Source: Podarcis filfolensis (lineage: Eukaryota). From it: DNA of 64,000 nt. Below, one piece after another: positions 1 to 64,000 of the stretch. The stretch is taken from the NCBI GenBank assembly GCA_964270895.1, contig OZ185437.1; one strand, 5' to 3'. The stretch's first letter is position 1; the number at the start of each line of letters is the position of its first letter. A program made the translations under genes and the position numbers. The notes beneath the pieces were generated by a model. The model was not told the DNA's origin, made no database searches, and saw nothing but the letters and a program-made list of their open reading frames with translations.

Positions 1-926
1 TTGGGGAGGATCCATTCTTGAGACCTGTTCTTAGAAGCTGGAATTCCCCTAGTGCAAGGACCAGGACTTTGCTAGAGGCAAATCCTCGCCATTGTTTTAT
101 TGCCAGGATGAAAAGGAGCAGGCTGACACATTGTGGCAAAATGAATGAACTGCAAACACTTCAGATGTTCTTCAAGCAAGAAAGTGATGAATCAAATTAA
201 GTATTCCCCCTCCCTCCCTACTCCTCCAAACTACAAAATAAATCCTAAGAGGGAGAATAATATTTCTGTTGTCATGATTTTGCTAGTCAGATGCAGATTA
301 GAAAATCTGATGCCAAAACCCCTCCAACTATATGCAAAATTGTCAGTTATTTGTTGTCTGTTACGTTCACTGCTATATGCATTTTAATGCATACTCTCTT
401 CCAATATTGGTTGGAGAACTGCCTCTCAATATTTGGATAAGTGTGAATTTCACAGGACAGCTATATTTGCATTCATGTGTTGTATTGGAAAATGTGAATT
501 AAGTGTGAGAACCAAACCAAGTTCCTTCCCCATCCCTACTCATGAGTAAATCCCACCAAGTTCATTGTGGCTTCCTCCATAGTAAGTCTGTTCAGGATTG
601 CAGGCATCATCAATCAACTAGATAAGCACTGAGCCAATTCCAAGATGGCGCAAATCCCTTCTCATTCTGTAATCCAGCCAAAATAATAATCTCATGGTGG
701 ATTCTTGAATTTAAAAATTGGAACTCAATTCAGATAAGGAAACCTATGAGATATGAGATACTTTGGAATACCTGGTCTTGGGAGGGTGGTACTGCAGCCA
801 TGTCTTGCTTTGTGAGCTGCTCAGAGGCATTTCATTGGACGCTACTGAAACAGAGTGCTGAAGCCCATGAGCCATTATTTGAACATTCATTTTACTGAAG
901 TGATTCTAAATCCCTTGGGGAGAGTG

Positions 927-965
927 GTGTGTGTGTGTGTGTGTGTGCGTGCGTGCGTGCGTGTG
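927..965. repeat. (GT)n/(GCGT)n microsatellite
   Basis: Direct read. Confidence 0.9.
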
Positions 966-2026
966 CACAGTAGACCCATGCTTTCATGTTCCTGTGCCAG
1001 CTGACCTCCATGAATTGAAGAACAAAACTCTGGATTTGGAGGTCCTCTGAACTCATGCAAGTTCCCTGTGCGAAATTCCCCCCCCCCCCGAATATTCACA
1101 GTTCTAAATCACACAGGGCGCCTGTACAGAAGGCTCCTTACTATAGACCTTCCCCTTACAACTCAGCATGCAGGCAAACACTGGTGGGACTAGACAGCAG
1201 GCCTCCACCTTGATATGAGCAAACTGAATGCTTAAATAGAGCCCTGCTGAGCAGCATAATAGTAGGACATTGAATGAGCAAAACTTGAATGAGCGAGAAA
1301 AATTCTCAGGGATCATTCACACCCCAGCCAACACCTCTTTAATCTTCTACCCTCGAGCAGGAGATATAGAAGTATAATCAGTCATACCAACAGGTTAAAA
1401 AACAGTTTCTATCCATGGGCTGTTAGGCTGCTGAAGGGAAAATAATATAGTGCAACTGACTTTCGGGGTTGGTGTGTTGTGTGACAAGCACACAGAGTGC
1501 AATGAGATTGAGTGTTTGGGGGGGGAGGCTTGGTTAATTTCATTGTACACAGGTTGTACATTGACAATAAAGGTATTATTATTGGTGTTGCCAGAGGTGC
1601 CTTTTTCTCATTTTCATTTTCAACCTCCTGGCAACAGTATTGGTGTTGATGGGCATGAGAAGGCTCTCAGCCAAGTCACGGATAATGATGGGAGTTCCCC
1701 CATCTGTATATTCGCTTCTGTGTGCCTTCTCCAAGAATGTAGACAGTTGTTCTTTCTCCAAGACAATCATATGGCTTGGGCATCCCAGGCAGACCCCTCC
1801 TTTCACTCCACAAACCCAAACTGATCCTGAGGAGACATAGAAACTGTCTGAGTGTACCCAATGAGAGGATCTTAAACTGGGAGAAGGTATGAAAGATTAG
1901 GTAATGCTTAGAAGGCACAACTTTGAGAAACTTGGTTCCCAAGTCTTGCCTTTTCTGGACCAAGATAATTGCATTGTTCTGATTTGTTGCTTCCTGATGT
2001 CCATATTGATTCTTCTTTGCAAATAG

Positions 2027-2205
2027 TTTGTGTTGCAGTATGGAAAAACCACCACATGAGAACAGTCACCAATTACTTCATAGTCAACCTCTCCCTAGCT
2101 GACGTCCTTGTCACCATCACTTGTCTTCCAGCAACGTTAGTGGTGGATATCACCGAGACGTGGTTCCTTGGGGACAGCCTGTGCAAGGTGATCCCTTATT
2201 TGCAG
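2027..2205 (+). CDS. HCRTR2: HCRTR2 coding exon 2 (TM1 end-TM2-ECL1)
   Basis: aaatag|TTTGTGTTGCA ... TATTTGCAG|gtatt; 179 nt; (V)CVAVWKNHHMRTVTNYFIVNLSLADVLV...KVIPYLQ. Confidence 0.97.
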
Positions 2206-4388
2206 GTATTGTTTTCCAGGTTGGGGGGGGAGGGGCGGGCTACACTTTAATATAAATATGTATAGTGTTATGCATTGAGATCAGGTGCCTGACCCCTCTA
2301 ATCCCTGGATCCAGCAAGTGTTAAAAGTTAATTAAACCTTCTAATTCTGGGAAATAGCCAAACTAGCTTCCTGGCGAGGTGATGGGGGATTAAGAGGCTC
2401 AGTGCAAGACAGCAAATGGATCCCTCAACAGAAAAAGGCAGAGTTGTGTCAGGAATGATTGGTGGGTGCTAGAAGAGATAAAACTCGGGGCATCCAGCCA
2501 GTTTTATAGGTTTATTTTGGTCCATTCTTCTATTTACACACAGAGCTCTCAGAGCATTTCCGGCTCATTGGAATCAGATGCAGCAACTGTTTGCTGCTTT
2601 TGTTTTCCCCAGCATAACCACTTCCGGAGCCCTCCCCTTTTCCTTCCTCTGTTACGTGAGGAGCTAAGCCCCAGAAATTGCTCCACCCTCTCTGATTCAT
2701 TGCTTCCTGACAACCCTTCGTCGTCCTCCTCCCCTGATCAGGTACCACTACTAATGATCGAAGGCTTATCTCTGTATTTCCCCATCATTTCCCCCTTCTC
2801 AGCCCCCAGTTCCCTGACAAGTTGGGAGCAGAGGTAGCAATGGTGTAAAAACAGCAAACTGGGAGAGGACAGACAGAGCAATGTTTGGTGCCTGTTTACA
2901 ATCCAATGCTGCAGCTATGGGAGAAACAAGGCCCTCTTGGGGTGTTTACGGATTCGTCTCCTTTATATCCAAAACTCTCCCTTCGTTTTATTGGCCTTCT
3001 TCCACATCACTCCATCATGGAATTTCTCCCACCCCAACAGGACTTTCCTCAAAAGCACCTGCTTTAGTGCATCCTTTCATTAAATATAATGTTACACGCC
3101 ACCCCAAACTCCAGAGCAGTGTGAGATTCCAAGCACAAATTTCCCACCTGGGCCTGTGTTTCATTGGGAAAATGAAGCACGGTGAAGACTGTGGTTTCTT
3201 TATGATATATGGGTTTATTTACACACATATACACACAACTTGAGCCTGCGGGGGGGGGGGGGCGGTCCCCAGCATTACACTCCAAGGGGGTTTTACCTTC
3301 TCCAGAAGCACAGCATTTGATTCAACAGACACTAGCCATTTTTCTCTGCCTCCTACACTTTTGCTTGTCACTGCCATTCCAGAAAGTGGTGGTAGAGGAT
3401 GAGTGTTCAAACCCCTGGGCTCTCACTTGTAGGGTGCCTCAGGGTTCCGTCCTCTCCCCCATGCTTTTTAACATCTACATGCAGCTGCTGGGAGAGATAA
3501 TCAGGGGGTTTGGGCTGGGTGTCCATCAATATGCGGATGATACCCAGCTCTACCTCTCTTTTAAATCAGAACCAGTGAAGGTCCTATGTGAGTGTCTGGA
3601 GGCAGTTGGAGGATAGATGGCAGCTAACGGATTGAGGTTGAATCCTGACAAGGCAGAAGTACTGTTATTGGGGTACAGGGGGCTGGCAGGTGTGGAGGAC
3701 TCCCTGATCCTGAATGGAGTAACTGTGCCCCTGAAGGACCAGGTGCGCAGCCTGGGAAGTCATTTTGGACTCACAGCTGTCCATGGAGGTGCAGGTTAAT
3801 TCTGTGTCCAGGTCCATCTGGTAGGCTGAGACCCTACCTGCCCGCAGACTGTCTTGCCAGAGTGGTCCACCTGGACGACTGCAATGTGCTCTACGTGGGG
3901 CTACGTTTGAAGGTGACCTGGAAACAGCAATTAATCCAGAATGCGGCAGCTAGACTGGTGACTGGGAGTGGCCACCAAGACCATATAACACTGGTCCTGA
4001 AAGATCTTCATTGGCTCCCAGTACATTTCTGAGCACAATTCAAAGTGTTGGTGCTGACCTTTAAAACCCTAAACGGCCTCGGTCCAGTATATCTGAAGGA
4101 GCGTCTCCTCCCCCATCGTTCTGCCCAGACACTGAGGTCCAGTGCTGAGGGCCTTCTGGCACTACCCTCACTGCGAGAAGTGAGGTTACAGGGAACCAGG
4201 CAGAGGGCCTTCTCGGTAGTGGTGCCTGCTCTGTGGAGCACCCTCCCAGCAGATGTCAAGGCAATAAACAACTATTTTACTTTTAAAAGACAACTTTAGG
4301 GAAGTTTTTATTGTCTGATGCTGTATTGTTTTTAATATTTGGTTGGAAGCCGCCACCAACCCAGCAAGATGGGCTGGGTATAAATAAA

Positions 4389-4438
<50 letters not shown>

Positions 4439-7400
4439 CCACTTCACTCTATTTCTGGCCCACATTACTTCCCCTCCCTTCTCTAAGATCTTGGCTTTTA
4501 TCTCTCCAGTCAAAGGGGCTTATTTCTTTGCACTCTATGGTAAGTTTCTTCAATCCCTTATACTGTAGGTGCTAATGACTCATTGCTAACACCTCACTTG
4601 CGGTAGGCCAGTTCTGACTTAATTAGCTCCAACACTTGGATTAATTAAAGGATTAGCAAGATCTAGCATGGCTCAAATACACACTTGATTGATACTAAAT
4701 ACATATGAGTCTGGCCATTTCCTGTCTGATACTCCAGACTTAAATTAAAACCTACCACTAGCTTAATCTGGAATTTAGTGTGTCTTGCACTCCCAGATTC
4801 ATAACAAGAATGTGCTTTAAAAAAACAAAAAACTGCCTTTCATTTGCAGATGACTGGCACTCCAGATGGCATTTACCTAACCAATCCTGTGCAAAGACTT
4901 CTCTCTCCTCCTCCTATGCACCCCACCCCCCAAATAAATTGGGTATGGGAGTCAGGAAAAACCCCTAAACAGCACATAGGTGGTCCATTCCTTTGCTTTT
5001 AACAGGACTGAGAGGTGACTTTTGTTAGCTGGATTGTGCCCATGAAGGGGAAAGTTAATGTGATTCTGAAAGGATCGTTAAAAGTGCCAAAGCAACATTT
5101 CCCTCCTCCTTGTTTTTACTGATGCTTTGTGCCCTTCTGTTCCTTTTCCCCCTTCCTAGACTGTGTCGGTCTCTGTTTCCGTGCTAACCCTGAGTTGCAT
5201 CGCCCTGGATCGATGGTATGCAATTTGTCACCCTTTGATGTTTAAAAGCACAGCCAAGCGGGCCAGGAACAGCATTATCATTATCTGGATTGTCTCCTGC
5301 ATTATAATGATCCCCCAGGCGTTTGTCATGGAGTGCAGCCATGTCTTGCCAGCATTAGCCAACAAAACCATCTTATTCACGGTTTGCGATGAACGCTGGG
5401 GAGGTGAGTATTTTTCACCATGGGACTGGAATTGCCCACATGGACATTATGGAAGGAAAACTATACAGTTAACAAACCCACCTTATCTCCTGAATTATTG
5501 GGTATTGGTTGAAACCAGGACTTTACATGATCTTCTCTGGCACTGGCTTTTAGCTGCCTTTAATCTCTAACTGGATTTCTTAGGTACAAGCAGTAGCAGT
5601 CAGTGAGGTGGAGTGGGTGGGTCAGGATTGCTTGTGTTGTTTCCTATAACTGAGGGGGGGCAAGGTAGGAGGGAGGTCTCTGTGGTGTGGACGCAGCAGC
5701 GGGAGCATCAGATTGGTTCCACCACTGCATTCACACAATGCTGACCTCCTCACTGGCTCCACCCTTCTCCTGTATGTCTCAGTTACCAGAAATGATCTCT
5801 ACATTGCGAAACTAGGGGAGCTGTGCTCCACCCCACTGACCAGCACTGCTGGGTACAAATGTTGGGTACAATGTGGTTACTGTTAAGAGGAAAGCTCTCT
5901 ACAGCCCAGAAGGGTGCCCTTTGACACCTATGTTGGTGTCTGTGTTGGGCCTATATTGTGCCTATGTTGACATAGCTTATGACTTGAAGATGTGAACATA
6001 GAAACATGGGAGGAGTCTGCTGTTTTCACAGGAACTGGTCAGGTGCCTATGGGAAACATGAAAACACTCTCTCCCTCCCAACCACCACCTCATCTGTGAA
6101 TTTCACAGGCCTTTAGATAGCCCAAAATAACCAGAGGTATCACCAGAATAACCAAGGGTAACTGGATACCTTAAGGACTGCCATCTTCCACAAGACCTTG
6201 CAAGCCCATGCATTCAGAGCAGTTTCAGAAGCACATCAGAAGGTGGCATACAAATAAAATGACTGATCATTTGGATGGTCTCTGTGTCTCCCTGCCATTA
6301 GAAGTCAGGTGAAGATAGGGCCTTTTCAATGGTGGCACTCCACCTTTGGAATTCCCTCTCCTAGGAGGTGTGCTTGGGGCCAAGGAGGAACTCTTCTTGG
6401 CTTTGGCATTTTTATTTCCCCAGGCCTTTGGGTTTTTGGTGTGTGGAAGACAGGAGTGCCTGGCATGCTCTGGTCCATGGGGTCACAAAGAGTCGGACAC
6501 AACTAAACGACTTAACAACAACAAATGTATTACTTCTGCTGTTTGCTATGCATTTACTATTTACTTTGTTTTGCTATTGTGGTTTTAATTTACTTTGGAC
6601 TGTCAGGGGATTGAATGATTGGATTCTTCAGCAGCACACACACAAAAGGCACGTTACATATAGAAAAAACAGTATGTGAAGGAAAAGATTGAACCCTTTA
6701 TCCATTTGCTTGGAAGTCAGTCCTGCTGACACCACAGCGACCTCAGCTTTTAAGTCTCCCCTTGCTCCTTATTTCCCGATTGGCCAATCCGAGAGGAAGA
6801 AATTTCTCCATCCCTGCCAGAAGGCGGTGTCAAGCATACTTTCACTTCCCTGGAAGAATATTAGAATTAATTTGCTTTTCAGGCTCCCAGAGATGAGTTC
6901 TGTGAGGAAGCTGAAATGTCTCTACTTTTCCAGTGCTCCATTTTCCAGCTATGGCGGTCAACAAGGTTCAGTTGGTGGCGATACTTAGACCAAAGTCAAT
7001 AATACCTCACAATTTCCTGTTGGGAATGCATGGGACTGGCAACGGGATCCCAACTCAACATGGAACACAACCTAGCAAAAAGGATTTCCCCTTTAGGGGC
7101 ATGCCCTGATTTGCTTGATCATAGTATCACAAAACAGGGTCTGCAGTTACATGATCAGCATGTAGTAACTGTTGGGCCATGAGTTCACCACCAGCCTCAC
7201 ATATGCACAGGCAATCACACAGCTGAATCAAGGCACTGAGAGCCATTCAGCAATTTCACCGATGCTTTAACACAGCACCCAGCAGCTAAGGATTTGGGTT
7301 CCTTGATGACGAAACCTTCAGCTCTCTCACACTCCTACCCACCCTGTCAGTCAGATGTAATAATTGCTACATTGGTGGAATCTTTAGTTCTACTTAAAGC

Positions 7401-8706
7401 ACAAAGGTCCTTAAGCAACTGTTATGTGAAGTATGTGCCCTGGGTTTTCTTTGAAGTTCTGCCTCCAAATGCATCCCCGCCCTGATTGAGACCACTTCAA
7501 AGGAAAAGGCTCGTTCTTCGTCCATCTTGATCCATCATCGACTTGTACACAGCCTGGCAGCTTCTACATTTTTCTCCCTTTTTTTAAAAAGAAAAGAAAA
7601 GCTAAAGATGTTAAATTAGAAGCCATAAACCTCCAATGGTTGTTGAAATAAATGCTGCAATTATACTTGCACTATGCTGCCTGAAGGTCACCGTGCAGGC
7701 AGGTGGTGGCTCTTTATGAGCTTTCTTGAGTCCTGCCGGTTGAGAGCTCAAATACTTAAGATAATGGTAATTTCCCCTGCAGTAAAATTTCAATTACAGT
7801 TCTGGCTCCCTGACACAGCAATGTTTCTTTTCAGACCTAGAAAGTTACTGAACCTTCTTATATATTCGGTGCACTAAGAGAAAAACGACTCCATCTGGTT
7901 CATGTGATACAGATTTACCCAGATAACATCACAGTTGCAGATGCTGGAAACGGGTAATTCATGCATATTTATAGAACCCTTGGGAGATTCACACCATTGA
8001 AGAATTCTGTACAAAGCACTTAAAGCAGGACTACCAACCACCCAGTACTTCACTGGTCTGACCATTAGGAGGTAACAGGCACTGGGCTTCAAAAGCCTGT
8101 GACCTCCCAATTCTGTCTGGCACCACCCCATAACCTGCTATATGTATTGGCTGGCTTTTTCCACAACTCATCAGATTTGCTGTGGCTCAACCCCTTATAT
8201 GCCAGATTCCATCCTAGATCTTCACCTCACAGTTCAATACTTTTCCTGACTCCACAAGGTTCTGACCAGGCTGCAAGTGGTGAAAGTAGAGTGGTAGTCC
8301 AGTCCAGTCCAGTCCAGTGGTAGAGCATCTGCTTTGCATGCAGAAGGTCCTTGGCTCAGTCCTCAACATCTCTAGGTAGAGTTGGAAGAGACCTCCTGTC
8401 TGCAACCCCAGAAAGCTGCTACCAGTCAACATCAACAATACTGTAGATGGACCAGTGGAAGAAAGCTTCCTGTGTTCCTAACAATCCTAGCTGGCCTTCT
8501 GCCCCTTACCCCAGGGGGCCAACAATTTTGGAAATCTAAGCTTCACAACCTTGATTTCAAGGTTGCTCTCCATTGTTTTCTACATCCTCATCTTTTAGCA
8601 AGGTCTTCAGGCGATGGCGTAACCAATGCCTTTGGATGGCTAGGTGCTTCCAAATGCTTCTGAACATTAGTTTAGCAATCTTGTCAGCTGCAAAGTCAAA
8701 GGGATT

Positions 8707-8757
<51 letters not shown>

Positions 8758-10727
8758 CAAACCTATCCTTTCTTAAGGAAATCAGCCCTGAGTGCTCACT
8801 GGAAGGACAGATCCTGAAGCTGAGGCTCCAATACTTTGGCCACCTCATGAGAAGAGAAGACTCCCTGGAAAAGACCCTGATGTTGGGAAAGTTGGAGGGC
8901 ACAAGGAGAAGGGGACAACAGAGGACGAGATGGTTGGACAGTGTTCTCGAAGCTACCAGCATGAGTTTGACCAAACTGCGGGAGGCAGTGGAAGACAGGA
9001 GTGCCTGGTGTGCTCTGGTCCATGGGGTCACGAAGTGTGAAACACCCTACCCTAAAGGATTTTCACCACATGCAAAACATGCTAGGATCTGAGTGGCCTT
9101 GGTTAATAATGTGCTTGGAATGTTTTGGAGGAAAGGCTCCTGTTTTGAAACGATCCTATCTATTCAGCCCTTTAATTTTACAATATGTTTGTTGCATGCA
9201 TTAACAATTACATAGCAACTAACAACTTCAAATGAGCGCACGTAGAGAAGATCAAAAGAGATGTTATTCAAGTCCTTTTTGGTTTTCTTTGCAGCTGAAG
9301 TCTACCCCAAAATGTATCACACTTGTTTTTTCCTGGTTACATATATGGCCCCACTGTGTCTGATGGTGTTGGCCTACCTACAGATATTTCAAAAGCTATG
9401 GTGCCGGCAGGTAAGCTTATTTTGCTGTGAGATCCATCTGTGTGATCCATTTCATGATGCCTCTTAAAGACTGACATATTTATGTATTTCAGTAATGGAC
9501 ACAAAAATATATTAATGGTACAGAGTAGAATAATTGTGTATAATTCACATGCAAGCAATCTTTCACCAAAAAAGGAACACCATGTTGTCCAAAACCATCC
9601 AAGCATATGAACTGATATAGCAAAGTAAGTGTTTGCATCCAGTCCACAAATTCTTAGCTTACATTTTCACTCTAAAGAGCTGAAATGAAATTATTCCTGC
9701 TAAGATAGGATCATTTTCTTCCCTGGCTCTTAGTTTACATTTGGATGAAGGCTTGATAAAAGAAATGGAAAAATCACCTAGAACAGAGAAAGAAAAATGT
9801 TGTAAACATTTCAGAAACATTTACATTGCACTTCGGCATGATACATATTATGTTTTCTTGTTTCTTATTTCTGTTGATAGAGTAGATTTAATACATTAGC
9901 AGAAGCTGTTTCTACTTCCACTCATGGAAAATAACATATCTCTGTTTTTCAAGTGCAGTTGCCAAAGTGAACAAGGTGTTATATTAAGGAGAATTAACAC
10001 AGCAAGCCTACTTAACACCTATTAGCTAGTGTGATTTGACTCTTTGCTCAGGTACGTCACATCAAGTAGAGCAGGTGTATCATAGTGGCTTTTTAATATC
10101 ATTGGAAATTGTGCACAATTGGGCACAATTTTTCAGTGATATTAGACCTCATTAAGAGGACCAGTTGCTCATCGGTTATCCCTTGTATTTGCCAACTTGA
10201 TTTTTTTTATTCATAAAAAAGTTCCATATTTTGGACCAATAATCTCTCTGAACATGTTTATGAATCTTTGGCTAAATTAGCAATATGCTCCCATAAACTA
10301 GATCCTTAGGTGTGTCTTATGGGTGCGCTACAGTAGTATAGCAGGTATTAAGTTTAAATTTGCTAAATTTGTAACCCAATTTTACAAAGCCATATACAAA
10401 AGAAAATCAAAATAAAAATGCAACCAATACAATACAATACAATTTAAAATATCATTTTAAAATTCTGCTTTTAATACTCCTAGACGAACCATCATCAGAC
10501 AAAATGTCACACAAAGCACCTAAGTTGCAAGGTGGCCATCTGTTACCTCCTAGTTTTCATCAATTCAGCATCTTTACTGAGTTCCCTCTTCAGGTCTCTC
10601 TTATATCTAACAAAAGGGGGTTCACATTCAGAATGGAGATGCATAAGCAAAATGAACACAATTCTGGAAAGGCATCTTTCATTTCAGCCATAGAAAAGAG
10701 ATTGCATTGAAATCAACATGTGTGTCT

Positions 10728-10774
<47 letters not shown>

Positions 10775-13700
10775 CTCTGGGCCAGTGAGCCTAACAGATT
10801 TTCCCTTTGGGCAAATGGAAATAATTAACATTCCCTTTACTATGCTCTGCTAGATTCCAGGAACTTCATCTGTGATTCAGAGAAAGTGGAAGCCTCTGCA
10901 ATCCACAGCACAAACCCAAAGGCAGAAGCCATCGGCAAATTTCAGGATTAGTGCTGTGGCAGCCGAAATCAAACAAATCCAAACCCGGAGGAAAACAGCA
11001 CGTATGCTCATGGTCGTTCTCTTGGTTTTTGCCCTCTGCTATCTCCCAATTAGCATTCTCAATGTATTAAAAAGGTAACCTTAATACACAATGAGTAATA
11101 ATATGCATCTGTGTGTGATTTTCTAGTCTTTAGGTAGCAGGATGATTCCATTTTGCAGCTGACTAGCCCTATAGCAAAATTAGCATTTGTTTGTTTGTTT
11201 GTTTATCAACTGCCAAGTCAAAAAATATACAATAAAATAATTGGAACATAAAACTTTAAAATCATAAAGTCACAAACAAATGGTCAACAGTGACTCAGAT
11301 CTCTACAAAGTCTCAGGCAGAAATCCTTTCCAGTTCTGTCATGTGAAATCCTTATTTGCTGAAGATGTTGGAGACTGAACCTCGAACGTTCAGTGGACAA
11401 GAAATGAGCTTGAGCAATGAGTTATGGCCCGACCCTGGTATTAGCTTGTGGTTTTTAATTTTGCAGAAAGGCAGGCAAAACTGGAGCTGATGTGAACATG
11501 GCTGGCTTGACTAGTTGTCAACACAGTTGAGCAAGAAGTGTGGAAACACCTCTCTGCTCCTTCAGCTGCTGCTTAAGGCTCAGAAGCAGAGGAGAAGGAG
11601 AAAAGAGGCAGGGTGGTAGAACCTGCTTGAAGAACCAAAGGGTTCTGACCACAGCAAGCCCATGCTTGACATCTTGCAAGAGGCAACATTGGGAACAATC
11701 AAGAACTGCAGGATACACTTAAAGGCACTAGAGGGCACTCCAGTCTTAGGGACTTGAGTGAAGGGGCTTAGGTGAGTTTAGTGTTTCTCTGTAAACAGGA
11801 AATTAGAGCACAAGCAAATATTAATGTTGTCTCAGTGATAAGCCAGGTTCAAGAAAGAATAAGGAAAATAACAGAACTAGAGTATGCACACCCAGCAGAG
11901 GAGTGCAGCCTTGTACTGTGAGGGCAACCAAAGTAGCAAGATTCCACGTAACTTCTTGTCTCTAAGCAGGTCTCCTTGATCAGGGCTAGTGTGGTAAGGA
12001 CCAACATTTGCCTGGTCCAAGACCAGAACAACCCTTGTTCCCCCATCAGCACCACCATTCTCACTTTACACAGAGCATTCAGGCCAGAGGTGACCGGAAA
12101 TATTTCTCAGTGTGTGGTTATCTGAATCAAGGTGTGCGGTAAACTTTAGAAGTCACTTATAAAATTTGCACTCCCTTGGAGAACACGCACAGGCCCTTTC
12201 CTTTAATAATAATGAAAACACTGTGTCCTTGTGGTCCTCTGCATTTTGAGATACATATTCTGTGTACAAATCTTTCAAACTGAAAGCTAATTTGAGATTT
12301 AATCAGATTTCTAATGTCTTCTCATTTCTTCTCTTTTTGTAAGGGTGTTTGGGATGTTCAACAATGCCAATGACAGAGAAACAGTGTATGCCTGGTTTAC
12401 ATTCTCCCACTGGCTTGTATATGCAAATAGTGCAGCAAACCCAATTATTTATAACTTCCTCAGTGGTAAGTCGTTCAGTTCTGCTGCCTTTTATCAATGC
12501 CCCCCCTCCCCGCATGGTTTAGCTACACAGCTCAGAACTACTAGAAGTCTTTCATTCACTGTAATGGGCTCGAGCCCATGGAACTCTTTCCCAACTGAGA
12601 TTAGGCAGCCACCCTCCTTGTTACACTCCAGGCATGTGGCCAAGCCCTTTTTGTTCCAGCATTTTAAGACAGTGTTCCGTCTAACGATTAAAAAAAGGAA
12701 AAAGTTTTATTGCCCCATTGCTTTGTGTTCACCACTTAGGAATTTTGAACAATTACGCAGTATAGAAATGTCTTAAATAAAAAAAACAGTAAATAAATGA
12801 GCCTTTGGGCTTCCCTTATCTTCTTGTTGGGGGGTGGGAATATTTTGTGCCTCCAATTGGCTTCCCTGCTTTGAGTTTCAGGCTGATGCGTAATTTCCTA
12901 TCAGACTATCTGCTGGTGGCTGCCTGAGGGGGTTATGCTTGCACACTACCCTTGCTGCCAACATCAGGACAAGACAGATGAACTCCCTGTCTCTACTGGG
13001 TTTACTGGTAGAACATGAGACTCTTAATCTCAGTGTTGTGGGTTTGAGTCCCACATTGGGCGAAAGGTACCTGCACTGCCAGGGGGTTAGACTAGACGGT
13101 CCTTGTAGTCCCTTCCAACTCTATATTCTCTTCGCTACATGTGCCATGAATCCACCCATTTAACCAAGAGGGGGAATAATACTATGATTTTGCAATGAAC
13201 AGGTTTTTAATGAAGCTATGTCATTATCTCTTTGGGGTTTACCCTATGGTTACCAGATTTTTTCCAATGAATCCAGGGACCCCCCCTTTTTTTTTTGAAG
13301 CTGAGTAGCAACAGGGAGCCAGTAGTGGGGATGGTGAGGCAAAAGACCCTGGGCCCAAGCACACATGCATATTGCATAAAGGTGCAAAGCCCTTCTTTCC
13401 CACCCCGTGAAACATAAATGCACAGAGTTTTTTAAAAATTGGGCAACACCCCCCACCCCCAGCTCCCGAGCCTCCCCCGATCAGTCAAAACAAAGGGGGA
13501 AGGAGATCTGTACCGCCGGACGTCCCCGGTTCCCCTTTGGCAGTGGCAGCAGCAGCAGTCAGCAGCCCGGAGCCAGCCTGGTAGGGCTCTGGCTCTGGCT
13601 GGCTTCAGGAGCTGCTCATGGTCGTGACGCCCGCCATTTTTCCTCTCTAGAAGTCCCCATATGATGCACTGCACACAAGACACATCACATGGGGACTTCC

Positions 13701-14360
13701 AGAGAGGAAAAATGGCGGGCGCCACGGCAGCGGGCAGCGCCTGAAGCCAGCCAGAGCCAACTGCGCTACCAGGCTAACTCCGGGCTACTGAGGCTGCCAC
13801 TGCCACATTTCCTGGGGACAGATTTGCAAATCTGGGGACATTCCGGGGACAGAATTTGTCCAGGGACAGATTTGCAAATCTGGGGACATTCCAGGGACAG
13901 AATTTGTCCAGGGACAGATTCGCAAATCCCGGGACTGTCCCCAGAAACCAGGGATGTCTGGTAACCCTAGTTTACCCAAATTGTATCAGTGGCATTTTTT
14001 AAAAAATCAATGAAGTTAGGATTCATTTTCACACATGAATTGTTGGTAGGGGAAAAAATTCCAGTTCATAGTATACTGTCTCATGCTTCTGGTGCTGTTT
14101 GATTTGCAGGAAAATTCCGAGAAGAATTCAAAGCAGCTTTTTCCTGCTGCTGCTGCTTTGGCATTAGCCACCACAACGAGGACCGGCTTCGGGGACGGGC
14201 AAGCACAGAAAGTCGGAAATCCTTGACCACCCAGATCACCCATTTTGACCATGCTACCAAGTTATCAGAGCACATTGCATTGACCCATATAAGCACACTC
14301 CCAACAAATGGCAATGGACCTGTTCACAGCTGGGAGCATCCCAGTTTCTCTGCGGTTTAA
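2027..14360 (+). CDS. HCRTR2: Orexin/hypocretin receptor type 2, 5'-partial gene span (coding exons 2-7; exon 1 lies upstream of the window)
   Basis: Six GT-AG exons join in frame into a class A GPCR (VCVAVWKNHHMRTVTNYF, LDRWYAICHPL, CYLPISILNVLKR, NSAANPIIYNFLSG). Exon sizes 179/244/116/221/122 match human HCRTR2 as recalled. The ICL3 and C-tail (STESRKSLTTQI) are OX2R-like, and the gene neighbours GFRAL. Confidence 0.97.
2447..2819 (-). mobile_element. Solo Ty3/gypsy LTR (LTR-A, 373 bp), antisense in HCRTR2 intron 2
   Basis: On the minus strand begins TGTCAGG and ends CCTGACA, with AATAAA near the 3' end; perfect 5-bp TSD AGTTG (2442-2446, 2820-2824). Confidence 0.9.
3377..4437 (+). mobile_element. 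5'-truncated L2-clade LINE (RT remnant with stops and frameshifts, (TTA)n tail)
   Basis: VPQGSVLSPMLFNIY...HQYADDTQLYLSF, LRLNPDKAEVLL, FKTLNGLGPVYL...RAFSVV motifs; (TTA)n at about 4391-4437. Confidence 0.9.
5160..5403 (+). CDS. HCRTR2: HCRTR2 coding exon 3 (TM3-TM4)
   Basis: cctag|ACTGTGTCG ... TGGGGAG|gtgagt; 244 nt; TVSVSVSVLTLSCIALDRWYAICHPL...CDERWG. Confidence 0.97.
6443..6524 (+). mobile_element. Bov-B (RTE) 3'-end fragment, next to an L2 3' fragment at about 6303-6370
   Basis: GGAAGACAGGAGTGCCTGGCATGCTCTGGTCCATGGGGTCACAAAGAGTCGGACACAACT followed by an (AAC)n tail. Confidence 0.8.
8314..8480 (+). mobile_element. tRNA-derived squamate SINE (Squam3-like)
   Basis: GTGGTAGAGCATCTGCTTTGCATGCAGAAGGTCC head, AGCTTCCTGTGTTCCT tail; related copies at about 15800-15954, 53330-53565 and 59838-59980. 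Confidence 0.7.
8710..8754. repeat. (TA)n microsatellite
   Basis: Direct read. Confidence 0.95.
8755..9035 (+). mobile_element. Bov-B (RTE) LINE 3' fragment
   Basis: LKEISPECSLEGQILKLRLQYFGHLMRREDSLEKTLMLGKLEGTRRRGQQRTRWLDSV is the Bov-B ORF C-terminus. Confidence 0.92.
9295..9410 (+). CDS. HCRTR2: HCRTR2 coding exon 4 (TM5)
   Basis: ttgcag|CTGAAGTC ... CGGCAG|gtaagc; 116 nt; EVYPKMYHTCFFLVTYMAPLCLMVLAYLQIFQKLWCRQ. Confidence 0.97.
10728..10774. repeat. (TTG)n microsatellite
   Basis: Direct read. Confidence 0.95.
10854..11074 (+). CDS. HCRTR2: HCRTR2 coding exon 5 (ICL3-TM6)
   Basis: gctag|ATTCCAGGA ... TTAAAAAG|gtaacc; 221 nt; IPGTSSVIQRKWKPLQ...RRKTARMLMVVLLVFALCYLPISILNVLKR. Confidence 0.97.
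12344..12465 (+). CDS. HCRTR2: HCRTR2 coding exon 6 (TM7)
   Basis: tgtaag|GGTGTTT ... CTCAGTG|gtaagt; 122 nt; VFGMFNNANDRETVYAWFTFSHWLVYANSAANPIIYNFLS. Confidence 0.97.
12999..13129 (+). mobile_element. Degenerate tRNA-Lys(CTT)-derived SINE with CR1-like tail
   Basis: GGTAGAACATGAGACTCTTAATCTCAGTGTTGTGGGTTTGAGTCCCACATTGGGCG resembles tRNA-Lys-CTT with a broken acceptor stem; followed by CR1-type GTCCCTTCCAACTCTA. Confidence 0.75.
13245..13969. mobile_element. Non-autonomous hAT DNA transposon (725 bp) in HCRTR2 intron 6
   Basis: TIRs TATGGTTACCAGA / TCTGGTAACCCTA; perfect 8-bp TSD GTTTACCC (13237-13244, 13970-13977); central long inverted repeat; about 48-bp subterminal tandem repeats rich in GGGACA (about 13810-13945). 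Confidence 0.92.
14110..14360 (+). CDS. HCRTR2: HCRTR2 last coding exon (helix 8 and C-tail, stop TAA 14358-14360)
   Basis: ttgcag|GAAAATTCCGA; GKFREEFKAAFSCCCCFGISHHNEDRLRGRASTESRKSLTTQITHF...GNGPVHSWEHPSFSAV*. Not in the ORF track because it has no ATG. Confidence 0.95.
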
Positions 14361-14603
14361 TACTTTTGTAAGTGGAAATCTGCGCACCCAGTTGTCTCAA
14401 CCAGTAACCAGAATACTGCGGACTGGAAAGGAACAATAGTCAATGAACACCTCTTATTTTCTAAAAGAAACCACAGCCTTGTTTGGAAGCTTGCGTGATT
14501 TTAACAGCCTTTGCTTTTGAACTGTAAGATAAGATTGTTTGGGAACACATTAATTTTTTTATATACCTTAACTAGTCAGAGCTTCTGACGTATTTCCTTT
14601 CTC

Positions 14604-14609
14604 AATAAA
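14604..14609 (+). terminator. Candidate HCRTR2 polyadenylation signal
   Basis: AATAAA about 245 nt after the stop codon, followed by GT-rich sequence; use is unverified. Confidence 0.4.
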
Positions 14610-14792
14610 GAGTGGGTGCATCTTGTGTTTCAGTCAAAGTTGGCAGTAAGCAAGGGGGAAGCATCATGATGGAAATCACATTAGGACCAATTTTGCCTCT
14701 ACCAAGTTGTTCATAAAATAGCATAAATGAACCCTATATTAATATGGCCATACTAATTGATACTAATAGTGACATCATTTGTTGAATGTGAT

Positions 14793-15038
14793 TCCAGTGT
14801 GGTGTAGTGGTTAGGAGCAGTAGATTCATAATCTGGGGAACTGGGTTCGCGTCTCCGCTCCTCCACATGCAGCTGCTGGGTGACCTTGGGCTAGTCACAC
14901 TTCTCTGAAGTCTCTCAGCCCCACTCACCTCACAGAGTGTTTGTTGTGGGGGAGGAAGGGAAAGGAGAATGTTAGCCGCTTTGAGACTCCTTCAGGTAGT
15001 GATAAAGTGGGATATCAAATCCAAACTTCTTCTTCTTC
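14793..15038 (+). mobile_element. tRNA-derived SINE with CORE-like middle and (CTT)n tail (possibly Squam2)
   Basis: Box A GTGGTGTAGTGGTTAG, box B GGGTTCGCGTCTCC, TGGGTGACCTTGGGCTAGTCAC core; highly similar to the copy at 58926-59210. Confidence 0.8.
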
Positions 15039-16539
15039 AAAAGGGCACCAGCCATATCAAGGAAGATATCTGCAGCAGAGGTGGATTTAGGAAAGCACGA
15101 TTGGTTCTGACGTGCTGGGCATCAAGTCTAGGGGGCGCTGCAGGGTGTACCAACTATGATGTAGTGAATTGAGCAAAAAGGGAGGTGAGAGGTCGTGTGG
15201 ATGCCGAATTTTGACCTTGCACAGGACACCACTGAAATCTGAAAGACTAAAGTCCACCCCATCTGCAGGCTTGGGAAAAATGGCAGAATTTTTTAAAAAA
15301 GGAGGGAGAATCCTTAAAAGGGTGGGGGAACATACCCCAAAGGAGTTCAACAAGGGCTAAGCATGCTCAGTGCCAAACAATGCTGATGGGACACACACAG
15401 AGAGGAATGGAAAATGGGGGAATGGTGTATTCTGGAAAAACTTGACAGCAAAGGGACTCAAAATGGAGCCCTGTATACAACTGCCACCCATCTCTAGGCT
15501 GACCAAAGTCTTAAGCCCAGGAGCCAGGCTTGAAATTCATTGCTTGAACAGGTTAGCTTCCATAGAGAAGTTTTGTGTCAGCCTCACTTTGCTTTCCCAT
15601 TTCCAGACCTGCCACTGACCATATGCAAGGCATATTCTATAGGACATCTGACTTCACGAGGAAGTCATCTGATGCCTCCCAACTTATTGAGATGAACAAT
15701 GTGCCCAGATGGCTGCACTCAAGGAATCCAATCCTTTGCTCCAAGTTTTGTGCTATTCTCTCTCTTGGTCTTTTCTTCGTTTCCAAAGCCACAGCTGTAG
15801 GGCCATAGGGTCAGAACATCTGCTTTGCATGCAGTAGGTCCCAGGATCAATTTCCAACATCTGCAGGTAGGGCTTGGAGAGCCACTAAAACCCTGGAGAG
15901 CCACAGCTAGCCAGGATCAACATTTCTGAACTAGATAGTCCAATGTTCTGACCCCCATCCACTTCTCCTTATCTAATGCATTATACCTCCCTCTGTCTCA
16001 CAGGTGGGCTTCTGCTACTCAGCTTCAGAAATGTTTGTGTCACTGTGAGCCCATCTTTATTGAGTTGTGCCCTCCTATTTTGGTATGCCCCACACAGCTA
16101 GAGCATGAACTCATCTTCTCATGTCACCAGGGTTTCCTGGGACCCCAGAGAAGCAGATACTGCAGCAACTACCAGGTTTTAAAGGTCCTTAGAAGGTACT
16201 TTGGAAAACAGCAGCCAGCCGCCTGCAGGTTTCCACCTGCAAGATTTTCTCTTTAGCTTTGAAGGAGTGGGAAGCCCAACCCCTCTAATAATGGTATCTT
16301 CAGAAGGAAATTCTGCTTATCATCATTAACTTGGTATCACGACTGAACTATTGCCTCACCAGGCATTTGCTCAGAAGACTGTAATTCATCTGGACTCGCA
16401 GGCAGCAAGGTATGTAGTAAGCGACTGTCAGGGCAGCTTTTACTATACTCCGGAAATCTGCAACAGGTGTGAAATGGAGGGTTGGCTTTCCTATCTCTCT
16501 GGGATACTTAAAGCAAGCGAGAGCAGGGAGGGGAGTCCC

Positions 16540-16717
16540 ACCAGAACGGGCTCACTCTTTCAGCGCCAAGGTGGACCAATCGCACGCAGCCGGGAGAGAG
16601 CTGTCCAGCGCGGCGTGGTGCTGAAACGACTCGGAGGTTTTGAGATTTCAGAGAGCATCAGGCGATAACCTGCAGCTTACTGTGCTCCGCATCAATAGCT
16701 CAGGACCGCCTTGCGCG
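16540..16717 (+). promoter_or_regulatory. GFRAL proximal promoter/5'UTR (small CpG-rich patch, CCAAT at 16576-16580)
   Basis: Locally CpG-dense, non-repeat sequence directly upstream of the GFRAL ATG. Confidence 0.5.
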
Positions 16718-16739
16718 ATGAACTCCATTCTGTTGCTGG
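16718..16739 (+). CDS. GFRAL: GFRAL exon 1 (start of signal peptide, MNSILLL)
   Basis: gcgATGAACTCCATTCTGTTGCTGG|gtaagt; 22 coding nt, phase 1. Confidence 0.85.
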
Positions 16740-19700
16740 GTAAGTTCTGCAGAGTTCTTCCTCGTGGAACCCAATCCTATACACGCTTACTCTGAAGTAA
16801 GTCGCACTGTGTTCACTGGGGCTTGTTCTGAATTAAGTGTGCCTATGGGACCGCAGTCTCATCTGCTTGTTGGAGGGCACAGAATTGGACATTGCATATG
16901 GTCCCTACCACTTATTGGACTGCTCCCTCCTATTGTATGCAATATAAAGGACAGACTTTGTACTCACACATTTGCTATAAGTTAAACTTTATTTTCCTCC
17001 TTCTCTGCTCCTCTCCTATTCAAACATAATAAACTTGTTGAAATGGCAGCTGCTTTGTTTGCTTTTAGAAACTTTGCTTTTAGTCTTTGTGACTGTAAAG
17101 GGGAACTATTTTCTTTAAAAAATATATAAGCAATGTGCTAATTTAGAGCTCTGTGGTCCTCAGACGAAGGGTGGAATAAAAATTAAATATATAAAAGTGA
17201 AGAAATGAATATGATCAAATAAAGGTCTGTAGTGAGGAGGGCAGTTTCCTATCCCACCACAGCCCACTGTTCTTAGCATGAGCGATTTTGTTCAGTAGAT
17301 TCAGATAGCCACCTATTCTTATTCTTATTCTTATTTTCAATTTTATACATTTCAATAATTTTACAATAATTTCAACATTTCAAAACTTGACTTCCTTCCC
17401 CCTCTTTCTGTGGTTCCTTAAATTTGTTTTTAATATTTTCTGCATATCCAAATTAACTTAATTTGCTCATTTATTCATCTACTATAAATATATACTCTTA
17501 TAAAACTGCAGGTTATTACAATAATCCTGCCAATGTTCCTATCTGTTTACAGTTTATTTGTAAATATTCAATAAACCATTTCCATTCTTTTATAAAAAGT
17601 CTGTTTTCTAATAAGTTTTGCCATTTCTGCATATTCCATAAGTTTTTTTATCCATTCTTCTTTTGCTGGGACTTTTTCTTCTTTCCATTTTTGGGCAAGT
17701 AACATTCATGCCACTGTTGTTGCATACATGAATAAATTTCTATACAGTTTGGGTAGTTCTGTCCCTATAATTCCCAAAAGGAAGGCTTCTGGTCTTTTTA
17801 CAAATGTTATTTTAAACATCTTTTTCAACTCATTATATATCATTTCCCAGTAAGCTTTAACCTTACTACAGGACCACCACATATGATAAAAAGAACCTTC
17901 TTCCTCTTTTGTCAATTAACTCAGTGTTAGGTACCATCAATATATCATTTTCATATAATTTTCTCTTAGACCGTAAAGTAAAGAGACCCCTGACCATTAG
18001 GTCCAGTCATGACCGACTTTGGGGTTGCGGCGCTCATCTCGCTTTATTGGCCGAGGGAGCTGGCATGTGGCCAGCATTACTAAGCCGCTTCTGGTGAACC
18101 AGAGCAGTGCACAGAAATGCCATTTACCTTCCCGCTGGAGCGGTACCTATTTATCTACATGCACTTTGACGTGCTTTCGAACTGCTAGGTTGGCAGGAGC
18201 AGGGACCGAGCAACGGGAGCTCACCCCTTTGCAGGGATTCGAACCGCTGACCTTCTGATCGGCAAATCCTAGGCTCAGTGGTTTAGACCACAGCGCCACC
18301 CGTGTCCCATTCTTAGACCAGAGCATGCTGTAAAATTATATCCATATTCCATATCGTTCCCATGCTTCCACATTTATATTATATTATGACCAATATCTAT
18401 TGCCCAATGTATCATTGAGTCAGATAGCCAGACTTTATCCCCAATTAAATTGACATTTGCAGTTACTAAGAAAATGTAATCGAAGTGAGATGACTGAAGG
18501 ACCACATAGCTGTCACATGGCTGACCAGTCTCTACGACCATATTGCAGAGCAAAACTTCATTCAGATTTCTATTACCAGTGGGAATGTATTGTGTACTGG
18601 GATGCAAAACTGTTTGTCTGACTCAGCCCATTCTGTCCCATCTCTTTAGCAGTGTGTTGCTCCTTCTTTTGTGCCCAAGGTTACTAGTGCTCTGTGGAAC
18701 ATGGCTAATCCTTTAAATGCTCATGACTGTTGACGCTTCATGAGTCGCGTGGCTTTCTTGTTCCCAGAGGCAATGTGTGATTGGAACATTTTTCATGCAC
18801 TCCTGGCATGGCTGGAAAAGAGCAAGCTGTTGAAGAGCAGGTGCCAGCTTCACACTAAAATGCTATCTCTATGGTGGTAGATATTTAATTTTATTTCATT
18901 GATTGCCAAGAGTGACACCTAGCCAATGTATTTAGGCTTGAGTGATGACCCGTTCCAGTCCGTAAGCAGTACAGTGGCAGATCACCCTAAAGGTACTATG
19001 AAAGGTAACTTATCAAGTAGATCTGAAAAAGGGAGGTTTTGTTTAAACAAACACATGCTTGTTTGCTGAGTGGAACGTCTAAGTGCATGTCAGGCCACAA
19101 GAAAAGCTATTGTTACTACTGTTGACTTTTCCCTTTGGCTTGAGATAGGTAGGTGAGAGGAGGAACAGAGAAGCAGGCCTATAGGAAGCTGCAGAACATG
19201 AATAAGATGTTCCCATAATACCCACTTTTTTCAATCCCATTATTTTTACTTATTAACTCTAATCTTCTGAGGAAGAGGAAGAGATCCATTTCACACAGCT
19301 GTCTTTGTTGCTTCCTGATGAAACTGCAATTGCAAGATGACAGCTGAGAGAGTGGAGAAGTCAGATGGAACTGCTGGCTTCCTGCTGCTGTTGCCTGATG
19401 TAATAGCTAGTAGACCTGCACCTCAGCACTCAAAGTCCCATTGTTTGCAGTGGGACTTTTAAGAGTGCTGTCTGTGCAATGCATTATATCTGCTTCATCT
19501 CCCCAAGCACCAAAATCTTAATGGACATATTAACAGCAGAACCTTCCACGTAGCTAGGCTTACTAGAGGCATGAATTGCAAGCTGGTTTGAGCCCTAGAA
19601 AAGCTCATTTTAGAACCTGTGCTCTCTACAAGTTAGCTTGGATGTATACAATATAACAACACATGTTGTCAGGGGCTCAGGAGCAGGAGCACAGGGGAGA

Positions 19701-20835
19701 GAGGAAATGGAGAACGAAGGGGAAGAATCCGAGGGCAGCGTAGGGGAGTATGACAGTGGCCCGAGAGATTCCATGAGCTTCTCCAGCGAATCAGAAGATT
19801 CCCAGAAGGGGGCGCCGACGGTCAGGGCAAGGGGGGTCCCAGGGGGGACGCACCAGAAACAAGGAGCCAGTGGGGAACCCCAAAGCAGCAGCGGGGGATC
19901 AGGACCAGTTTCCCCACCAGAGCGTAGTGGGGGGGAAGAGTCACATGTGTCAGGGCCAGCGTCTCCTCCAGCGGGGAGAGAAAGTGATTCAGGGCTGACC
20001 ACGCCTCCAACGGAGGGGAGGTCAGTTGCAGCTAGCCCCCCCAGAGGGGGAAGCAGTGACAGCAGCAGTGAAACAGTCAGGAGGAAAGCTGCTGGCTGGG
20101 CGCGCGCGCCAAGTTCAAATGTACAGGCGCGGGGGACAGCAGGAGACCCGGATGGGGAACCAGCTCCTAAAGCCCTCCGGAGGGAGGGGGAAGGCTCAGG
20201 GGATTCAGCGTCAGAAGAGTCTAGAAAGGGCGAGACCCCAACGGACAGGCAGAACCAGAGGCGGAAAGAACAGAGGAAGAGGTGGAGTAAGGCTAGAGTC
20301 TTAAATTGGTGTCTGGGGGAGCATCAGCGGTCTGAGAGTTGAGACGTAGAGACGCTGCGGCTCTGGAAGTGAAACTGAACTTCAATAAAGACTTTTGTAC
20401 TTAACAACGAAGCAGCGTTGGTCCTTTGTGAGCTGGGACCTCGGGCGGCTCTGACACATGTGCATATATATATATATATATATAAAGGTAAAGGTACCCC
20501 TGCCCGTACGGGCCAGTCTTGACAGACTCTAGGGTTGTGCGCTCATCTCACTCTATAGGCCGGGAGCCAGCGCTGTCCGCAGACACTTCCGGGTCACGTG
20601 GCCAGCGTGACAAGCTGCATCTGGCGAGCCAGCACAGCACACGGAACGCCGTTTACCTTCCCGCTGGTAAGCGGTTCCTATTTATCTACTTGCACCCGGG
20701 GGTGCTTTCGAACTGCTAGGTTGGCAGGCGCTGGGACCGAACTACGGGAGTGCACCCCGCCGCGGGGATTCGAACCGCCGACCATGCGATCAGCAAGTCC
20801 TAGGCGCTGAGGTTTTACCCACAGCGCTACCCGCG

Positions 20836-20879
<44 letters not shown>

Positions 20880-23800
20880 TGTATATGTGGTATATCATAT
20901 ATTGACATATTTAATTTTTTTCTTAATTATTGATAGTCTGTTACTATAATATGTCATTTTTTCCTGTATTGAAAATCCCTGTAAAATATGTTTTTTTAAA
21001 ATAAATTAAAAAACAAAACTAATTATGCACACATAAACATTTTCAAAGCCATGAGATTAAAAGTTTGCTCTAGAACCTCCCTTTGAAATAGTGAAGCTCA
21101 GACTGAAGCAAGAACAATGGCAATTGGAGTGAAGTGCAGAATGGAGAAACACCAAAGGTGAAAGAGAAGAGAGCTTAGTCTGCTTAGAAAAAAGACTGAG
21201 TTCCTTGTTCCTTGACGGATCTAAACAGGGGTATCTGAAATTCAGCATGGGTAACCTTGTGTATCTCCTTTACCCTTCCATGCTCTCTACAATAAAACAT
21301 TGGGTAGAAATGCAAAGGAACCACTGCTTATCACCAAGGTTATATTATCTGTTTTGCAGTGCTGGTACTACATTCCATGCATGTAACTGCTTTCCAGACA
21401 TCCAGATGCCAAGAGCTGAGAGAGAGATGTGAAGCTGCAGGAAATGGATGTGAAAGTGTCTGGGCTTTGCTTGAAGAAGTTTGTTGCATTTCAGGTAACT
21501 ACAGAGAAGCCATAGATTGCTCTGTGATTTCAGAGAACCAGCATTCCTTGTCTAATCAGCTTCCATTAAAATGAACACTGAACTGAATTTTAAAAGGGAA
21601 TTCTTCATTTCCCAGACATGTGGTAGGAGAGCTCATTTCCTGTACCCCTATGGAGCTGGGCATCATCACCACACACTTAAATGGAGGGAGCATTCCATAG
21701 AAACACACCCTTCCATGCCTAATTCCACATTCATTGAAATTAATGTGAAAGATCTTATAGACTGAGAGGTGCATATGCCTGCCGGAGCTCCTGCTTACAC
21801 AATGAATTGCTGAGCAGGTTGCTAAACTCTACTTCTTTGCAACTGACTACATACTCAATGAAAACAGGGACTGAAGTATTAAATACAGTTAATAAGGAGA
21901 AAACGCCATTGCATGTGGGCTAATTCTGATCATACAAAAAAAAATGTTCAGGGGTGGGGAGGGGTGGACAAAGGTGTGCAGATAGCCCCAGGGATGTGTT
22001 TCCATGAAATAAAAGTTGTTAAAGCATTCCCTATACATTTTGTGAATACAGGAGTCTCCCCAGTTCAGCAGGGGTTATGTTCCTGGGTACCATGTGTATA
22101 CCTGAAATCACACATAGTGGGGAACACCATCTAAAAGACTTGTAAATTCCCTCTAAACCTCTGGAAACCCTTAAAAAAAACCTTTAAAAACACTGCTTTG
22201 TTTCAAAATCCACCAAACTCCACTACAATCGCTCCCTCCAAACCTACGTTCTTAATATCCAAATTTCCACAGGCCTCAAAGGTCAGTGCAAAGGCTCCTG
22301 GGATTGCTAGTGGTTTTCCAGCTCTTTTTGTGCCATTTTTGCAGTTTCCCCATTCTTTTCAAGCCCTCTTTGCCCTCTTTGCAGTTTACATTGATTGATT
22401 TATTTCCTGGCGCCACACGTATAGACACAGTCACATGGGTGAGTGGGGAGATGCCTATTGTTGGGAAATTTATAAAAGGAGGCAAAAGGAATACAGAATT
22501 TCAGCAGGAAACTACGAGGCATGCACCTATTACAAATCAAACTGAGCCTGCAACACTTTTGCTGGCACAAATGGTTTCCAAGTAATGCATACAATTGACC
22601 CGATAACATCATGAGCACAAAGAATAATGAATGTTCAACAAATAGACTACCTGGAGGGGCTGTTTGTTTGCAGAGGTTTGGAATTAAAAGCTTTGTAACA
22701 GAGTGTGATCATACATAATTACTTTGTCAAAAAAATGGGGGGAAATCTACGGTAAGTGGTTTTTAAGATGAGGATCCATGGCTCTGATCCTATGGGTTGC
22801 TCCTTAAGTTCAGTAATACATTTGAGACTCCATCTTTCCCCATCCCCACCCCAGAATATAGCTCTTGATGTTCTTCTGAACCATTTCCTTACACTTACTG
22901 ACAGATATAACCTATAGCGTGTCAGACTTAGGTGTTAGGCTAAGATATACAGCCAGTTTAAAGTTTTTTTATATATATATTTTATTAAGGGTTTTCTTGC
23001 TTTACAGTGTAAGTGTAATGCCTCGTATTTTTTTCTTCCATGTAACATTTTTACAAATCCGTTTCATTTGATGAGGCATTAGGGAGAGAAGAAAAAAGAA
23101 AGAAAAAAAGAAAGGGGGGTGGAGGGAGGGGAGATGGATGGGGGTGGGGTCGGGTAGCGGTGTTTCTATTATGCTTAATGTATGTAGAGTTTGGTGTCAG
23201 CGTGCTTGTGTTGTTCACTTGTGTTCCTTTGGTGGTGAGAGAGGTTGGGGTTGGCCTAGGGTGTGATTGTTTGTTTGTGATTGGCTGTGGTGATCTTTGT
23301 TTTCGTGTGTGAGTGAGGTGGGTGGGTGTTTTGGATCAGGTTAGCCATATTGATTTGTATGCTGTTGGTGGATTATTGTCGTTGTCCTGTTGGGCTGTGT
23401 ATGTGATAAAGGGGAGCCATACCGGGGTGAAGGTGTCTTCTTCTGTTTGTCCCCGTGTCAGTTTCCAGTTTAAAGTTAATAGAATCTATACTAAATCCCC
23501 AAAGTAGTAGTATCTACAGTATAATATATACAAAGGGGAAATCTCATACTTTTCATTTGAGTGAATCTACGTTGCTAAGAGTTACTCTGCTCAACAATAA
23601 CAGGAAACTATTATTTTTTAAAAAAAATCCAACTCCTACATAAATGAAATTCTGGCATTTTAATTGAACAGCTGAATCAACAGACTGAATCAGCCTCATG
23701 AAACTTGTAAAAGAAATGTACACCAATTTAGCACATGTCCTAAACATGCACAGATTACATGAAAGTCTTGTGACGTTGATAATTGAATTCTCAGTAGCTG

Positions 23801-26800
23801 CTGATCTTTCTCCTGGAGGCCAGATGTTAACACAAAAAGTGAAAAGATAGGGGTGGGTTGGCACTTATATTTTCAACAAGTGTCTGAGTCTTTTAAAAAA
23901 GCAAAAACTAAAATGTCCCCCTGAGCAAGTACATTTTGCATCCTTTCCAAATGCAACCAAGAGGCCACAAAGCAAGTGATGCAGTATGAAACAGCATCTT
24001 TCAGGATGGTGTCCATGACATGGGTATTTTGAGTGAGAAAACCACCACTTCATGTGTTTGCCATCAGTAGTCACATAGTAAAATGGTAGTCACATAGAAA
24101 AACGTGATAGTAAAAAAACAGCAACCAAAATGTTCCACACTTCAGGTAACAGTGCAGCAACTTCCCCCCACATTTTTTTTAAAAGTAATCCCTCTTAGAT
24201 ACACACAGCACATTTACTGATAATTGGAAACTGTTGAGAAAATACTTAATGGAGAGAGTGTTTGATCATCCACAGAAGAAGTACATATACACCGTTCCAC
24301 TTTCCAGTTCAGCAGACAGGACTGAACACGCAGAGAGCTCTTTCTTAAAAGCTACACCCAAGGAATATGCTAGCCCAGAGGTGGAGTGTGGGGTTGAATC
24401 AATAGGATTTTAACTTTGAAAAAGAAAATGGGGGCATCTACACGTACGTACTCACAGGGACATGTTCTGTCGGAGTGTTCTTAATTTGTGGTGGTCTAGG
24501 GTTTTATAGACTAGAGATGACTTCATCCAGTGAAATGGTACCTAGTCCATGAAAGCTTTTGAGCCACTCAAATTTCAAGCCTTTAAGGTGCTACGGGATT
24601 CCTTTCATACAAACTACTTCATACCGTAGTTTATATTGGGTCACAATGTTTATTCCCACTAGACCCATTGAAGTGAATGCCCATGACTAATCAGGTCCAT
24701 TCATTTCAATGGGTCTAGTCCGAGTAAAAGTTAGTTGAAAAGGCAAGATATAAATAAATAGATATAATAACATTAATGAAAGTATTAAGACTCATTCTTG
24801 CATTTGAAATCCAGGCAACAACTACACAGTAAAAGATTCAACCAACTGTAATAAAACAGTCAAGTTCTTAGTTGACCAGTTCCCAGAATTTAAAGACTGC
24901 ACCTGCACTAACGATAACTGCAGCACTACAGCGTTGCTTGGCAAGCAATGTTTTGGGAATAAAGGTAACAGATTATTTTCTTCTCTAGAACAAAATAATG
25001 TAGTGTAATCATGGCCCTGATAAGGCTATTAACAGCTGCTAGAAATGGGAGCCGTATGGTACTTTGAGGATCAGAGGCTCTCAGCCATTTGCTGGGGAAT
25101 GATTGAGGGAGAGGTCATGTCTTGCTTGCATGATGGACATGGGCATCTGGGTTACCACTGGGGGAAGAAGGATGCTGAGCTTTGGTCTGATGCAGCAGAG
25201 CTCTTGTTATGCTCTTATGTTCATTATGGCTTAGAGGTTTAGCTTTGACAAACTATCGGATTCAAATATTATATGGATCTTCGACCTCTAATTAGGAGAC
25301 TGTGACTTTCCTAAGCAATTATAGTAGTCACCGGAGTCCAAAATTCAAGACAAATAAAGTACCATTCAAATCCAGACAAAACCAGTGGATTATTCCCTTC
25401 TCCCCAAGAACCCCCCACACTCAGCTTTTCAGGTTTTTCAGGGGGGCACAGGAAGCTGCAAGAGGGGAGAGGAGGGGAGGGGGACTTCCTTCCATGAACT
25501 TCCCTTAGGATCCAAGCCAATTCATCAACCTTTTAAGACCAGCAATGAACCCTGCAAAATGACAGGGTTATGGACTCCAGCTACCATCTTGATTAACATA
25601 AAAAAGCAGAGAGGAAAAGACTAGTCTTCAATTAATATCTGAAGGAAGAAAAAGTGAGAGCTAAGAGCACACCACGAGGCATAATTCCACCCTTAGGTGC
25701 TGCTGTAGAGAAGGTTCTATCCTGGATCAGCCTCACAAATAGGCAGAGTGAGGCATTCGCCTCAGACAGCAGATGCTTAAAAATGCAGTAAGGACAGAAA
25801 CGTGTGTTTCGCATGACCAGTCCTGCACTCCCATAGCTAGCCTGCTATCTTCAGGTGTAGTGCGGAGGACAGTGTCAAAAGTCAGATTCATTTTCCAGTT
25901 TAGTTGGCTTTTTGTAAATATCATCCTCCGCTTCAGGCAGCAAAATATCTTGGGTTGGCCCTGGTACCATCCCAAATAATCATTTGGGGGGAAATAAAAG
26001 CACAATTCATGTAGCTGCTCCTTTGCTTATCAGTTTTTACAGTCAGCCTGATTGCATTTGAAAGATGCAGCCGTGAGCATGATCTATCCTACTGACTTTG
26101 CGCGCAAATTCTCTTTTGCACAGGGAAATCGAAGCTTTACATGAGCACAGATGTCCAGTTAGGATTCCTGCCACAGACAAAATTGCAAGAGACGGTGCAC
26201 CCAGGCATGTTAGGAACCGACTGCGCGGTTGCAAAGGAAATATGCCGAGGAGATGACACCTGTTTCTTGCCGTACAAGAAATTCCAGAGAATGTGCAGAA
26301 CCAAAGTAGCAAACTGTAGCCTCCATGTGGTGGTACAGCAATGCCTCACAGCATGGAAGGAGTTAAGGAGAACAGTCCTGGGGAGCTGCATATGCCCAGA
26401 ACCACTGCATAAAAGATGCACTAAAATATGGAAGCATATATTTAACAACACATGCGTACAATACACCCAGGAATACCAAGCTTCTGCCATTCAGGAGGAA
26501 ACCTATGCAGGCTTTGATGCAGGTAAATGATGAAGAGTGATCTCTTCAATAACACCAGTTCAAAGATACTGTTCCTAGCAACCTTGAAATGAATAGGTTT
26601 GATGGCACAAAGCGCCACTTTTTACATTTTAATTTAAAAAAAATGCAGAAAAACTGGTGGTGGGTTGGGTTGGGGTTCTCCCTGTTGACACCACTGCCCA
26701 CAAATCCAAGCCCGAAGTTATCATGCTTATACGGAGTCCCAGTGACCTCTGTGTGCATTGCTTACAGGTTCTCATGCATAAGACTGGACTGCTGAAATCG

Positions 26801-29800
26801 ACGTGACTTGCTTCTGTGCAAATATGTGTCAAGTTGTGGCATCACAACTAACTTCTGCTGCATTGTTCTCAAGGTCTTCCATGCAGGATCAAACATAGTC
26901 AGCCACAATGTGGCAGGAAACACCCTAGAATCCTACAAGAGATGTAGAGATGGCCACTAACTTGGACAGGAGTAGATACATCCATGGAAGATCAGGAGCC
27001 ACGAGCCGTGAAGTCTGTGTTCCACCTCCAGTGTTGGAGGATGTAACCAAGTGGATTGGTTACATTTTCCTTCAAAATTATAGGAAGGGCTTTGTATGCC
27101 AGCTTCCTTCATTTGGTGCAAGTATTTTATTTTTGGTATAAACAGGACTCTGTTTTTGCACCTACAGACACACAAACACACACCAAAGGTTTCTGTTTCC
27201 AAAAAGGACAAAGGGGTAGTCTGATCTCTCCAGCACTTATAATTGCTCTCCAAGACATAGAGGGAAGGAAAAGGGAAAACCTGGACATTCTGGGGTCAAA
27301 TCAGAAACCAAGATGGCTCCTGTAACTCTGGGACTGTCCCTGGAAAATTGGGACACTTCGAGGGTATGTCATAGGCAACTGGTTGGGCATGGATAGAACA
27401 GATTGCAGGAACAGATTGGTCTTTGGCCCGATGCAGAAGGGCTTTCTCATGTTCTTGCGTTAATCCATTCTTTTTATAGATAATTTTGTTGCCTCAGCTA
27501 GATACCTCCTCAAATAACCATTGAATCTGGACTGTGTACCTAAGCCCAAAGACAGAGAGTTATTTGCCTTCCCTCTGTTTTTAATTCCACGTTGCTGTAG
27601 CTCGCTGTAGCTCAAACATCATTTACTCAGTTATGTTGTTACTCCTATGTTTGGATTTCTTCTAGGCAATTCAGATAAAATTGAAGCTGATGTGTAAATG
27701 CTAAGAGGAAACAGCAGGTGCAGGAGTCAGCAATTGACATGAACAACACTTGTCCCAACACTTGCAGCTGTTGCATTATGCAATCAGTGCATGTGAGTCA
27801 ATATCAGACAATGCTTTAAATTCATATGGTTTGCATCTATTCTCCTGCCCTGTTCACTGAATCAGGAGCTATGGCAAGCTACAGTTCCCATCCATCCCAA
27901 TGGCAATGCTCAGAAGTGTTTAGCCTTTAAAAATGAAACATAAAAGGCCTCATCTGACCATGCAAACAACATGAACAAAGATGGTAGGGAGATCATCTTT
28001 GCTGCCACCAGCAGAAACCAGCAGGTAACAGTCTGGTGTCTGCAGTCTATGGAGGACCCCTCCCCATCCATGGGTCCTATCAGCTGTCTGAATATACTGA
28101 TTACTGACACCAAGCCTGGTGAAAAGGTAAGGTTGATGTTACTCTGTGCTCCACACTCCAACGTTGTCTTTGGCTATTGGGGTTGATGGAAGCTGGAGTC
28201 AAACAACATGAGCCCCACCTTTGCTCTAAACTAGGAATGCCTCTGCTAAAGGCCGTCAAATAACCTGATCATCATTTTTTTCTTAGCGTTGGGTTTCATT
28301 GCAAACTGCTGCTTCCATTTCAAATCTGCAATTAATTTACAACATGTAATCCGTATAATATGTATCTCCTTCGTTGTAGATCACCTGAAAATAAAATCAC
28401 AGTGGAAGTCATCGTCTCTTTCAAACTATGGTAAACATTAGCCTACTTTTTAAACATTTCTATACCCTGTATCGATTTCAGCTTTGTGGCCCACATAAAT
28501 TATGAGTAATCCAGCTTCCTGACCCCGTGCAGAATGAGACACTGCAAGCTCATTGCAAGAGCTGGAAACCGTGATGGGCTAGGGAAAGTTACAAGGGCTA
28601 AACTGAGAGGTCTGGAGGGCCATATTAAGCCCCCAGGCCTGAAGTTCACCACCCCAATGTATGACAGAATGAATGTTTTTTTCAGAAAATGCAAATAGAA
28701 ATGGGTTGCCTATAGTAGAGTGACCACCATGTAAAAAATTCAAGGGAGAGTTGGAGAACTATTGTGCTTGCAAAATCACTCCTCGTACCCCTATCTCTAT
28801 CGTCTTGTGAACACTTTGCTGTTTCCTCAGAATACAAACACCTGCGCTCCTGCTTCCAAGTCAAAGTGGACTGTGTCAATGACGGAGTCTGTAACAGACA
28901 ACTATCTCGCTACCTTCAAGCCTGCCAAGCTAATGCAACACAGTGCAATTGGAATCGATGCCAAGCAGCTCTGCGGTCCTTCTATGAAAACATGCCTTTG
29001 AACGTAGCCCTGCTGTTGACCTTTTGTGATTGCATGCCGTCAGATGAAAACTGCCGCCAAGCCAAGGGATTCCTTCATGGCACACTATGTGGAGTCAATA
29101 TGGTCCCAGCTCCTTCATGCCTCAGTGTAATTGACACATGCCAAAGAAACGAGATCTGCTGGTAAGTGGAAATACACATTTTTGGTTGACTGCTGGCACA
29201 TGTGTGTTTAATATAAAAATGCACAAGGAGCCCAAGATGATCTCTTATTTATTTGCTCATTCACAATGCACCAAATAATGTTTGCTTTCCAACCTACACC
29301 ACAAGCAAAAGCTGTAAGAGGGTTTTTCTGTGATTTAAGCCTTCCTCCTAACCATCTCTGTCATTCAGGAAATTCATATAGATCTTTTGCAGGACATGTA
29401 CATTTTAACTGTTATTGAATATGCACCCTATAATCCAATCACTGCAAGGTGGTCAAACCGGCAGATATTGCACTTTAAGACTGTGTTACCCCCAAGGCTG
29501 GTCATGGGACTTGGTGCTTTTTAGTAGCATTTTCATCCTGGTCCTGGAGATACTCAGCGGAGTAAAGGATTTGGGATCTTAGCAGGAGCTTCAGAAGGCT
29601 GATACACTCTTCCCTGCTGCTGATACCTCTCCTGCTGTTCCTGTTGCCTCTCCAATGACATAACTCTAATGCTAAAGCACATGAGCACATCTACACAGAT
29701 GTAAAAATAATCAATATGCATAATTTAACATAGAGGTGCATACAGATTAACACTGAAAACACTGCAGGCAAATAAAGCCATAGGAGATGACAGGACTGGG

Positions 29801-32800
29801 CCGCCAGTAGCAGACAGGACCATTCAAGGTCTAAAAGTTCTAGGCTTGCATTGAGAGCAGAGTTAGGGTCAAGTTACAGCTTATTATGTGCCATTCACCC
29901 AGCAATGTCTCTTGTTTATCTTCGATTTTGAGGATCATAGCACATGGAGGCGGGGAAGATGTTAAACCCACCTCCCCAGCTTCAACTTCCCAAACATTGC
30001 TCCCCATTGAGGGTATGACGCTTTAGGGTATGAACATGTCCAAGCTATATGTCCCTTGTTTTGTCACTTACAAGAAATTCTTCATTTTTCTTTCATTTTG
30101 TTATTTGCTAATCTATCCTTCAGCTCTCCCTGAATTATACATGAAAGGGAATAAAGGTAAAGGTAAAGGGACCCCTGACCATTAGGTCCAGTCATGACCG
30201 ACTCTGGGGTTGTGGCGCTCATCTCGCTTTATTGGCCAAGGGAGCCGGCGTACAGCTTCCGGGTCATGTGGCCAGCATGACTAAGCCGCTTCTGGCGAAC
30301 CAGAAAAGCCGTTTACCTTCCCGAAGCGGCACCTATTTATCTACTTGCACTTTGACGTGCTTTCGAACTACTAGGTTGGCAGGAGCTGGGACCGAGAAAC
30401 GGGAGCTCACCCAGTCGCGGGGATTTGAACTGCTGACCTTCTGACCGGCAAGCCTTAGGCTCTGTGGTTTAGACCACAGCGCCACCCGTGTCCCAGATGA
30501 AAGGGAATACCAGGAAGAATAAAATGCATACACATTTCTCTTTCCACAGGGCCAAGTATGAAGCATTTACATCTAAGTGTTTAAAACCCTTCGCCCGACA
30601 ATGCCTTGAAGATAAAGCTTGTTTCGAATCTTTGAATGCAAATGATCTGATGTGTTCTGACAGTGATGAGTGCCGAGCTGCTTATGTCGGAATGTGGGGG
30701 TCTGTCCTTCGAGGAGTCGAGTGTACCTGTGACACAACGCCACTAGCTAAGCAGACTGCATGCAAGTGGTTCCATCATATCCTCCACAGCAAATCCTGCT
30801 TCAGTAAGTTGAACTAACCCAAAGGAGCACCTCTCTCTTAATCAACCTGCCCAGGCCTTACAATTTGCCTTGTACCTTTGCCAGGAGGTCCCATTATGTG
30901 GGAACGAATGAATGAGTCAACCAGTTAACCATTTGCAGCTTAAAGTTTGCTTCATCTGCTAACAGGGGGAAAAAGATTCCTGTTTTTTAATGGCCTTATG
31001 ATAAAATGGGAATTCTAGCAAAATTGGCACCAGGCACACACAAAAGCAAGGCATCAGCAGGTTTAGAGGATTCTCAAGAGTTGCAGAAGTACACAAAACA
31101 TTTAAGGGGGAAAAACTCTACAAGAATTTGTGTTTTTTTAATTACCCAATGGGGACTGAAGATGCTCCGTTGGCACAGGTTACTGGCTGGCTGTTGCGGC
31201 AGTAGGCAAAGGGACAGAAATCTGAGAGGAGGTGGAATGAAGTATCCTGAAAAAGGGCCCAGATGACAGGGTGGAATCCTGGACAGAAGCACTTCACAAT
31301 CCAGCATTTGTTGCAGGCTCTGCTGGCTTTCACACAATTGCTCTCTTTTTATATCCTCTTCAATTTACAGCTCAGATATCAGGTGGAAAAGCTGACCTTT
31401 ACTCATCACGTATGGTTCTACCTGGAAAAATACTTCCTGTAACTGGAGAACGGTCTTCATTGTACAGTAAGTTTGGCTTTTTATAAAAAAAATGAAAAAG
31501 CTCCCATAAAGGTCACTGGAGAGCCACAATTTTATGAGAGGCATAGGCTCCCACAGAAGAAAACAAAAAAAAAGCACCAATCAAGGGGTCAAGGAAAGGA
31601 ATCAAACCAAACTTTTAAATATTATTATTAAGAATCCTGGAAGCAAACTTAACATAGAAACCTCCTTCAGGGATAGTTTTTAGAAGCTGAAAGAAAAAAT
31701 GAAATATGGTGATCAAGACCCTAGGAGATATTAAGCTGAGGACAGTGAATATTTGGTTTTAATTTGTACTATAGTGACTGCATAAAATACTCTTTGATCA
31801 ATGTTTTAATTCTGTTTCCATAATTTAATTTTTAGCGGACACAATCATTATAATGATATACACCTCTTGCATAATCTTGGTGCTGGCGATAATCCTGCTG
31901 ACTTTGTTAAAGACCAGGTAATTGCAATGCTTGTGTGGGGAATGCAGGGCTTCGCAGGAAATGTGTGAGAACGTCCTGTTTCCATAGTGTGTGGCTTCTG
32001 AATCCTGCGGAACCCTTTTCCTATTTGGTTCCAAGACAAACGGAGAGTTTCACTATTGCCAGTAAAATAGAAAAGACACATGAGGAATGCACATGAACTG
32101 AATAAGAAATGAAATGAATTGTGTACTGCATGTATCAGATAAGGCAGTATGTGCTGAGTCAAACTGTAATCTTAAATTTAGGAAAAAGTGTTATTTTATA
32201 CTGTAAAATAAAGTTCAGAACCATAATACAGTCCCGTCCCCTGTATGGAATGCAAGAGAACATGGGTGTAGCCAGGATTTATGTTGGGGGTGGGAGCAGG
32301 ACACCCACCTATCCTGTTCCAGAACCGAGCTACCTGCAATGCGATTGGTCAGTTTGTGGATGCCATGCCTGTCACTCAGTTGGGTTACCAATTGCATCGC
32401 CAGAATATGGCACAACATCATCCAAGTGACCTCAGTGAGCATTTCTAGTTCAAATATTCTGATTATTTCTACTTTTAGTTAAGTATTTTTATTTATTTAC
32501 TTGATTAGGGGGCAGCTGCCCCCCACCCCAGCTACACCCATGCAAGAGAGAAAATTGGGTGGCATAGAGAATATTTATGCATTCCTTCAAGCTCCACCCA
32601 TTTATGGCTTTGGCGCCACCCACCATAAGCATGTAGTTCTGACAGAAAAATTGGCCCTCAGCAAAAACATCCATTCTCCACACTTTAAAAAATAAAATAA
32701 AACAGCAGTTAAGGAGGAACACTTACAATTTATGACCTAAAAGACACCAGCTGCCCTGTAACAGAAGGCGCACCATCCAGTTAATGTTCAGTGGATTTAT

Positions 32801-33123
32801 TTCAATGACAGGCTGTATGTTTAACTTTCTTCTGGGAATCAAAGGGAGCTCAAAGTGCTTAACTGTGACTGGGTCATACCCAACATTTACACAGCAAGTG
32901 ATAATGGCTATTGATTTCGGTCAAGTAGATTGTGTAGCTCGTGTTTCATGGGTATAGAGAATGATGTTAATGCAACACACATTTGTTTGTTTTCAGAGCT
33001 TGCACAACTGTGTATCAGGCCAAGACTGTTTCGCCAGCCCATTTATCCGAGAAGCTCATGATGCCTCGACGACCGTGGATCACCGACTGCGTCGATAATG
33101 CTATTTCAGGCTCTTCTCGTTAG
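16718..33123 (+). CDS. GFRAL: GDNF family receptor alpha-like (GDF15 receptor), complete gene span; 10 coding exons, 1647 nt, 548 aa
   Basis: Exons 16718-16739, 21360-21494, 24815-24964, 26124-26522, 28380-28430, 28831-29161, 30550-30803, 31371-31466, 31836-31917 and 32997-33123 are all GT-AG and phase-compatible. They give signal peptide + 4 Cys-rich GFR domains + TM + tail. Sizes 22/135/331/96 equal human GFRAL exons as recalled, and synteny between HCRTR2 and HMGCLL1 fits. Confidence 0.92.
17312..18419 (-). mobile_element. 5'-truncated L1/Tx1-type LINE, interrupted by a Sauria SINE
   Basis: Minus strand EEGSFYHMWWSCSKVKAYWEMIYNELKKMFKITFVKRPEAFLLGI (ORF2 C-terminal zinc region); (AATAAG)n tail; 11-bp TSD TCAGATAGCCA (17301-17311, 18420-18430); same family as 53929-55051. 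Confidence 0.88.
17973..18310 (+). mobile_element. Sauria SINE nested in L1
   Basis: GACCCCTGACCATTAGGTCCAGTC...TTTACCTTCCCGCTGGAGCGGTACCTATTTATCTAC...TTAGACCACAGCGCCACCCG; 9-bp TSD TCTTAGACC (17964-17972, 18311-18319). Confidence 0.93.
19667..20456 (+). mobile_element. Solo Ty3/gypsy LTR (LTR-B, 790 bp), sense in GFRAL intron 1
   Basis: TGTCAGG...CTCTGACA termini; AATAAA at 20384-20389; perfect 5-bp TSD CATGT (19662-19666, 20457-20461); CpG-rich. Confidence 0.92.
19707..20342 (+). CDS. Putative LTR-encoded ORF (211 aa; acidic/Ser/Gly-rich, Arg-rich C-terminus)
   Basis: Frame is open from the first LTR codon (19668) to TGA 20340-20342; gaaATGG context; coding status unproven. Confidence 0.4.
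   Translation: MENEGEESEGSVGEYDSGPRDSMSFSSESEDSQKGAPTVRARGVPGGTHQKQGASGEPQSSSGGSGPVSPPERSGGEESHVSGPASPPAGRESDSGLTTPPTEGRSVAASPPRGGSSDSSSETVRRKAAGWARAPSSNVQARGTAGDPDGEPAPKALRREGEGSGDSASEESRKGETPTDRQNQRRKEQRKRWSKARVLNWCLGEHQRSES
20484..20837 (+). mobile_element. Sauria SINE (CpG-rich variant) inside (TA)n
   Basis: AAAGGTAAAGGTACCCC start, CTTCCGGGTCACGTGGCCAGC, TTTACCTTCCCGCTGG, CACAGCGCTACCCG end; (TA)n on both sides (20464-20483, 20838-20876). Confidence 0.92.
21360..21494 (+). CDS. GFRAL: GFRAL exon 2 (signal peptide end, first half of N-terminal Cys domain)
   Basis: ttgcag|TGCTGGTA ... ATTTCAG|gtaact; 135 nt; VLVLHSMHVTAFQTSRCQELRERCEAAGNGCESVWALLEEVCCIS. Confidence 0.93.
22048..22465. 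mobile_element. Degraded Tigger/pogo-like MITE
   Basis: Left end CAGGAGTCTCCCCAGTTCAGCAGGGGTTATGTTCC resembles Tigger termini; right end only loosely inverted. Confidence 0.35.
22966..23464 (-). mobile_element. Short 5'-truncated L1/Tx1-like LINE 3' end
   Basis: Minus strand ...EEDTFTPVWLPFITYT...SIWLT*, then 3'UTR and A-rich tail; 13-bp TSD CCAGTTTAAAGTT (22953-22965, 23465-23477). Confidence 0.8.
24815..24964 (+). CDS. GFRAL: GFRAL exon 3 (second half of N-terminal Cys domain)
   Basis: ccag|GCAACAAC ... AATAAAG|gtaaca; 150 nt; GNNYTVKDSTNCNKTVKFLVDQFPEFKDCTCTNDNCSTTALLGKQCFGNK, aligns to human ...CNLSIQYLVESNFQFKECLCTDD...LLGKKC. Confidence 0.92.
26124..26522 (+). CDS. GFRAL: GFRAL extra exon encoding an additional 10-Cys GDNF/GAS1-type domain
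   Basis: ttttgcacag|GGAAATCG ... GATGCAG|gtaaat; 399 nt, phase 1-1, no stops; C-x6-C-x5-C-x10-C-x6-C-x8-C-x14-CxC-x7-C-x11-C. Confidence 0.88.
28380..28430 (+). CDS. GFRAL: GFRAL linker exon (DHLKIKSQWKSSSLSNY)
   Basis: ttgtag|ATCACCTG ... AACTATG|gtaaac; 51 nt, phase 1-1; resembles human linker NVKEDKFKWNLTT. Confidence 0.75.
28831..29161 (+). CDS. GFRAL: GFRAL D2 exon (ligand-binding domain)
   Basis: cctcag|AATACAAA ... ATCTGCTG|gtaagt; 331 nt; SCFQVKVDCVNDGVCNRQLSRYLQAC...FCDC...CGVNMVPAPSCLSVIDTC. Confidence 0.96.
30154..30496 (+). mobile_element. Sauria SINE
   Basis: Typical body; 13-bp TSD ATGAAAGGGAATA (30141-30153, 30497-30509). Confidence 0.95.
30550..30803 (+). CDS. GFRAL: GFRAL D3 exon
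   Basis: ccacag|GGCCAAG ... TGCTTCA|gtaagt; 254 nt; AKYEAFTSKC...CSDSDECRAAY...CTC...HSKSCF. Confidence 0.96.
31371..31466 (+). CDS. GFRAL: GFRAL juxtamembrane stalk exon
   Basis: ttacag|CTCAGATA ... TTGTACA|gtaagt; 96 nt, phase 1-1. Confidence 0.8.
31836..31917 (+). CDS. GFRAL: GFRAL transmembrane exon
   Basis: ttttag|CGGACACA ... AAGACCAG|gtaatt; 82 nt; TDTIIIMIYTSCIILVLAIILLTLLKTR is a hydrophobic helix followed by basic residues. Confidence 0.88.
32261..32542. mobile_element. hAT-type MITE (282 bp)
   Basis: Perfect 12-bp TIR CATGGGTGTAGC / GCTACACCCATG; 8-bp TSD CAAGAGAA / CAAGAGAG (7 of 8 match). Confidence 0.8.
32997..33123 (+). CDS. GFRAL: GFRAL last coding exon (cytoplasmic tail)
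   Basis: ttttcag|AGCTTGC; phase-2 compatible; (R)ACTTVYQAKTVSPAHLSEKLMMPRRPWITDCVDNAISGSSR*; CpG-retaining like coding DNA. Confidence 0.7.
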
Positions 33124-34897
33124 CCAACCTGGTGCTCATATGCCATGAAACTTCTCTTCAGAGAACACATGGCCTGTAATACCGCTGTTCCACTTCAGCA
33201 AACACTGGGCAACTTACTACAAGAAAGGACACCACTGGAGTTGTAATTGCTTTATTTGCCTCAGTACTGTGTTGCTGTGTTGAATTTAAGATTGAGACAT
33301 ATGATATACTACAGGATGTCCCCTTTCGGCCATGACATGTTTCCAGCCCAGCATTTGCCATACCGCTGTGTTGAAAATTTCCTCTCCATTTTTTCAACCA
33401 TTCTCGAGCAGTCAGTGAGGAAAGAAATTGCACTTGAAAATTATCACAGGGAAGAGAAAATGTCAGTGAAATTCTCATGGATAGAGTACAACATTATGGT
33501 GTACTTCTATTGCTTTTGAGACGGCCAAGTCATATTGAAAGTGCCCTTTCATTCCTTTCCAGTTCCAGGCCCTAGTTTATTAATACCTATGAAGGTTTTT
33601 AACTCTTTACCATGACAAAGTCTATTGTCCATTAATATACAAAAAAGTATTTTGCCAGATCGCATCTCTTATTTAATCATATTTGCAGCTCTAAGCTGAG
33701 AGAGTGGGTCACATTTTAGTCCAATGCACAGGAAAACAAGTTGCGAAACTTACCAAACGCCAAAAACATACAAATATCTACATTTGAGGCCCAGCCCAAA
33801 TGTGCATTAGCCCTGCATGTATATCACATTGCAGTTGGAATGCAAATGCTAAAACCTAAATCCCAGGACTTGTGTTACACTTCTGGCACAGGGGCTGCTG
33901 CAACCCTGCTCCTTCCTGCACCACAAGGAAATCTGAGAGGCGCAGCAGCAACTTCCCCCGGTAATGCAATTTCCTAAGGTTTTATGCTGGCACGCAAATA
34001 AACCATGGCATGAGGATCCTTTGGGGTGGCCCAAGTAACCTTCTCACATCATACTAGTGGCATGGAAAGGAGTGGTACCACTGTGGTCTTCATATGGCTG
34101 GGCTAATTTTACTGACCCTTTGCAGTTCTTCGTTTGATATGCTATTTCGTAAAAGCACTACAAATCTGCTCTGTCTCCTGCTGGGATTGTAATGAGGCCT
34201 TTTCAACCAGCAAACCTTTCTAAGCATTAGGACCCTTTCAAGTTTTATGCTTTAACACTGGTGTGCAGAATCTCTTTTAGCAAATCTGCACCAGGATGCT
34301 TTTCAGATTCAGGATATATGCTATCTCTGAGCTAGGGGATTTCTCCCCTAATTCCCTCCTTCCACCACCTCTCCCGCTTTGTACTGTCTGCTTGATAATT
34401 GGTTTGGCCAAACACCTCCTGACTGTGCTTTGTATCTATTCTACTAAAAGGGGAAAGGAGCCTTAATCTGAGATACAGGTTTACTTTGGGAAATAGCTGA
34501 AGCAGCAAAATACACTTCTTGTAGAGTTATTGAGTCATTGGTGTAGGTTTTTTTTATTGCTATTAAAAATAAACAAAAGTGATGTTATAATGATGTATGA
34601 ATTCATCTCACAAGTGCTGCTATGGGAGTGGTGGATCCTTTCTAGCTGTGGAAACAAAGACTAGACAAAGATATGTTGAATCTCTTCTAGCTGTGTAGCT
34701 CCATTGGCACCATCAAGTAAGGAGAAAGCAGACACTAAGCAGAAAGGCAGCACCCAAAAGTCAAAAGAGCAGAGAGGCAAGATTATCCATTGTGAAATTT
34801 TCCCCACAGGGTGGGGGACAAAAGAGACTCTAATGCTGGTGGCAACTGAAAACAAACAAACAAACAAAAACACTTAGAATACTATTTTGGCATTAAG

Positions 34898-34899
<2 letters not shown>

Positions 34900-34959
<60 letters not shown>
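34900..34959. repeat. Compound (CT)n(GT)n microsatellite
   Basis: Direct read. Confidence 0.95.
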
Positions 34960-34960
<1 letters not shown>

Positions 34961-35364
34961 CAGCTAGGGAAGATGTCATCAGAAGAAAATGACCAAAACG
35001 TGCTGAGTAGATCGCATTTTAAAAACACAGGGCAGCATCCAATGGACTTGTTCCATTAGTCCAAGGATTTACATTTGTGGAATGAACCCTTTCTTCCCTC
35101 TTCTCTTCCCACAAGCATCCCATGCACGCCCCCAAATCAGCTCTGTATGAAAACCCAGAACAGATTTAGGAGGCACACACAGGAATAGGAGAGGGAGGGG
35201 AAGTTCTGTCAGGCAGCCCAAAGTGCATGTGCTGACAGAATGCATGCAGTATTCCACAGGAAAAATCTGAGGCTTTTTCTGTTTTGTTGAGAGGGAGGGG
35301 GGAAAGCAGTCCCGCCAATAATTTGAGTGCAGGTTTCCCATTGCAACACAGAACATATTTCCTA

Positions 35365-35486
35365 GGAATGTGGTGGAGTCTCTTTCATTGCAGTTCTTAA
35401 AGCAGAAGCTGGATATCCAGCTATCAGGAATGTACCTGGACAGGCTTGGACTAAGTGGACTCTGAGATCATTTCCAACTCAATGAT
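35365..35486 (+). mobile_element. Old CR1 LINE 3' fragment
   Basis: GTGGTGGAGTCTCTTTCATTGCAG...AAGCAGAAGCTGGAT...TTGGACTAAG...TTCCAACTC resembles the CR1 3' end. Confidence 0.6.
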
Positions 35487-36653
35487 AAAGGTAACCTCGA
35501 TTTTCCCATTCCACTTAAATCAGCAACCAAGTTTGACACAGAAATGCTAATCAATCTTTATTCATTTATTGAAGCTGGCACCAGCCAGGAAGCTACAGTG
35601 CTGTTGATTCCAATTGACAGTTTTCCCCACACTTAATTGCACTGTCAGTATCCACAGCGGAAAAATAAAGTCAAGAAGCCATTTAAATGGAAAATACAGC
35701 ATCAACATTATTCAGAACACATGCCAGATTTCTATTGATTCTGTGGCGAGACTGCTTTTTCTTTTTCCTCTAGATATACACAGAACATAGCTTGAGTAAG
35801 AATGCACTATTACTGTAAACCAGTGTAAATTCACATTAGGAACCAGTTACGCAGGAAACTTTATATTCTACCCTGAAGTTCTTATAGGCTAAATAAATAG
35901 TCAAAGGTGCAACGTGAATTTTCTGGAAAATGTGTAGTCATTGTACACTGAGTTTGCCCGTTGAGATCTTCAGATTGTACATGGCTATCTACTCTGTCAC
36001 AGTTGTTTAGCTGATTCATGGAAATGGCAGCGAAACTGAGACACTGCTCTGAAGCAAGTAGTCAGTTGTTCTAGAAGAGTAGTCCTTTGACCTGATCTAG
36101 GGCCATGTTCGCACTTGATGCGTACTTGGGAGTTCCTACACGAGTGGTTTCCCCATTCACTTACATTGAAAGTGACCGGCTCTGAGTGTGAATCTCTTTG
36201 TTTGCACACAGTTGCCCCATCCATTGAAATGAAAGGGCAAGTTCTTGCAGAAGGAAGAGCATCGCCTTGAGCGCTAAAATTCTGCAAGAGTTTGAAGGAC
36301 CAGGACCTCTGCAGCTTTGTCTGTCTCTTTCATAACATAGTCCACAAATAACATAGCATGCACCCGAGTTACTTTTCCCTATCCAGCAGGGAAGAGCTGC
36401 ACAGAAGTCTGCAATCTCCACATATTGTGCATGTTGGATTGTGGTGCTGCGGTATAAGGGCTCCTCCGGATAACCTGTTTATTGAGCATTCATCCCGATT
36501 TGCTTATGCAAAGCTTATGCAAAGGCTAGGCTATGTGTAGTCTTTACTGGGCATTTGTTCTGATTGGTTTGGGTAGTATTTACCCATCTTCCCATTAACT
36601 TGCCACACATTTTTGTGTGTGCAGAGAAGGGTGACCAATTGGGTATGTTTAGC

Positions 36654-36700
<47 letters not shown>

Positions 36701-36701
36701 A
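36654..36701. repeat. (GAAA)n microsatellite
   Basis: Direct read. Confidence 0.95.
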
Positions 36702-36868
36702 GGCTGATCGCAGAAGAATTGATGCTTTTGAATTATGGTGCTGGAGGAGACTCTTGAGAGTCCCATGGACTGCAAGAACATCAAACCTATGCATTCTGAA
36801 GGAAATCAGCCCTGAGTGCTCACTGGAAGGACAGATCCTGAAGCTGAGGCTCCAATAATCTGGCCACC
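36700..36868 (+). mobile_element. Bov-B (RTE) internal fragment
   Basis: KADRRRIDAFELWCWRRLLRVPWTARTSNLCILKEISPECSLEGQILKLRLQ. Confidence 0.92.
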
Positions 36869-39800
36869 AATAAATAATTTTGGCCACCATCAAAATAATT
36901 TGAGCTTAAGAGACTCAAATGATAAGAGAAACAGCCCCAGCTCCAGGACTGAGGGGGCTCAGAACAGAGTGGGTCCCCTGGTGGATCCCCTCCTGCCTTG
37001 TATTGGTAGAAGGCAGCATTCTGAATTGGTGCTGGCGGCCATTTTAACTTCCCAAAATGGCTGGGTCGTTATGTTGCATCAAGTGCATTGCAGGAAGTTA
37101 AAATGGAGTCCTCCCCTCCCGGTACAAGGGGTCAGGGTAGGCATCACCAGCACAGAAATGGATCCTGGCAGATGCCTAAAGGCACCATGTGCTGAAACCA
37201 GGCCTGCTGAGAGCTTTTCCTAAAACAGGTTGGATGAACATATTTTCAGCAGAGAGAAGAAATCGATCTCCCTGGTTACATAAAAGAGCTCCATCCGTTG
37301 TGAGTCATTACCCATAAAAGCTGATGGAAGAACTGATTTTTTTGGGGGGAAAGCAATCAGAGGTAAATGTACCCTCTCAGTATGGCTTATTACAGCCCAA
37401 TAATGTCAACACTAAATGGAAAGACAAGCAGATATTTACGAACGCTTTTATGTACAGGTGGGTCACCGGTAGGTAATGATTGTACTATTTTGTAATATTA
37501 TCAGGCTTTCTCCTTGTGTTCTTTTCGATTCCTAAGATAAAAGTCTATATACTGGTGCAAGGAAATAACAGATGCATTCAGTGACATATGCTACAACCTT
37601 TCACATGACTTAGTAGTCAAAGAATGGTATTTATAATAAATCAAAACTTTTGTTTGTACTCCTGGGGTGCACAAATGCAAAGCAGTTTGTTGTAAGTTGG
37701 CTGAAATAATTTGAGTGGTGCTCAGTTGTAAATAGACTTTACAATTCCTTGTTCATTATATCTGACTGACACTGTTTCTCAGGTGAACCAATAATTCCAA
37801 ATGAACAACACTTTTTGACAGAAAAAGAACCAAATTAAAATACGTAGAGATGAACAATTATCCAATCTTCTATTCACAGTACTAATAAAGGAGAACTATG
37901 AAATATCTTAGGGGCATTTGGTTGAATGGGGTTCTTTTTTTGTTTTATTATACCTTTACAAATATAATTTGAATCAATGCAAATATTAACTGATTCTTAG
38001 GAGAGTTGTTTGGAAAGGTAATTTTACCAGATATCATCTGTTCATGATGATAATGGTGGCAATGAGCTACTTCGCCCTCCTCTGCTTGAAGGTGGGTTGC
38101 TGTCAGCTCTGACACTTGTTTTGCCCCTCACCGGCAAACAGCAGTCCCATCAAGTAGGCAGAGCACATCACCTGCAGGAGAGGCAAGGCAAGCCCGCCTT
38201 CTCCTCTTGCCCACCTGCACTATCATTTGCTGGGACTTCAGTGCCACCTTTCCAGATTGCCTGGGAGAAGTTGGCACGGGCACATTGGCAGAAGAGGAAA
38301 TGGGCAGGGAAGTAGAGTTCTGTGGCATTTTATGTAGGCTAACACAAAATGTTAAGTGCTAATATATGCAAATGTTTTCTGATGTCCCAGGGAATTTCTG
38401 GTTCCCCTCCTTTGCCTCCCAGGCCCCGTTTTTAACCCCAGGCAAGGGTATGATATACTCCCTGCACCACCTATCCTGGTCCCTGTCCCAAAGCACACAT
38501 CATGATTAATGCTCAATAAAAAGGACATCCAGAGGGCTAAGAAAAACACTTCTACTGAACAAAAGTCTGCACTGTAAAAAGTACTGAGTTTTGGGGGTTC
38601 GAAAAGATTAAAACTAGATTGTATTAGATTCTATTATTTTTCAAGTGGCTTTCACTGATTTATATATGATTGTGCAGCTCCTTTGATTGCACTCAAATGC
38701 ACTCCACTGTAATATTCATCTTACAAAAGTCCACAAAAGGGGAAGTCTTGAATAGTTAGCATAGTTAAGAGGCACTTTCTTGACCCAACAGTGGATTTAT
38801 GCTAGGTAAAAATGACAGATTAGCAGCCATTGTTAGTCGCAGAGTAGACCCACTGAAATCAGTGGACTGAAGTCCATTGTGGTTTTAATGGGTCTACTCT
38901 ATGAATATGACCTTGTTGGATATCACCTACAATGTGCATAAATGCAAATTCCCCCCCCCAGCAAAAAAAAAAGTACTGTGGGGACATTTTTGTTTGCTCA
39001 AGGCAGGTGGCAAATAGCAGCTGACGGGGGGCCGCAGTGGGTGCAAAGGGTTAAAGTTACCCCACATTCCCAATCCAAGTTGTGGCTGAAATTAACGTTG
39101 CACAACTGCAAATTATGTGACTAACATAACATCTAGTTTGGCCTGAATTGTGCAATGGAGTGATCCAACGAACACAGCTACCGTGCAACTTCCATTATTT
39201 CTATAAGCTTGCATACCAGCCCTGTACTCTCCTACCGAAAAGATGGAAATTGGACAGCAAGAAAGAAAAACAGATTGCAATGAATTTAGTGTAGGTAACA
39301 ACTATAGGAGGGCGCCATAAATTTGCAAAACATGGCAGGCTGCCATCCCCTACAAATTCTTGGAACAAGATAAAGTCATTCATATACTTAACAGATGTCA
39401 ACTATAGTAAAACATTGCAAAAATGCTACTCATAGCAAATCCGGGTTTGGCTCCCTGCTCGCAGCGTAATTGACTTGGCAAATGAAAAGAGGTAATCTGG
39501 AGTAATAAAATGTACAACAGCAAGACCACACACAACGATGGACCTCATTGACGGCTGCAAATATTTATACAACACTAAAAAAAAATTGGCTTGATTAAGA
39601 TGTAAGAATATACTTGCTATCTTTAGAACTCTGAAGTCAGTTTGCGTCCAACGTGGATTGAAATAACAGTTGAAGATAGTGCAACTTGCGACCCGCCAAG
39701 CTAAATTTCAACTCAACAAACTCCCTTGCTTTTGCCCATCCAAGGCAGGCAACAAAGTCAACATCAATTTTCAAAGAGTGTCCAAATTGTTTTAAAGTAC

Positions 39801-41004
39801 ATGACTGCTGGCCTGGCAGTCAGCTTTATAAATATGTAGCGCACACACAGTTCCACTGCTGGTCATTCTGTTCCTGACAGGCTGTGCTTTCCTGTGTCGC
39901 TATCACAATACATACATACATACATACATACATACATAATCAAAATCGCCATACTGGGCATGGTCACAGCTGCTATCAAGGTTCAGCACAGCCTGGGCCC
40001 CTGCCGAACAACCATAACCCAGAAGAGGGTTTACCAAAAAGAGGTGTTTCAACCTGCTCCCCCTTTTGGCCATTGGAAACTGCTAATTTACCCACCTTTT
40101 CCCTCAGCCCAGAGGGAGGGAGCAAGCAAGCAAAAACTTGCTGTGCTGATAAAGGGGAGGAGCAGCTGCCACTTCTTGCATCCTTATTGGCTCTCTGCCT
40201 GACAAGCAAGCCGATGGCACCAAGGGAGAGGACAAGGAGAAGGAGGAGGAGCAGTTGGTGACAATATTGGTGGAAGAGGAGTGCTCCCCCACTAAGTGTC
40301 TCACCCAAGGGCCCCGCAAAACCTGGAGCTGGCATTAAAGCATGGGGGATATTCCTTATGAAATACGATCCTTACATGCTCAGAGCTGCCATTAATCTTG
40401 TCTTAGAAGAAGCTTATGAGTCTCTCAAACAAAGGCTATTTAGTCAAAGCTTTCTACCTTTCTTGGTCAGGGTGCATGTCTTAAAACAGGATGACACCAG
40501 AAACCACCCACCTACACAATTGTGGAAACAAACCTGTGGCTTCTTAAAGATGAGCATGTCTGACATTGGTTTTTGTGTTCCTCTCTACAAGAAACTCACC
40601 TCAAGGGGTGCTCAGATGAATACACAGGCATTTGGATTTTCCACCTCACTCCTGTAAACCAACATGCATGTCTTCACTGACCTCTAAAACACTTCCTTGA
40701 GGTGGCCCCACGGGCAGAGTGTTAACATCACTTCAGGAGCATGATGGGGACCAATTCACAGAGGCCTTGCACTTGTAGCTGGGAAATTTCCAGGGGCCCA
40801 GAGAAAATACGGAGAGGGTTTCATCAGGTGACCAGGCCCAGGAACTTACACTGTGATCTTAAATTTTCTACCGCCATGGACATACAATATTGACTATTCT
40901 GCACCCCCCCCCCCCTGGTTTGATTTGTCATATGCTATAGGTTTACCTTATGCAGCTATAAACAAGGTAATGCATATTGACAGACAAATAGTTAACTTTA
41001 CAGC

Positions 41005-41106
41005 TCAGCTACTGAAAGATGCTTGCGCAACTTTAGAATTTGTTTGCTTGTTCAAGGCAGTGCAGATGAAGTGACCGGCTTCCATAACTTTGAAAAGATT
41101 CACACC
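41005..41106 (-). CDS. HMGCLL1: HMG-CoA lyase-like 1, last coding exon
   Basis: Minus strand ctcttttttag|GGTGTGAAT...; [33 protein letters not shown]; 102 nt. Lacks the C-terminal CKL of HMGCL; synteny fits HMGCLL1. Confidence 0.93.
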
Positions 41107-41162
41107 CTAAAAAAGAGACAAACAGACAGAGATTTTATGCCTAGTAATTCATTCTAATCATT

Positions 41163-41166
<4 letters not shown>

Positions 41167-41198
<32 letters not shown>
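41167..41198. repeat. (GT)n microsatellite
   Basis: Direct read. Confidence 0.95.
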
Positions 41199-41201
<3 letters not shown>

Positions 41202-41498
41202 ACACATGCATATGGGGGGTGTTAGCAAACTCTACCCTAAGACTAAGATGGGTGAGCTGTTCAGAGAATCCAAAACGCAACCTACTTAATTCGGATTTAA
41301 GTTGGTATTCCATGCACACTTACACTCAGAGATGAATATCACTGAAACTGATGAGCTCATTTCTAAGTAACTGTGCTTAAGTGTGCGGTAAACACTCTAA
41401 AAATCTGGGAAACTTTGAAATCATGAAGGGATTGTCTTCTCGTAGTGTCACAATTTTCTGAGATATGCTGTGTAGCAACTCATGATAAGGCATCCTCC

Positions 41499-41980
41499 TG
41501 TCAGGGACTGGGCAGAGGAAGAATGGTGGAGACCACCTCCTCAGCCTGACGCTTCCAGAGAAGAAGAAGACAGTTCAGAATTACAACAGGCATTTGAGGG
41601 AGGTCACAGATCAGAGACAGATGAGGGGGAAAGTTGGGAAATAATGGGAGAGGAGGAAGAAGAAGCACCAGAGGGGCTGACGGACACAGTGTCTTTAGAA
41701 AGCATTCCAAACTCCCCCTCTCCCAGAAGCCGGCAGGCATTGAAAGTAGGAGAGCAGAAAGCTCAGAGGCAGAGGGCACTTCTCAGCACCTGTAGTGATG
41801 ACACATGAAGGGAGAGAGGGAGGAGGTGGAGACTCACTCAGGGCAACGCCATTACTCCAAGAGGCTGCATTTCTAAGCCTCTCTCTGTGAATATTGAATA
41901 AATAGCATTGGTAAGAACTGTCCTTGTCTTATCCGTTCCCGGCTACCTGCTTGGGGGGTTGGATCCTCTGACACCTGACA
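41499..41980 (+). mobile_element. Solo Ty3/gypsy LTR (LTR-C, 482 bp) in the last HMGCLL1 intron, antisense to the gene
   Basis: TGTCAGGG...CCTGACA; AATAAA in the 3' part; TSD CCTCC/CTTCC (4 of 5); the 3' end is confirmed by the related fragment at 49816-49935. Confidence 0.85.
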
Positions 41981-44414
41981 CTTCCGTAGGATCACCCTGA
42001 CTTTGGAATGCCCTCTCCTCTCAGGTGCAAGCAGCACCAAAACACTGATGGGAGTCGTGATAACAGTAAAAACACAGCTGCCCATTCAAGCATTTGATTC
42101 AAGTAGTGCCTCTTGCTTGGATGATGTAGTTATGTTGCTAGAATACTGTCTGTTTTCTACATTAAAGCTGTTTTTAAATGAAGTATTGTTTTATTGTATT
42201 TTAATGTCTCTTGCTCTGGGGTTGTGTGAACAATGAGGAGAGGTTTATAAATTATTCAAATAGATAACATGTGCTTCAGTTTGAAGTGTAACAATACCAA
42301 ATACTATTTCTGAACCCTGTTGATTTTGGTACACAAATTTGACAGGGTTGGGAAAGCACTTAAGCCACCTCAAATCATATTTTTGCCTCCTGACAAATAT
42401 CCCCAGATGTTATAGATCTGTGAGACCAAGCTGACCTTTGGAGCACCGCAAACTCTGCCTGCAGATGTTCTCAACATTTCAGTTTTCCTTCAGCTAACTG
42501 ACACCTCAACGAATCGTTTTCAATGCCTTTCTAAAACAGGCATTAGCCGCCACCCCAATGAGCAGAGCCCATTGGAAAACGCTGGCAGGGATTCAAAAAG
42601 CATTTCGTTCATTGTGTCCCTCTCAAACCGACTTCAGTCAACAAAGCAAGAACAGGAACATAGTGGTGAGAGGAAGCGAGGAGATAGAACAGATCAAAGG
42701 TAAACATGAGGCAACATTCAGGATTTGTAAGTGGTGCCTGCTGTCAAGAGAGAAATGCTACAGGACATGAAAATGATAAATTCTCAGAACTCTCAGATCT
42801 AGTACTAGTAGTTGTTTGGGGAACTGGTGCTTTGGGTTTTTTGAATGGGGGTTCTTTTATTTTGAAGGGACAAGCTTGGGTGTGTATTCCCATCCTGAAT
42901 ATATTGGCTGGACGTGTATGCAAAGTCATATCTTTATTTACATATTGTTATTTGGGAGCTTGTTGAAGACTTTCCTTTTTCAGCAAGCCTTCTAAGTGGA
43001 GATTGATACCCCATATGGTATCTGTAGTAGAGGATTTGAAACTGATTTCATTCGTTCATTTTGTTGTGGCTTGTTTAATTTGTGATTGTTTTTCGCATTT
43101 GCTTTGAATTTGTTTTAATAAGTGCAATTGTTTTAACTGTTTTTAGATACGCGGTCCTTTTATATACGTATTGCTAACCGCTTTGAGATGCCTTGTGGGA
43201 AGTGATTCGTTGATAATAACAACAATACACGAGATGGGGAGAAAGATGAAATAAACCAAAGAATGAGAGCTGATTCCACACGCCTTTTCCATGGGACTGT
43301 CAGTGTTCCGGAGGAATCAGTTCCAGGGGAAAGATCCATGTGAGTGGCCATGCTCACATGTCTGAATCATTTAAATGTTTTCCCAGCCATTGCATGGGCA
43401 ATGCATGGATAAGCAAGTTCTAATGCAGCCAGGAGGATGCCCAAAGAGAACCTTAATGAATCCACATCTTGGCCGGCTAAGAAGCATCCAGTGCTGTTCC
43501 ATGCGCATAAGAAGCACAAGAGAAGCAACTCAGTGGTAAACTATTTATAGGGGGGAAATCAAATTTTTATCTCTAACACATCCAGGTAATTGAATGGTTG
43601 CAGGTGGTGCTTAAAATAAATTATTGGAAGGGATGGAGGGACAACTATTGTCTTAAAAGTCTATGGGATCGCAGGACTTGTCCCCAATCGAGGGCCTCCC
43701 ACCTTCCTCCCTATTATTTGATTCATGACTGAAGATAGTAGATTCATGACTGAAGAAGCCTTCCATTGCAAGGTGGAGTCAACAGTACAGAACTACATAA
43801 ACCAATGGTCTGATTCTATATAAGGCAGCTTCACCTGCTCACATTTTTGTCATTTTCATCCATGTACTCCAGAGTCCAGTGTGTGTTCGCATGTATATAC
43901 CCAGTGCTTTTTTTCTTAAAAAAAATGTTTAGGCGTACTCTCCTTTTCCTACTCATATTGAAATACTGCCCCTCAATGAGGCCAAACTTAGATTTGCAAA
44001 ATGTTTAGGGATATGTGTACCCCTGCGTACACCCAGGGGAAAAAAAGGGCTGTACATAGCAGGTACTCTATGAATGCTAGCCGACAACCATTGTTAGAAA
44101 GCAGCATATCTAACTACCGACAGAGAATAGGATCCCACAGCAGCCGCTCGATGCAGATAGGAGGCCTTCTGCTAGCAGCAATAGGATTCCAAGCAAGTTT
44201 ATTTTCTCATAACAAATGCTTGCAAAGTCATCCTTTCGACAGGATCAAAAGCAAGCTAAATGGTCTGACGTTTCCCCAAAATGCATCAGCATGATTCATA
44301 CCGATATGCCCAGTTGCTTGTGTATGTACTGAAATCAACATAGCGAGCAAGACTTCCAAGCCATAGTTTTAAGAAATCTGCAAAAGTTTAAGAGGTACAT
44401 GAGAAACAGCTTAC

Positions 44415-44540
44415 CGTATTGATTCCCAAGCCATTCAGCATATATAGCACATCTTCTGTGGCTACATTGCCTGTGGCACCTTTCGCATAGGGGCAACCTC
44501 CTAAGCCGGCAGCAGCAGAATCCACAACATGAACTCCCAT
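44415..44540 (-). CDS. HMGCLL1: HMG-CoA lyase-like 1, penultimate coding exon
   Basis: Minus strand tttttcag|ATGGGAGTT ... AATACG|gtaagc; 126 nt; [42 protein letters not shown] contains the HMG-CoA lyase GGCPYA...GNVATED signature. Confidence 0.95.
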
Positions 44541-44765
44541 CTGAAAAACAATCAAAAGCAATAATTCTCAATTCAATATGCTCATTGGAGTGGGCTGAAC
44601 CAAAAAAAAAAAAAGAAGGCCAACACACATAGAGAGCATTTTCTGCATTTTCGGGCAATTTCTCTTCATTTTCTGTTCTACATTTAAACTTGTGTTTTAT
44701 TGTGGCTTATTTTAGACAATAATTTGAGTTATCTGGGAAGGTTAACACATTCCTGCTTTGTTATA

Positions 44766-45008
44766 CAGTCGTACCTTGGACGGAATCCGTTCCGGTAGTC
44801 CGTTCAACTTCCAAAACGTTCAGAAACCAAAGCATGGCTTCTGATTGGCTGCAGGAAGCTCCTGCAGCCAATCGGAAGCCACGGAAGCCCCGTTGGATGT
44901 TCGGGTTCCAAAGAATGTTTGCAAACCAGAACACTCACTTCCGGGTTTGTGGCATTCGGGAGCCAAAACATCTGAGTACCAAGGCATTTGGGATCCAAGG
45001 TATGACTG
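44766..45008. mobile_element. Tc1/mariner (Tigger-like) MITE, 243 bp
   Basis: TA|CAGTCGTACCTTGGA ... TCCAAGGTATGACTG|TA; internal 21-bp-arm hairpin at 44836-44880. Confidence 0.9.
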
Positions 45009-45127
45009 TATATTTGAACCTACCATTTTTTAAAAAATCATAATTTTTGAAACATATTTGTACATTCTTTTACTACCACAACCTGCTGTGTGACCATAGG
45101 ATGAAAGAGATGGGTAAGGAATCCAAA

Positions 45128-45189
45128 TGATGATGATCATGATGATGATGATGATGATGATGATGGTGATGATGGTGGTGATGATGATA
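45128..45189. repeat. (GAT)n/(GGT)n microsatellite
   Basis: Direct read. Confidence 0.9.
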
Positions 45190-46154
45190 TCAATAAGCTC
45201 TGGAGAACCAGTAGCTTAAGCTGATGTGTTCAAAAGCAGGGAAGGAACCATCCACTAGGTGGAAAGCAATCACTGGAACCTCAATGTTCATATATATATA
45301 TGCTCTGAATTGCAGCTGTGGACAGAACAGAGGTTTCAAGCTTTTGATCATAGATGAAAATAATTTTCTAAGTGTTTCTCAAACAGATCATCACAGTCAT
45401 CTGCATCCATCTTCTCTTGCATTTGGCATGTTTCCCCCACTGCAATCAAGCAAAATGGATTTTTTGGCACTCAGTTTCAGCTTAATCATTGTGTGGGCTC
45501 CTTCAAATATCTGCAGACAGTGTAATTTGAAGTTTCATTTGAAGCTAACAATTAAACACATACACCCCACTGGTCTGAATAGCTTGGAGTCAGCAAGCCA
45601 ATTGCAGCCTGGGCTGTATTCTGGCCTGCCTGGTGTTTAATTACTTCCACATTTTGGCATACAAAGACACCCAAATTGAAATGCTTATGGAGTTCATATT
45701 GGACTTTCCATGTATGGACTGTGGTTTTGGGACACGGTACTATAAATTAAATCTAAATTATTATTCTTTATTAACTGCCCTTCACCCTAAGGTCCCAGGG
45801 CAGGTCACAACATTTAAACACAATGTTCAAAGCTGATTAAAACAACTTACAATAAAAAATAAGGTGGATATGCATGATGTGAATAACTTATTTTGCTATG
45901 ACGCTTTGTTAAAAAAGAAAAACAAGATGAAAACTGTTCCTTCACTGACCACTTGGAGTCACTGTTGCCTCAAGATGTGCCATTTTCTGTTTGTGCTACT
46001 GATAACTGGACAACTTTTTCTGTTTAAGCTGCTGGCTAAGTGGACAGTAAGATGTCCCCATTATTCAGCATTGGGTTTTTTGAAGATAGGATGTTCAAAC
46101 TAGCAGAGGGGGGAATGTGCCACTTCTAAGGGCATAAAAATGGCAGCTTAAATG

Positions 46155-46354
46155 TAAGCTTGCCATATGTCCTAAATTTCCCAGACATATATCCGGAATG
46201 CTGCGGTCTGTCAAATGTCCAGGAAAACCCAGATGAATGGCAGCCCATGTTGGCAGTGCCATTTTTGCTGATTTCCCTTTAAAATAGTTCAAAAAATGGC
46301 ATTTATTTATTTATTGCCGCCCAGATTTTCACTGTTTGAAATATGGCAACCCTA
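46155..46354. mobile_element. Degraded hAT (Tip100-like) MITE
   Basis: Ends TAAGCTTGCCATAT / ATATGGCAACCCTA; no clear TSD. Confidence 0.55.
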
Positions 46355-47557
46355 TCTAAGAGCCAGTGCTTTCTACAATACAGAATGTTATAGTTACGTG
46401 AGTTTCACGAGCCTCAAAATTCCACATTTTGTTGCATCTCTCTGTGTGTTTAGATATAGGTATATAGATCTAGATGTAAAACGTGCAGCGTTCTACATTT
46501 CTCAGCTCCAGACAAATGCTATAATTTTCAGCAGGACAGAACCAAGATCAAGAGGGCCGGTGGCAAAATGTCACATTCAGGGATCGTCTCCTATCAATAG
46601 CCCCCATCAGTGATGCAGGCCCTGGGCCAATTTTTCATATTTAACAACGCATCCTCCCTTCTCCCCAGTTGTTCCAATGTTGAATGACATCTGACCGCAG
46701 TCTTGAATTTTCCCACAGTGACCCAGAATTCAAGTGCCCTGATACTGAGGGGAATGTAGAGAGATGGACATCACTCTGTTTTTGTGAATAAGATGGCTGT
46801 CACACGCAGAAAACATGGCTGCCGTGCGGTGGGGCTTTTGTGGCATTGGCCATCTTCCTCTCCCCCCTACTTGCCCGCCCACAACAAATCATTTTGTTCT
46901 TCAAATCAACACACTGAGAAGTGTTTCACTTTGACTCAATCTTGAAACATTTGATGTAGTACCGATAGAAAATGCAATGTGTGAAGCGCTGCAAAACCTG
47001 CTCTGCCCCACCAAAAGGAACATGTTACCAGCCACTAAATTAAGTATTAAATGAAAAGGGTGCAACTCTTGAGATTGGGATCTAGTCTGCATACACACCA
47101 GAAGTTGAAAACACATGTAAAGCACATTATTCCCCTCACCAAGGAATCCTGGGTAATTTGTTAAGGGTGCTGGGAATTGTAGGTCAGTGTTAGATAGACT
47201 GCACGTCTCAGGAATTTTTTGGGGGAAATCATGTGCTTTAAATGTATGGGGTGTAACTTGGGTCTTTCATCATTGGATGGCTTAGAACTGCACCCCATTT
47301 TAAAATGGCAATAACTGGCTCTATTCATGAAGCTGTTATAAGCCAAAGTTTTTACAAATTCCTACAAAACAAAGGGTAAAACCTTTCCAAAGTTTATGCC
47401 TGCTTGAGTCCCATTCAGTTCAGACCGAGTGTTAAGCAATCCCCATTCAAACTAATGGGACAGCTTTAAAAGTCCAGACTTCTCACAGCAAAGTCCCCAA
47501 AACAGAGTAAAACCTGGCAGCAGGACCTTAGCCCCACAACACTTTGTTGTTTTAGCC

Positions 47558-47808
47558 CAGGGGTCAGCAAACCTTTACAGCAGGACGCCAGTCCACTGTC
47601 CCTCAGACCTTGTGGGGGGCCGGACTATATTTTGAAAAAAAGTAATGAACAAGTTCCTATGCCCCACAAATAACCCAGAGATGCATTTTAAATAAAAGGA
47701 AACATTCTACTCATGTAAAAACATGCTGGTTCTCGGACCGTCCACGGGCCGGATTTAGAAGGCGATTGGGCCGGATCCAGCCCCCGGGCCATAGTTTGCC
47801 TACCCATG
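47558..47808. mobile_element. hAT (Charlie-like) MITE, 251 bp
   Basis: TIRs CAGGGGTCAGCAAAC / GTTTGCCTACCCATG; perfect 8-bp TSD TTTTAGCC (47550-47557, 47809-47816). Confidence 0.92.
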
Positions 47809-48467
47809 TTTTAGCCTAAAAGCTAAAAGAAACGTTACATTTCCTCCCCCTCTCCCCATATTAATTGGCCTGCTTTTTATGGGGGCTTCTTTCCAGTGTC
47901 TCAAGGCAACAGCTGAAAAAAACCTTATTTTTCCTTTTAGGAGTGTCTAGATTTGCAACCTTGCCCTGAAGATCCAGTCTTGGTTGCAGGTGTTTGGACA
48001 AGGCCACCTTCAACATTCACAGCGTTATCATACTAAAAGTTCTTCTGGATTATTTATCCAGCAATGAAAAACTGCACCAACGACTCCAAGATATATTCTG
48101 GTAAACCTTCACTGTGGAACAGACAGATGTTAAAGCAATACAACTCATGGCTTAGACCCTGTGTTTTCAGCTAATCCATAAATGCATCATTTCTGGTTCT
48201 TTTTCTACATTGTTTTTAGGTAGAGATTATTTGGAAGCACATTGCAGAGAAAAAACCCCACCACTCTTTATTTATGTGATAAATAATAAAATAAAATAAA
48301 ATAAAATGTTATACAAAGAATAAATACTAAGACAGTATGAAGAGTACATCAGCACGTTAGTGCAGATTTTTTTATGTCTCTCTGGTTCAGGTTTTCACTT
48401 CATCAGAACTTACCAAGGATCAATGTCACCTGAGGCTAAGGGACCAAAATGAACCTTGCATCATAAA

Positions 48468-48686
48468 CAGTGGAACCTCTACTCACGTACGGAATCCGTT
48501 CCGGAGGTCCGTTCGTGAGTCGATCCTGGTCGCTGGTAGAAGCACTGTTCTGCGCATGTGCAGACGGCAGAAGCCACTTCTGCACGTGCGTGAATCGCGG
48601 CAAACCTGGTATTTACTTCTGGATTTGCTGCAGTCACGAGTCGAATTGTTTATGAGTCGGGGTGGTGGTAAGTCGAGGTTCTACTG
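48468..48686. mobile_element. Tc1/mariner MITE related to 44766-45008
   Basis: CAGTGGAACCTC ... GAGGTTCTACTG|TA; shares GGAATCCGTTCCGG..GTCCGTTC with 44766-45008. Confidence 0.85.
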
Positions 48687-49815
48687 TACAAGCTATGAGT
48701 GTGAAACAGTGACTTCCACATCTTAACCACATTTTAGTCTTACGATCAACAGCAGCCTTTCTTTAGCTTGGGTCCCCAGATGTTGTTGGACTACAACTCC
48801 CATCATCCCTGACCACTGGTCCTGCTAGCTAGGGAAGATGGGAGTTGTAGTTCAACCACACCTGGTTGGAAAAGGTTGATCTTGAGGGCCCAAAAGGGAG
48901 GGAGTCGTAGCCTCAATCCATCAAACAGTGTCAGTGCGGAAGACCTAAAACATTGCAAACAACCTTCACTAATCTTTTCTTTCTTTCATTCATTTTACAA
49001 GGATAAAAATAAAGTTGTCCAGCTATCTGGCCAGACTAAATGCAACTCCTGGCATTTATTGCAGCAGGAGAGCTACACAGGTGCACTCTCATTTTCAGCT
49101 CCATTTGGGGAAACAGAGACGACCGTCTCCTTTCCAGTGCCATTAACTTATTTACAGCTGGACCTGGAGACATTCTATTCATCATCACAAAGTATAAAGC
49201 CAAATGTCCCTTCCTCCTCCCTCCTTATTTCTTCCCCCCTTTTTTTTTCAGGAGCACCACAGATTAACAGGTTAGAATGTTTTCCACATGTCCATTTTTA
49301 CTGTCAGGAGAATATTAAAGACGTTTTCCAGCTTCCGCAACTCAGCCAGATGTCCGTGGATCCCACGGTGAGAGCAAAATTGGCAAAGTAGCCTTCTCAT
49401 GACCCCAGCATTGTTTTATCAAGGATCGGTTTTAAAGTATAAAGGGCCGTTTCTTGCTGAGATCCGTAATGTTTTGCAGCCCTTTCCCCTGCAATTACAC
49501 AAAAGTGCTGACTTTGTTGAACTACTGATACGCGGTAGTATTTCTTATGACTCCTCTCACACTGTGCTGTAATTGATGTTTGCCTTGGCACCCGAAAGGT
49601 ACCAGGTCTTATTTCCACTGTACATTTCCGGACACTGGTTTCAGTAACATCAGCGTAGGATATTGTACTGGGCGTATGTTTTGTTGTGTAAACATTCGCT
49701 GGTGATTTACCCTGTCAATCTCCGCAGACTAGCCTCTAATTACCAGGGGCCTCAGATGGACAATTCCTAACATATTTTCTATAGCTGCACCAGTTGGTTT
49801 GCCCTTCACTGATGT

Positions 49816-49935
49816 TGTCAGGAAGAAGAGGAACCAACCCCCAAGGCAGGTTGCCAGGAACGGATAAGACAAGGAAAACTCATTACCACCTGCTTTTTAT
49901 TCAATATTCACAGAGAGAGGCTTGGGAACTGTAGA
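49816..49935 (-). mobile_element. 3' fragment of an LTR-C-family LTR
   Basis: Reverse complement AAGCCTCTCTCTGTGAATATTGAATAAA...CCTTGTCTTATCCGTTCC...GGGGGTTGG...CCTGACA matches 41876-41980. Confidence 0.85.
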
Positions 49936-51218
49936 GCTTCTTCTTCTTCTTCTTCCTTTTTTTTTTTTACAAAAACACCAAAAAACCATGATTTTTCAAT
50001 GGACGCCTGATTTTTCCAGGGCAAAGCACCCTATTTTGGAAATTCCCTCTGGACATCATTTCTGCCTTTGAAATCTGGACATATGGCAGCCCTAATTTAA
50101 TTTGTTGTACAAGCATACGAATACCAACTGATTACTACAACTAATAAAGCACCCACACTGTAAAGAATTTTTTTTCTAAGCGCTTCCTTTTAAAAAATTA
50201 AAATAAAAAGCAAGGAGTTTGATTCCATAAATCTATGAAACTTTTGGGAAAGGCCTTGTTCACAGCATTTGGAAGAAATTTTCTTCTAGTCCAGAAAAAA
50301 AGTGTCTGTTTCTGACCCAAAGAGGGAGAGATGGAGAGGGAGAAAGAGAGAGAGTCTAGCCCTGATCCCTTTGGAACTGGAGGATACCAGCTCTTAACAT
50401 AGTAATTTAAGCAGTCAAGTTAAAAAAGGCACAGTAAGATGATAAAAGGAGATCTATAAAGAGGCTACTGCTGCGATTGCGTGGGAGGGTGGCTATTAAA
50501 ACAGCGTCGGGGGGCCCTTTCCACACAACAATCTGCTTTTTCCCTTTTCTTCTAATGCTATACTTGTACTACTGTGAATCCAGCATCAGATCCCACGTAG
50601 CAAAACAATGGTACCCTAGTTATAGAATAGATAGCCCTACTGCAGAATACTTTCATCATCATCATCATCAAATCTTTAAAATTAAAAAAAAGGAAATTGC
50701 CATAACATGTTGACGAACTGCTAAGGAAAGAGGAAGCCTTGGTGATGCTGGACACTTCTGTTTGTTGGCTTCTTTAAGGGCTATATCAACATTCACCAAC
50801 TGGGTGCCCTCCAAATATTTTAGACCACAACTCCAATCAGCCCAGGCAAGGCTGGGCCATAGGAGCATGTCTGCCTTGGAGTAAAATTGCAGGAGCGATC
50901 AGTCCCTAACAGCATGATCCTGCACCTGTCTGCTCAGAAGTCTACATGAGTTTAGTGAGTCTTACCTCCAGTAAGATTGCAGCCTAAAGCACTTTAAATA
51001 TATACATTTTTTAAAACTTTATAAAGCTTATAATTAAATAATAACAAGGGACTGGTGGATAGGACTTGAGTTTTGGTGCTTCTCACTAGTAAACATCATC
51101 ATATCCAATAGAGGTCTACAACACTCACACAACCTTATTCCAATATAGCCAACTCTTGGAACTAAACAATGGGGTAAAGAGGTGGGGGAAGCAAAATGAC
51201 ATTTCCCCAGAAGGAATA

Positions 51219-51601
51219 AGGTAAGGTAAAGGCAAAGGACCCCTGGATGAGTAAGTCCAGTCAAAGGCGACTATGGGGTTGCAGCACTCATCTTGTTTTC
51301 AGGCCGAGGGAGCCGGCGTTTGTCCACAGACAGCTTTCCGGGTCATGTGGCCAGCAGGACTAAACCGCTTCTGGCACAACGGGACACCATGATGGAAACC
51401 AGAGCACACGGAAATGCCGTTTACCTTCCCGCTGGAGCGGTACCTGTTTATCTACTTGTACTGGTGTGCTTTCAAACTGCTAGATTGACAGGAGCTGGGA
51501 CAAAGCAACGGGAGCTCACTCCATTGTGGGGATTTGAACCACCGACCTTCTGATCGGCAAGCCCAAGAGGCTCAGTGGTTTAGACCACAGCACCACCCAT
51601 G
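51219..51601 (+). mobile_element. Sauria SINE
   Basis: Typical body; 15-bp TSD TCCCCAGAAGGAATA (51204-51218, 51602-51616). Confidence 0.95.
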
Positions 51602-53865
51602 TCCCCAGAAGGAATATTGTGATAGGGGCACTCTAAGTGCCACGTTTCCTTCAACCAGAGCTAGGGATGGCGAAGAAATCTGGTTCACATTTTAATATGA
51701 AACTCCCTAGTTCACAGTTCCTGAAACAATACGTGAACCGGTTATGCTTCTCGATTTGTACTTCCGCAAATGTGCACATCACATTTGCGTATCATGGCAT
51801 ATAAAAATGTTTATATTGGGAGATATTGGCACTAAAACTCTGGCGAGTTTTCATGAGGACTTTTTAAAAATGCACACTGATGTGGAAACATGAAGAACTG
51901 AAATTAAGACTGGGAAATGGGAAATGGGAGAAAACAAAATTGAGAGATTCATCCATCTCATACCGGAGCTCTGCCTTAAGGAAAGGTACCTAGAGTCTGT
52001 GTAGCACATGTATAACAACTGTATACTTAGTGTACACACACACATATTAAGAAAGGCACCAGGAAAACAGCAGTGAATGATAGAATTAAAGGAGACGAGG
52101 CATCTGTTTGTTATATTTTCCATTTTCCTGTGGAGCTACCAGCCTAATCCCCACTTCACTTATGCATTAAAGCGGTCAATGTTAAGGGAAAAGGGTGATT
52201 TGAGGAAGCCATCAGAGCCAAAGTGTAAGCAGAAAACATGATAATGCACACATAAAATTAAGGCTTAACAACTCATCTTGCATGACATGGATCCTACTAA
52301 AAGTTTTTATACAGTTGAGTTGCAGTTTAACTTGAACCTGAATGGGCCTCAGATGGGATATTGTATGCAGTTTTGGTCACCACTTTGGCACATTGAGGAG
52401 AATCTAAGAGGCAAAGAGCCCAGAAGAGGTTTTTCCCCCCTTTCTTTTTGTGTTTAAAGCATGGTGGCGGGGGGAGTTTAGAATGCCAGATGTATGAAAA
52501 ATAAGACTTTAAAATGAGGGGAGTTTTTCCTAGAATGGGGTGCTCAGAGTATGGCCTAAACAAAAACAATAAAGTGTATTCAAAGCATTTCCAAGTTTCA
52601 CGAAGAAAGCAGAAATGACATGGTGATTGACATGGTGAGATAGGACAAATGATGGATGCTTCTTCTTCGTATCTGATCTGAGCAACCAACTAGGTACAAG
52701 ACCAATCTGAGTGACATGTGCTGAGAGCTACAAATGATTTCCAAATATATAAGCCCTCCTCCGACTGCTTATGAGGTGTAAAATGCTTTTCAAAAACAAC
52801 ACAAGACTCCTGAGAAGGCAAAAGCGATTCCTCGTGCTAACAGAAAGGCAGTGATATATGTGACAGATGATGCTGACTGGCTATGAAGAGCTGAAAAAAT
52901 TCACAGTGGAGGAGTTACATATTTAATTAGAAAGCCTGAAATACAAATTACCTCCAGGAGAAATCAATTTAATAAAGCCCAGAGGAAAAAGAGCCATATA
53001 AAGTGGTAGGCCCAAATCCATCCCTCATCCTTCCCCTTTTTTTCAATGAAAATAAGGTGTCTGAATTTTACACAAGTCCCTAAACACTGCATAGATTTTA
53101 TCCCTGGTCAACGCTGCAACTCCCTGTGGGCCATTTGTTATATATTCTTGAGGAATGCTTATTTCCAGAATAAGAACAACTCTAGGGAAAGATCGTTGGG
53201 GTTCTGAACTAAGGTCACATTTGCATCACCCATTTCAAGCTCTATGACACCACTTTAAATAGTCATGGCTTCCCCCAAAGAATTCTGGGAGCTGTAGTTT
53301 CTTAAGGGGGTTGCAAGTTGTTAGGAGACTCTTTCCTGAAACCCTGGAGAACTACTGCCAGTCAGTGCAGACCAAGGTTTCCCAAACTTGGGTCTCCAGC
53401 AGTATTTGGATTACAATTCCCATCACCTCTGACCTCTGGTTCTGCTAGTTTAGGATGATTGGAGTTGTAGTCCAAAAACAGCCGGAGACAAGTTTGAGAA
53501 ACCTTGGAATACTGAGCTAGATAGACCAGTGGCGTGACCCAATATAAGACAGCTTCCTATGTATCTCAGTTCATATTGTTTTCTTGGAAGAGTTCAAAAA
53601 TGAGTTGGCTGGTTGGCAGGGAAACCAACCCAGTAAATGTTATGGACTACTGGGTCTCAAGACAAGGGCCTGGATCCAGCTGGGTGCATGTGCAGGAACT
53701 GGGCAACATATGAAGAGCTTTCTTTAAAAACAACTGTTGTGGCTGATCAGCTGCTTGATGGGGAACTTCATTTACTTGGCCCGCCTCACCTTCCCTTGTC
53801 TTAATCCAGTTTCCTGTGTATATTAGAATGATTCTTGCTTCCAAGAGAGGCTGACATGGCCGTTG

Positions 53866-55527
53866 CATAGCTGTCAACTTACAGATTTGAAAATAAGGGA
53901 CCAGCAGCCTCGAAAATAAGGGATCAGCTCACCACTAGAGGTAATGAGTGTAAAGAAAATCAATATGAGAGGGAATTGGATTACCTATGGAGAGTTAGTA
54001 ATTAAAGAGGGGGGGGAATGGAAAATGAAGCCATATGAACAAGTTAAAGATCATGTCTATGATCGGTTGCATTATCTTCAGGTAAATGAAATGTTTAAAA
54101 AGGACCTTAAAGAGAGGGGATATATAGAGAAAGAATCGAAATTTCAAACAGAGATAATTGACAATGATGTTAAGACAATGTCAAAAATGTACAAAATACT
54201 TTTGGAATGGCAAACGAAAGATGAGGAGATAAAGTCGGTTATGATACATCGGGCCAGAGATTTTGGTTATAATATACAGTTGGCTGATTGGGAAAAAGTA
54301 TGGAATGAAAATATGAAATTTACTGCATGTATGGCGTTAAAGGAGAATATTATGAAAATGGTATACAGATGGTATATTACACCCGTAAAGTTAGCAAAAA
54401 TGTTCAAAACATGTAACAAGTGTTGGAAATGTAAAGAAAAAGAAGGATCATTTTTTCATATGTGGTGGGAATGTAAGAGGGTAAAGGGTTTCTGGGAAAT
54501 GATATATAATGAGTTGAAAAAGATGTTTAAATACACGTTTGTAAAAAAACCAGAAGCCTTTTTGTTAGGAATAACAGGAAGAGAGATAAATAGAAGTGAT
54601 CACAAACTTTTTCAGTATGCAGTAACAGCGGCAAGAATATTAATGGCCCAAAAATGGAAACAAGAGGAACTACCGACCTTGAATGAGTGGAGTATGAAAC
54701 TTATGGACTATGCAGAATTGGATAAAATGACTGGAAAAATCAGATATCAGAAAGATCACAAATTCATCGAGGACTGGGGAAAGTTCACGGATTATCTGAA
54801 AACTATCTGTGATGAACAGACAACGCTAGTGGGTTTTAAGGAGGCTTTGTGATAGTATAAGGTATATTGTAAAAAAGAAATAGAGATGGAAAGATAATAT
54901 TAAATTGGCAATATCATATAGAAAATGCGTGAAGATAAGAAAAATGGATGATTGAGGGATGTGCTGGTGGAAGTTCAAAAACAGGAAATTTGTAAACATG
55001 GTTGTATGGATTTATTTGTAAAGGAAAAGCTTAATAAAAATTTATAAAACTGAAAATAAGGGATCAGCAGCCAAAATAAGGGATTTTCAGAGCACAGGTA
55101 TGTTCAGCTTCTGAGCCCCTCTGAGCCAAAGGCAGAAAGCCCAGCCAGCAGCCAAACGAAGCCTCAAGCGGTGGTTCCCACAGCGCAGCAACCCGGCAAA
55201 GGGGATGCAGCAAGGAAAACCACTGTCACCTCTCCGCTGGGAATTGCTGAGCAAAGGCGAGTCCCCAGGCAACACGGCCGATTTGCTCGGCACAAGGCAT
55301 GCAAGCTCCATCCCCCAGTCATTCTTAGACTCCTTATTGGGTGAGCAACGCAGCCAAGCAACACAGTTGGAGCCTCCTTCCTCCCTGGCCGGCAGGGAGG
55401 GAGGGAGAGGAGCTGCTTCCTTTGAAACCCGGGAAATTTAAGGGACATCATCAATAAGGGACAGCAGTGGGACACAGCGCTGGGATAAGGGACTTTCCCG
55501 CCAAATAAGGGACGGTTGACAGCTATG
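53866..55527. mobile_element. Non-autonomous hAT element (about 520 bp of own sequence) carrying a nested L1
   Basis: Perfect 13-bp TIR CATAGCTGTCAAC / GTTGACAGCTATG; perfect 8-bp TSD GGCCGTTG (53858-53865, 55528-55535); repeated subterminal ATAAGGGA(C/T). Confidence 0.93.
53929..55051 (+). mobile_element. Young 5'-truncated L1/Tx1-type LINE (ORF2 C-terminal 302 codons open, 53944-54852)
   Basis: CNKCWKCKEKEGSFFHMWWEC zinc-binding region, PEAFLLGI, AARILMAQKWK; AATAAA and A-rich tail; 17-bp TSD GAAAATAAGGGATCAGC (53912-53928, 55052-55068). Confidence 0.93.
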
Positions 55528-58500
55528 GGCCGTTGTAGAGTGCAGGATGAAGCTAGAGGCCCCCTTTCCAGTCCCTGACACTTCAGAACAGCGCAAAAGC
55601 CTCATATATTCAAATATTACTGAATAAGTGGTAACGCTAGTAAGAGCAACAGTGAGTAAACACATCATTTCAAAAAGTCTTTGCAGAATTTGTTAAGACT
55701 ATCTGAAAGAAGCACCGTATCGTTTGATAGCATTCCGGGTTATATAATTCTAGGATAGCTTCTTTGCATTTTGGATTGCAAGGCCAAACTACACATTGCA
55801 CAAGGAGATCCAGGATTCCAAATCCTGATATTTTGAGTTTAACTTTAAAAGCTGCCAGGGACAGGGGGCTTCCAAATTATCCTGTGCCATTCTCTTAATC
55901 TAACACCACCACCCCCAAAGTTGCTGTTAGCTGCTGCGGAGAGGACACATACAGGCTCCTAGACACACCCGACAACCATAAAAGGCAAGAATGCCATGAT
56001 TCAATTCTATATGTAGCATCAGACTAAGCACCATGTGCTATTGATATGGTTTTCCAGAAGATGCAGGTTTGGGGAATTGCCGGACTGAAAAAAACCTGTG
56101 TCTATTTATAAAATAAGTCCTGTTACACTTACCGTTTTCCTCCAAAATTCACTCTGCTTCCTGAAGGATATATTGGCCATATAAGTAATGGGGATCCAAA
56201 AATATCTGGACTCCATTGTTTCTCACGCTAGTCTACATCCCCACCCCCTGTTAAATACATGGAAAATTGGAAATCTTATCTTCATTTTCCATGGTTCAGT
56301 AAGACATATGTTAAAGAAATAGAATCTGGGAACTGGAGACTGAATCTTCCACCACCTCGTTGGTATGATCACAGCAGGAAACCTTTTTTTATATTTACAA
56401 TTTTTATTTATTTCAGCCACTTAACAAAATTTGTTTATTACTCTTGTCTAATCCTTAAGATTAAGATTTCTAGTACAACACTCTGAAAAATCAAAGCACA
56501 GAATGCTCACTACATATTTGGCAATTTTCCATATAGAATTCAGAAGACCAAGCCGTGTGTGTGTGTGTGTGTGTCTTAACAAGTATATACAATTGTTTCT
56601 CCTAACTTGGTTTGTGAATGCAGAAGATGCTACCAAATCCCAATAAATGGTTATCACTTTTTCATCAAATAATCCACTTTTATTTTATGAAGTCAACACA
56701 ACATATATCAAATGACACCTATGAATGAGACAGAGAGTATAAAAAGCAGCCAGCGATACAGATCATTCTACATGTAGATATGTTGCTACAGCTGAATACT
56801 ACCACTCCTTTATCATCCTTCTCCCAAAATCCTCACCAGTTGCCCCCTTCCACATTAGCTCCAAGGTCCTAATGCAGGTCACAGAATCATAGAATCGTCT
56901 TTTGAATGATGTCCTGGTACAGTTTGTGTGGATTCTACCTTAGAGCATTTCTTGATGTTGCTCTCAGCTGCAACTTTTAAGCACTGAACTAGGAGCTGCA
57001 ACTTGAAGAATGTCAAAGAAAAAAATACCTCCTCTCATAAATCTTTTGACCTACCACTGGTGCAGTGGATAATCTCTGTTGATTCTACTAATATAAGATG
57101 TTGGCATTCTACATGTGTTGAGTGTGGATGATCACCGGCACTTTGGCTGAGAAAACCAGCCAATCATGTGTGAACACTGCATCTGGGTTGAAAAAAATGT
57201 TCTTAAATTGGCCTACACAGAGACAGTCATAACCCACAAACAAATCATAATATACACCCAATGTTGTCAAATCCCCCTGAAAGCGGATCAGGATTAATGG
57301 CCAATAAACAGGTAGCCTGGAAGCGCCCTGAGTTTCTAGGCAGAAACTATGCCATTTTGGGCTCTGTACAAGCCTCCAGCAAGTTGTTAAATCCAAATGT
57401 TGAGTTGTTATGGTAGAAGCAGTAACAGTACTGGTCATGACAGGAGCAACTAGTATCAGTTATACATCTTGTTGGTCCAGATTGTTTCCTTCTCCCTTGG
57501 AGGTCGCACAGTTTCCTATAAATAATGGTTTGCCATTTCACATTGCCTTTGACATGTTATCCAGTCTACACATGCAGTTTTACTCAAAGCACTCTTTTTA
57601 CTCAAACAGCCAGCCACGCCTCCTCCTTCTTGCTGACTTTGTCACTTCTATAAATTCTATAGTCTGATATTTTAATATCCCAGTTTCTGGGTTCAGCCAA
57701 GTTTCACCCACCAAGCAAAGACTTAGCCATACTTCTGTTTAAAATCTTATTGTTTTGAAACATTCCTTCATATGCTTTTTTCATTTGCACCAAAAACACA
57801 CTATTTAGAAAGACATCATATCCCAATTTGATGTCTGACATTTATTCCTTTCAGTGGCATCAACAATTAGATCAGGCTTCAAACTACTTACTCTGGAGAA
57901 ATCTTTTTATTTTTATTTTAGCAATGCCTCTTCAGGGTAAATGGCTTGAGCACTGTAATCTTAACCTTTGAATGTTTTGGCTAAGCAGTCAGCCATCTTT
58001 CACTACTTACTCCTTCCCTAGAACAACCCTTATAAAACCTCTTAGGTAGTTTCTTATGCAGATTCAGTGACTTCATCCAATATTATTTGGAGTAGGGCAC
58101 AACTGAATGATGGAAAGTTTTCCTCATCAAATACCATCAAAGTATTGTTATTTGCGGGAGGGGAGGGCTGGAGGCTGACTACTATCGCTGCCAGAACAGG
58201 GAAAAAAATAGCGGGCACAAACATGCTGAGCAGAAGAAGACAGCAACAATCTAGAGAACTGGTGCAAGAATATTACAGCCTACAGTTCGCTAAATAATAG
58301 GAGACAGAATGTTGCTCTGCTTTCATTCATTCAGGAATGGTCTTTACAGGAATTGTCTTTATACTTCTCATTGTCATGCTAGTTGTTAAATTTACTCAGG
58401 CAGGGGTCAACATGTTAGATGTCAAATTTACTCAGGCAGGGGTCAACAATTTTTACACACATTGAAAGCCCGACTGTATACATACCCTACCCAAAGCTTA

Positions 58501-58925
58501 GAGCTTATGCAGGTACATTGCAGCCAAACACATACAACTAAGGGAGCCCCTTTTAAAGGGCTGGGTAACAAAAAGACTTTTCAGAGAAGTCACAACCCTT
58601 TCTTGTCTACCATTTTATCTCTCGAAAGAAAGAAAGAAAGGACAGATGGATGGAAGGATGGATGGAAGGAAGGAAGGAAGGAAGGAAGGAAGGAAGGGAA
58701 GAGCTGTTTACTATAGCTTTTCAGAAGTGTGCATTGTTCAACTCTGGAGAAAGTATACTTTTGTCAGGCCAAGTGCAAAGTTGTAATGTGCCCCAACTCC
58801 TACAATCCTGTTTTGAAAAAGTGGAGGACTGACTTTTGCCCTTCCACTTTTTCCCATTTTCTTTAGGCACTTTTCCCCATTTTCTTTAGGCATTTCTAGG
58901 TACCCACATTGTATTCCTAGTCACT

Positions 58926-59210
58926 GAAGAAGAAGAAGAAGAAGAAGAAGAAGAAGAAGAAGAAGAAGAAGAAGAGTTTGGATTTGATATCCCACCTTTC
59001 ACTCCCTTTAAGGAGTCTCAAAGCGGCTAACATTCTCCTTTCCCTTCCTCCCCCACAACAAACACTCTGTGAGGTGAGTGGGGCTGAGAGACTTCAAAGA
59101 AGTGTGACTGGCCCAAGGTCACCCAGCAGCTGCATGTAGAGGAGTGGAGACGCGAACTCGGTTCCCCAGATTACGAGACTACCGCTCTTAACCACTACAC
59201 CACACTGGCT
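58926..59210 (-). mobile_element. tRNA-derived SINE with (CTT)n tail (same family as 14793-15038)
   Basis: Reverse complement of the 14793 copy; (GAA)n at 58926-58975. Confidence 0.88.
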
Positions 59211-59382
59211 CTCTCTGCATTCTCATTCTTCTACTTATAGCTATCTTGCCCCTGGGGACTTCCCCGCTTGACTCCTATTTTGTAGGAGCATCATCCACTC
59301 AGTTTCTACTGGTCCACAGCTTCCTTTACTATACCCAACTCCTGTTTTCAAGGTCAATTTTTGGATTGCCTCACAGTTAATC

Positions 59383-59391
59383 TCATCTATC

Positions 59392-59422
<31 letters not shown>

Positions 59423-59456
59423 ATCATCATCATATATCTATCTTATCTATCTATCT
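59383..59456. repeat. Imperfect (ATCT)n microsatellite
   Basis: Direct read. Confidence 0.85.
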
Positions 59457-61095
59457 CTCCACCCATCCACCTCAATCTCCAAAGCTAGTCTGTTTAGGTC
59501 AGGTATTCTGGAAGGTTCCATTCCCTCACAATTTAGACATTGCAGCTCAATTAACGGCCATCTAGGATTCCCCACTGCCATATTTTGACTCAGCCATAGA
59601 TAGCACGATGCACATTGCCTTTCATAGTTGTTCATCACTGCAATCACACTGCCAGAAAACAACACACATAAGACCTCTTTGGGCATTCAGTCTGTACATG
59701 TGAGGGGGGGAATATGTTCCAGCCCTTGACCCCCTATGCTTCTGGGTGTGTCAGGGGAATCCACTCCACCTCGACCTTCCCACATTGAGCTGGAAGGTCT
59801 TCTAAGCACACATGGCTGAACACACTTTGAAGTCTTTGGGGGAAGGGCTGAAGTTCAGTGGTAGAGCACGTCCTTGGGATGCAAAAGGTCTCAGGTTCAA
59901 TGTCCCAGTTGCAGGAAGACTGCTAAGCATATTCAGCCAGTTCCCATCAGATTTCTGTGCTGAACATGTCAAGACTGGCACTGGAGGGGGCAGCGTTGAC
60001 ATATGGCCCCTGCTCCACTATATACCTTTCCCCTCATGTGTTCATGAACATCTTAAGAGGGCTACAATATCCTGCATTTATTTTTTTAACATGTTGCTAT
60101 GAAAACTTATAGAACAGAGCTAAGATCTTCAGAAAGAAATGCGGTTCTGTTAGGGAAAATGCTTGGAGTATCCGAGTTAATGAATTCTACAGGCTTTGGG
60201 GTTTTTTTGTTTTTAAGTCTCCTTTATCCACATGCAGATTAATTCCTGTCTTTCTAAGTTAAGAGGCACCACAAATGTGCACTTTGAAACTAGTTAGCGT
60301 CAGACTCTGACTGTTGCAGTCAGTAGCAAATGTCGGAATAAAACCCACGTCCCCATCGTTTCGTTTGGAATTATAATTTAACAGCACTCTGCCTAAAAGG
60401 AAGCATGTCTAATATATTAGTGAGTTTTCATATAGTAAAGCTCGGGCAATTCATCATGCAGCAGGTTTTCAATACGACAATTCAGTAGTCACCAGCTGGG
60501 ACCAGAAAAAAATATTTTCCTGAGGACATTTCCAATTTCCACTTTTCCTAAAGCCTTGGAAATGGCACTTAAAGTAGCAATATATTATGATATGATGCAG
60601 AGTGGTACTGAAGAAACTTCTATATTTGTTGCTAGACGGCTGGGTTACTCTTGAACTGTTAAGAGTCTAACAGTACAATCAATCCCATGCAGAGCATCTA
60701 AGTCACTAGACTGCAGCCAACTCGGCTACAGATTCATTTGCAATGTTTGGGTGCAAGATGCTTGGTAGTGAATAAAGTGAAGAAGCACACAGAAAGGCAT
60801 AAACAAATCAAATAGTCCATATTGTATGCATAATAATTCACAGCTTGCTATATTTTGCACCAGCCCATGGTGTTCTATCCATTTCTGTCCACTTTTGCGA
60901 TCTTTTCCCGTTATATATTTTTCTACATGTGCAACTGAACTCCTTGTTTTCGAAGAAGATTGCGGACAAATATGTATAGCGTGCCCATCAATGACAGCCA
61001 CCCACAGATTGATGCAGTACAGAAATGTGCGACTCGCTTTAAGCTATAGCATGTGATCCTCAGCTCATGACTTACACCTGGCCTGGACCCAACCC

Positions 61096-61503
61096 TGTCA
61101 GGGAACTGTCATCTGAGACGAAGGAGGTGAAAGGGCTCATGGAGGGTGAGAGAGACCACTCAGCGGAGGAGGGGACCAGCAGGGGGAGAAGTGGAGCTCC
61201 AAGGGAAAGTGAGTCGGAGGGAGGGCTCAGAGACACTTCAAGCGAGAACAGTGGGGAGGTTTCAGGACCTCCCGTAGGGACACCCACTCCTCGGCGGAAA
61301 CTGTCACGCCGAGAGTCCAGAAGATGCGTTTCCGTTAAGGAGCTTTTATGCTGGAAGAAGTTCCGTAAACGCCCACTGTCCGATTCAACGAGCGATTGAT
61401 GGAGCCATGCTTAAGGAGCTCCATCACAGACAGAGGTTTGGGAACTTAGCCAAACTCTGAGGGATCAGGATTTTACGCACAAGCAGCTCACCATCCCATC
61501 ACA
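61096..61503 (+). mobile_element. 5' LTR (LTR-D, about 408 bp)
   Basis: Starts TGTCAGGG and ends ...ATCACA just before the PBS. The 3' boundary is inferred because the second LTR is outside the window. Confidence 0.75.
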
Positions 61504-61505
61504 GC

Positions 61506-61516
61506 AATCGGACAGT
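61506..61516 (+). promoter_or_regulatory. Self-priming primer-binding site
   Basis: AATCGGACAGT is the exact reverse complement of LTR 61375-61385 (ACTGTCCGATT); there is no TGG tRNA-type PBS. Confidence 0.8.
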
Positions 61517-61546
61517 CCCTGAAAGCAGCTTGTGCAGAGAGGCATC

Positions 61547-62553
61547 ATGAGCAACCCAGCCGGAGCCGGAGGAGCAGCAGGAGCTGGAGAAGGTCCAAGT
61601 CTGGAAGAAAGGTACAGAGTGTTGGAACTCCAGCTAGCAATGCAAACGGCGAGGCTAGAAGAAAGGAGGGCGCAGGATGCAGAAAAGGCAAAAGGCGCTA
61701 CACTAGCAAGAAAGATGCCAGGAATGGTGCAGAAGTTTGGGGGGGGGACCCCAGGAACTACCAAGCCTTTAGGACAGAGATGCAGTATGCTCTCGAACTG
61801 CAGTTTAACGACTTTCCCGATGAGGCATCGCGAGTGGCATTTGTGATTGGCCATCTCGAAGGCGGGGCGAGAGACTGGGTGAGGCCCCTGATGGCAGGGA
61901 ATAGTGACATGCTGAAGGACGCGAGGAAGTTTTTTCGCGCCATGGATTTGATGTTTTCCAGCGAGATTGAACAGGGACTGGTGCGCAGACAATTGATGGC
62001 TTGCAAACAGGGGAGCCGATCGGTTCGTGAGTACTGGACTGAGTTTACAATGTTGATACATAAATTGGGGTGGGACCTATCGGCGGAACCCATTCAAATG
62101 CTCTTTGAAGAGGGGCTTTCTTCGGCGGTGAAAGACGAACTTTCCCGGGCGCCCAGGGCGGAGTCTATGGACCAGCTGACCAAATCAGCGCTGACCATTG
62201 GAGCGCGCCAGGAGGCAAGAGCCTTGGAGGGGAAAGGAGAGCGTTGGAGGGATTTCCGCATTCCAGAGATTCCAGAACCCAGTTTCCCGCCCGGAGAGCC
62301 GATGGAAGTTGGAACAGCGCGCGCGCGCGCAGTTTCAAATCCCAATGAAGGGAGGAAGAAGGAGGGAAAGAGCGCCAAGAAATGTTATCTCTGCCAGCAG
62401 CCAGGTCACTTTGCCAGAGTCTGCCCGCAAAGAAAGGAATGGCAAGGGATGGCGGGAGCTGTTGGGGGGAAGGAGGAGGAAGTCCAGGAGCCAGTAAAAG
62501 CCAACGCCTGTCTGCCACTGTCAGGGCACTGCAGACAGGCCAAGGAGCAGTAA
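61547..62553 (+). CDS. Gag (capsid plus CX2CX4HX4C knuckle), broken by one frameshift in the G9 run at 61739-61747
   Basis: MSNPAGAGG...QKFGG joins (GD)PRNYQAFRTEMQYALELQFNDFPDEASRVAFVIGHL...CYLCQQPGHFARVC only if the G run is 7 or 10 long. Confidence 0.88.
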
Positions 62554-62561
62554 AAGTGCCC
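62493..62561 (+). promoter_or_regulatory. -1 ribosomal frameshift element (H-type pseudoknot with atypical slippery site)
   Basis: Stem 1 GCCTGTCTGC (62506-62515) / GCAGACAGGC (62531-62540); stem 2 GGGCACT (62524-62530) / AGTGCCC (62555-62561); 6-nt spacer after A_GTA_AAA. Confidence 0.75.
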
Positions 62562-64000
62562 ACTCCGGAACCTCCAAGACCAGCCCTAGTAATAGAGGTG
62601 TTGCTAGAGCTGGCAAACGGATACCCACTAAAGACCAAGGCGCTGTTGGACTCAGGCAGCTCCTGTAATTTTATGAGCAAGGAGTTTGCAGCTGAACACC
62701 AGATACAGACACTCCCTTTAAGCAACCCCCTGCAGGTCACCACGATCGATGGGAGGGAGCTGTTGGGGGGAGAAGTTAGCCTACAGACCGTCCCAATGGT
62801 TATGAGGGTGGCAAGGCACACCGAAAGGATAGCGTTCAATGTAGCCACCCTGGGAGGGGCGCCAGTCATTTTGGGAATGAGCTGGCTAGCGTTGCATGAC
62901 CCGCTAGTGGGCTGGCATCAGAGAGTGGTCTCCTTTGGGTCAGCACATTGCCTGGAACACTGCAAAGAGGGAAAGGTGCCAGAAGGGGCAAAAGTCTCCC
63001 TAGCAGGGACGGAAGTGGCGGACAAAGGGAAGGTGCCCAAACAATACGCTGACCTGAGCAAGGTCTTCAGCGAAAGGGAAGCAGATAAACTACCACCGCA
63101 TAGAGACTTTGACTGCCAAATTAACCTGGTCCCTGGGGCCCAGCTCCCCGTGGGCAAGCTGTACGCCATGTCAGACAGGGAAATGCAGGAGTTGAGGGAG
63201 TTTATTGACAAAAACCTGAAGAGAGGTTTCATCAGAGAGTCCAGAGAGGTGGGGGGCAGCCCAGTGTTTTTTGTGGACAAAAAAAACACGGATAAACCGA
63301 GATTGGTCGTGGACTACCGGCGGTTAAATGCCGTGTCAGAACCAGTGACTTTCCCCATGCCCAGGATTGATGACATTTTGACCAGGGTGAGGAAGGGGAA
63401 GATATTCACGAAACTGGACCTGAGGGGAGCATACAACTTGATACGAATAAAGAAGGGGGATGAATGGAAGACAACGATGTTCACCCCCCTAGGGGCTTTC
63501 GAATATCTCGTTATGCCCTTTGGATTACAAGCAGGCTCCGCCTGTTTTCAATCGCTCATGAACCATGTACTGGGACCTTTGCTCTACAAGAATTGCGTGG
63601 CCTTCCTCGATGACGTGCTGATATATTCAGAGAATGAGGAGCAGCATGTAAAGGATGTCAGGGAAGTGCTGAGCCAGCTGCAAGCAAACCAGTTGTGGGT
63701 GAAATTGGAGAAGTGTCAGTTCCACACCAAGGAGGTGGAATTCCTGGGGTACCGCTTATCAGACAAGGGATTAGCCATGGATCCAGGCAAGGTCCAGGCG
63801 GTGCTGGAATGGAAGACACCAAAAACGAAAAAAGATGTGCAAAGGTTCTTAGGGTTTGGGAACTTTTACCGTAAATTCATCAAGAACTTTGCCCACTTAA
63901 CGGCTCCCATCACGGACTGTCTAAGCAGCAAGAAGAAATTCGTTTGGACGGCGGAGGAGGAGCACGCTTTTGAGGAATTGAAAAAGGCATTCGCTTCGGA
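62493..64000 (+). CDS. Pol (aspartic protease and reverse transcriptase), 3'-partial, -1 frame to gag
   Basis: Translated by hand with no stop to 64000: ALLDSGSSCNF, ILGMSWL, PVFFVDKK, RLVVDYRRLN, KLDLRGAYNLIRIKKGDEWKT, EYLVMPFGL, AFLDDVLIYS, LEKCQF, FLGY, VQRFLGFGNFYRKFI. Confidence 0.95.

Follow-up and report, generated by a model that had tools for sequence, protein, structure and literature searches.

The open frame that runs through the U3 of four LTRs in a 64,000-nucleotide stretch of Podarcis filfolensis DNA (the window) is, judged from its sequence, no accessory gene in its own right but the terminal part of pol. As no stop codon interrupts pol upstream of the 3' LTR, U3 is both promoter DNA and coding sequence. 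The explanation that best accounts for the whole, to which we give a probability of about 0.7, is that the tail of a chromovirus Pol is encoded through U3 and has been kept as a disordered arm of the integrase. The elements would be lacertid Tf1/sushi-type chromoviruses with such an unstopped pol frame. Their tail would be produced only within frameshifted Gag-Pol and would be retained by the integrase as a disordered arm, in which the length of the linker may be free and short motifs that bind host proteins may be fixed.

The four LTRs of the original prediction were found again with the same positions, lengths and reading frames, and the Trp (W) of the L-x-W motif proved to lie at the codons predicted for A, B and D (Table 1). 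LTR-B of the window is 20 nt shorter than most copies of its family, and because of this its last codons are unlike those of family B, in which the frame usually comprises 227 codons. The target duplication of LTR-C is 5 bp long with one mismatch. The 3' LTR of the D element is situated just outside the window (G000:C3:33794170-33794577), and one base differs between the two LTRs of this element. Its gag has a frameshift within a run of G near 61739-61747. Beyond the window its pol continues with RNase H, integrase, SH3, chromodomain and tail, and ends at codon 100 of the 3' LTR. Translation of the D frame would take place solely from this 3' copy, as the end of Pol. The nearest named proteins were those of Podarcis muralis (62-85% identity). 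The window also contains SINEs, which we take to be of the Sauria type.

Table 1. Positions of the LTRs, the U3 frame and the internal genes of the D element in the window
Feature	Position	Strand	Remarks
LTR-A	2447..2819	-	Solo LTR, 5-bp target duplication
A frame (U3 copy of Pol C-terminal frame)	2549..2818	-	89 codons with one TGA, private to this copy (2738-2740)
A motif W	2609-2611	-	Codon 70
LTR-B	19667..20456	+	Solo LTR, target duplication CATGT
B frame (U3 copy of Pol C-terminal frame)	19668..20342	+	224 codons
B motif W	20307-20309	+	Codon 214
LTR-C	41499..41980	+	Older solo LTR, diverged by about 12-15% from other copies
C frame (U3 copy of Pol C-terminal frame)	41500..41808	+	102 codons, without L-x-W
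Second family-C LTR	49816..49923	-	3'-end fragment
LTR-D	61096..61503	+	5' LTR of young full-length element of 5.5 kb
D frame (U3)	61097..61399	+	100 codons; motif W is codon 86 (61352-61354)
First 11 nt of transcript (self-primer), inferred	61375..61385	+	Complementary to 61506-61516
Self-priming primer-binding site	61506..61516	+	
gag	61547..62553	+	Retrotrans_gag, Ty3_capsid, zinc knuckle
Start of pol frame	62349..64000	+	Protease and RT inside window; 1374 codons in full

Full-length relatives of all four families had the same order, i.e. integrase, chromodomain, acidic tail, polypurine tract and then the 3' LTR in the phase that reads GTC AGG after the first T (the T-GTC-AGG frame). The C-terminal 84-230 residues of Pol are encoded by U3. 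The acidic tail between the chromodomain and the tract measures about 15 residues in C, 90-105 in A and D, and 160 in B; in the D element of the window a 90-residue acidic tail is followed by the tract and by 100 codons of the 3' LTR. For family D, 464-500 open codons were present upstream in 9/9 3'-LTR loci (among 20 loci). The integrase motif of family B was in the same open frame at 17 of the 30 junction loci, and read-through was seen at several of the 17 junction loci of family A (including L136, L137, L138 and L140). For family C the chromodomain was in phase, about 15 residues upstream, in 4/14 candidate loci, all four of them decayed. This chromodomain scored 46-57% to protein P0021 versus 35-37% to the D-type protein and C is therefore a separate lineage. 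The sequence TGTCAG also occurs inside the tail, and was set apart from the true LTR start when junctions were called. In a check that did not depend on the junction, the best 40 of 69 integrase matches were chosen without regard to it, all of them D-type. In this set 31 junctions were in phase, 20 of which remained open as far as the terminal W; the remaining nine had a shift of one or two bases, and the G runs before the LTR vary in length. The whole tail is present in the Podarcis muralis proteins P0004, P0006 and P0008. Automatic protein annotations already include it. Read-in from the internal region, which had been put forward as the second of two routes of expression, was thus seen at loci of A, B, C and D. 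The solo LTRs and the 5' LTRs can be seen to hold the frame as a passive copy.

The domain order of the D element (gag, then PR-RT-RH-IN) is that of a Tf1/sushi chromovirus. A chromodomain follows the integrase SH3/GPF region; it is called by Pfam in D (Chromo, 5.9e-9) and could be aligned in A and C. That of B aligns as well, but is degenerate and received no Pfam call. Named profile matches were Tf2-like proteins of lizards, snakes, frogs and fish. In D, A and B a complement of 11-12 nt to the sequence just 3' of the 5' LTR was found inside the LTR. It likely marks the start of the transcript and fits the self-priming described for the Tf1/sushi group (PMC6317226). For C such a complement was not found: the predicted pattern matched 13 sites, none of which was a C LTR. 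In D, A and B the stop codon follows the inferred start by 21-22 nt, so the frame would span all of U3 and end early in R; in A and B this stop precedes AATAAA by about 50 nt. The features that were compared (domain order, chromodomain, and self-priming in D, A and B) appear to be those of the Tf1/sushi group. The V-clade elements of fish and amphibians share with the lizard elements the domain order, the SH3 and chromodomain, and self-priming. They differ from them in tail length, which is several-fold greater in the lacertids, and in that the lacertid tails are first acidic and then basic, occupy all of U3 and have another motif at their end.

The original prediction of a wholly new system did not hold, as the CRM group A elements of plants already encode an integrase targeting motif in the 3' LTR. 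In this group the 3' LTR is described to contain the last part of the polyprotein frame, which encodes the integrase C-terminus; a motif there is conserved while the sequence around it varies (PMC3059260, PMC3605345, PMC6317226). This is the closest known case, as the lizard elements extend their polyprotein frame into the 3' LTR likewise. CRM elements have the CR motif in place of a chromodomain, whereas the lizard elements keep a chromodomain upstream (degenerate in B); CRM is primed by tRNA-Met, whereas the lizard elements have the self-complement after the 5' LTR. Furthermore, CRM is centromeric, and in the lizard elements the whole U3 is coding. With their chromodomain kept and their self-priming, the lizard elements are not members of CRM. 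An LTR-coded integrase end being already known in plants, the lizard case extends a known design. In a literature search that covered mostly freely accessible papers, no account was found of a Pol tail that is encoded in U3 and under selection in vertebrates, sushi-type elements included. In an HMM study of sushi LTRs the word ORF is absent (PMC3601003).

The +1 frame is open in the four LTRs of the window over the lengths given in Table 1. In base-composition shuffles the chance of such an open frame per LTR was 0.03 for A, 0.0005 for B, 0.007 for C and 0.011 for D. Among other copies (24 A, 24 B, 24 C and 19 D), the T-GTC-AGG frame did not contain a single codon position at which the majority has a stop, versus 1-10 such positions in each of the other two frames, which agrees with the predicted depletion of stops. 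The TGA of the window A copy corresponds to Ser in 24/24 other A copies, encoded by four different codons.

The substitutions in this frame show purifying selection on the peptide in A, B and D, which is strongest in the terminal motif. In frame-blind DNA alignments of seven subfamily pairs (hand-picked intact copies that are not fully independent), pN/pS was 0.47 (95% CI 0.40-0.57) in the variable part of U3 and 0.35 (0.26-0.46) in the last 38 codons, compared with 0.97-1.21 in the shifted frames. Silent changes amounted to 142/362 and 85/174 in the two U3 segments. A spectrum-matched null in which only new stops were forbidden, so that the frame was kept open, gave means of 102 and 53, and reached the observed number in 0/2000 draws for both segments. 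With codon-aligned pairs of intact copies, dN/dS was 0-0.24 in the last 39 codons wherever it was defined, and 0.06-0.68 in the rest of U3. The synonymous sites of the last 39 codons were diverged about as much as those of the integrase core (the core values of L169 were left out, its integrase core having an internal frame change). The ratio expected for a coding frame, below 1 here and about 1 in the other frames, was thus obtained for A, B and D.

Length changes mostly kept the phase. The motif W was in phase in 46/49 D, 43/52 B and 17/25 A copies, and 11 of the 15 length classes were in phase (p=0.002), while in family B the offset of the motif Trp ranges from 151 to 655 nt and the number of U3 codons from 64 to 232. 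All seven subfamily pairs differed in length by multiples of three, a result that is circular as intact copies had been chosen. The predicted excess of indels in multiples of three was borne out by the length classes but hardly by a gap-by-gap test, in which shared coding gaps were multiples of three in 7/12 cases in B, 3/11 in A and 3/13 in C; this test is noisy and weak, leaves out the longer D subfamilies and suffers from the poor alignment of C. The proposal that the frame is phase-locked and coding proved right.

In a structure prediction the SH3 and chromodomain were folded, and residues 168-343 had almost entirely a pLDDT below 50. The tail is probably disordered, as had been supposed for the product of the frame, although low pLDDT from an alignment of eight rows lends this weak support. 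At the Pol end of A, B and D a polybasic stretch precedes the motif hydrophobic-Leu-(Cys/Asn)-Trp, which lies about 15 residues from the stop; the L-x-W motif was not found in C. A fifth family, represented by P0012, has a basic stretch and LLCW at its end after 101 codons, and a Vipera latastei protein has a tail that is acidic and then basic. In fish proteins (Labeo, Hemibagrus) the polypurine tract is apparently crossed in the same phase and Pol apparently stops 17-26 codons into the LTR, the junction being inferred from the protein only. An SPx[FY] ending, 17-44 residues past the tract, was present in 10/149 profile matches. With the tract crossed and the stop reached early in fish, read-in looks ancestral in the Tf1/sushi group and expanded in squamates. 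No Pfam family was matched by the U3 peptide of B or C, a protein search with that of C gave no match (which is weak evidence), and an Atlas search with the D tail gave no usable match.

Among the explanations that compete with a retained integrase arm, the one that survives best is that the terminal motif, lipidated or amphipathic, would anchor Gag-Pol particles to a membrane and would not be a nuclear or chromatin tether. Palmitoylated polybasic anchors resemble such a combination of basic residues and Cys, and a Cys adjoins the motif Trp next to the polybasic stretch in A, D and P0012 (LCW) and, on the opposite side of the Trp, in B (NWC). We regard this as doubtful, since family C and the fish-type tails do not contain such a Cys motif and a long hydrophobic segment is absent. 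Somewhat more doubtful still is that the tail is cut off by the element protease, and that a small U3-coded accessory protein acts alone. This would partly rescue the accessory protein of the original prediction. Pol polyproteins are generally processed by the protease, and the tail is long, probably unstructured and provided with a conserved terminal motif of its own. Against release, a cleavage site was not identified, and the C-terminal motifs of CRM and Ty1 are described to work as part of the integrase (PMC3059260, PMC10050235).

It is improbable that only the openness of the frame matters and that the peptide is neutral. The position of the stop, early in R and close to the poly(A) signal, would leave a very short 3' UTR and could in this manner avoid decay. 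The null in which nothing but an open frame was maintained was rejected in both U3 segments, which largely refutes this possibility, and fish-type Pol appears to stop far earlier in the LTR.

Even less probable is a separate gene that starts at an ATG in U3 or is expressed by splicing, as had been proposed in the first place. HIV nef and MMTV sag also overlap the U3 of the 3' LTR, but as genes of their own that are expressed from spliced RNAs. The lizard frame, in contrast, completes pol and lacks a conserved start codon. The reported in-frame ATG at codons 11-15 does exist in the A, B and D copies of the window; it is not conserved in the families. An ATG within the first 30 codons was missing in 27/50 D-type and 28/55 B-type LTRs and in each of the 17 B loci at which integrase read-through is intact, and L183, L188 and L126 do not have a Met anywhere in the U3 frame. 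Moreover, continuity with pol alone accounts for the phase. None of seven skipping joints of the D element had GT..AG ends in four contig sets with a small word share that were presumed to be RNA, a count that is uninformative.

The notion that L-x-W is the by-product of a TATA-like element at -30 and that purine richness keeps the frame open can be dismissed, for although in A, B and D the Leu codon precedes the inferred start by 28-30 nt, and B0 and B1 have TTAAAT there, this codon switches synonymously (TTA, CTT or CTA in D; TTA, CTA, CTC or CTT, plus Ile and Val variants, in A; TTA AAT versus TTG AAC in B), the synonymous sites around it are no better preserved than those of the integrase core, and the other two frames are closed despite the same composition. 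This implies that L-x-W is a protein motif and not a TATA box, contrary to the caveat that accompanied the prediction.

Returning to the integrase arm, we lean slightly towards nuclear import of the integration complex, its tethering to chromatin, or both, as the main job of the tail. Membrane or particle association is an unlikely main job, nucleic-acid chaperoning rather less likely than that, and some other job would be surprising. The C-terminal motif of MLV integrase reportedly binds the ET domain of BET proteins. To our knowledge, the tether motifs of Ty1 and MLV are not encoded in U3. In Ty1 the C-terminal 16 residues of the integrase are described as the Pol III tether, which binds AC40/AC19 (PMC10050235). 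The lizard tail would resemble these in having, at the extreme C-terminus of the integrase, a short motif that binds a host factor. Young D copies were dispersed over many chromosomes without an evident target. B junctions cluster at contig ends, where several share flanks and are duplications, and young copies were dispersed; targeting to chromosome ends is unsupported.

The tail before the LTR contains one or two acidic F/L-x-G-F motifs, which are conserved in A, B, D and P0012. In the partners of LEDGF/HRP2 the TND-interacting motifs are described as an acidic linker with FxGF (PMC9987994). The resemblance is a pattern match only, and the lizard motifs are situated upstream of the LTR and not in U3. 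The host TND domain itself is split over exons. A tentative and on balance unlikely extension is that in squamate sushi-type chromoviruses the whole U3 would be a disordered integrase arm with two host-like docking motifs: the acidic FxGF (for elongation factors of the LEDGF/HRP2 type) upstream of the LTR and, as the last part of the arm, a new basic-hydrophobic-Cys/Trp motif. The arm would then be an independently arisen counterpart of the plant CR motif. If this were true, thousands of lizard LTRs would be under codon constraint, and the insertion preference of each family would be written in its promoter.

The U3 of an LTR is usually read as fast-evolving regulatory DNA. In several lizard gypsy families the whole U3, up to 680 nt, is selected coding sequence as well, which changes how the evolution of LTR length and sequence is to be modelled. 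It also points to a short new motif at the end of the integrase of a vertebrate chromovirus. How vertebrate chromoviruses reach the nucleus and select their sites has been little studied, and a peptide of 40 residues makes both testable.

The longest tail of Pol, i.e. its C-terminus after the integrase chromodomain, was found among the four lacertid families in family B (loci L119 and L116), where the chromodomain is degenerate and did not give a Pfam call. This is loosely parallel to the situation in the plant chromovirus clade CRM, in which the chromodomain is replaced. The acidic F/L-x-G-F motifs of the internal tail resemble, as judged from their sequence, LEDGF/HRP2-binding motifs.

An acidic LSGF motif was also present in four diverged Pol-like proteins that are annotated in Zootoca vivipara (including P0148, P0160 and P0161), and their junction is of the same kind as in the four families. 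These proteins are probably decayed copies from a related family. The fish-type Pol proteins P0027, P0041, P0057, P0118 and P0134 have an SPx[FY] terminus, situated 17-26 residues beyond the apparent LTR start. Some other fish-type Pol proteins contain RRSxR[LI], which is reminiscent of nucleosome-binding motifs.

Coordinates of the motifs, the broken LTR and other genes and repeats
Feature	Position	Strand	Remarks
Acidic F/L-x-G-F motifs	L096:4800-5170		Internal tail; equivalents in families A and B and in Pol protein P0012
Family-B 3' LTR (L102)	G000:C1:3633	minus	Interrupted at about nt 363
LINE-type RT fragment	window 3206-3613	+	Pfam RVT_1
Rhodopsin-family GPCR gene, exons	window 5160-5567 and 12315-12773	+	
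Two exons with GDNF/GAS1 domains	window 26096-26527 and 28719-29162	+	
310-codon frame	window 53920-54852	+	

Within the window, the exons with GDNF/GAS1 domains probably belong to a GDNF-family receptor gene, and the 310-codon frame, which had no match in Pfam, resembles the 3'-terminal part of ORF2 from an L1-type element.

The broken family-B 3' LTR at L102 is directly adjoined by a TTAGGG-type telomere repeat of >1 kb. The first 0.51 Mb of this contig, C1, holds 13 of the 42 junction matches listed for it, several of which have flanks in common. Two family-B elements, L099 and L101, each contain a nested copia-like element; because their 3' flanks are in common, they are probably duplicates of each other. 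Contig C19 holds 13 of the 17 family-A junctions and numerous integrase matches. This concentration suggests that C19 is a low-recombination chromosome, such as the W, that would have retained full-length elements.

What the first reader, a model, noticed from the sequence alone, without database searches (positions are those of the whole stretch)
26124..26522. GFRAL has a fourth GFRalpha-type domain absent from human GFRAL
Seen: a symmetric phase 1-1, 399-nt exon with good splice sites and no stops encodes CAVAKEICRGDDTCFLPYKKFQRMCRTKVANCSLHVVVQQCLTAWKELRRTVLGSCICPEPLHKRCTKIWKHIFNNTC, with 10 Cys in GDNF/GAS1-domain spacing. It lies between exon 3 and the linker exon. Established: human GFRAL (394 aa) has three such domains, and Drosophila GfrL is described with four (D0-D3). 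Inference: four domains may be ancestral and mammals lost this cassette. Its CLTAWKELRR...CIC...C.KIW segment resembles D1 of GFRA1-3, so mammalian GFRAL 'D1' may really be a D0. Being symmetric, it can be skipped to give a mammal-like isoform. It may alter ligand range, RET geometry or adhesion. It may already be in bird or reptile gene models.
Basis: partly seen in the sequence, partly recalled or inferred. Interest (0 to 1): 0.75.

Follow-up and report, generated by a model that had tools for sequence, protein, structure and literature searches.

The report
GFRAL exon encoding the ancestral D1
This is a real coding exon of a lizard's GFRAL gene (the brainstem receptor for the appetite-suppressing hormone GDF15) that adds a fourth cysteine-rich domain; it is already in public gene models of most vertebrates, including many mammals, and is missing only in a few lineages such as mouse and macaque.

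Summary
Window 26124-26522 (+) is a 399-nt, phase 1-1 exon with AG/GT sites. It encodes a 10-cysteine GDNF/GAS1 domain (Pfam 27.9 bits, cut-off 22). It is exon 4 of a 10-exon, 548-codon GFRAL gene lying next to HCRTR2.

The window is a lacertid lizard, about 94% identical in DNA to Podarcis muralis. The P. muralis NCBI-listed GFRAL model already contains this exon (97.7% identity). So do GFRAL models from stingray, gar, amphibians, turtles, crocodilians, birds, marsupials and many placentals.

"Mammals lost it" is wrong:
- The exon is intact in cheetah, rabbit, Myotis and mouse lemur DNA, with dN/dS 0.25-0.45 among placentals.
- It is present in a spliced mole-like mRNA contig.
- It is a decayed relic in macaque and undetectable in mouse.

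A profile of the domain hits only D1 of GFRα1-3 (E about 1e-8) and best matches D1 of arthropod four-domain Gfr-like proteins. The N-terminal domain the literature calls GFRAL "D1" matches no GFRα domain.

I found no paper describing a four-domain GFRAL. The sequence is public in gene models; the interpretation appears to be unreported.

The parts
16718..16739 (+). GFRAL coding exon 1 (start codon and start of the signal peptide; ends in phase 1)
   Evidence: Its seven complete codons read MNSILLL, exactly as at the start of the P. muralis gene in L002 (position 2001). Donor is CTGG|gtaagt.
21360..21494 (+). Exon 2: rest of the signal peptide and first half of the N-terminal Cys-rich domain (the literature's 'D1', here D0-like)
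   Evidence: Acceptor tttgcag|, donor CAG|gtaact, phase 1-1; tblastn to GFRAL models.
24815..24964 (+). Exon 3: second half of the N-terminal domain, phase 1-1
   Evidence: Matches residues 41-84 of the human GFRAL chain 6q2j_C, E 3.4e-5; splice sites.
26124..26522 (+). Exon 4, the finding: one exon holding a short spacer plus a complete GFRα D1-type domain (10 Cys), 399 nt, phase 1-1
28380..28430 (+). Exon 5: 51-nt linker exon, phase 1-1
   Evidence: tgtag|ATCACC...CTATG|gtaaac; tblastn to lizard GFRAL models.
28831..29161 (+). Exon 6: D2, the ligand-binding domain in human GFRAL
   Evidence: PDB 5vz4 GFRAL E 1.8e-34; Pfam GDNF 49.3 bits.
30550..30803 (+). Exon 7: D3
   Evidence: Pfam GDNF 19.3 bits, just under the cut-off for the lone exon; tblastn; phase 2-1.
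31371..31466 (+). Exon 8: membrane-proximal stalk
   Evidence: 96.9% identical to P0067 residues 449-480; boundaries.
31836..31917 (+). Exon 9: transmembrane helix
   Evidence: A hydrophobic stretch of at least 20 residues free of charged or polar residues; boundaries.
32997..33123 (+). Exon 10: cytoplasmic tail and stop codon
   Evidence: 93% identical to the P0067 C-terminus; TAG stop. The ten exon lengths sum to 1647 nt, which is 548 codons plus a stop, the length of P0067.

Best explanation
The stretch is exon 4 of the GFRAL orthologue of a lacertid lizard. It is an ordinary, conserved and probably constitutive coding exon. In a single exon it encodes a complete GFRα-type domain that is the counterpart of D1 of GFRα1-3 and of D1 of invertebrate Gfr-like proteins.

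The full lizard protein reads: signal peptide, divergent N-terminal 10-Cys domain (the literature's 'D1', D0-like by position), this D1-type domain, a linker, D2, D3, a stalk, a TM helix and a short tail. This four-domain layout is the ancestral jawed-vertebrate state and is still encoded in most lineages, many mammals included. The three-domain receptor known from mouse and primates is derived, arising by skipping of this symmetric exon and, in some lineages, by its physical loss (absent in mouse, decayed in macaque).

Shown: the exon, the domain type, its D1 affinity, its distribution, purifying selection in placentals, and inclusion in one mammalian mRNA contig.

Inferred by analogy with GFRα1/2: GDF15 binding stays on D2 and RET contact on D3. 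The D1-type domain is an accessory module that may pack on D3, may add a glycosaminoglycan or partner-binding surface (it is strongly basic in sauropsids and the stingray), and may touch RET CLD1.
For: Exon anatomy and translation.
Pfam GDNF/GAS1 above its cut-off.
Gene identity: D2 exon against PDB GFRAL, E 1.8e-34; exon 3 against GFRAL 6q2j; an HCRTR2 exon upstream at 9246-9464; ten exons summing to 548 codons.
Already annotated: P. muralis model P0067 carries the exon at 97.7% identity, and the locus DNA is about 94% identical with the same splice sites.
Distribution: named GFRAL models from stingray, gar, caecilian, newt, frog, lizards, snakes, turtles, alligator, birds, marsupials and placentals, with all 10 Cys invariant in 18 species.
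D1 identity: the profile against the PDB hits only D1 of GFRα1/2/3, E 2e-8 to 6e-7, with D2 and D3 of the same chains below 5 bits. hhalign to arthropod D1 gives 99.5%, E 3.7e-22, against D0 at E 6.6e-9. hmmsearch ranks D1 > D0 > D3 > D2.
N-terminal domain: it hits only GFRAL itself and leans to arthropod D0 (53% against 14%).
Fold: AF2 pLDDT 87.5, all-alpha; the Foldseek top 25 are all GFRα or GFRAL entries.
Mammals: intact exons in cheetah, rabbit and Myotis and mouse lemur; dN/dS 0.25-0.45; an intronless 557-aa ORF on a 2653-nt Logan contig that includes the exon.
Loss: a macaque relic with stops and frameshifts; no trace in mouse.
Not a recent duplicate of D2 or D3.
Against: There is no transcript evidence for this lizard or any sauropsid; the long models are computational predictions. 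Short sauropsid models without the exon exist, such as Anolis isoform X1 (354 aa) and a 407-aa hawfinch protein, so some skipping cannot be excluded. The link between the N-terminal domain and invertebrate D0 is weak (hhalign probability 53%). The functional role is by analogy only. The multi-domain AF2 model has pTM 0.48 and does not fix where the D1-type domain sits. The domain's charge flips from basic in sauropsids to acidic in therians, so a single conserved partner surface is doubtful.
Confidence: 0.85

Rival explanations
1. One reading: four domains are ancestral and the cassette was lost once, in mammals as a group, leaving a mammal-wide three-domain GFRAL.
For: The canonical mouse (393 aa) and primate (394 aa) proteins lack it. 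The review PMC7299427 describes GFRAL as 9 exons, 394 aa and three domains.
Against: Bilby, sugar glider and Tasmanian devil models carry it. So do cheetah, cat, whale, dolphin, pig, rabbit, Myotis, rhinoceros, hedgehog, mole, rat, hamster, deer mouse, gerbil, mole-rat and squirrel models. The exon is intact in four placental genomes, one of them a primate, with dN/dS 0.25-0.45.
Confidence: 0.03
2. In the lizard itself the exon is a regulated cassette. A substantial share of transcripts skip it and produce a mammal-like three-domain receptor alongside the four-domain one.
For: Its length is a multiple of three and its phase is 1-1, so skipping keeps the frame. Long and short models coexist in several mammals with an intact exon, such as pig P0106/P0178 and the mouse lemur, whose exon is intact yet unannotated. 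Some short sauropsid models exist.
Against: The lizard donor CAG|gtaaat is close to consensus, whereas the placental donors are gttggt or gttggg. Every full-length (>=480 aa) sauropsid, amphibian and fish model retrieved includes it. The short sauropsid models are mostly truncated entries.
Confidence: 0.2
3. It is a pseudo-exon or a gene-prediction artefact: an open frame carried into models by homology but not part of a functional protein.
For: Most support comes from automated models. The exon is dead in macaque and absent in mouse, so the receptor can work without it.
Against: All 10 Cys are kept across roughly 450 million years (my estimate of the cartilaginous fish-mammal split), with no stops or frameshifts in any sequence examined outside macaque. 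Exon divergence is 1.8% against 3.8% in flanking introns versus P. muralis. dN/dS is below 0.5 in placentals. A spliced mRNA contig contains it. The predicted fold is confident.
Confidence: 0.02
4. It is a lineage-specific internal duplication of D2 or D3 within reptile GFRAL.
For: All GFRα-type domains share one fold, and Foldseek's single best hit is GFRα1 D3.
Against: There is no BLASTP similarity to the window's own D2 or D3 exons. The domain is present far outside reptiles. Its profile prefers D1 by about 30 bits over D2 or D3 of the same chains.
Confidence: 0.01

Closest known systems
D1 of GFRα1, GFRα2 and GFRα3 (PDB 7aml, 6q2n, 4ux8, 5mr4, 6q2o, 6q2s)
   Same: Same Pfam family and 10-Cys pattern, and the same position directly N-terminal to D2. 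It shares the conserved segment around C..AW..L..T.L..C.C and the basic K/R-C-x-K/R-I-W/Y motif. The profile E-value is 2e-8 to 6e-7, on D1 only. In GFRα1/2, D1 packs on D3, adds about 150-fold to heparan sulfate affinity, is reported to have NCAM as a D1-specific partner, and in GFRα2 touches RET CLD1 (PMC10661694; PMC6760901).
   Different: Here it sits behind a further N-terminal Cys-rich domain, in a transmembrane rather than GPI-anchored receptor. Sequence identity is only about 20-25%. None of the D1 functions has been tested for GFRAL.
Invertebrate four-domain Gfr-like proteins (Drosophila DmGfrl D0-D3; PMC3527400)
   Same: The order of four GFRα-like domains is the same. The exon's domain matches arthropod D1 at hhalign 99.5%, E 3.7e-22, and the GFRAL N-terminal domain leans to D0. 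The motif that paper marks in fly D1 as heparin-binding-like appears to line up with the lizard segment around K-R-C-T-K-I; this is my reading by comparing motifs, not a fly alignment.
   Different: The invertebrate proteins are about 800-1300 aa with a long mucin-like stalk and a GPI anchor, and insects lack GDNF-family ligands. The D0 correspondence is weak (53%).
Canonical human and mouse GFRAL (394 and 393 aa; D1-D2-D3; PDB 5vz4, 6q2j)
   Same: It is the orthologous gene. D2 matches at E 1.8e-34, and the modelled lizard D2-D3 superposes on the crystal structures at TM 0.90-0.92. The N-terminal domain, linker, TM helix and tail are the same.
   Different: The canonical form lacks this exon's 133 residues between the N-terminal domain and the linker. 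Its 'D1' is not the D1 homologue.
Mammalian GFRα4, which lacks D1 while chicken GFRα4 has it (from my own knowledge of the family, not tested here)
   Same: It is a precedent for lineage-specific loss of the D1 domain in a GFRα-family co-receptor that still signals.
   Different: It is a different paralogue, and there the loss affects mammals generally. In GFRAL the loss is patchy (mouse, macaque).
isoGFRAL, the exon-6-skipping mouse splice variant (PMC7299427)
   Same: It is the only GFRAL splice variant discussed in that review, and it shows the gene is alternatively spliced.
   Different: It truncates the protein after D2 by a frameshift. It has nothing to do with this in-frame D1 exon.

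Membership tests
GDNF/GAS1 (GFRα-type) cysteine-rich domain, Pfam PF02351 | Match to the family profile above the curated gathering score | tested here: met
   27.9 bits against 22, profile positions 1-87 of 87, residues 33-110.
GDNF/GAS1 (GFRα-type) cysteine-rich domain, Pfam PF02351 | Ten conserved cysteines in the family's spacing | tested here: met
   Ten Cys in the window peptide; all ten columns invariant in 18 species.
GDNF/GAS1 (GFRα-type) cysteine-rich domain, Pfam PF02351 | Compact all-alpha fold of about five helices | tested here: met
   AF2 model pLDDT 87.5 with six helical segments; the Foldseek top 25 PDB hits are all GFRα or GFRAL, TM up to 0.75. This is a prediction, not a solved structure.
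GDNF/GAS1 (GFRα-type) cysteine-rich domain, Pfam PF02351 | Canonical five-disulfide pairing | not testable with these tools
   Needs a solved structure or disulfide mapping.
GFRAL orthologue (gene level) | D2 and D3 closer to GFRAL than to GFRα1-4 | tested here: met
   D2 exon: GFRAL E 1.8e-34 against GFRα1 E 6.5e-8. The model's D2-D3 superposes on 5vz4 at TM 0.92, 51% identity.
GFRAL orthologue (gene level) | Single-pass transmembrane anchor with a short cytoplasmic tail instead of a GPI anchor | tested here: met
   Hydrophobic exon 31836-31917 followed by a 42-codon tail exon.
GFRAL orthologue (gene level) | Conserved neighbourhood next to HCRTR2 | tested here: met
   The window 9246-9464 frame matches orexin receptor 2 at E 1e-21. 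That HCRTR2 neighbours GFRAL in mammals is from my own knowledge.
GFRAL orthologue (gene level) | Binds GDF15 and activates RET | not testable with these tools
   Needs binding and signalling assays.
D1-type domain of GFRα receptors | Specific sequence affinity to D1 rather than D2 or D3 | tested here: met
   The profile hits D1 of seven GFRα1/2/3 chains at E 2e-8 to 6e-7, with D2 and D3 of the same chains at or below 5 bits.
D1-type domain of GFRα receptors | Lies directly N-terminal to D2, separated by a flexible linker | tested here: met
   Exon order 4-5-6 in the window and the protein alignment.
D1-type domain of GFRα receptors | Packs against D3 and contributes to a heparan sulfate site or a RET CLD1 contact | tested here: inconclusive
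   The multi-domain AF2 model has pTM 0.48 and superposes on three-domain GFRα chains only at rmsd 11-14 Å. The domain is basic in sauropsids (+5 to +10) and acidic in therians.
Four-domain D0-D3 Gfr-like architecture (invertebrate type) | Second domain homologous to invertebrate D1 | tested here: met
   hhalign 99.5%, E 3.7e-22; 46-62 bits on the second domain of 12 arthropod proteins.
Four-domain D0-D3 Gfr-like architecture (invertebrate type) | First domain homologous to invertebrate D0 | tested here: inconclusive
   hhalign 53%, E 1.3e-4 to D0 against 14% to D1. hmmsearch favours D0 in 8 of 10 proteins, but at only 7-15 bits.
Four-domain D0-D3 Gfr-like architecture (invertebrate type) | Long mucin-like stalk and GPI anchor | tested here: not met
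   GFRAL has a short stalk and a TM helix. It therefore resembles that domain order but is not a member of the invertebrate Gfrl group.

The most novel reading that the evidence does not exclude
GFRAL, alone among vertebrate GDNF-family co-receptors, keeps the bilaterian D0-D1-D2-D3 layout. The three-domain receptor on which GDF15-GFRAL structural and pharmacological work (human and mouse) has been based is a derived form, reached independently by loss of the D1 exon in Mus and by its decay in Old World monkeys. What the literature calls GFRAL 'D1' is a D0. If so, most vertebrates, including rat, rabbit, pig and cat, can make a four-domain receptor whose D1 has never been studied. I found no paper stating this, but Airaksinen 2006 and Hätinen 2007 could not be read.
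Probability: 0.55. Interest if true: 0.65.

Novelty: new variant of a known kind. Interest (0 to 1): 0.5.

Why it matters
GFRAL is the only established receptor for GDF15 and a drug target for obesity, cachexia and nausea. Reviews and structural papers describe it as a 394-aa, three-domain protein (PMC7299427, PMC10661694, PMC6760901).

The data here suggest this description fits mouse and macaque, and by inference apes, but not most vertebrates. Several species that I understand to be used preclinically (rat, rabbit, pig, cat) encode a constrained extra D1-type domain. This raises three concrete, testable questions:
- Do the long and short forms differ in GDF15 affinity, RET assembly or glycosaminoglycan binding?
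- Do antibodies or ligands raised against the three-domain form behave the same on the four-domain form?
- Why was the exon lost twice?

It also corrects the domain naming used when GFRAL is compared with GFRα1-4.

As a scan result it is modest. I rated the architecture 'new variant of a known kind' only because I found no paper describing a four-domain GFRAL.

Tried and rejected
- Single-sequence PDB search with the exon peptide gave only E 0.08-0.46, too weak alone. An 18-species profile was needed.
- BLASTP of the exon against the window's D2 and D3 exons found nothing, which rules out a recent internal duplication.
- Foldseek on the single-domain model confirms the fold but cannot separate D1 from D2 or D3; its top hit is GFRα1 D3.
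- The multi-domain AF2 model (pTM 0.48) does not place the D1-type domain reliably, so no geometric claim is made.
- dN/dS between the window and P. muralis rests on only 7 differences and is uninformative. Placental comparisons were used instead.
- DNA could not be retrieved for bilby and tarsier (sample file too large), and Peromyscus was not on record. The marsupial and haplorhine-base states therefore rest on protein models or are unknown.
- Seven literature searches found no description of a four-domain vertebrate GFRAL.
- The two most relevant evolution papers, PMID 16912471 and PMID 17157029, are not held.
- The short Logan proteins P0003 and P0001 are not transcript evidence for the exon: P0003 reads like a genomic open frame running through the exon, and P0001 is an NCBI gene-model fragment of Phrynosoma.
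Full report

Yes. One search shows a polypyrimidine-rich acceptor ending in cag at 26121-26123. The exon runs 26124-26522 (399 nt) and is followed by the donor gtaaat. Open frames of this size occur by chance in 64 kb, so the case rests on homology. Pfam PF02351 (GDNF/GAS1) matches end to end at 27.9 bits against a cut-off of 22. A HMMER scan of 1.84 billion representative proteins finds 52 relatives at E<=1e-3, the best at 5e-40.

**2. What gene is it in?**

On the same strand, the exon at 28831-29161 matches the D2 domain of human GFRAL in PDB 5vz4 at E 1.8e-34, against 6.5e-8 for GFRα1. The exon at 24815-24964 matches residues 41-84 of the GFRAL chain 6q2j_C. The exon at 30550-30803 is D3.

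An orexin receptor 2 exon lies upstream at 9246-9464. From my own knowledge, HCRTR2 is also GFRAL's neighbour in mammals.

Using the Podarcis muralis protein P0067 and its locus L002 as guides, I placed ten coding exons:
- 16718-16739
- 21360-21494
- 24815-24964
- 26124-26522
- 28380-28430
- 28831-29161
- 30550-30803
- 31371-31466
- 31836-31917
- 32997-33123

Their phases are compatible, and their lengths sum to 1647 nt, which is 548 codons plus a stop. P0067 served as the full-length stand-in.

The window is about 94% identical in DNA to the P. muralis locus, introns included, so it comes from a closely related lacertid.

**3. Is it already known to databases?**

Yes. P0067, which NCBI lists as 'GDNF family receptor alpha-like [Podarcis muralis]', contains the exon at residues 103-235 with 97.7% identity. 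The L002 locus has the same splice sites, and the exon is 1.8% diverged against 3.8% in the flanking introns.

Named GFRAL models with the domain come from:
- stingrays, spotted gar and lungfish;
- a caecilian, a newt and a frog;
- many lizards and snakes, including a 2013 king cobra entry;
- turtles, alligator and dozens of birds.

A scan of all proteins fetched shows that every full-length (>=480 aa) non-mammalian model has it.

**4. Did mammals lose it?**

No. With the bilby protein as query, long models covering about 95% of it appear for sugar glider and Tasmanian devil. Among placentals they appear for cheetah, cat, whales, pig, rabbit, Myotis, rhinoceros, rat, hamsters, deer mouse, gerbil, mole-rat and others. 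In the alignment these carry the same domain at the same junction with all ten cysteines. The 393-398-aa models of mouse, gibbon, panda and manatee differ only by clean absence of this exon.

In genomic DNA the exon is intact, with AG and GT sites, in:
- cheetah (L003 15691-16101);
- rabbit (L004 8158-8565, acceptor shifted by 3 nt);
- Myotis (L005 9193-9606);
- mouse lemur (L007 10100-10510), a primate whose annotated model skips it.

Pairwise dN/dS among four placental orders is 0.25-0.45. This is similar to the N-terminal domain exon (0.35-0.65) and looser than D3 (0.14-0.20).

A 2653-nt Logan contig from run SRR22936724 carries an uninterrupted 557-codon GFRAL reading frame, most like mole sequences, that includes the exon. 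Because the genomic gene has large introns, this is a spliced mRNA.

By contrast:
- Macaque DNA (L008 22658-23043) holds a relic with at least five in-frame stops, at least one frameshift and three lost cysteines.
- The mouse locus shows nothing above chance.

Loss is therefore patchy. It happens to affect mouse and an Old World monkey, the closest relative of humans examined. I did not look at human sequence, and the human state is only inferred from macaque.

**5. Which domain is it?**

A profile of the domain from 18 species (A2) hits only D1 of GFRα1, GFRα2 and GFRα3 in the PDB, at E 2e-8 to 6e-7. D2 and D3 of those same chains score at or below 5 bits, and GFRAL's own D2-D3 chain scores E 1.7.

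A profile of the GFRAL N-terminal domain (A3), the literature's 'D1', hits only GFRAL itself.

The weaker hits of the big search are arthropod Gfr-like proteins. PMC3527400 describes the Drosophila member of this group as having four domains, D0-D3. Against alignments of their first two domains, hhalign gives:

| GFRAL profile | Arthropod domain | Probability | E-value |
|---|---|---|---|
| Exon's domain (A2) | D1 | 99.5% | 3.7e-22 |
| Exon's domain (A2) | D0 | 95.8% | 6.6e-9 |
| N-terminal domain (A3) | D0 | 53% | 1.3e-4 |
| N-terminal domain (A3) | D1 | 14% | 1.9e-3 |

hmmsearch gives the same order. Pfam finds three GDNF stretches in the long forms and two in mouse and gibbon.

For the D0 half it is plausible but weak.

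**6. Structure and likely working**

The domain alone folds with confidence (pLDDT 87.5) into an all-alpha bundle, and its 25 best PDB matches are all GFRα or GFRAL entries.

In a model of the whole P. muralis ectodomain, D2-D3 superpose on human GFRAL crystals at TM 0.90-0.92. The position of the D1-type domain is unreliable (pTM 0.48), and the D0-D1 spacer is predicted disordered.

What follows is inference by analogy. In GFRα1/2, D1 is not needed for ligand binding. It packs on D3, raises heparan sulfate affinity about 150-fold, has been reported to bind NCAM, and in GFRα2 touches RET CLD1 (PMC10661694; PMC6760901).

The lizard domain is strongly basic (net +7, pI 9.0), as in other sauropsids and the stingray. 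Therian versions are acidic. That would suit a glycosaminoglycan-binding role in sauropsids and a changed or relaxed role in mammals.

The near-consensus donor in the lizard, against gttggt or gttggg in placentals, suggests constitutive use in the lizard and easier skipping in mammals. No transcript data were available for the lizard.

**7. Novelty**

The review PMC7299427 describes GFRAL as 9 exons, 394 aa and three GFR-like domains, with one known variant that skips exon 6. PMC10661694 says family members have two or three domains. Seven full-text searches found no four-domain vertebrate GFRAL. Two key evolution papers were not available.

The architectural reading and the pattern of loss appear to be unreported.

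**8. Verdict**

This is a real, ordinary, conserved exon of a known gene. Interest is moderate. It changes how a well-studied drug target should be described outside mouse and Old World primates, but it needs expression and function data.

Noticed in passing
window 9246-9464 (+): An open frame matching orexin (hypocretin) receptor type 2, residues about 186-268 of the PDB chains, E 1e-21. The 5' part of the window therefore carries the end of HCRTR2, in the same orientation as GFRAL.
   Followed up: partly
L008 22658-23043 (macaque), L007 10100-10510 (mouse lemur), L006 (mouse): The D1 exon is a decayed relic in macaque (stops, frameshifts, lost Cys). It is intact but left out of the annotated model in mouse lemur, and undetectable in mouse although rat, hamster and deer-mouse models have it. 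This implies at least two independent losses.
   Followed up: yes
L003 21408-21743, L004 16968-17327, L005 15572-15925, L001 (D2 exon): Synonymous divergence of the D2 exon among four placentals is only 0.07-0.12, against 0.3-0.8 for the other GFRAL exons of the same species pairs. This unusually strong nucleotide-level conservation is unexplained.
   Followed up: no
alignment A2 (the D1-type domain in 18 species): Net charge of the domain is +5 to +10 in sauropsids and the stingray but -2 to -7 in therian mammals, with rat at +2. This is a marked electrostatic shift on the mammalian stem.
   Followed up: partly
L003 near 16101, L005 near 9606, L007 near 10510, compared with window 26523: The placental copies of the exon have weak donors (gttggt or gttggg), while the lizard has gtaaat. 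The rabbit acceptor AG is mutated and an AG 3 nt downstream is used, removing one codon.
   Followed up: partly
window 20485-20837, 30151-30494, 51222-51606, 54433-54738: Four copies of an interspersed repeat of about 350 bp (76-87% identical to a copy in the P. muralis locus). Two of them lie in GFRAL introns.
   Followed up: no
proteins P0078, P0079, P0190, P0196 (owls, harpy eagle, parrot) and P0207 (MetaClust, carnivore-like): Some predicted isoforms skip exon 3 (half of the N-terminal domain) but keep the D1 exon. P0207 joins D0-D1 directly to the stalk and TM helix without D2-D3. None of these was checked against transcripts.
   Followed up: no
protein P0004 (Hemicordylus capensis GFRAL model), residues about 190-215: This model lacks two of the ten cysteines and four residues in the conserved I-W-K segment, unlike all other species. 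It is probably a model or assembly error.
   Followed up: no
window 62001-64000: GC content rises to 0.53 with positive GC skew at the 3' end of the window, possibly a CpG island of the next gene.
   Followed up: no
window about 10694-10825, 849-1047, 41111-41332: Simple repeats: a TGC-type run that reads as poly-Cys, and GT/CA dinucleotide runs that read as C-V repeats in the six-frame scan.
   Followed up: no
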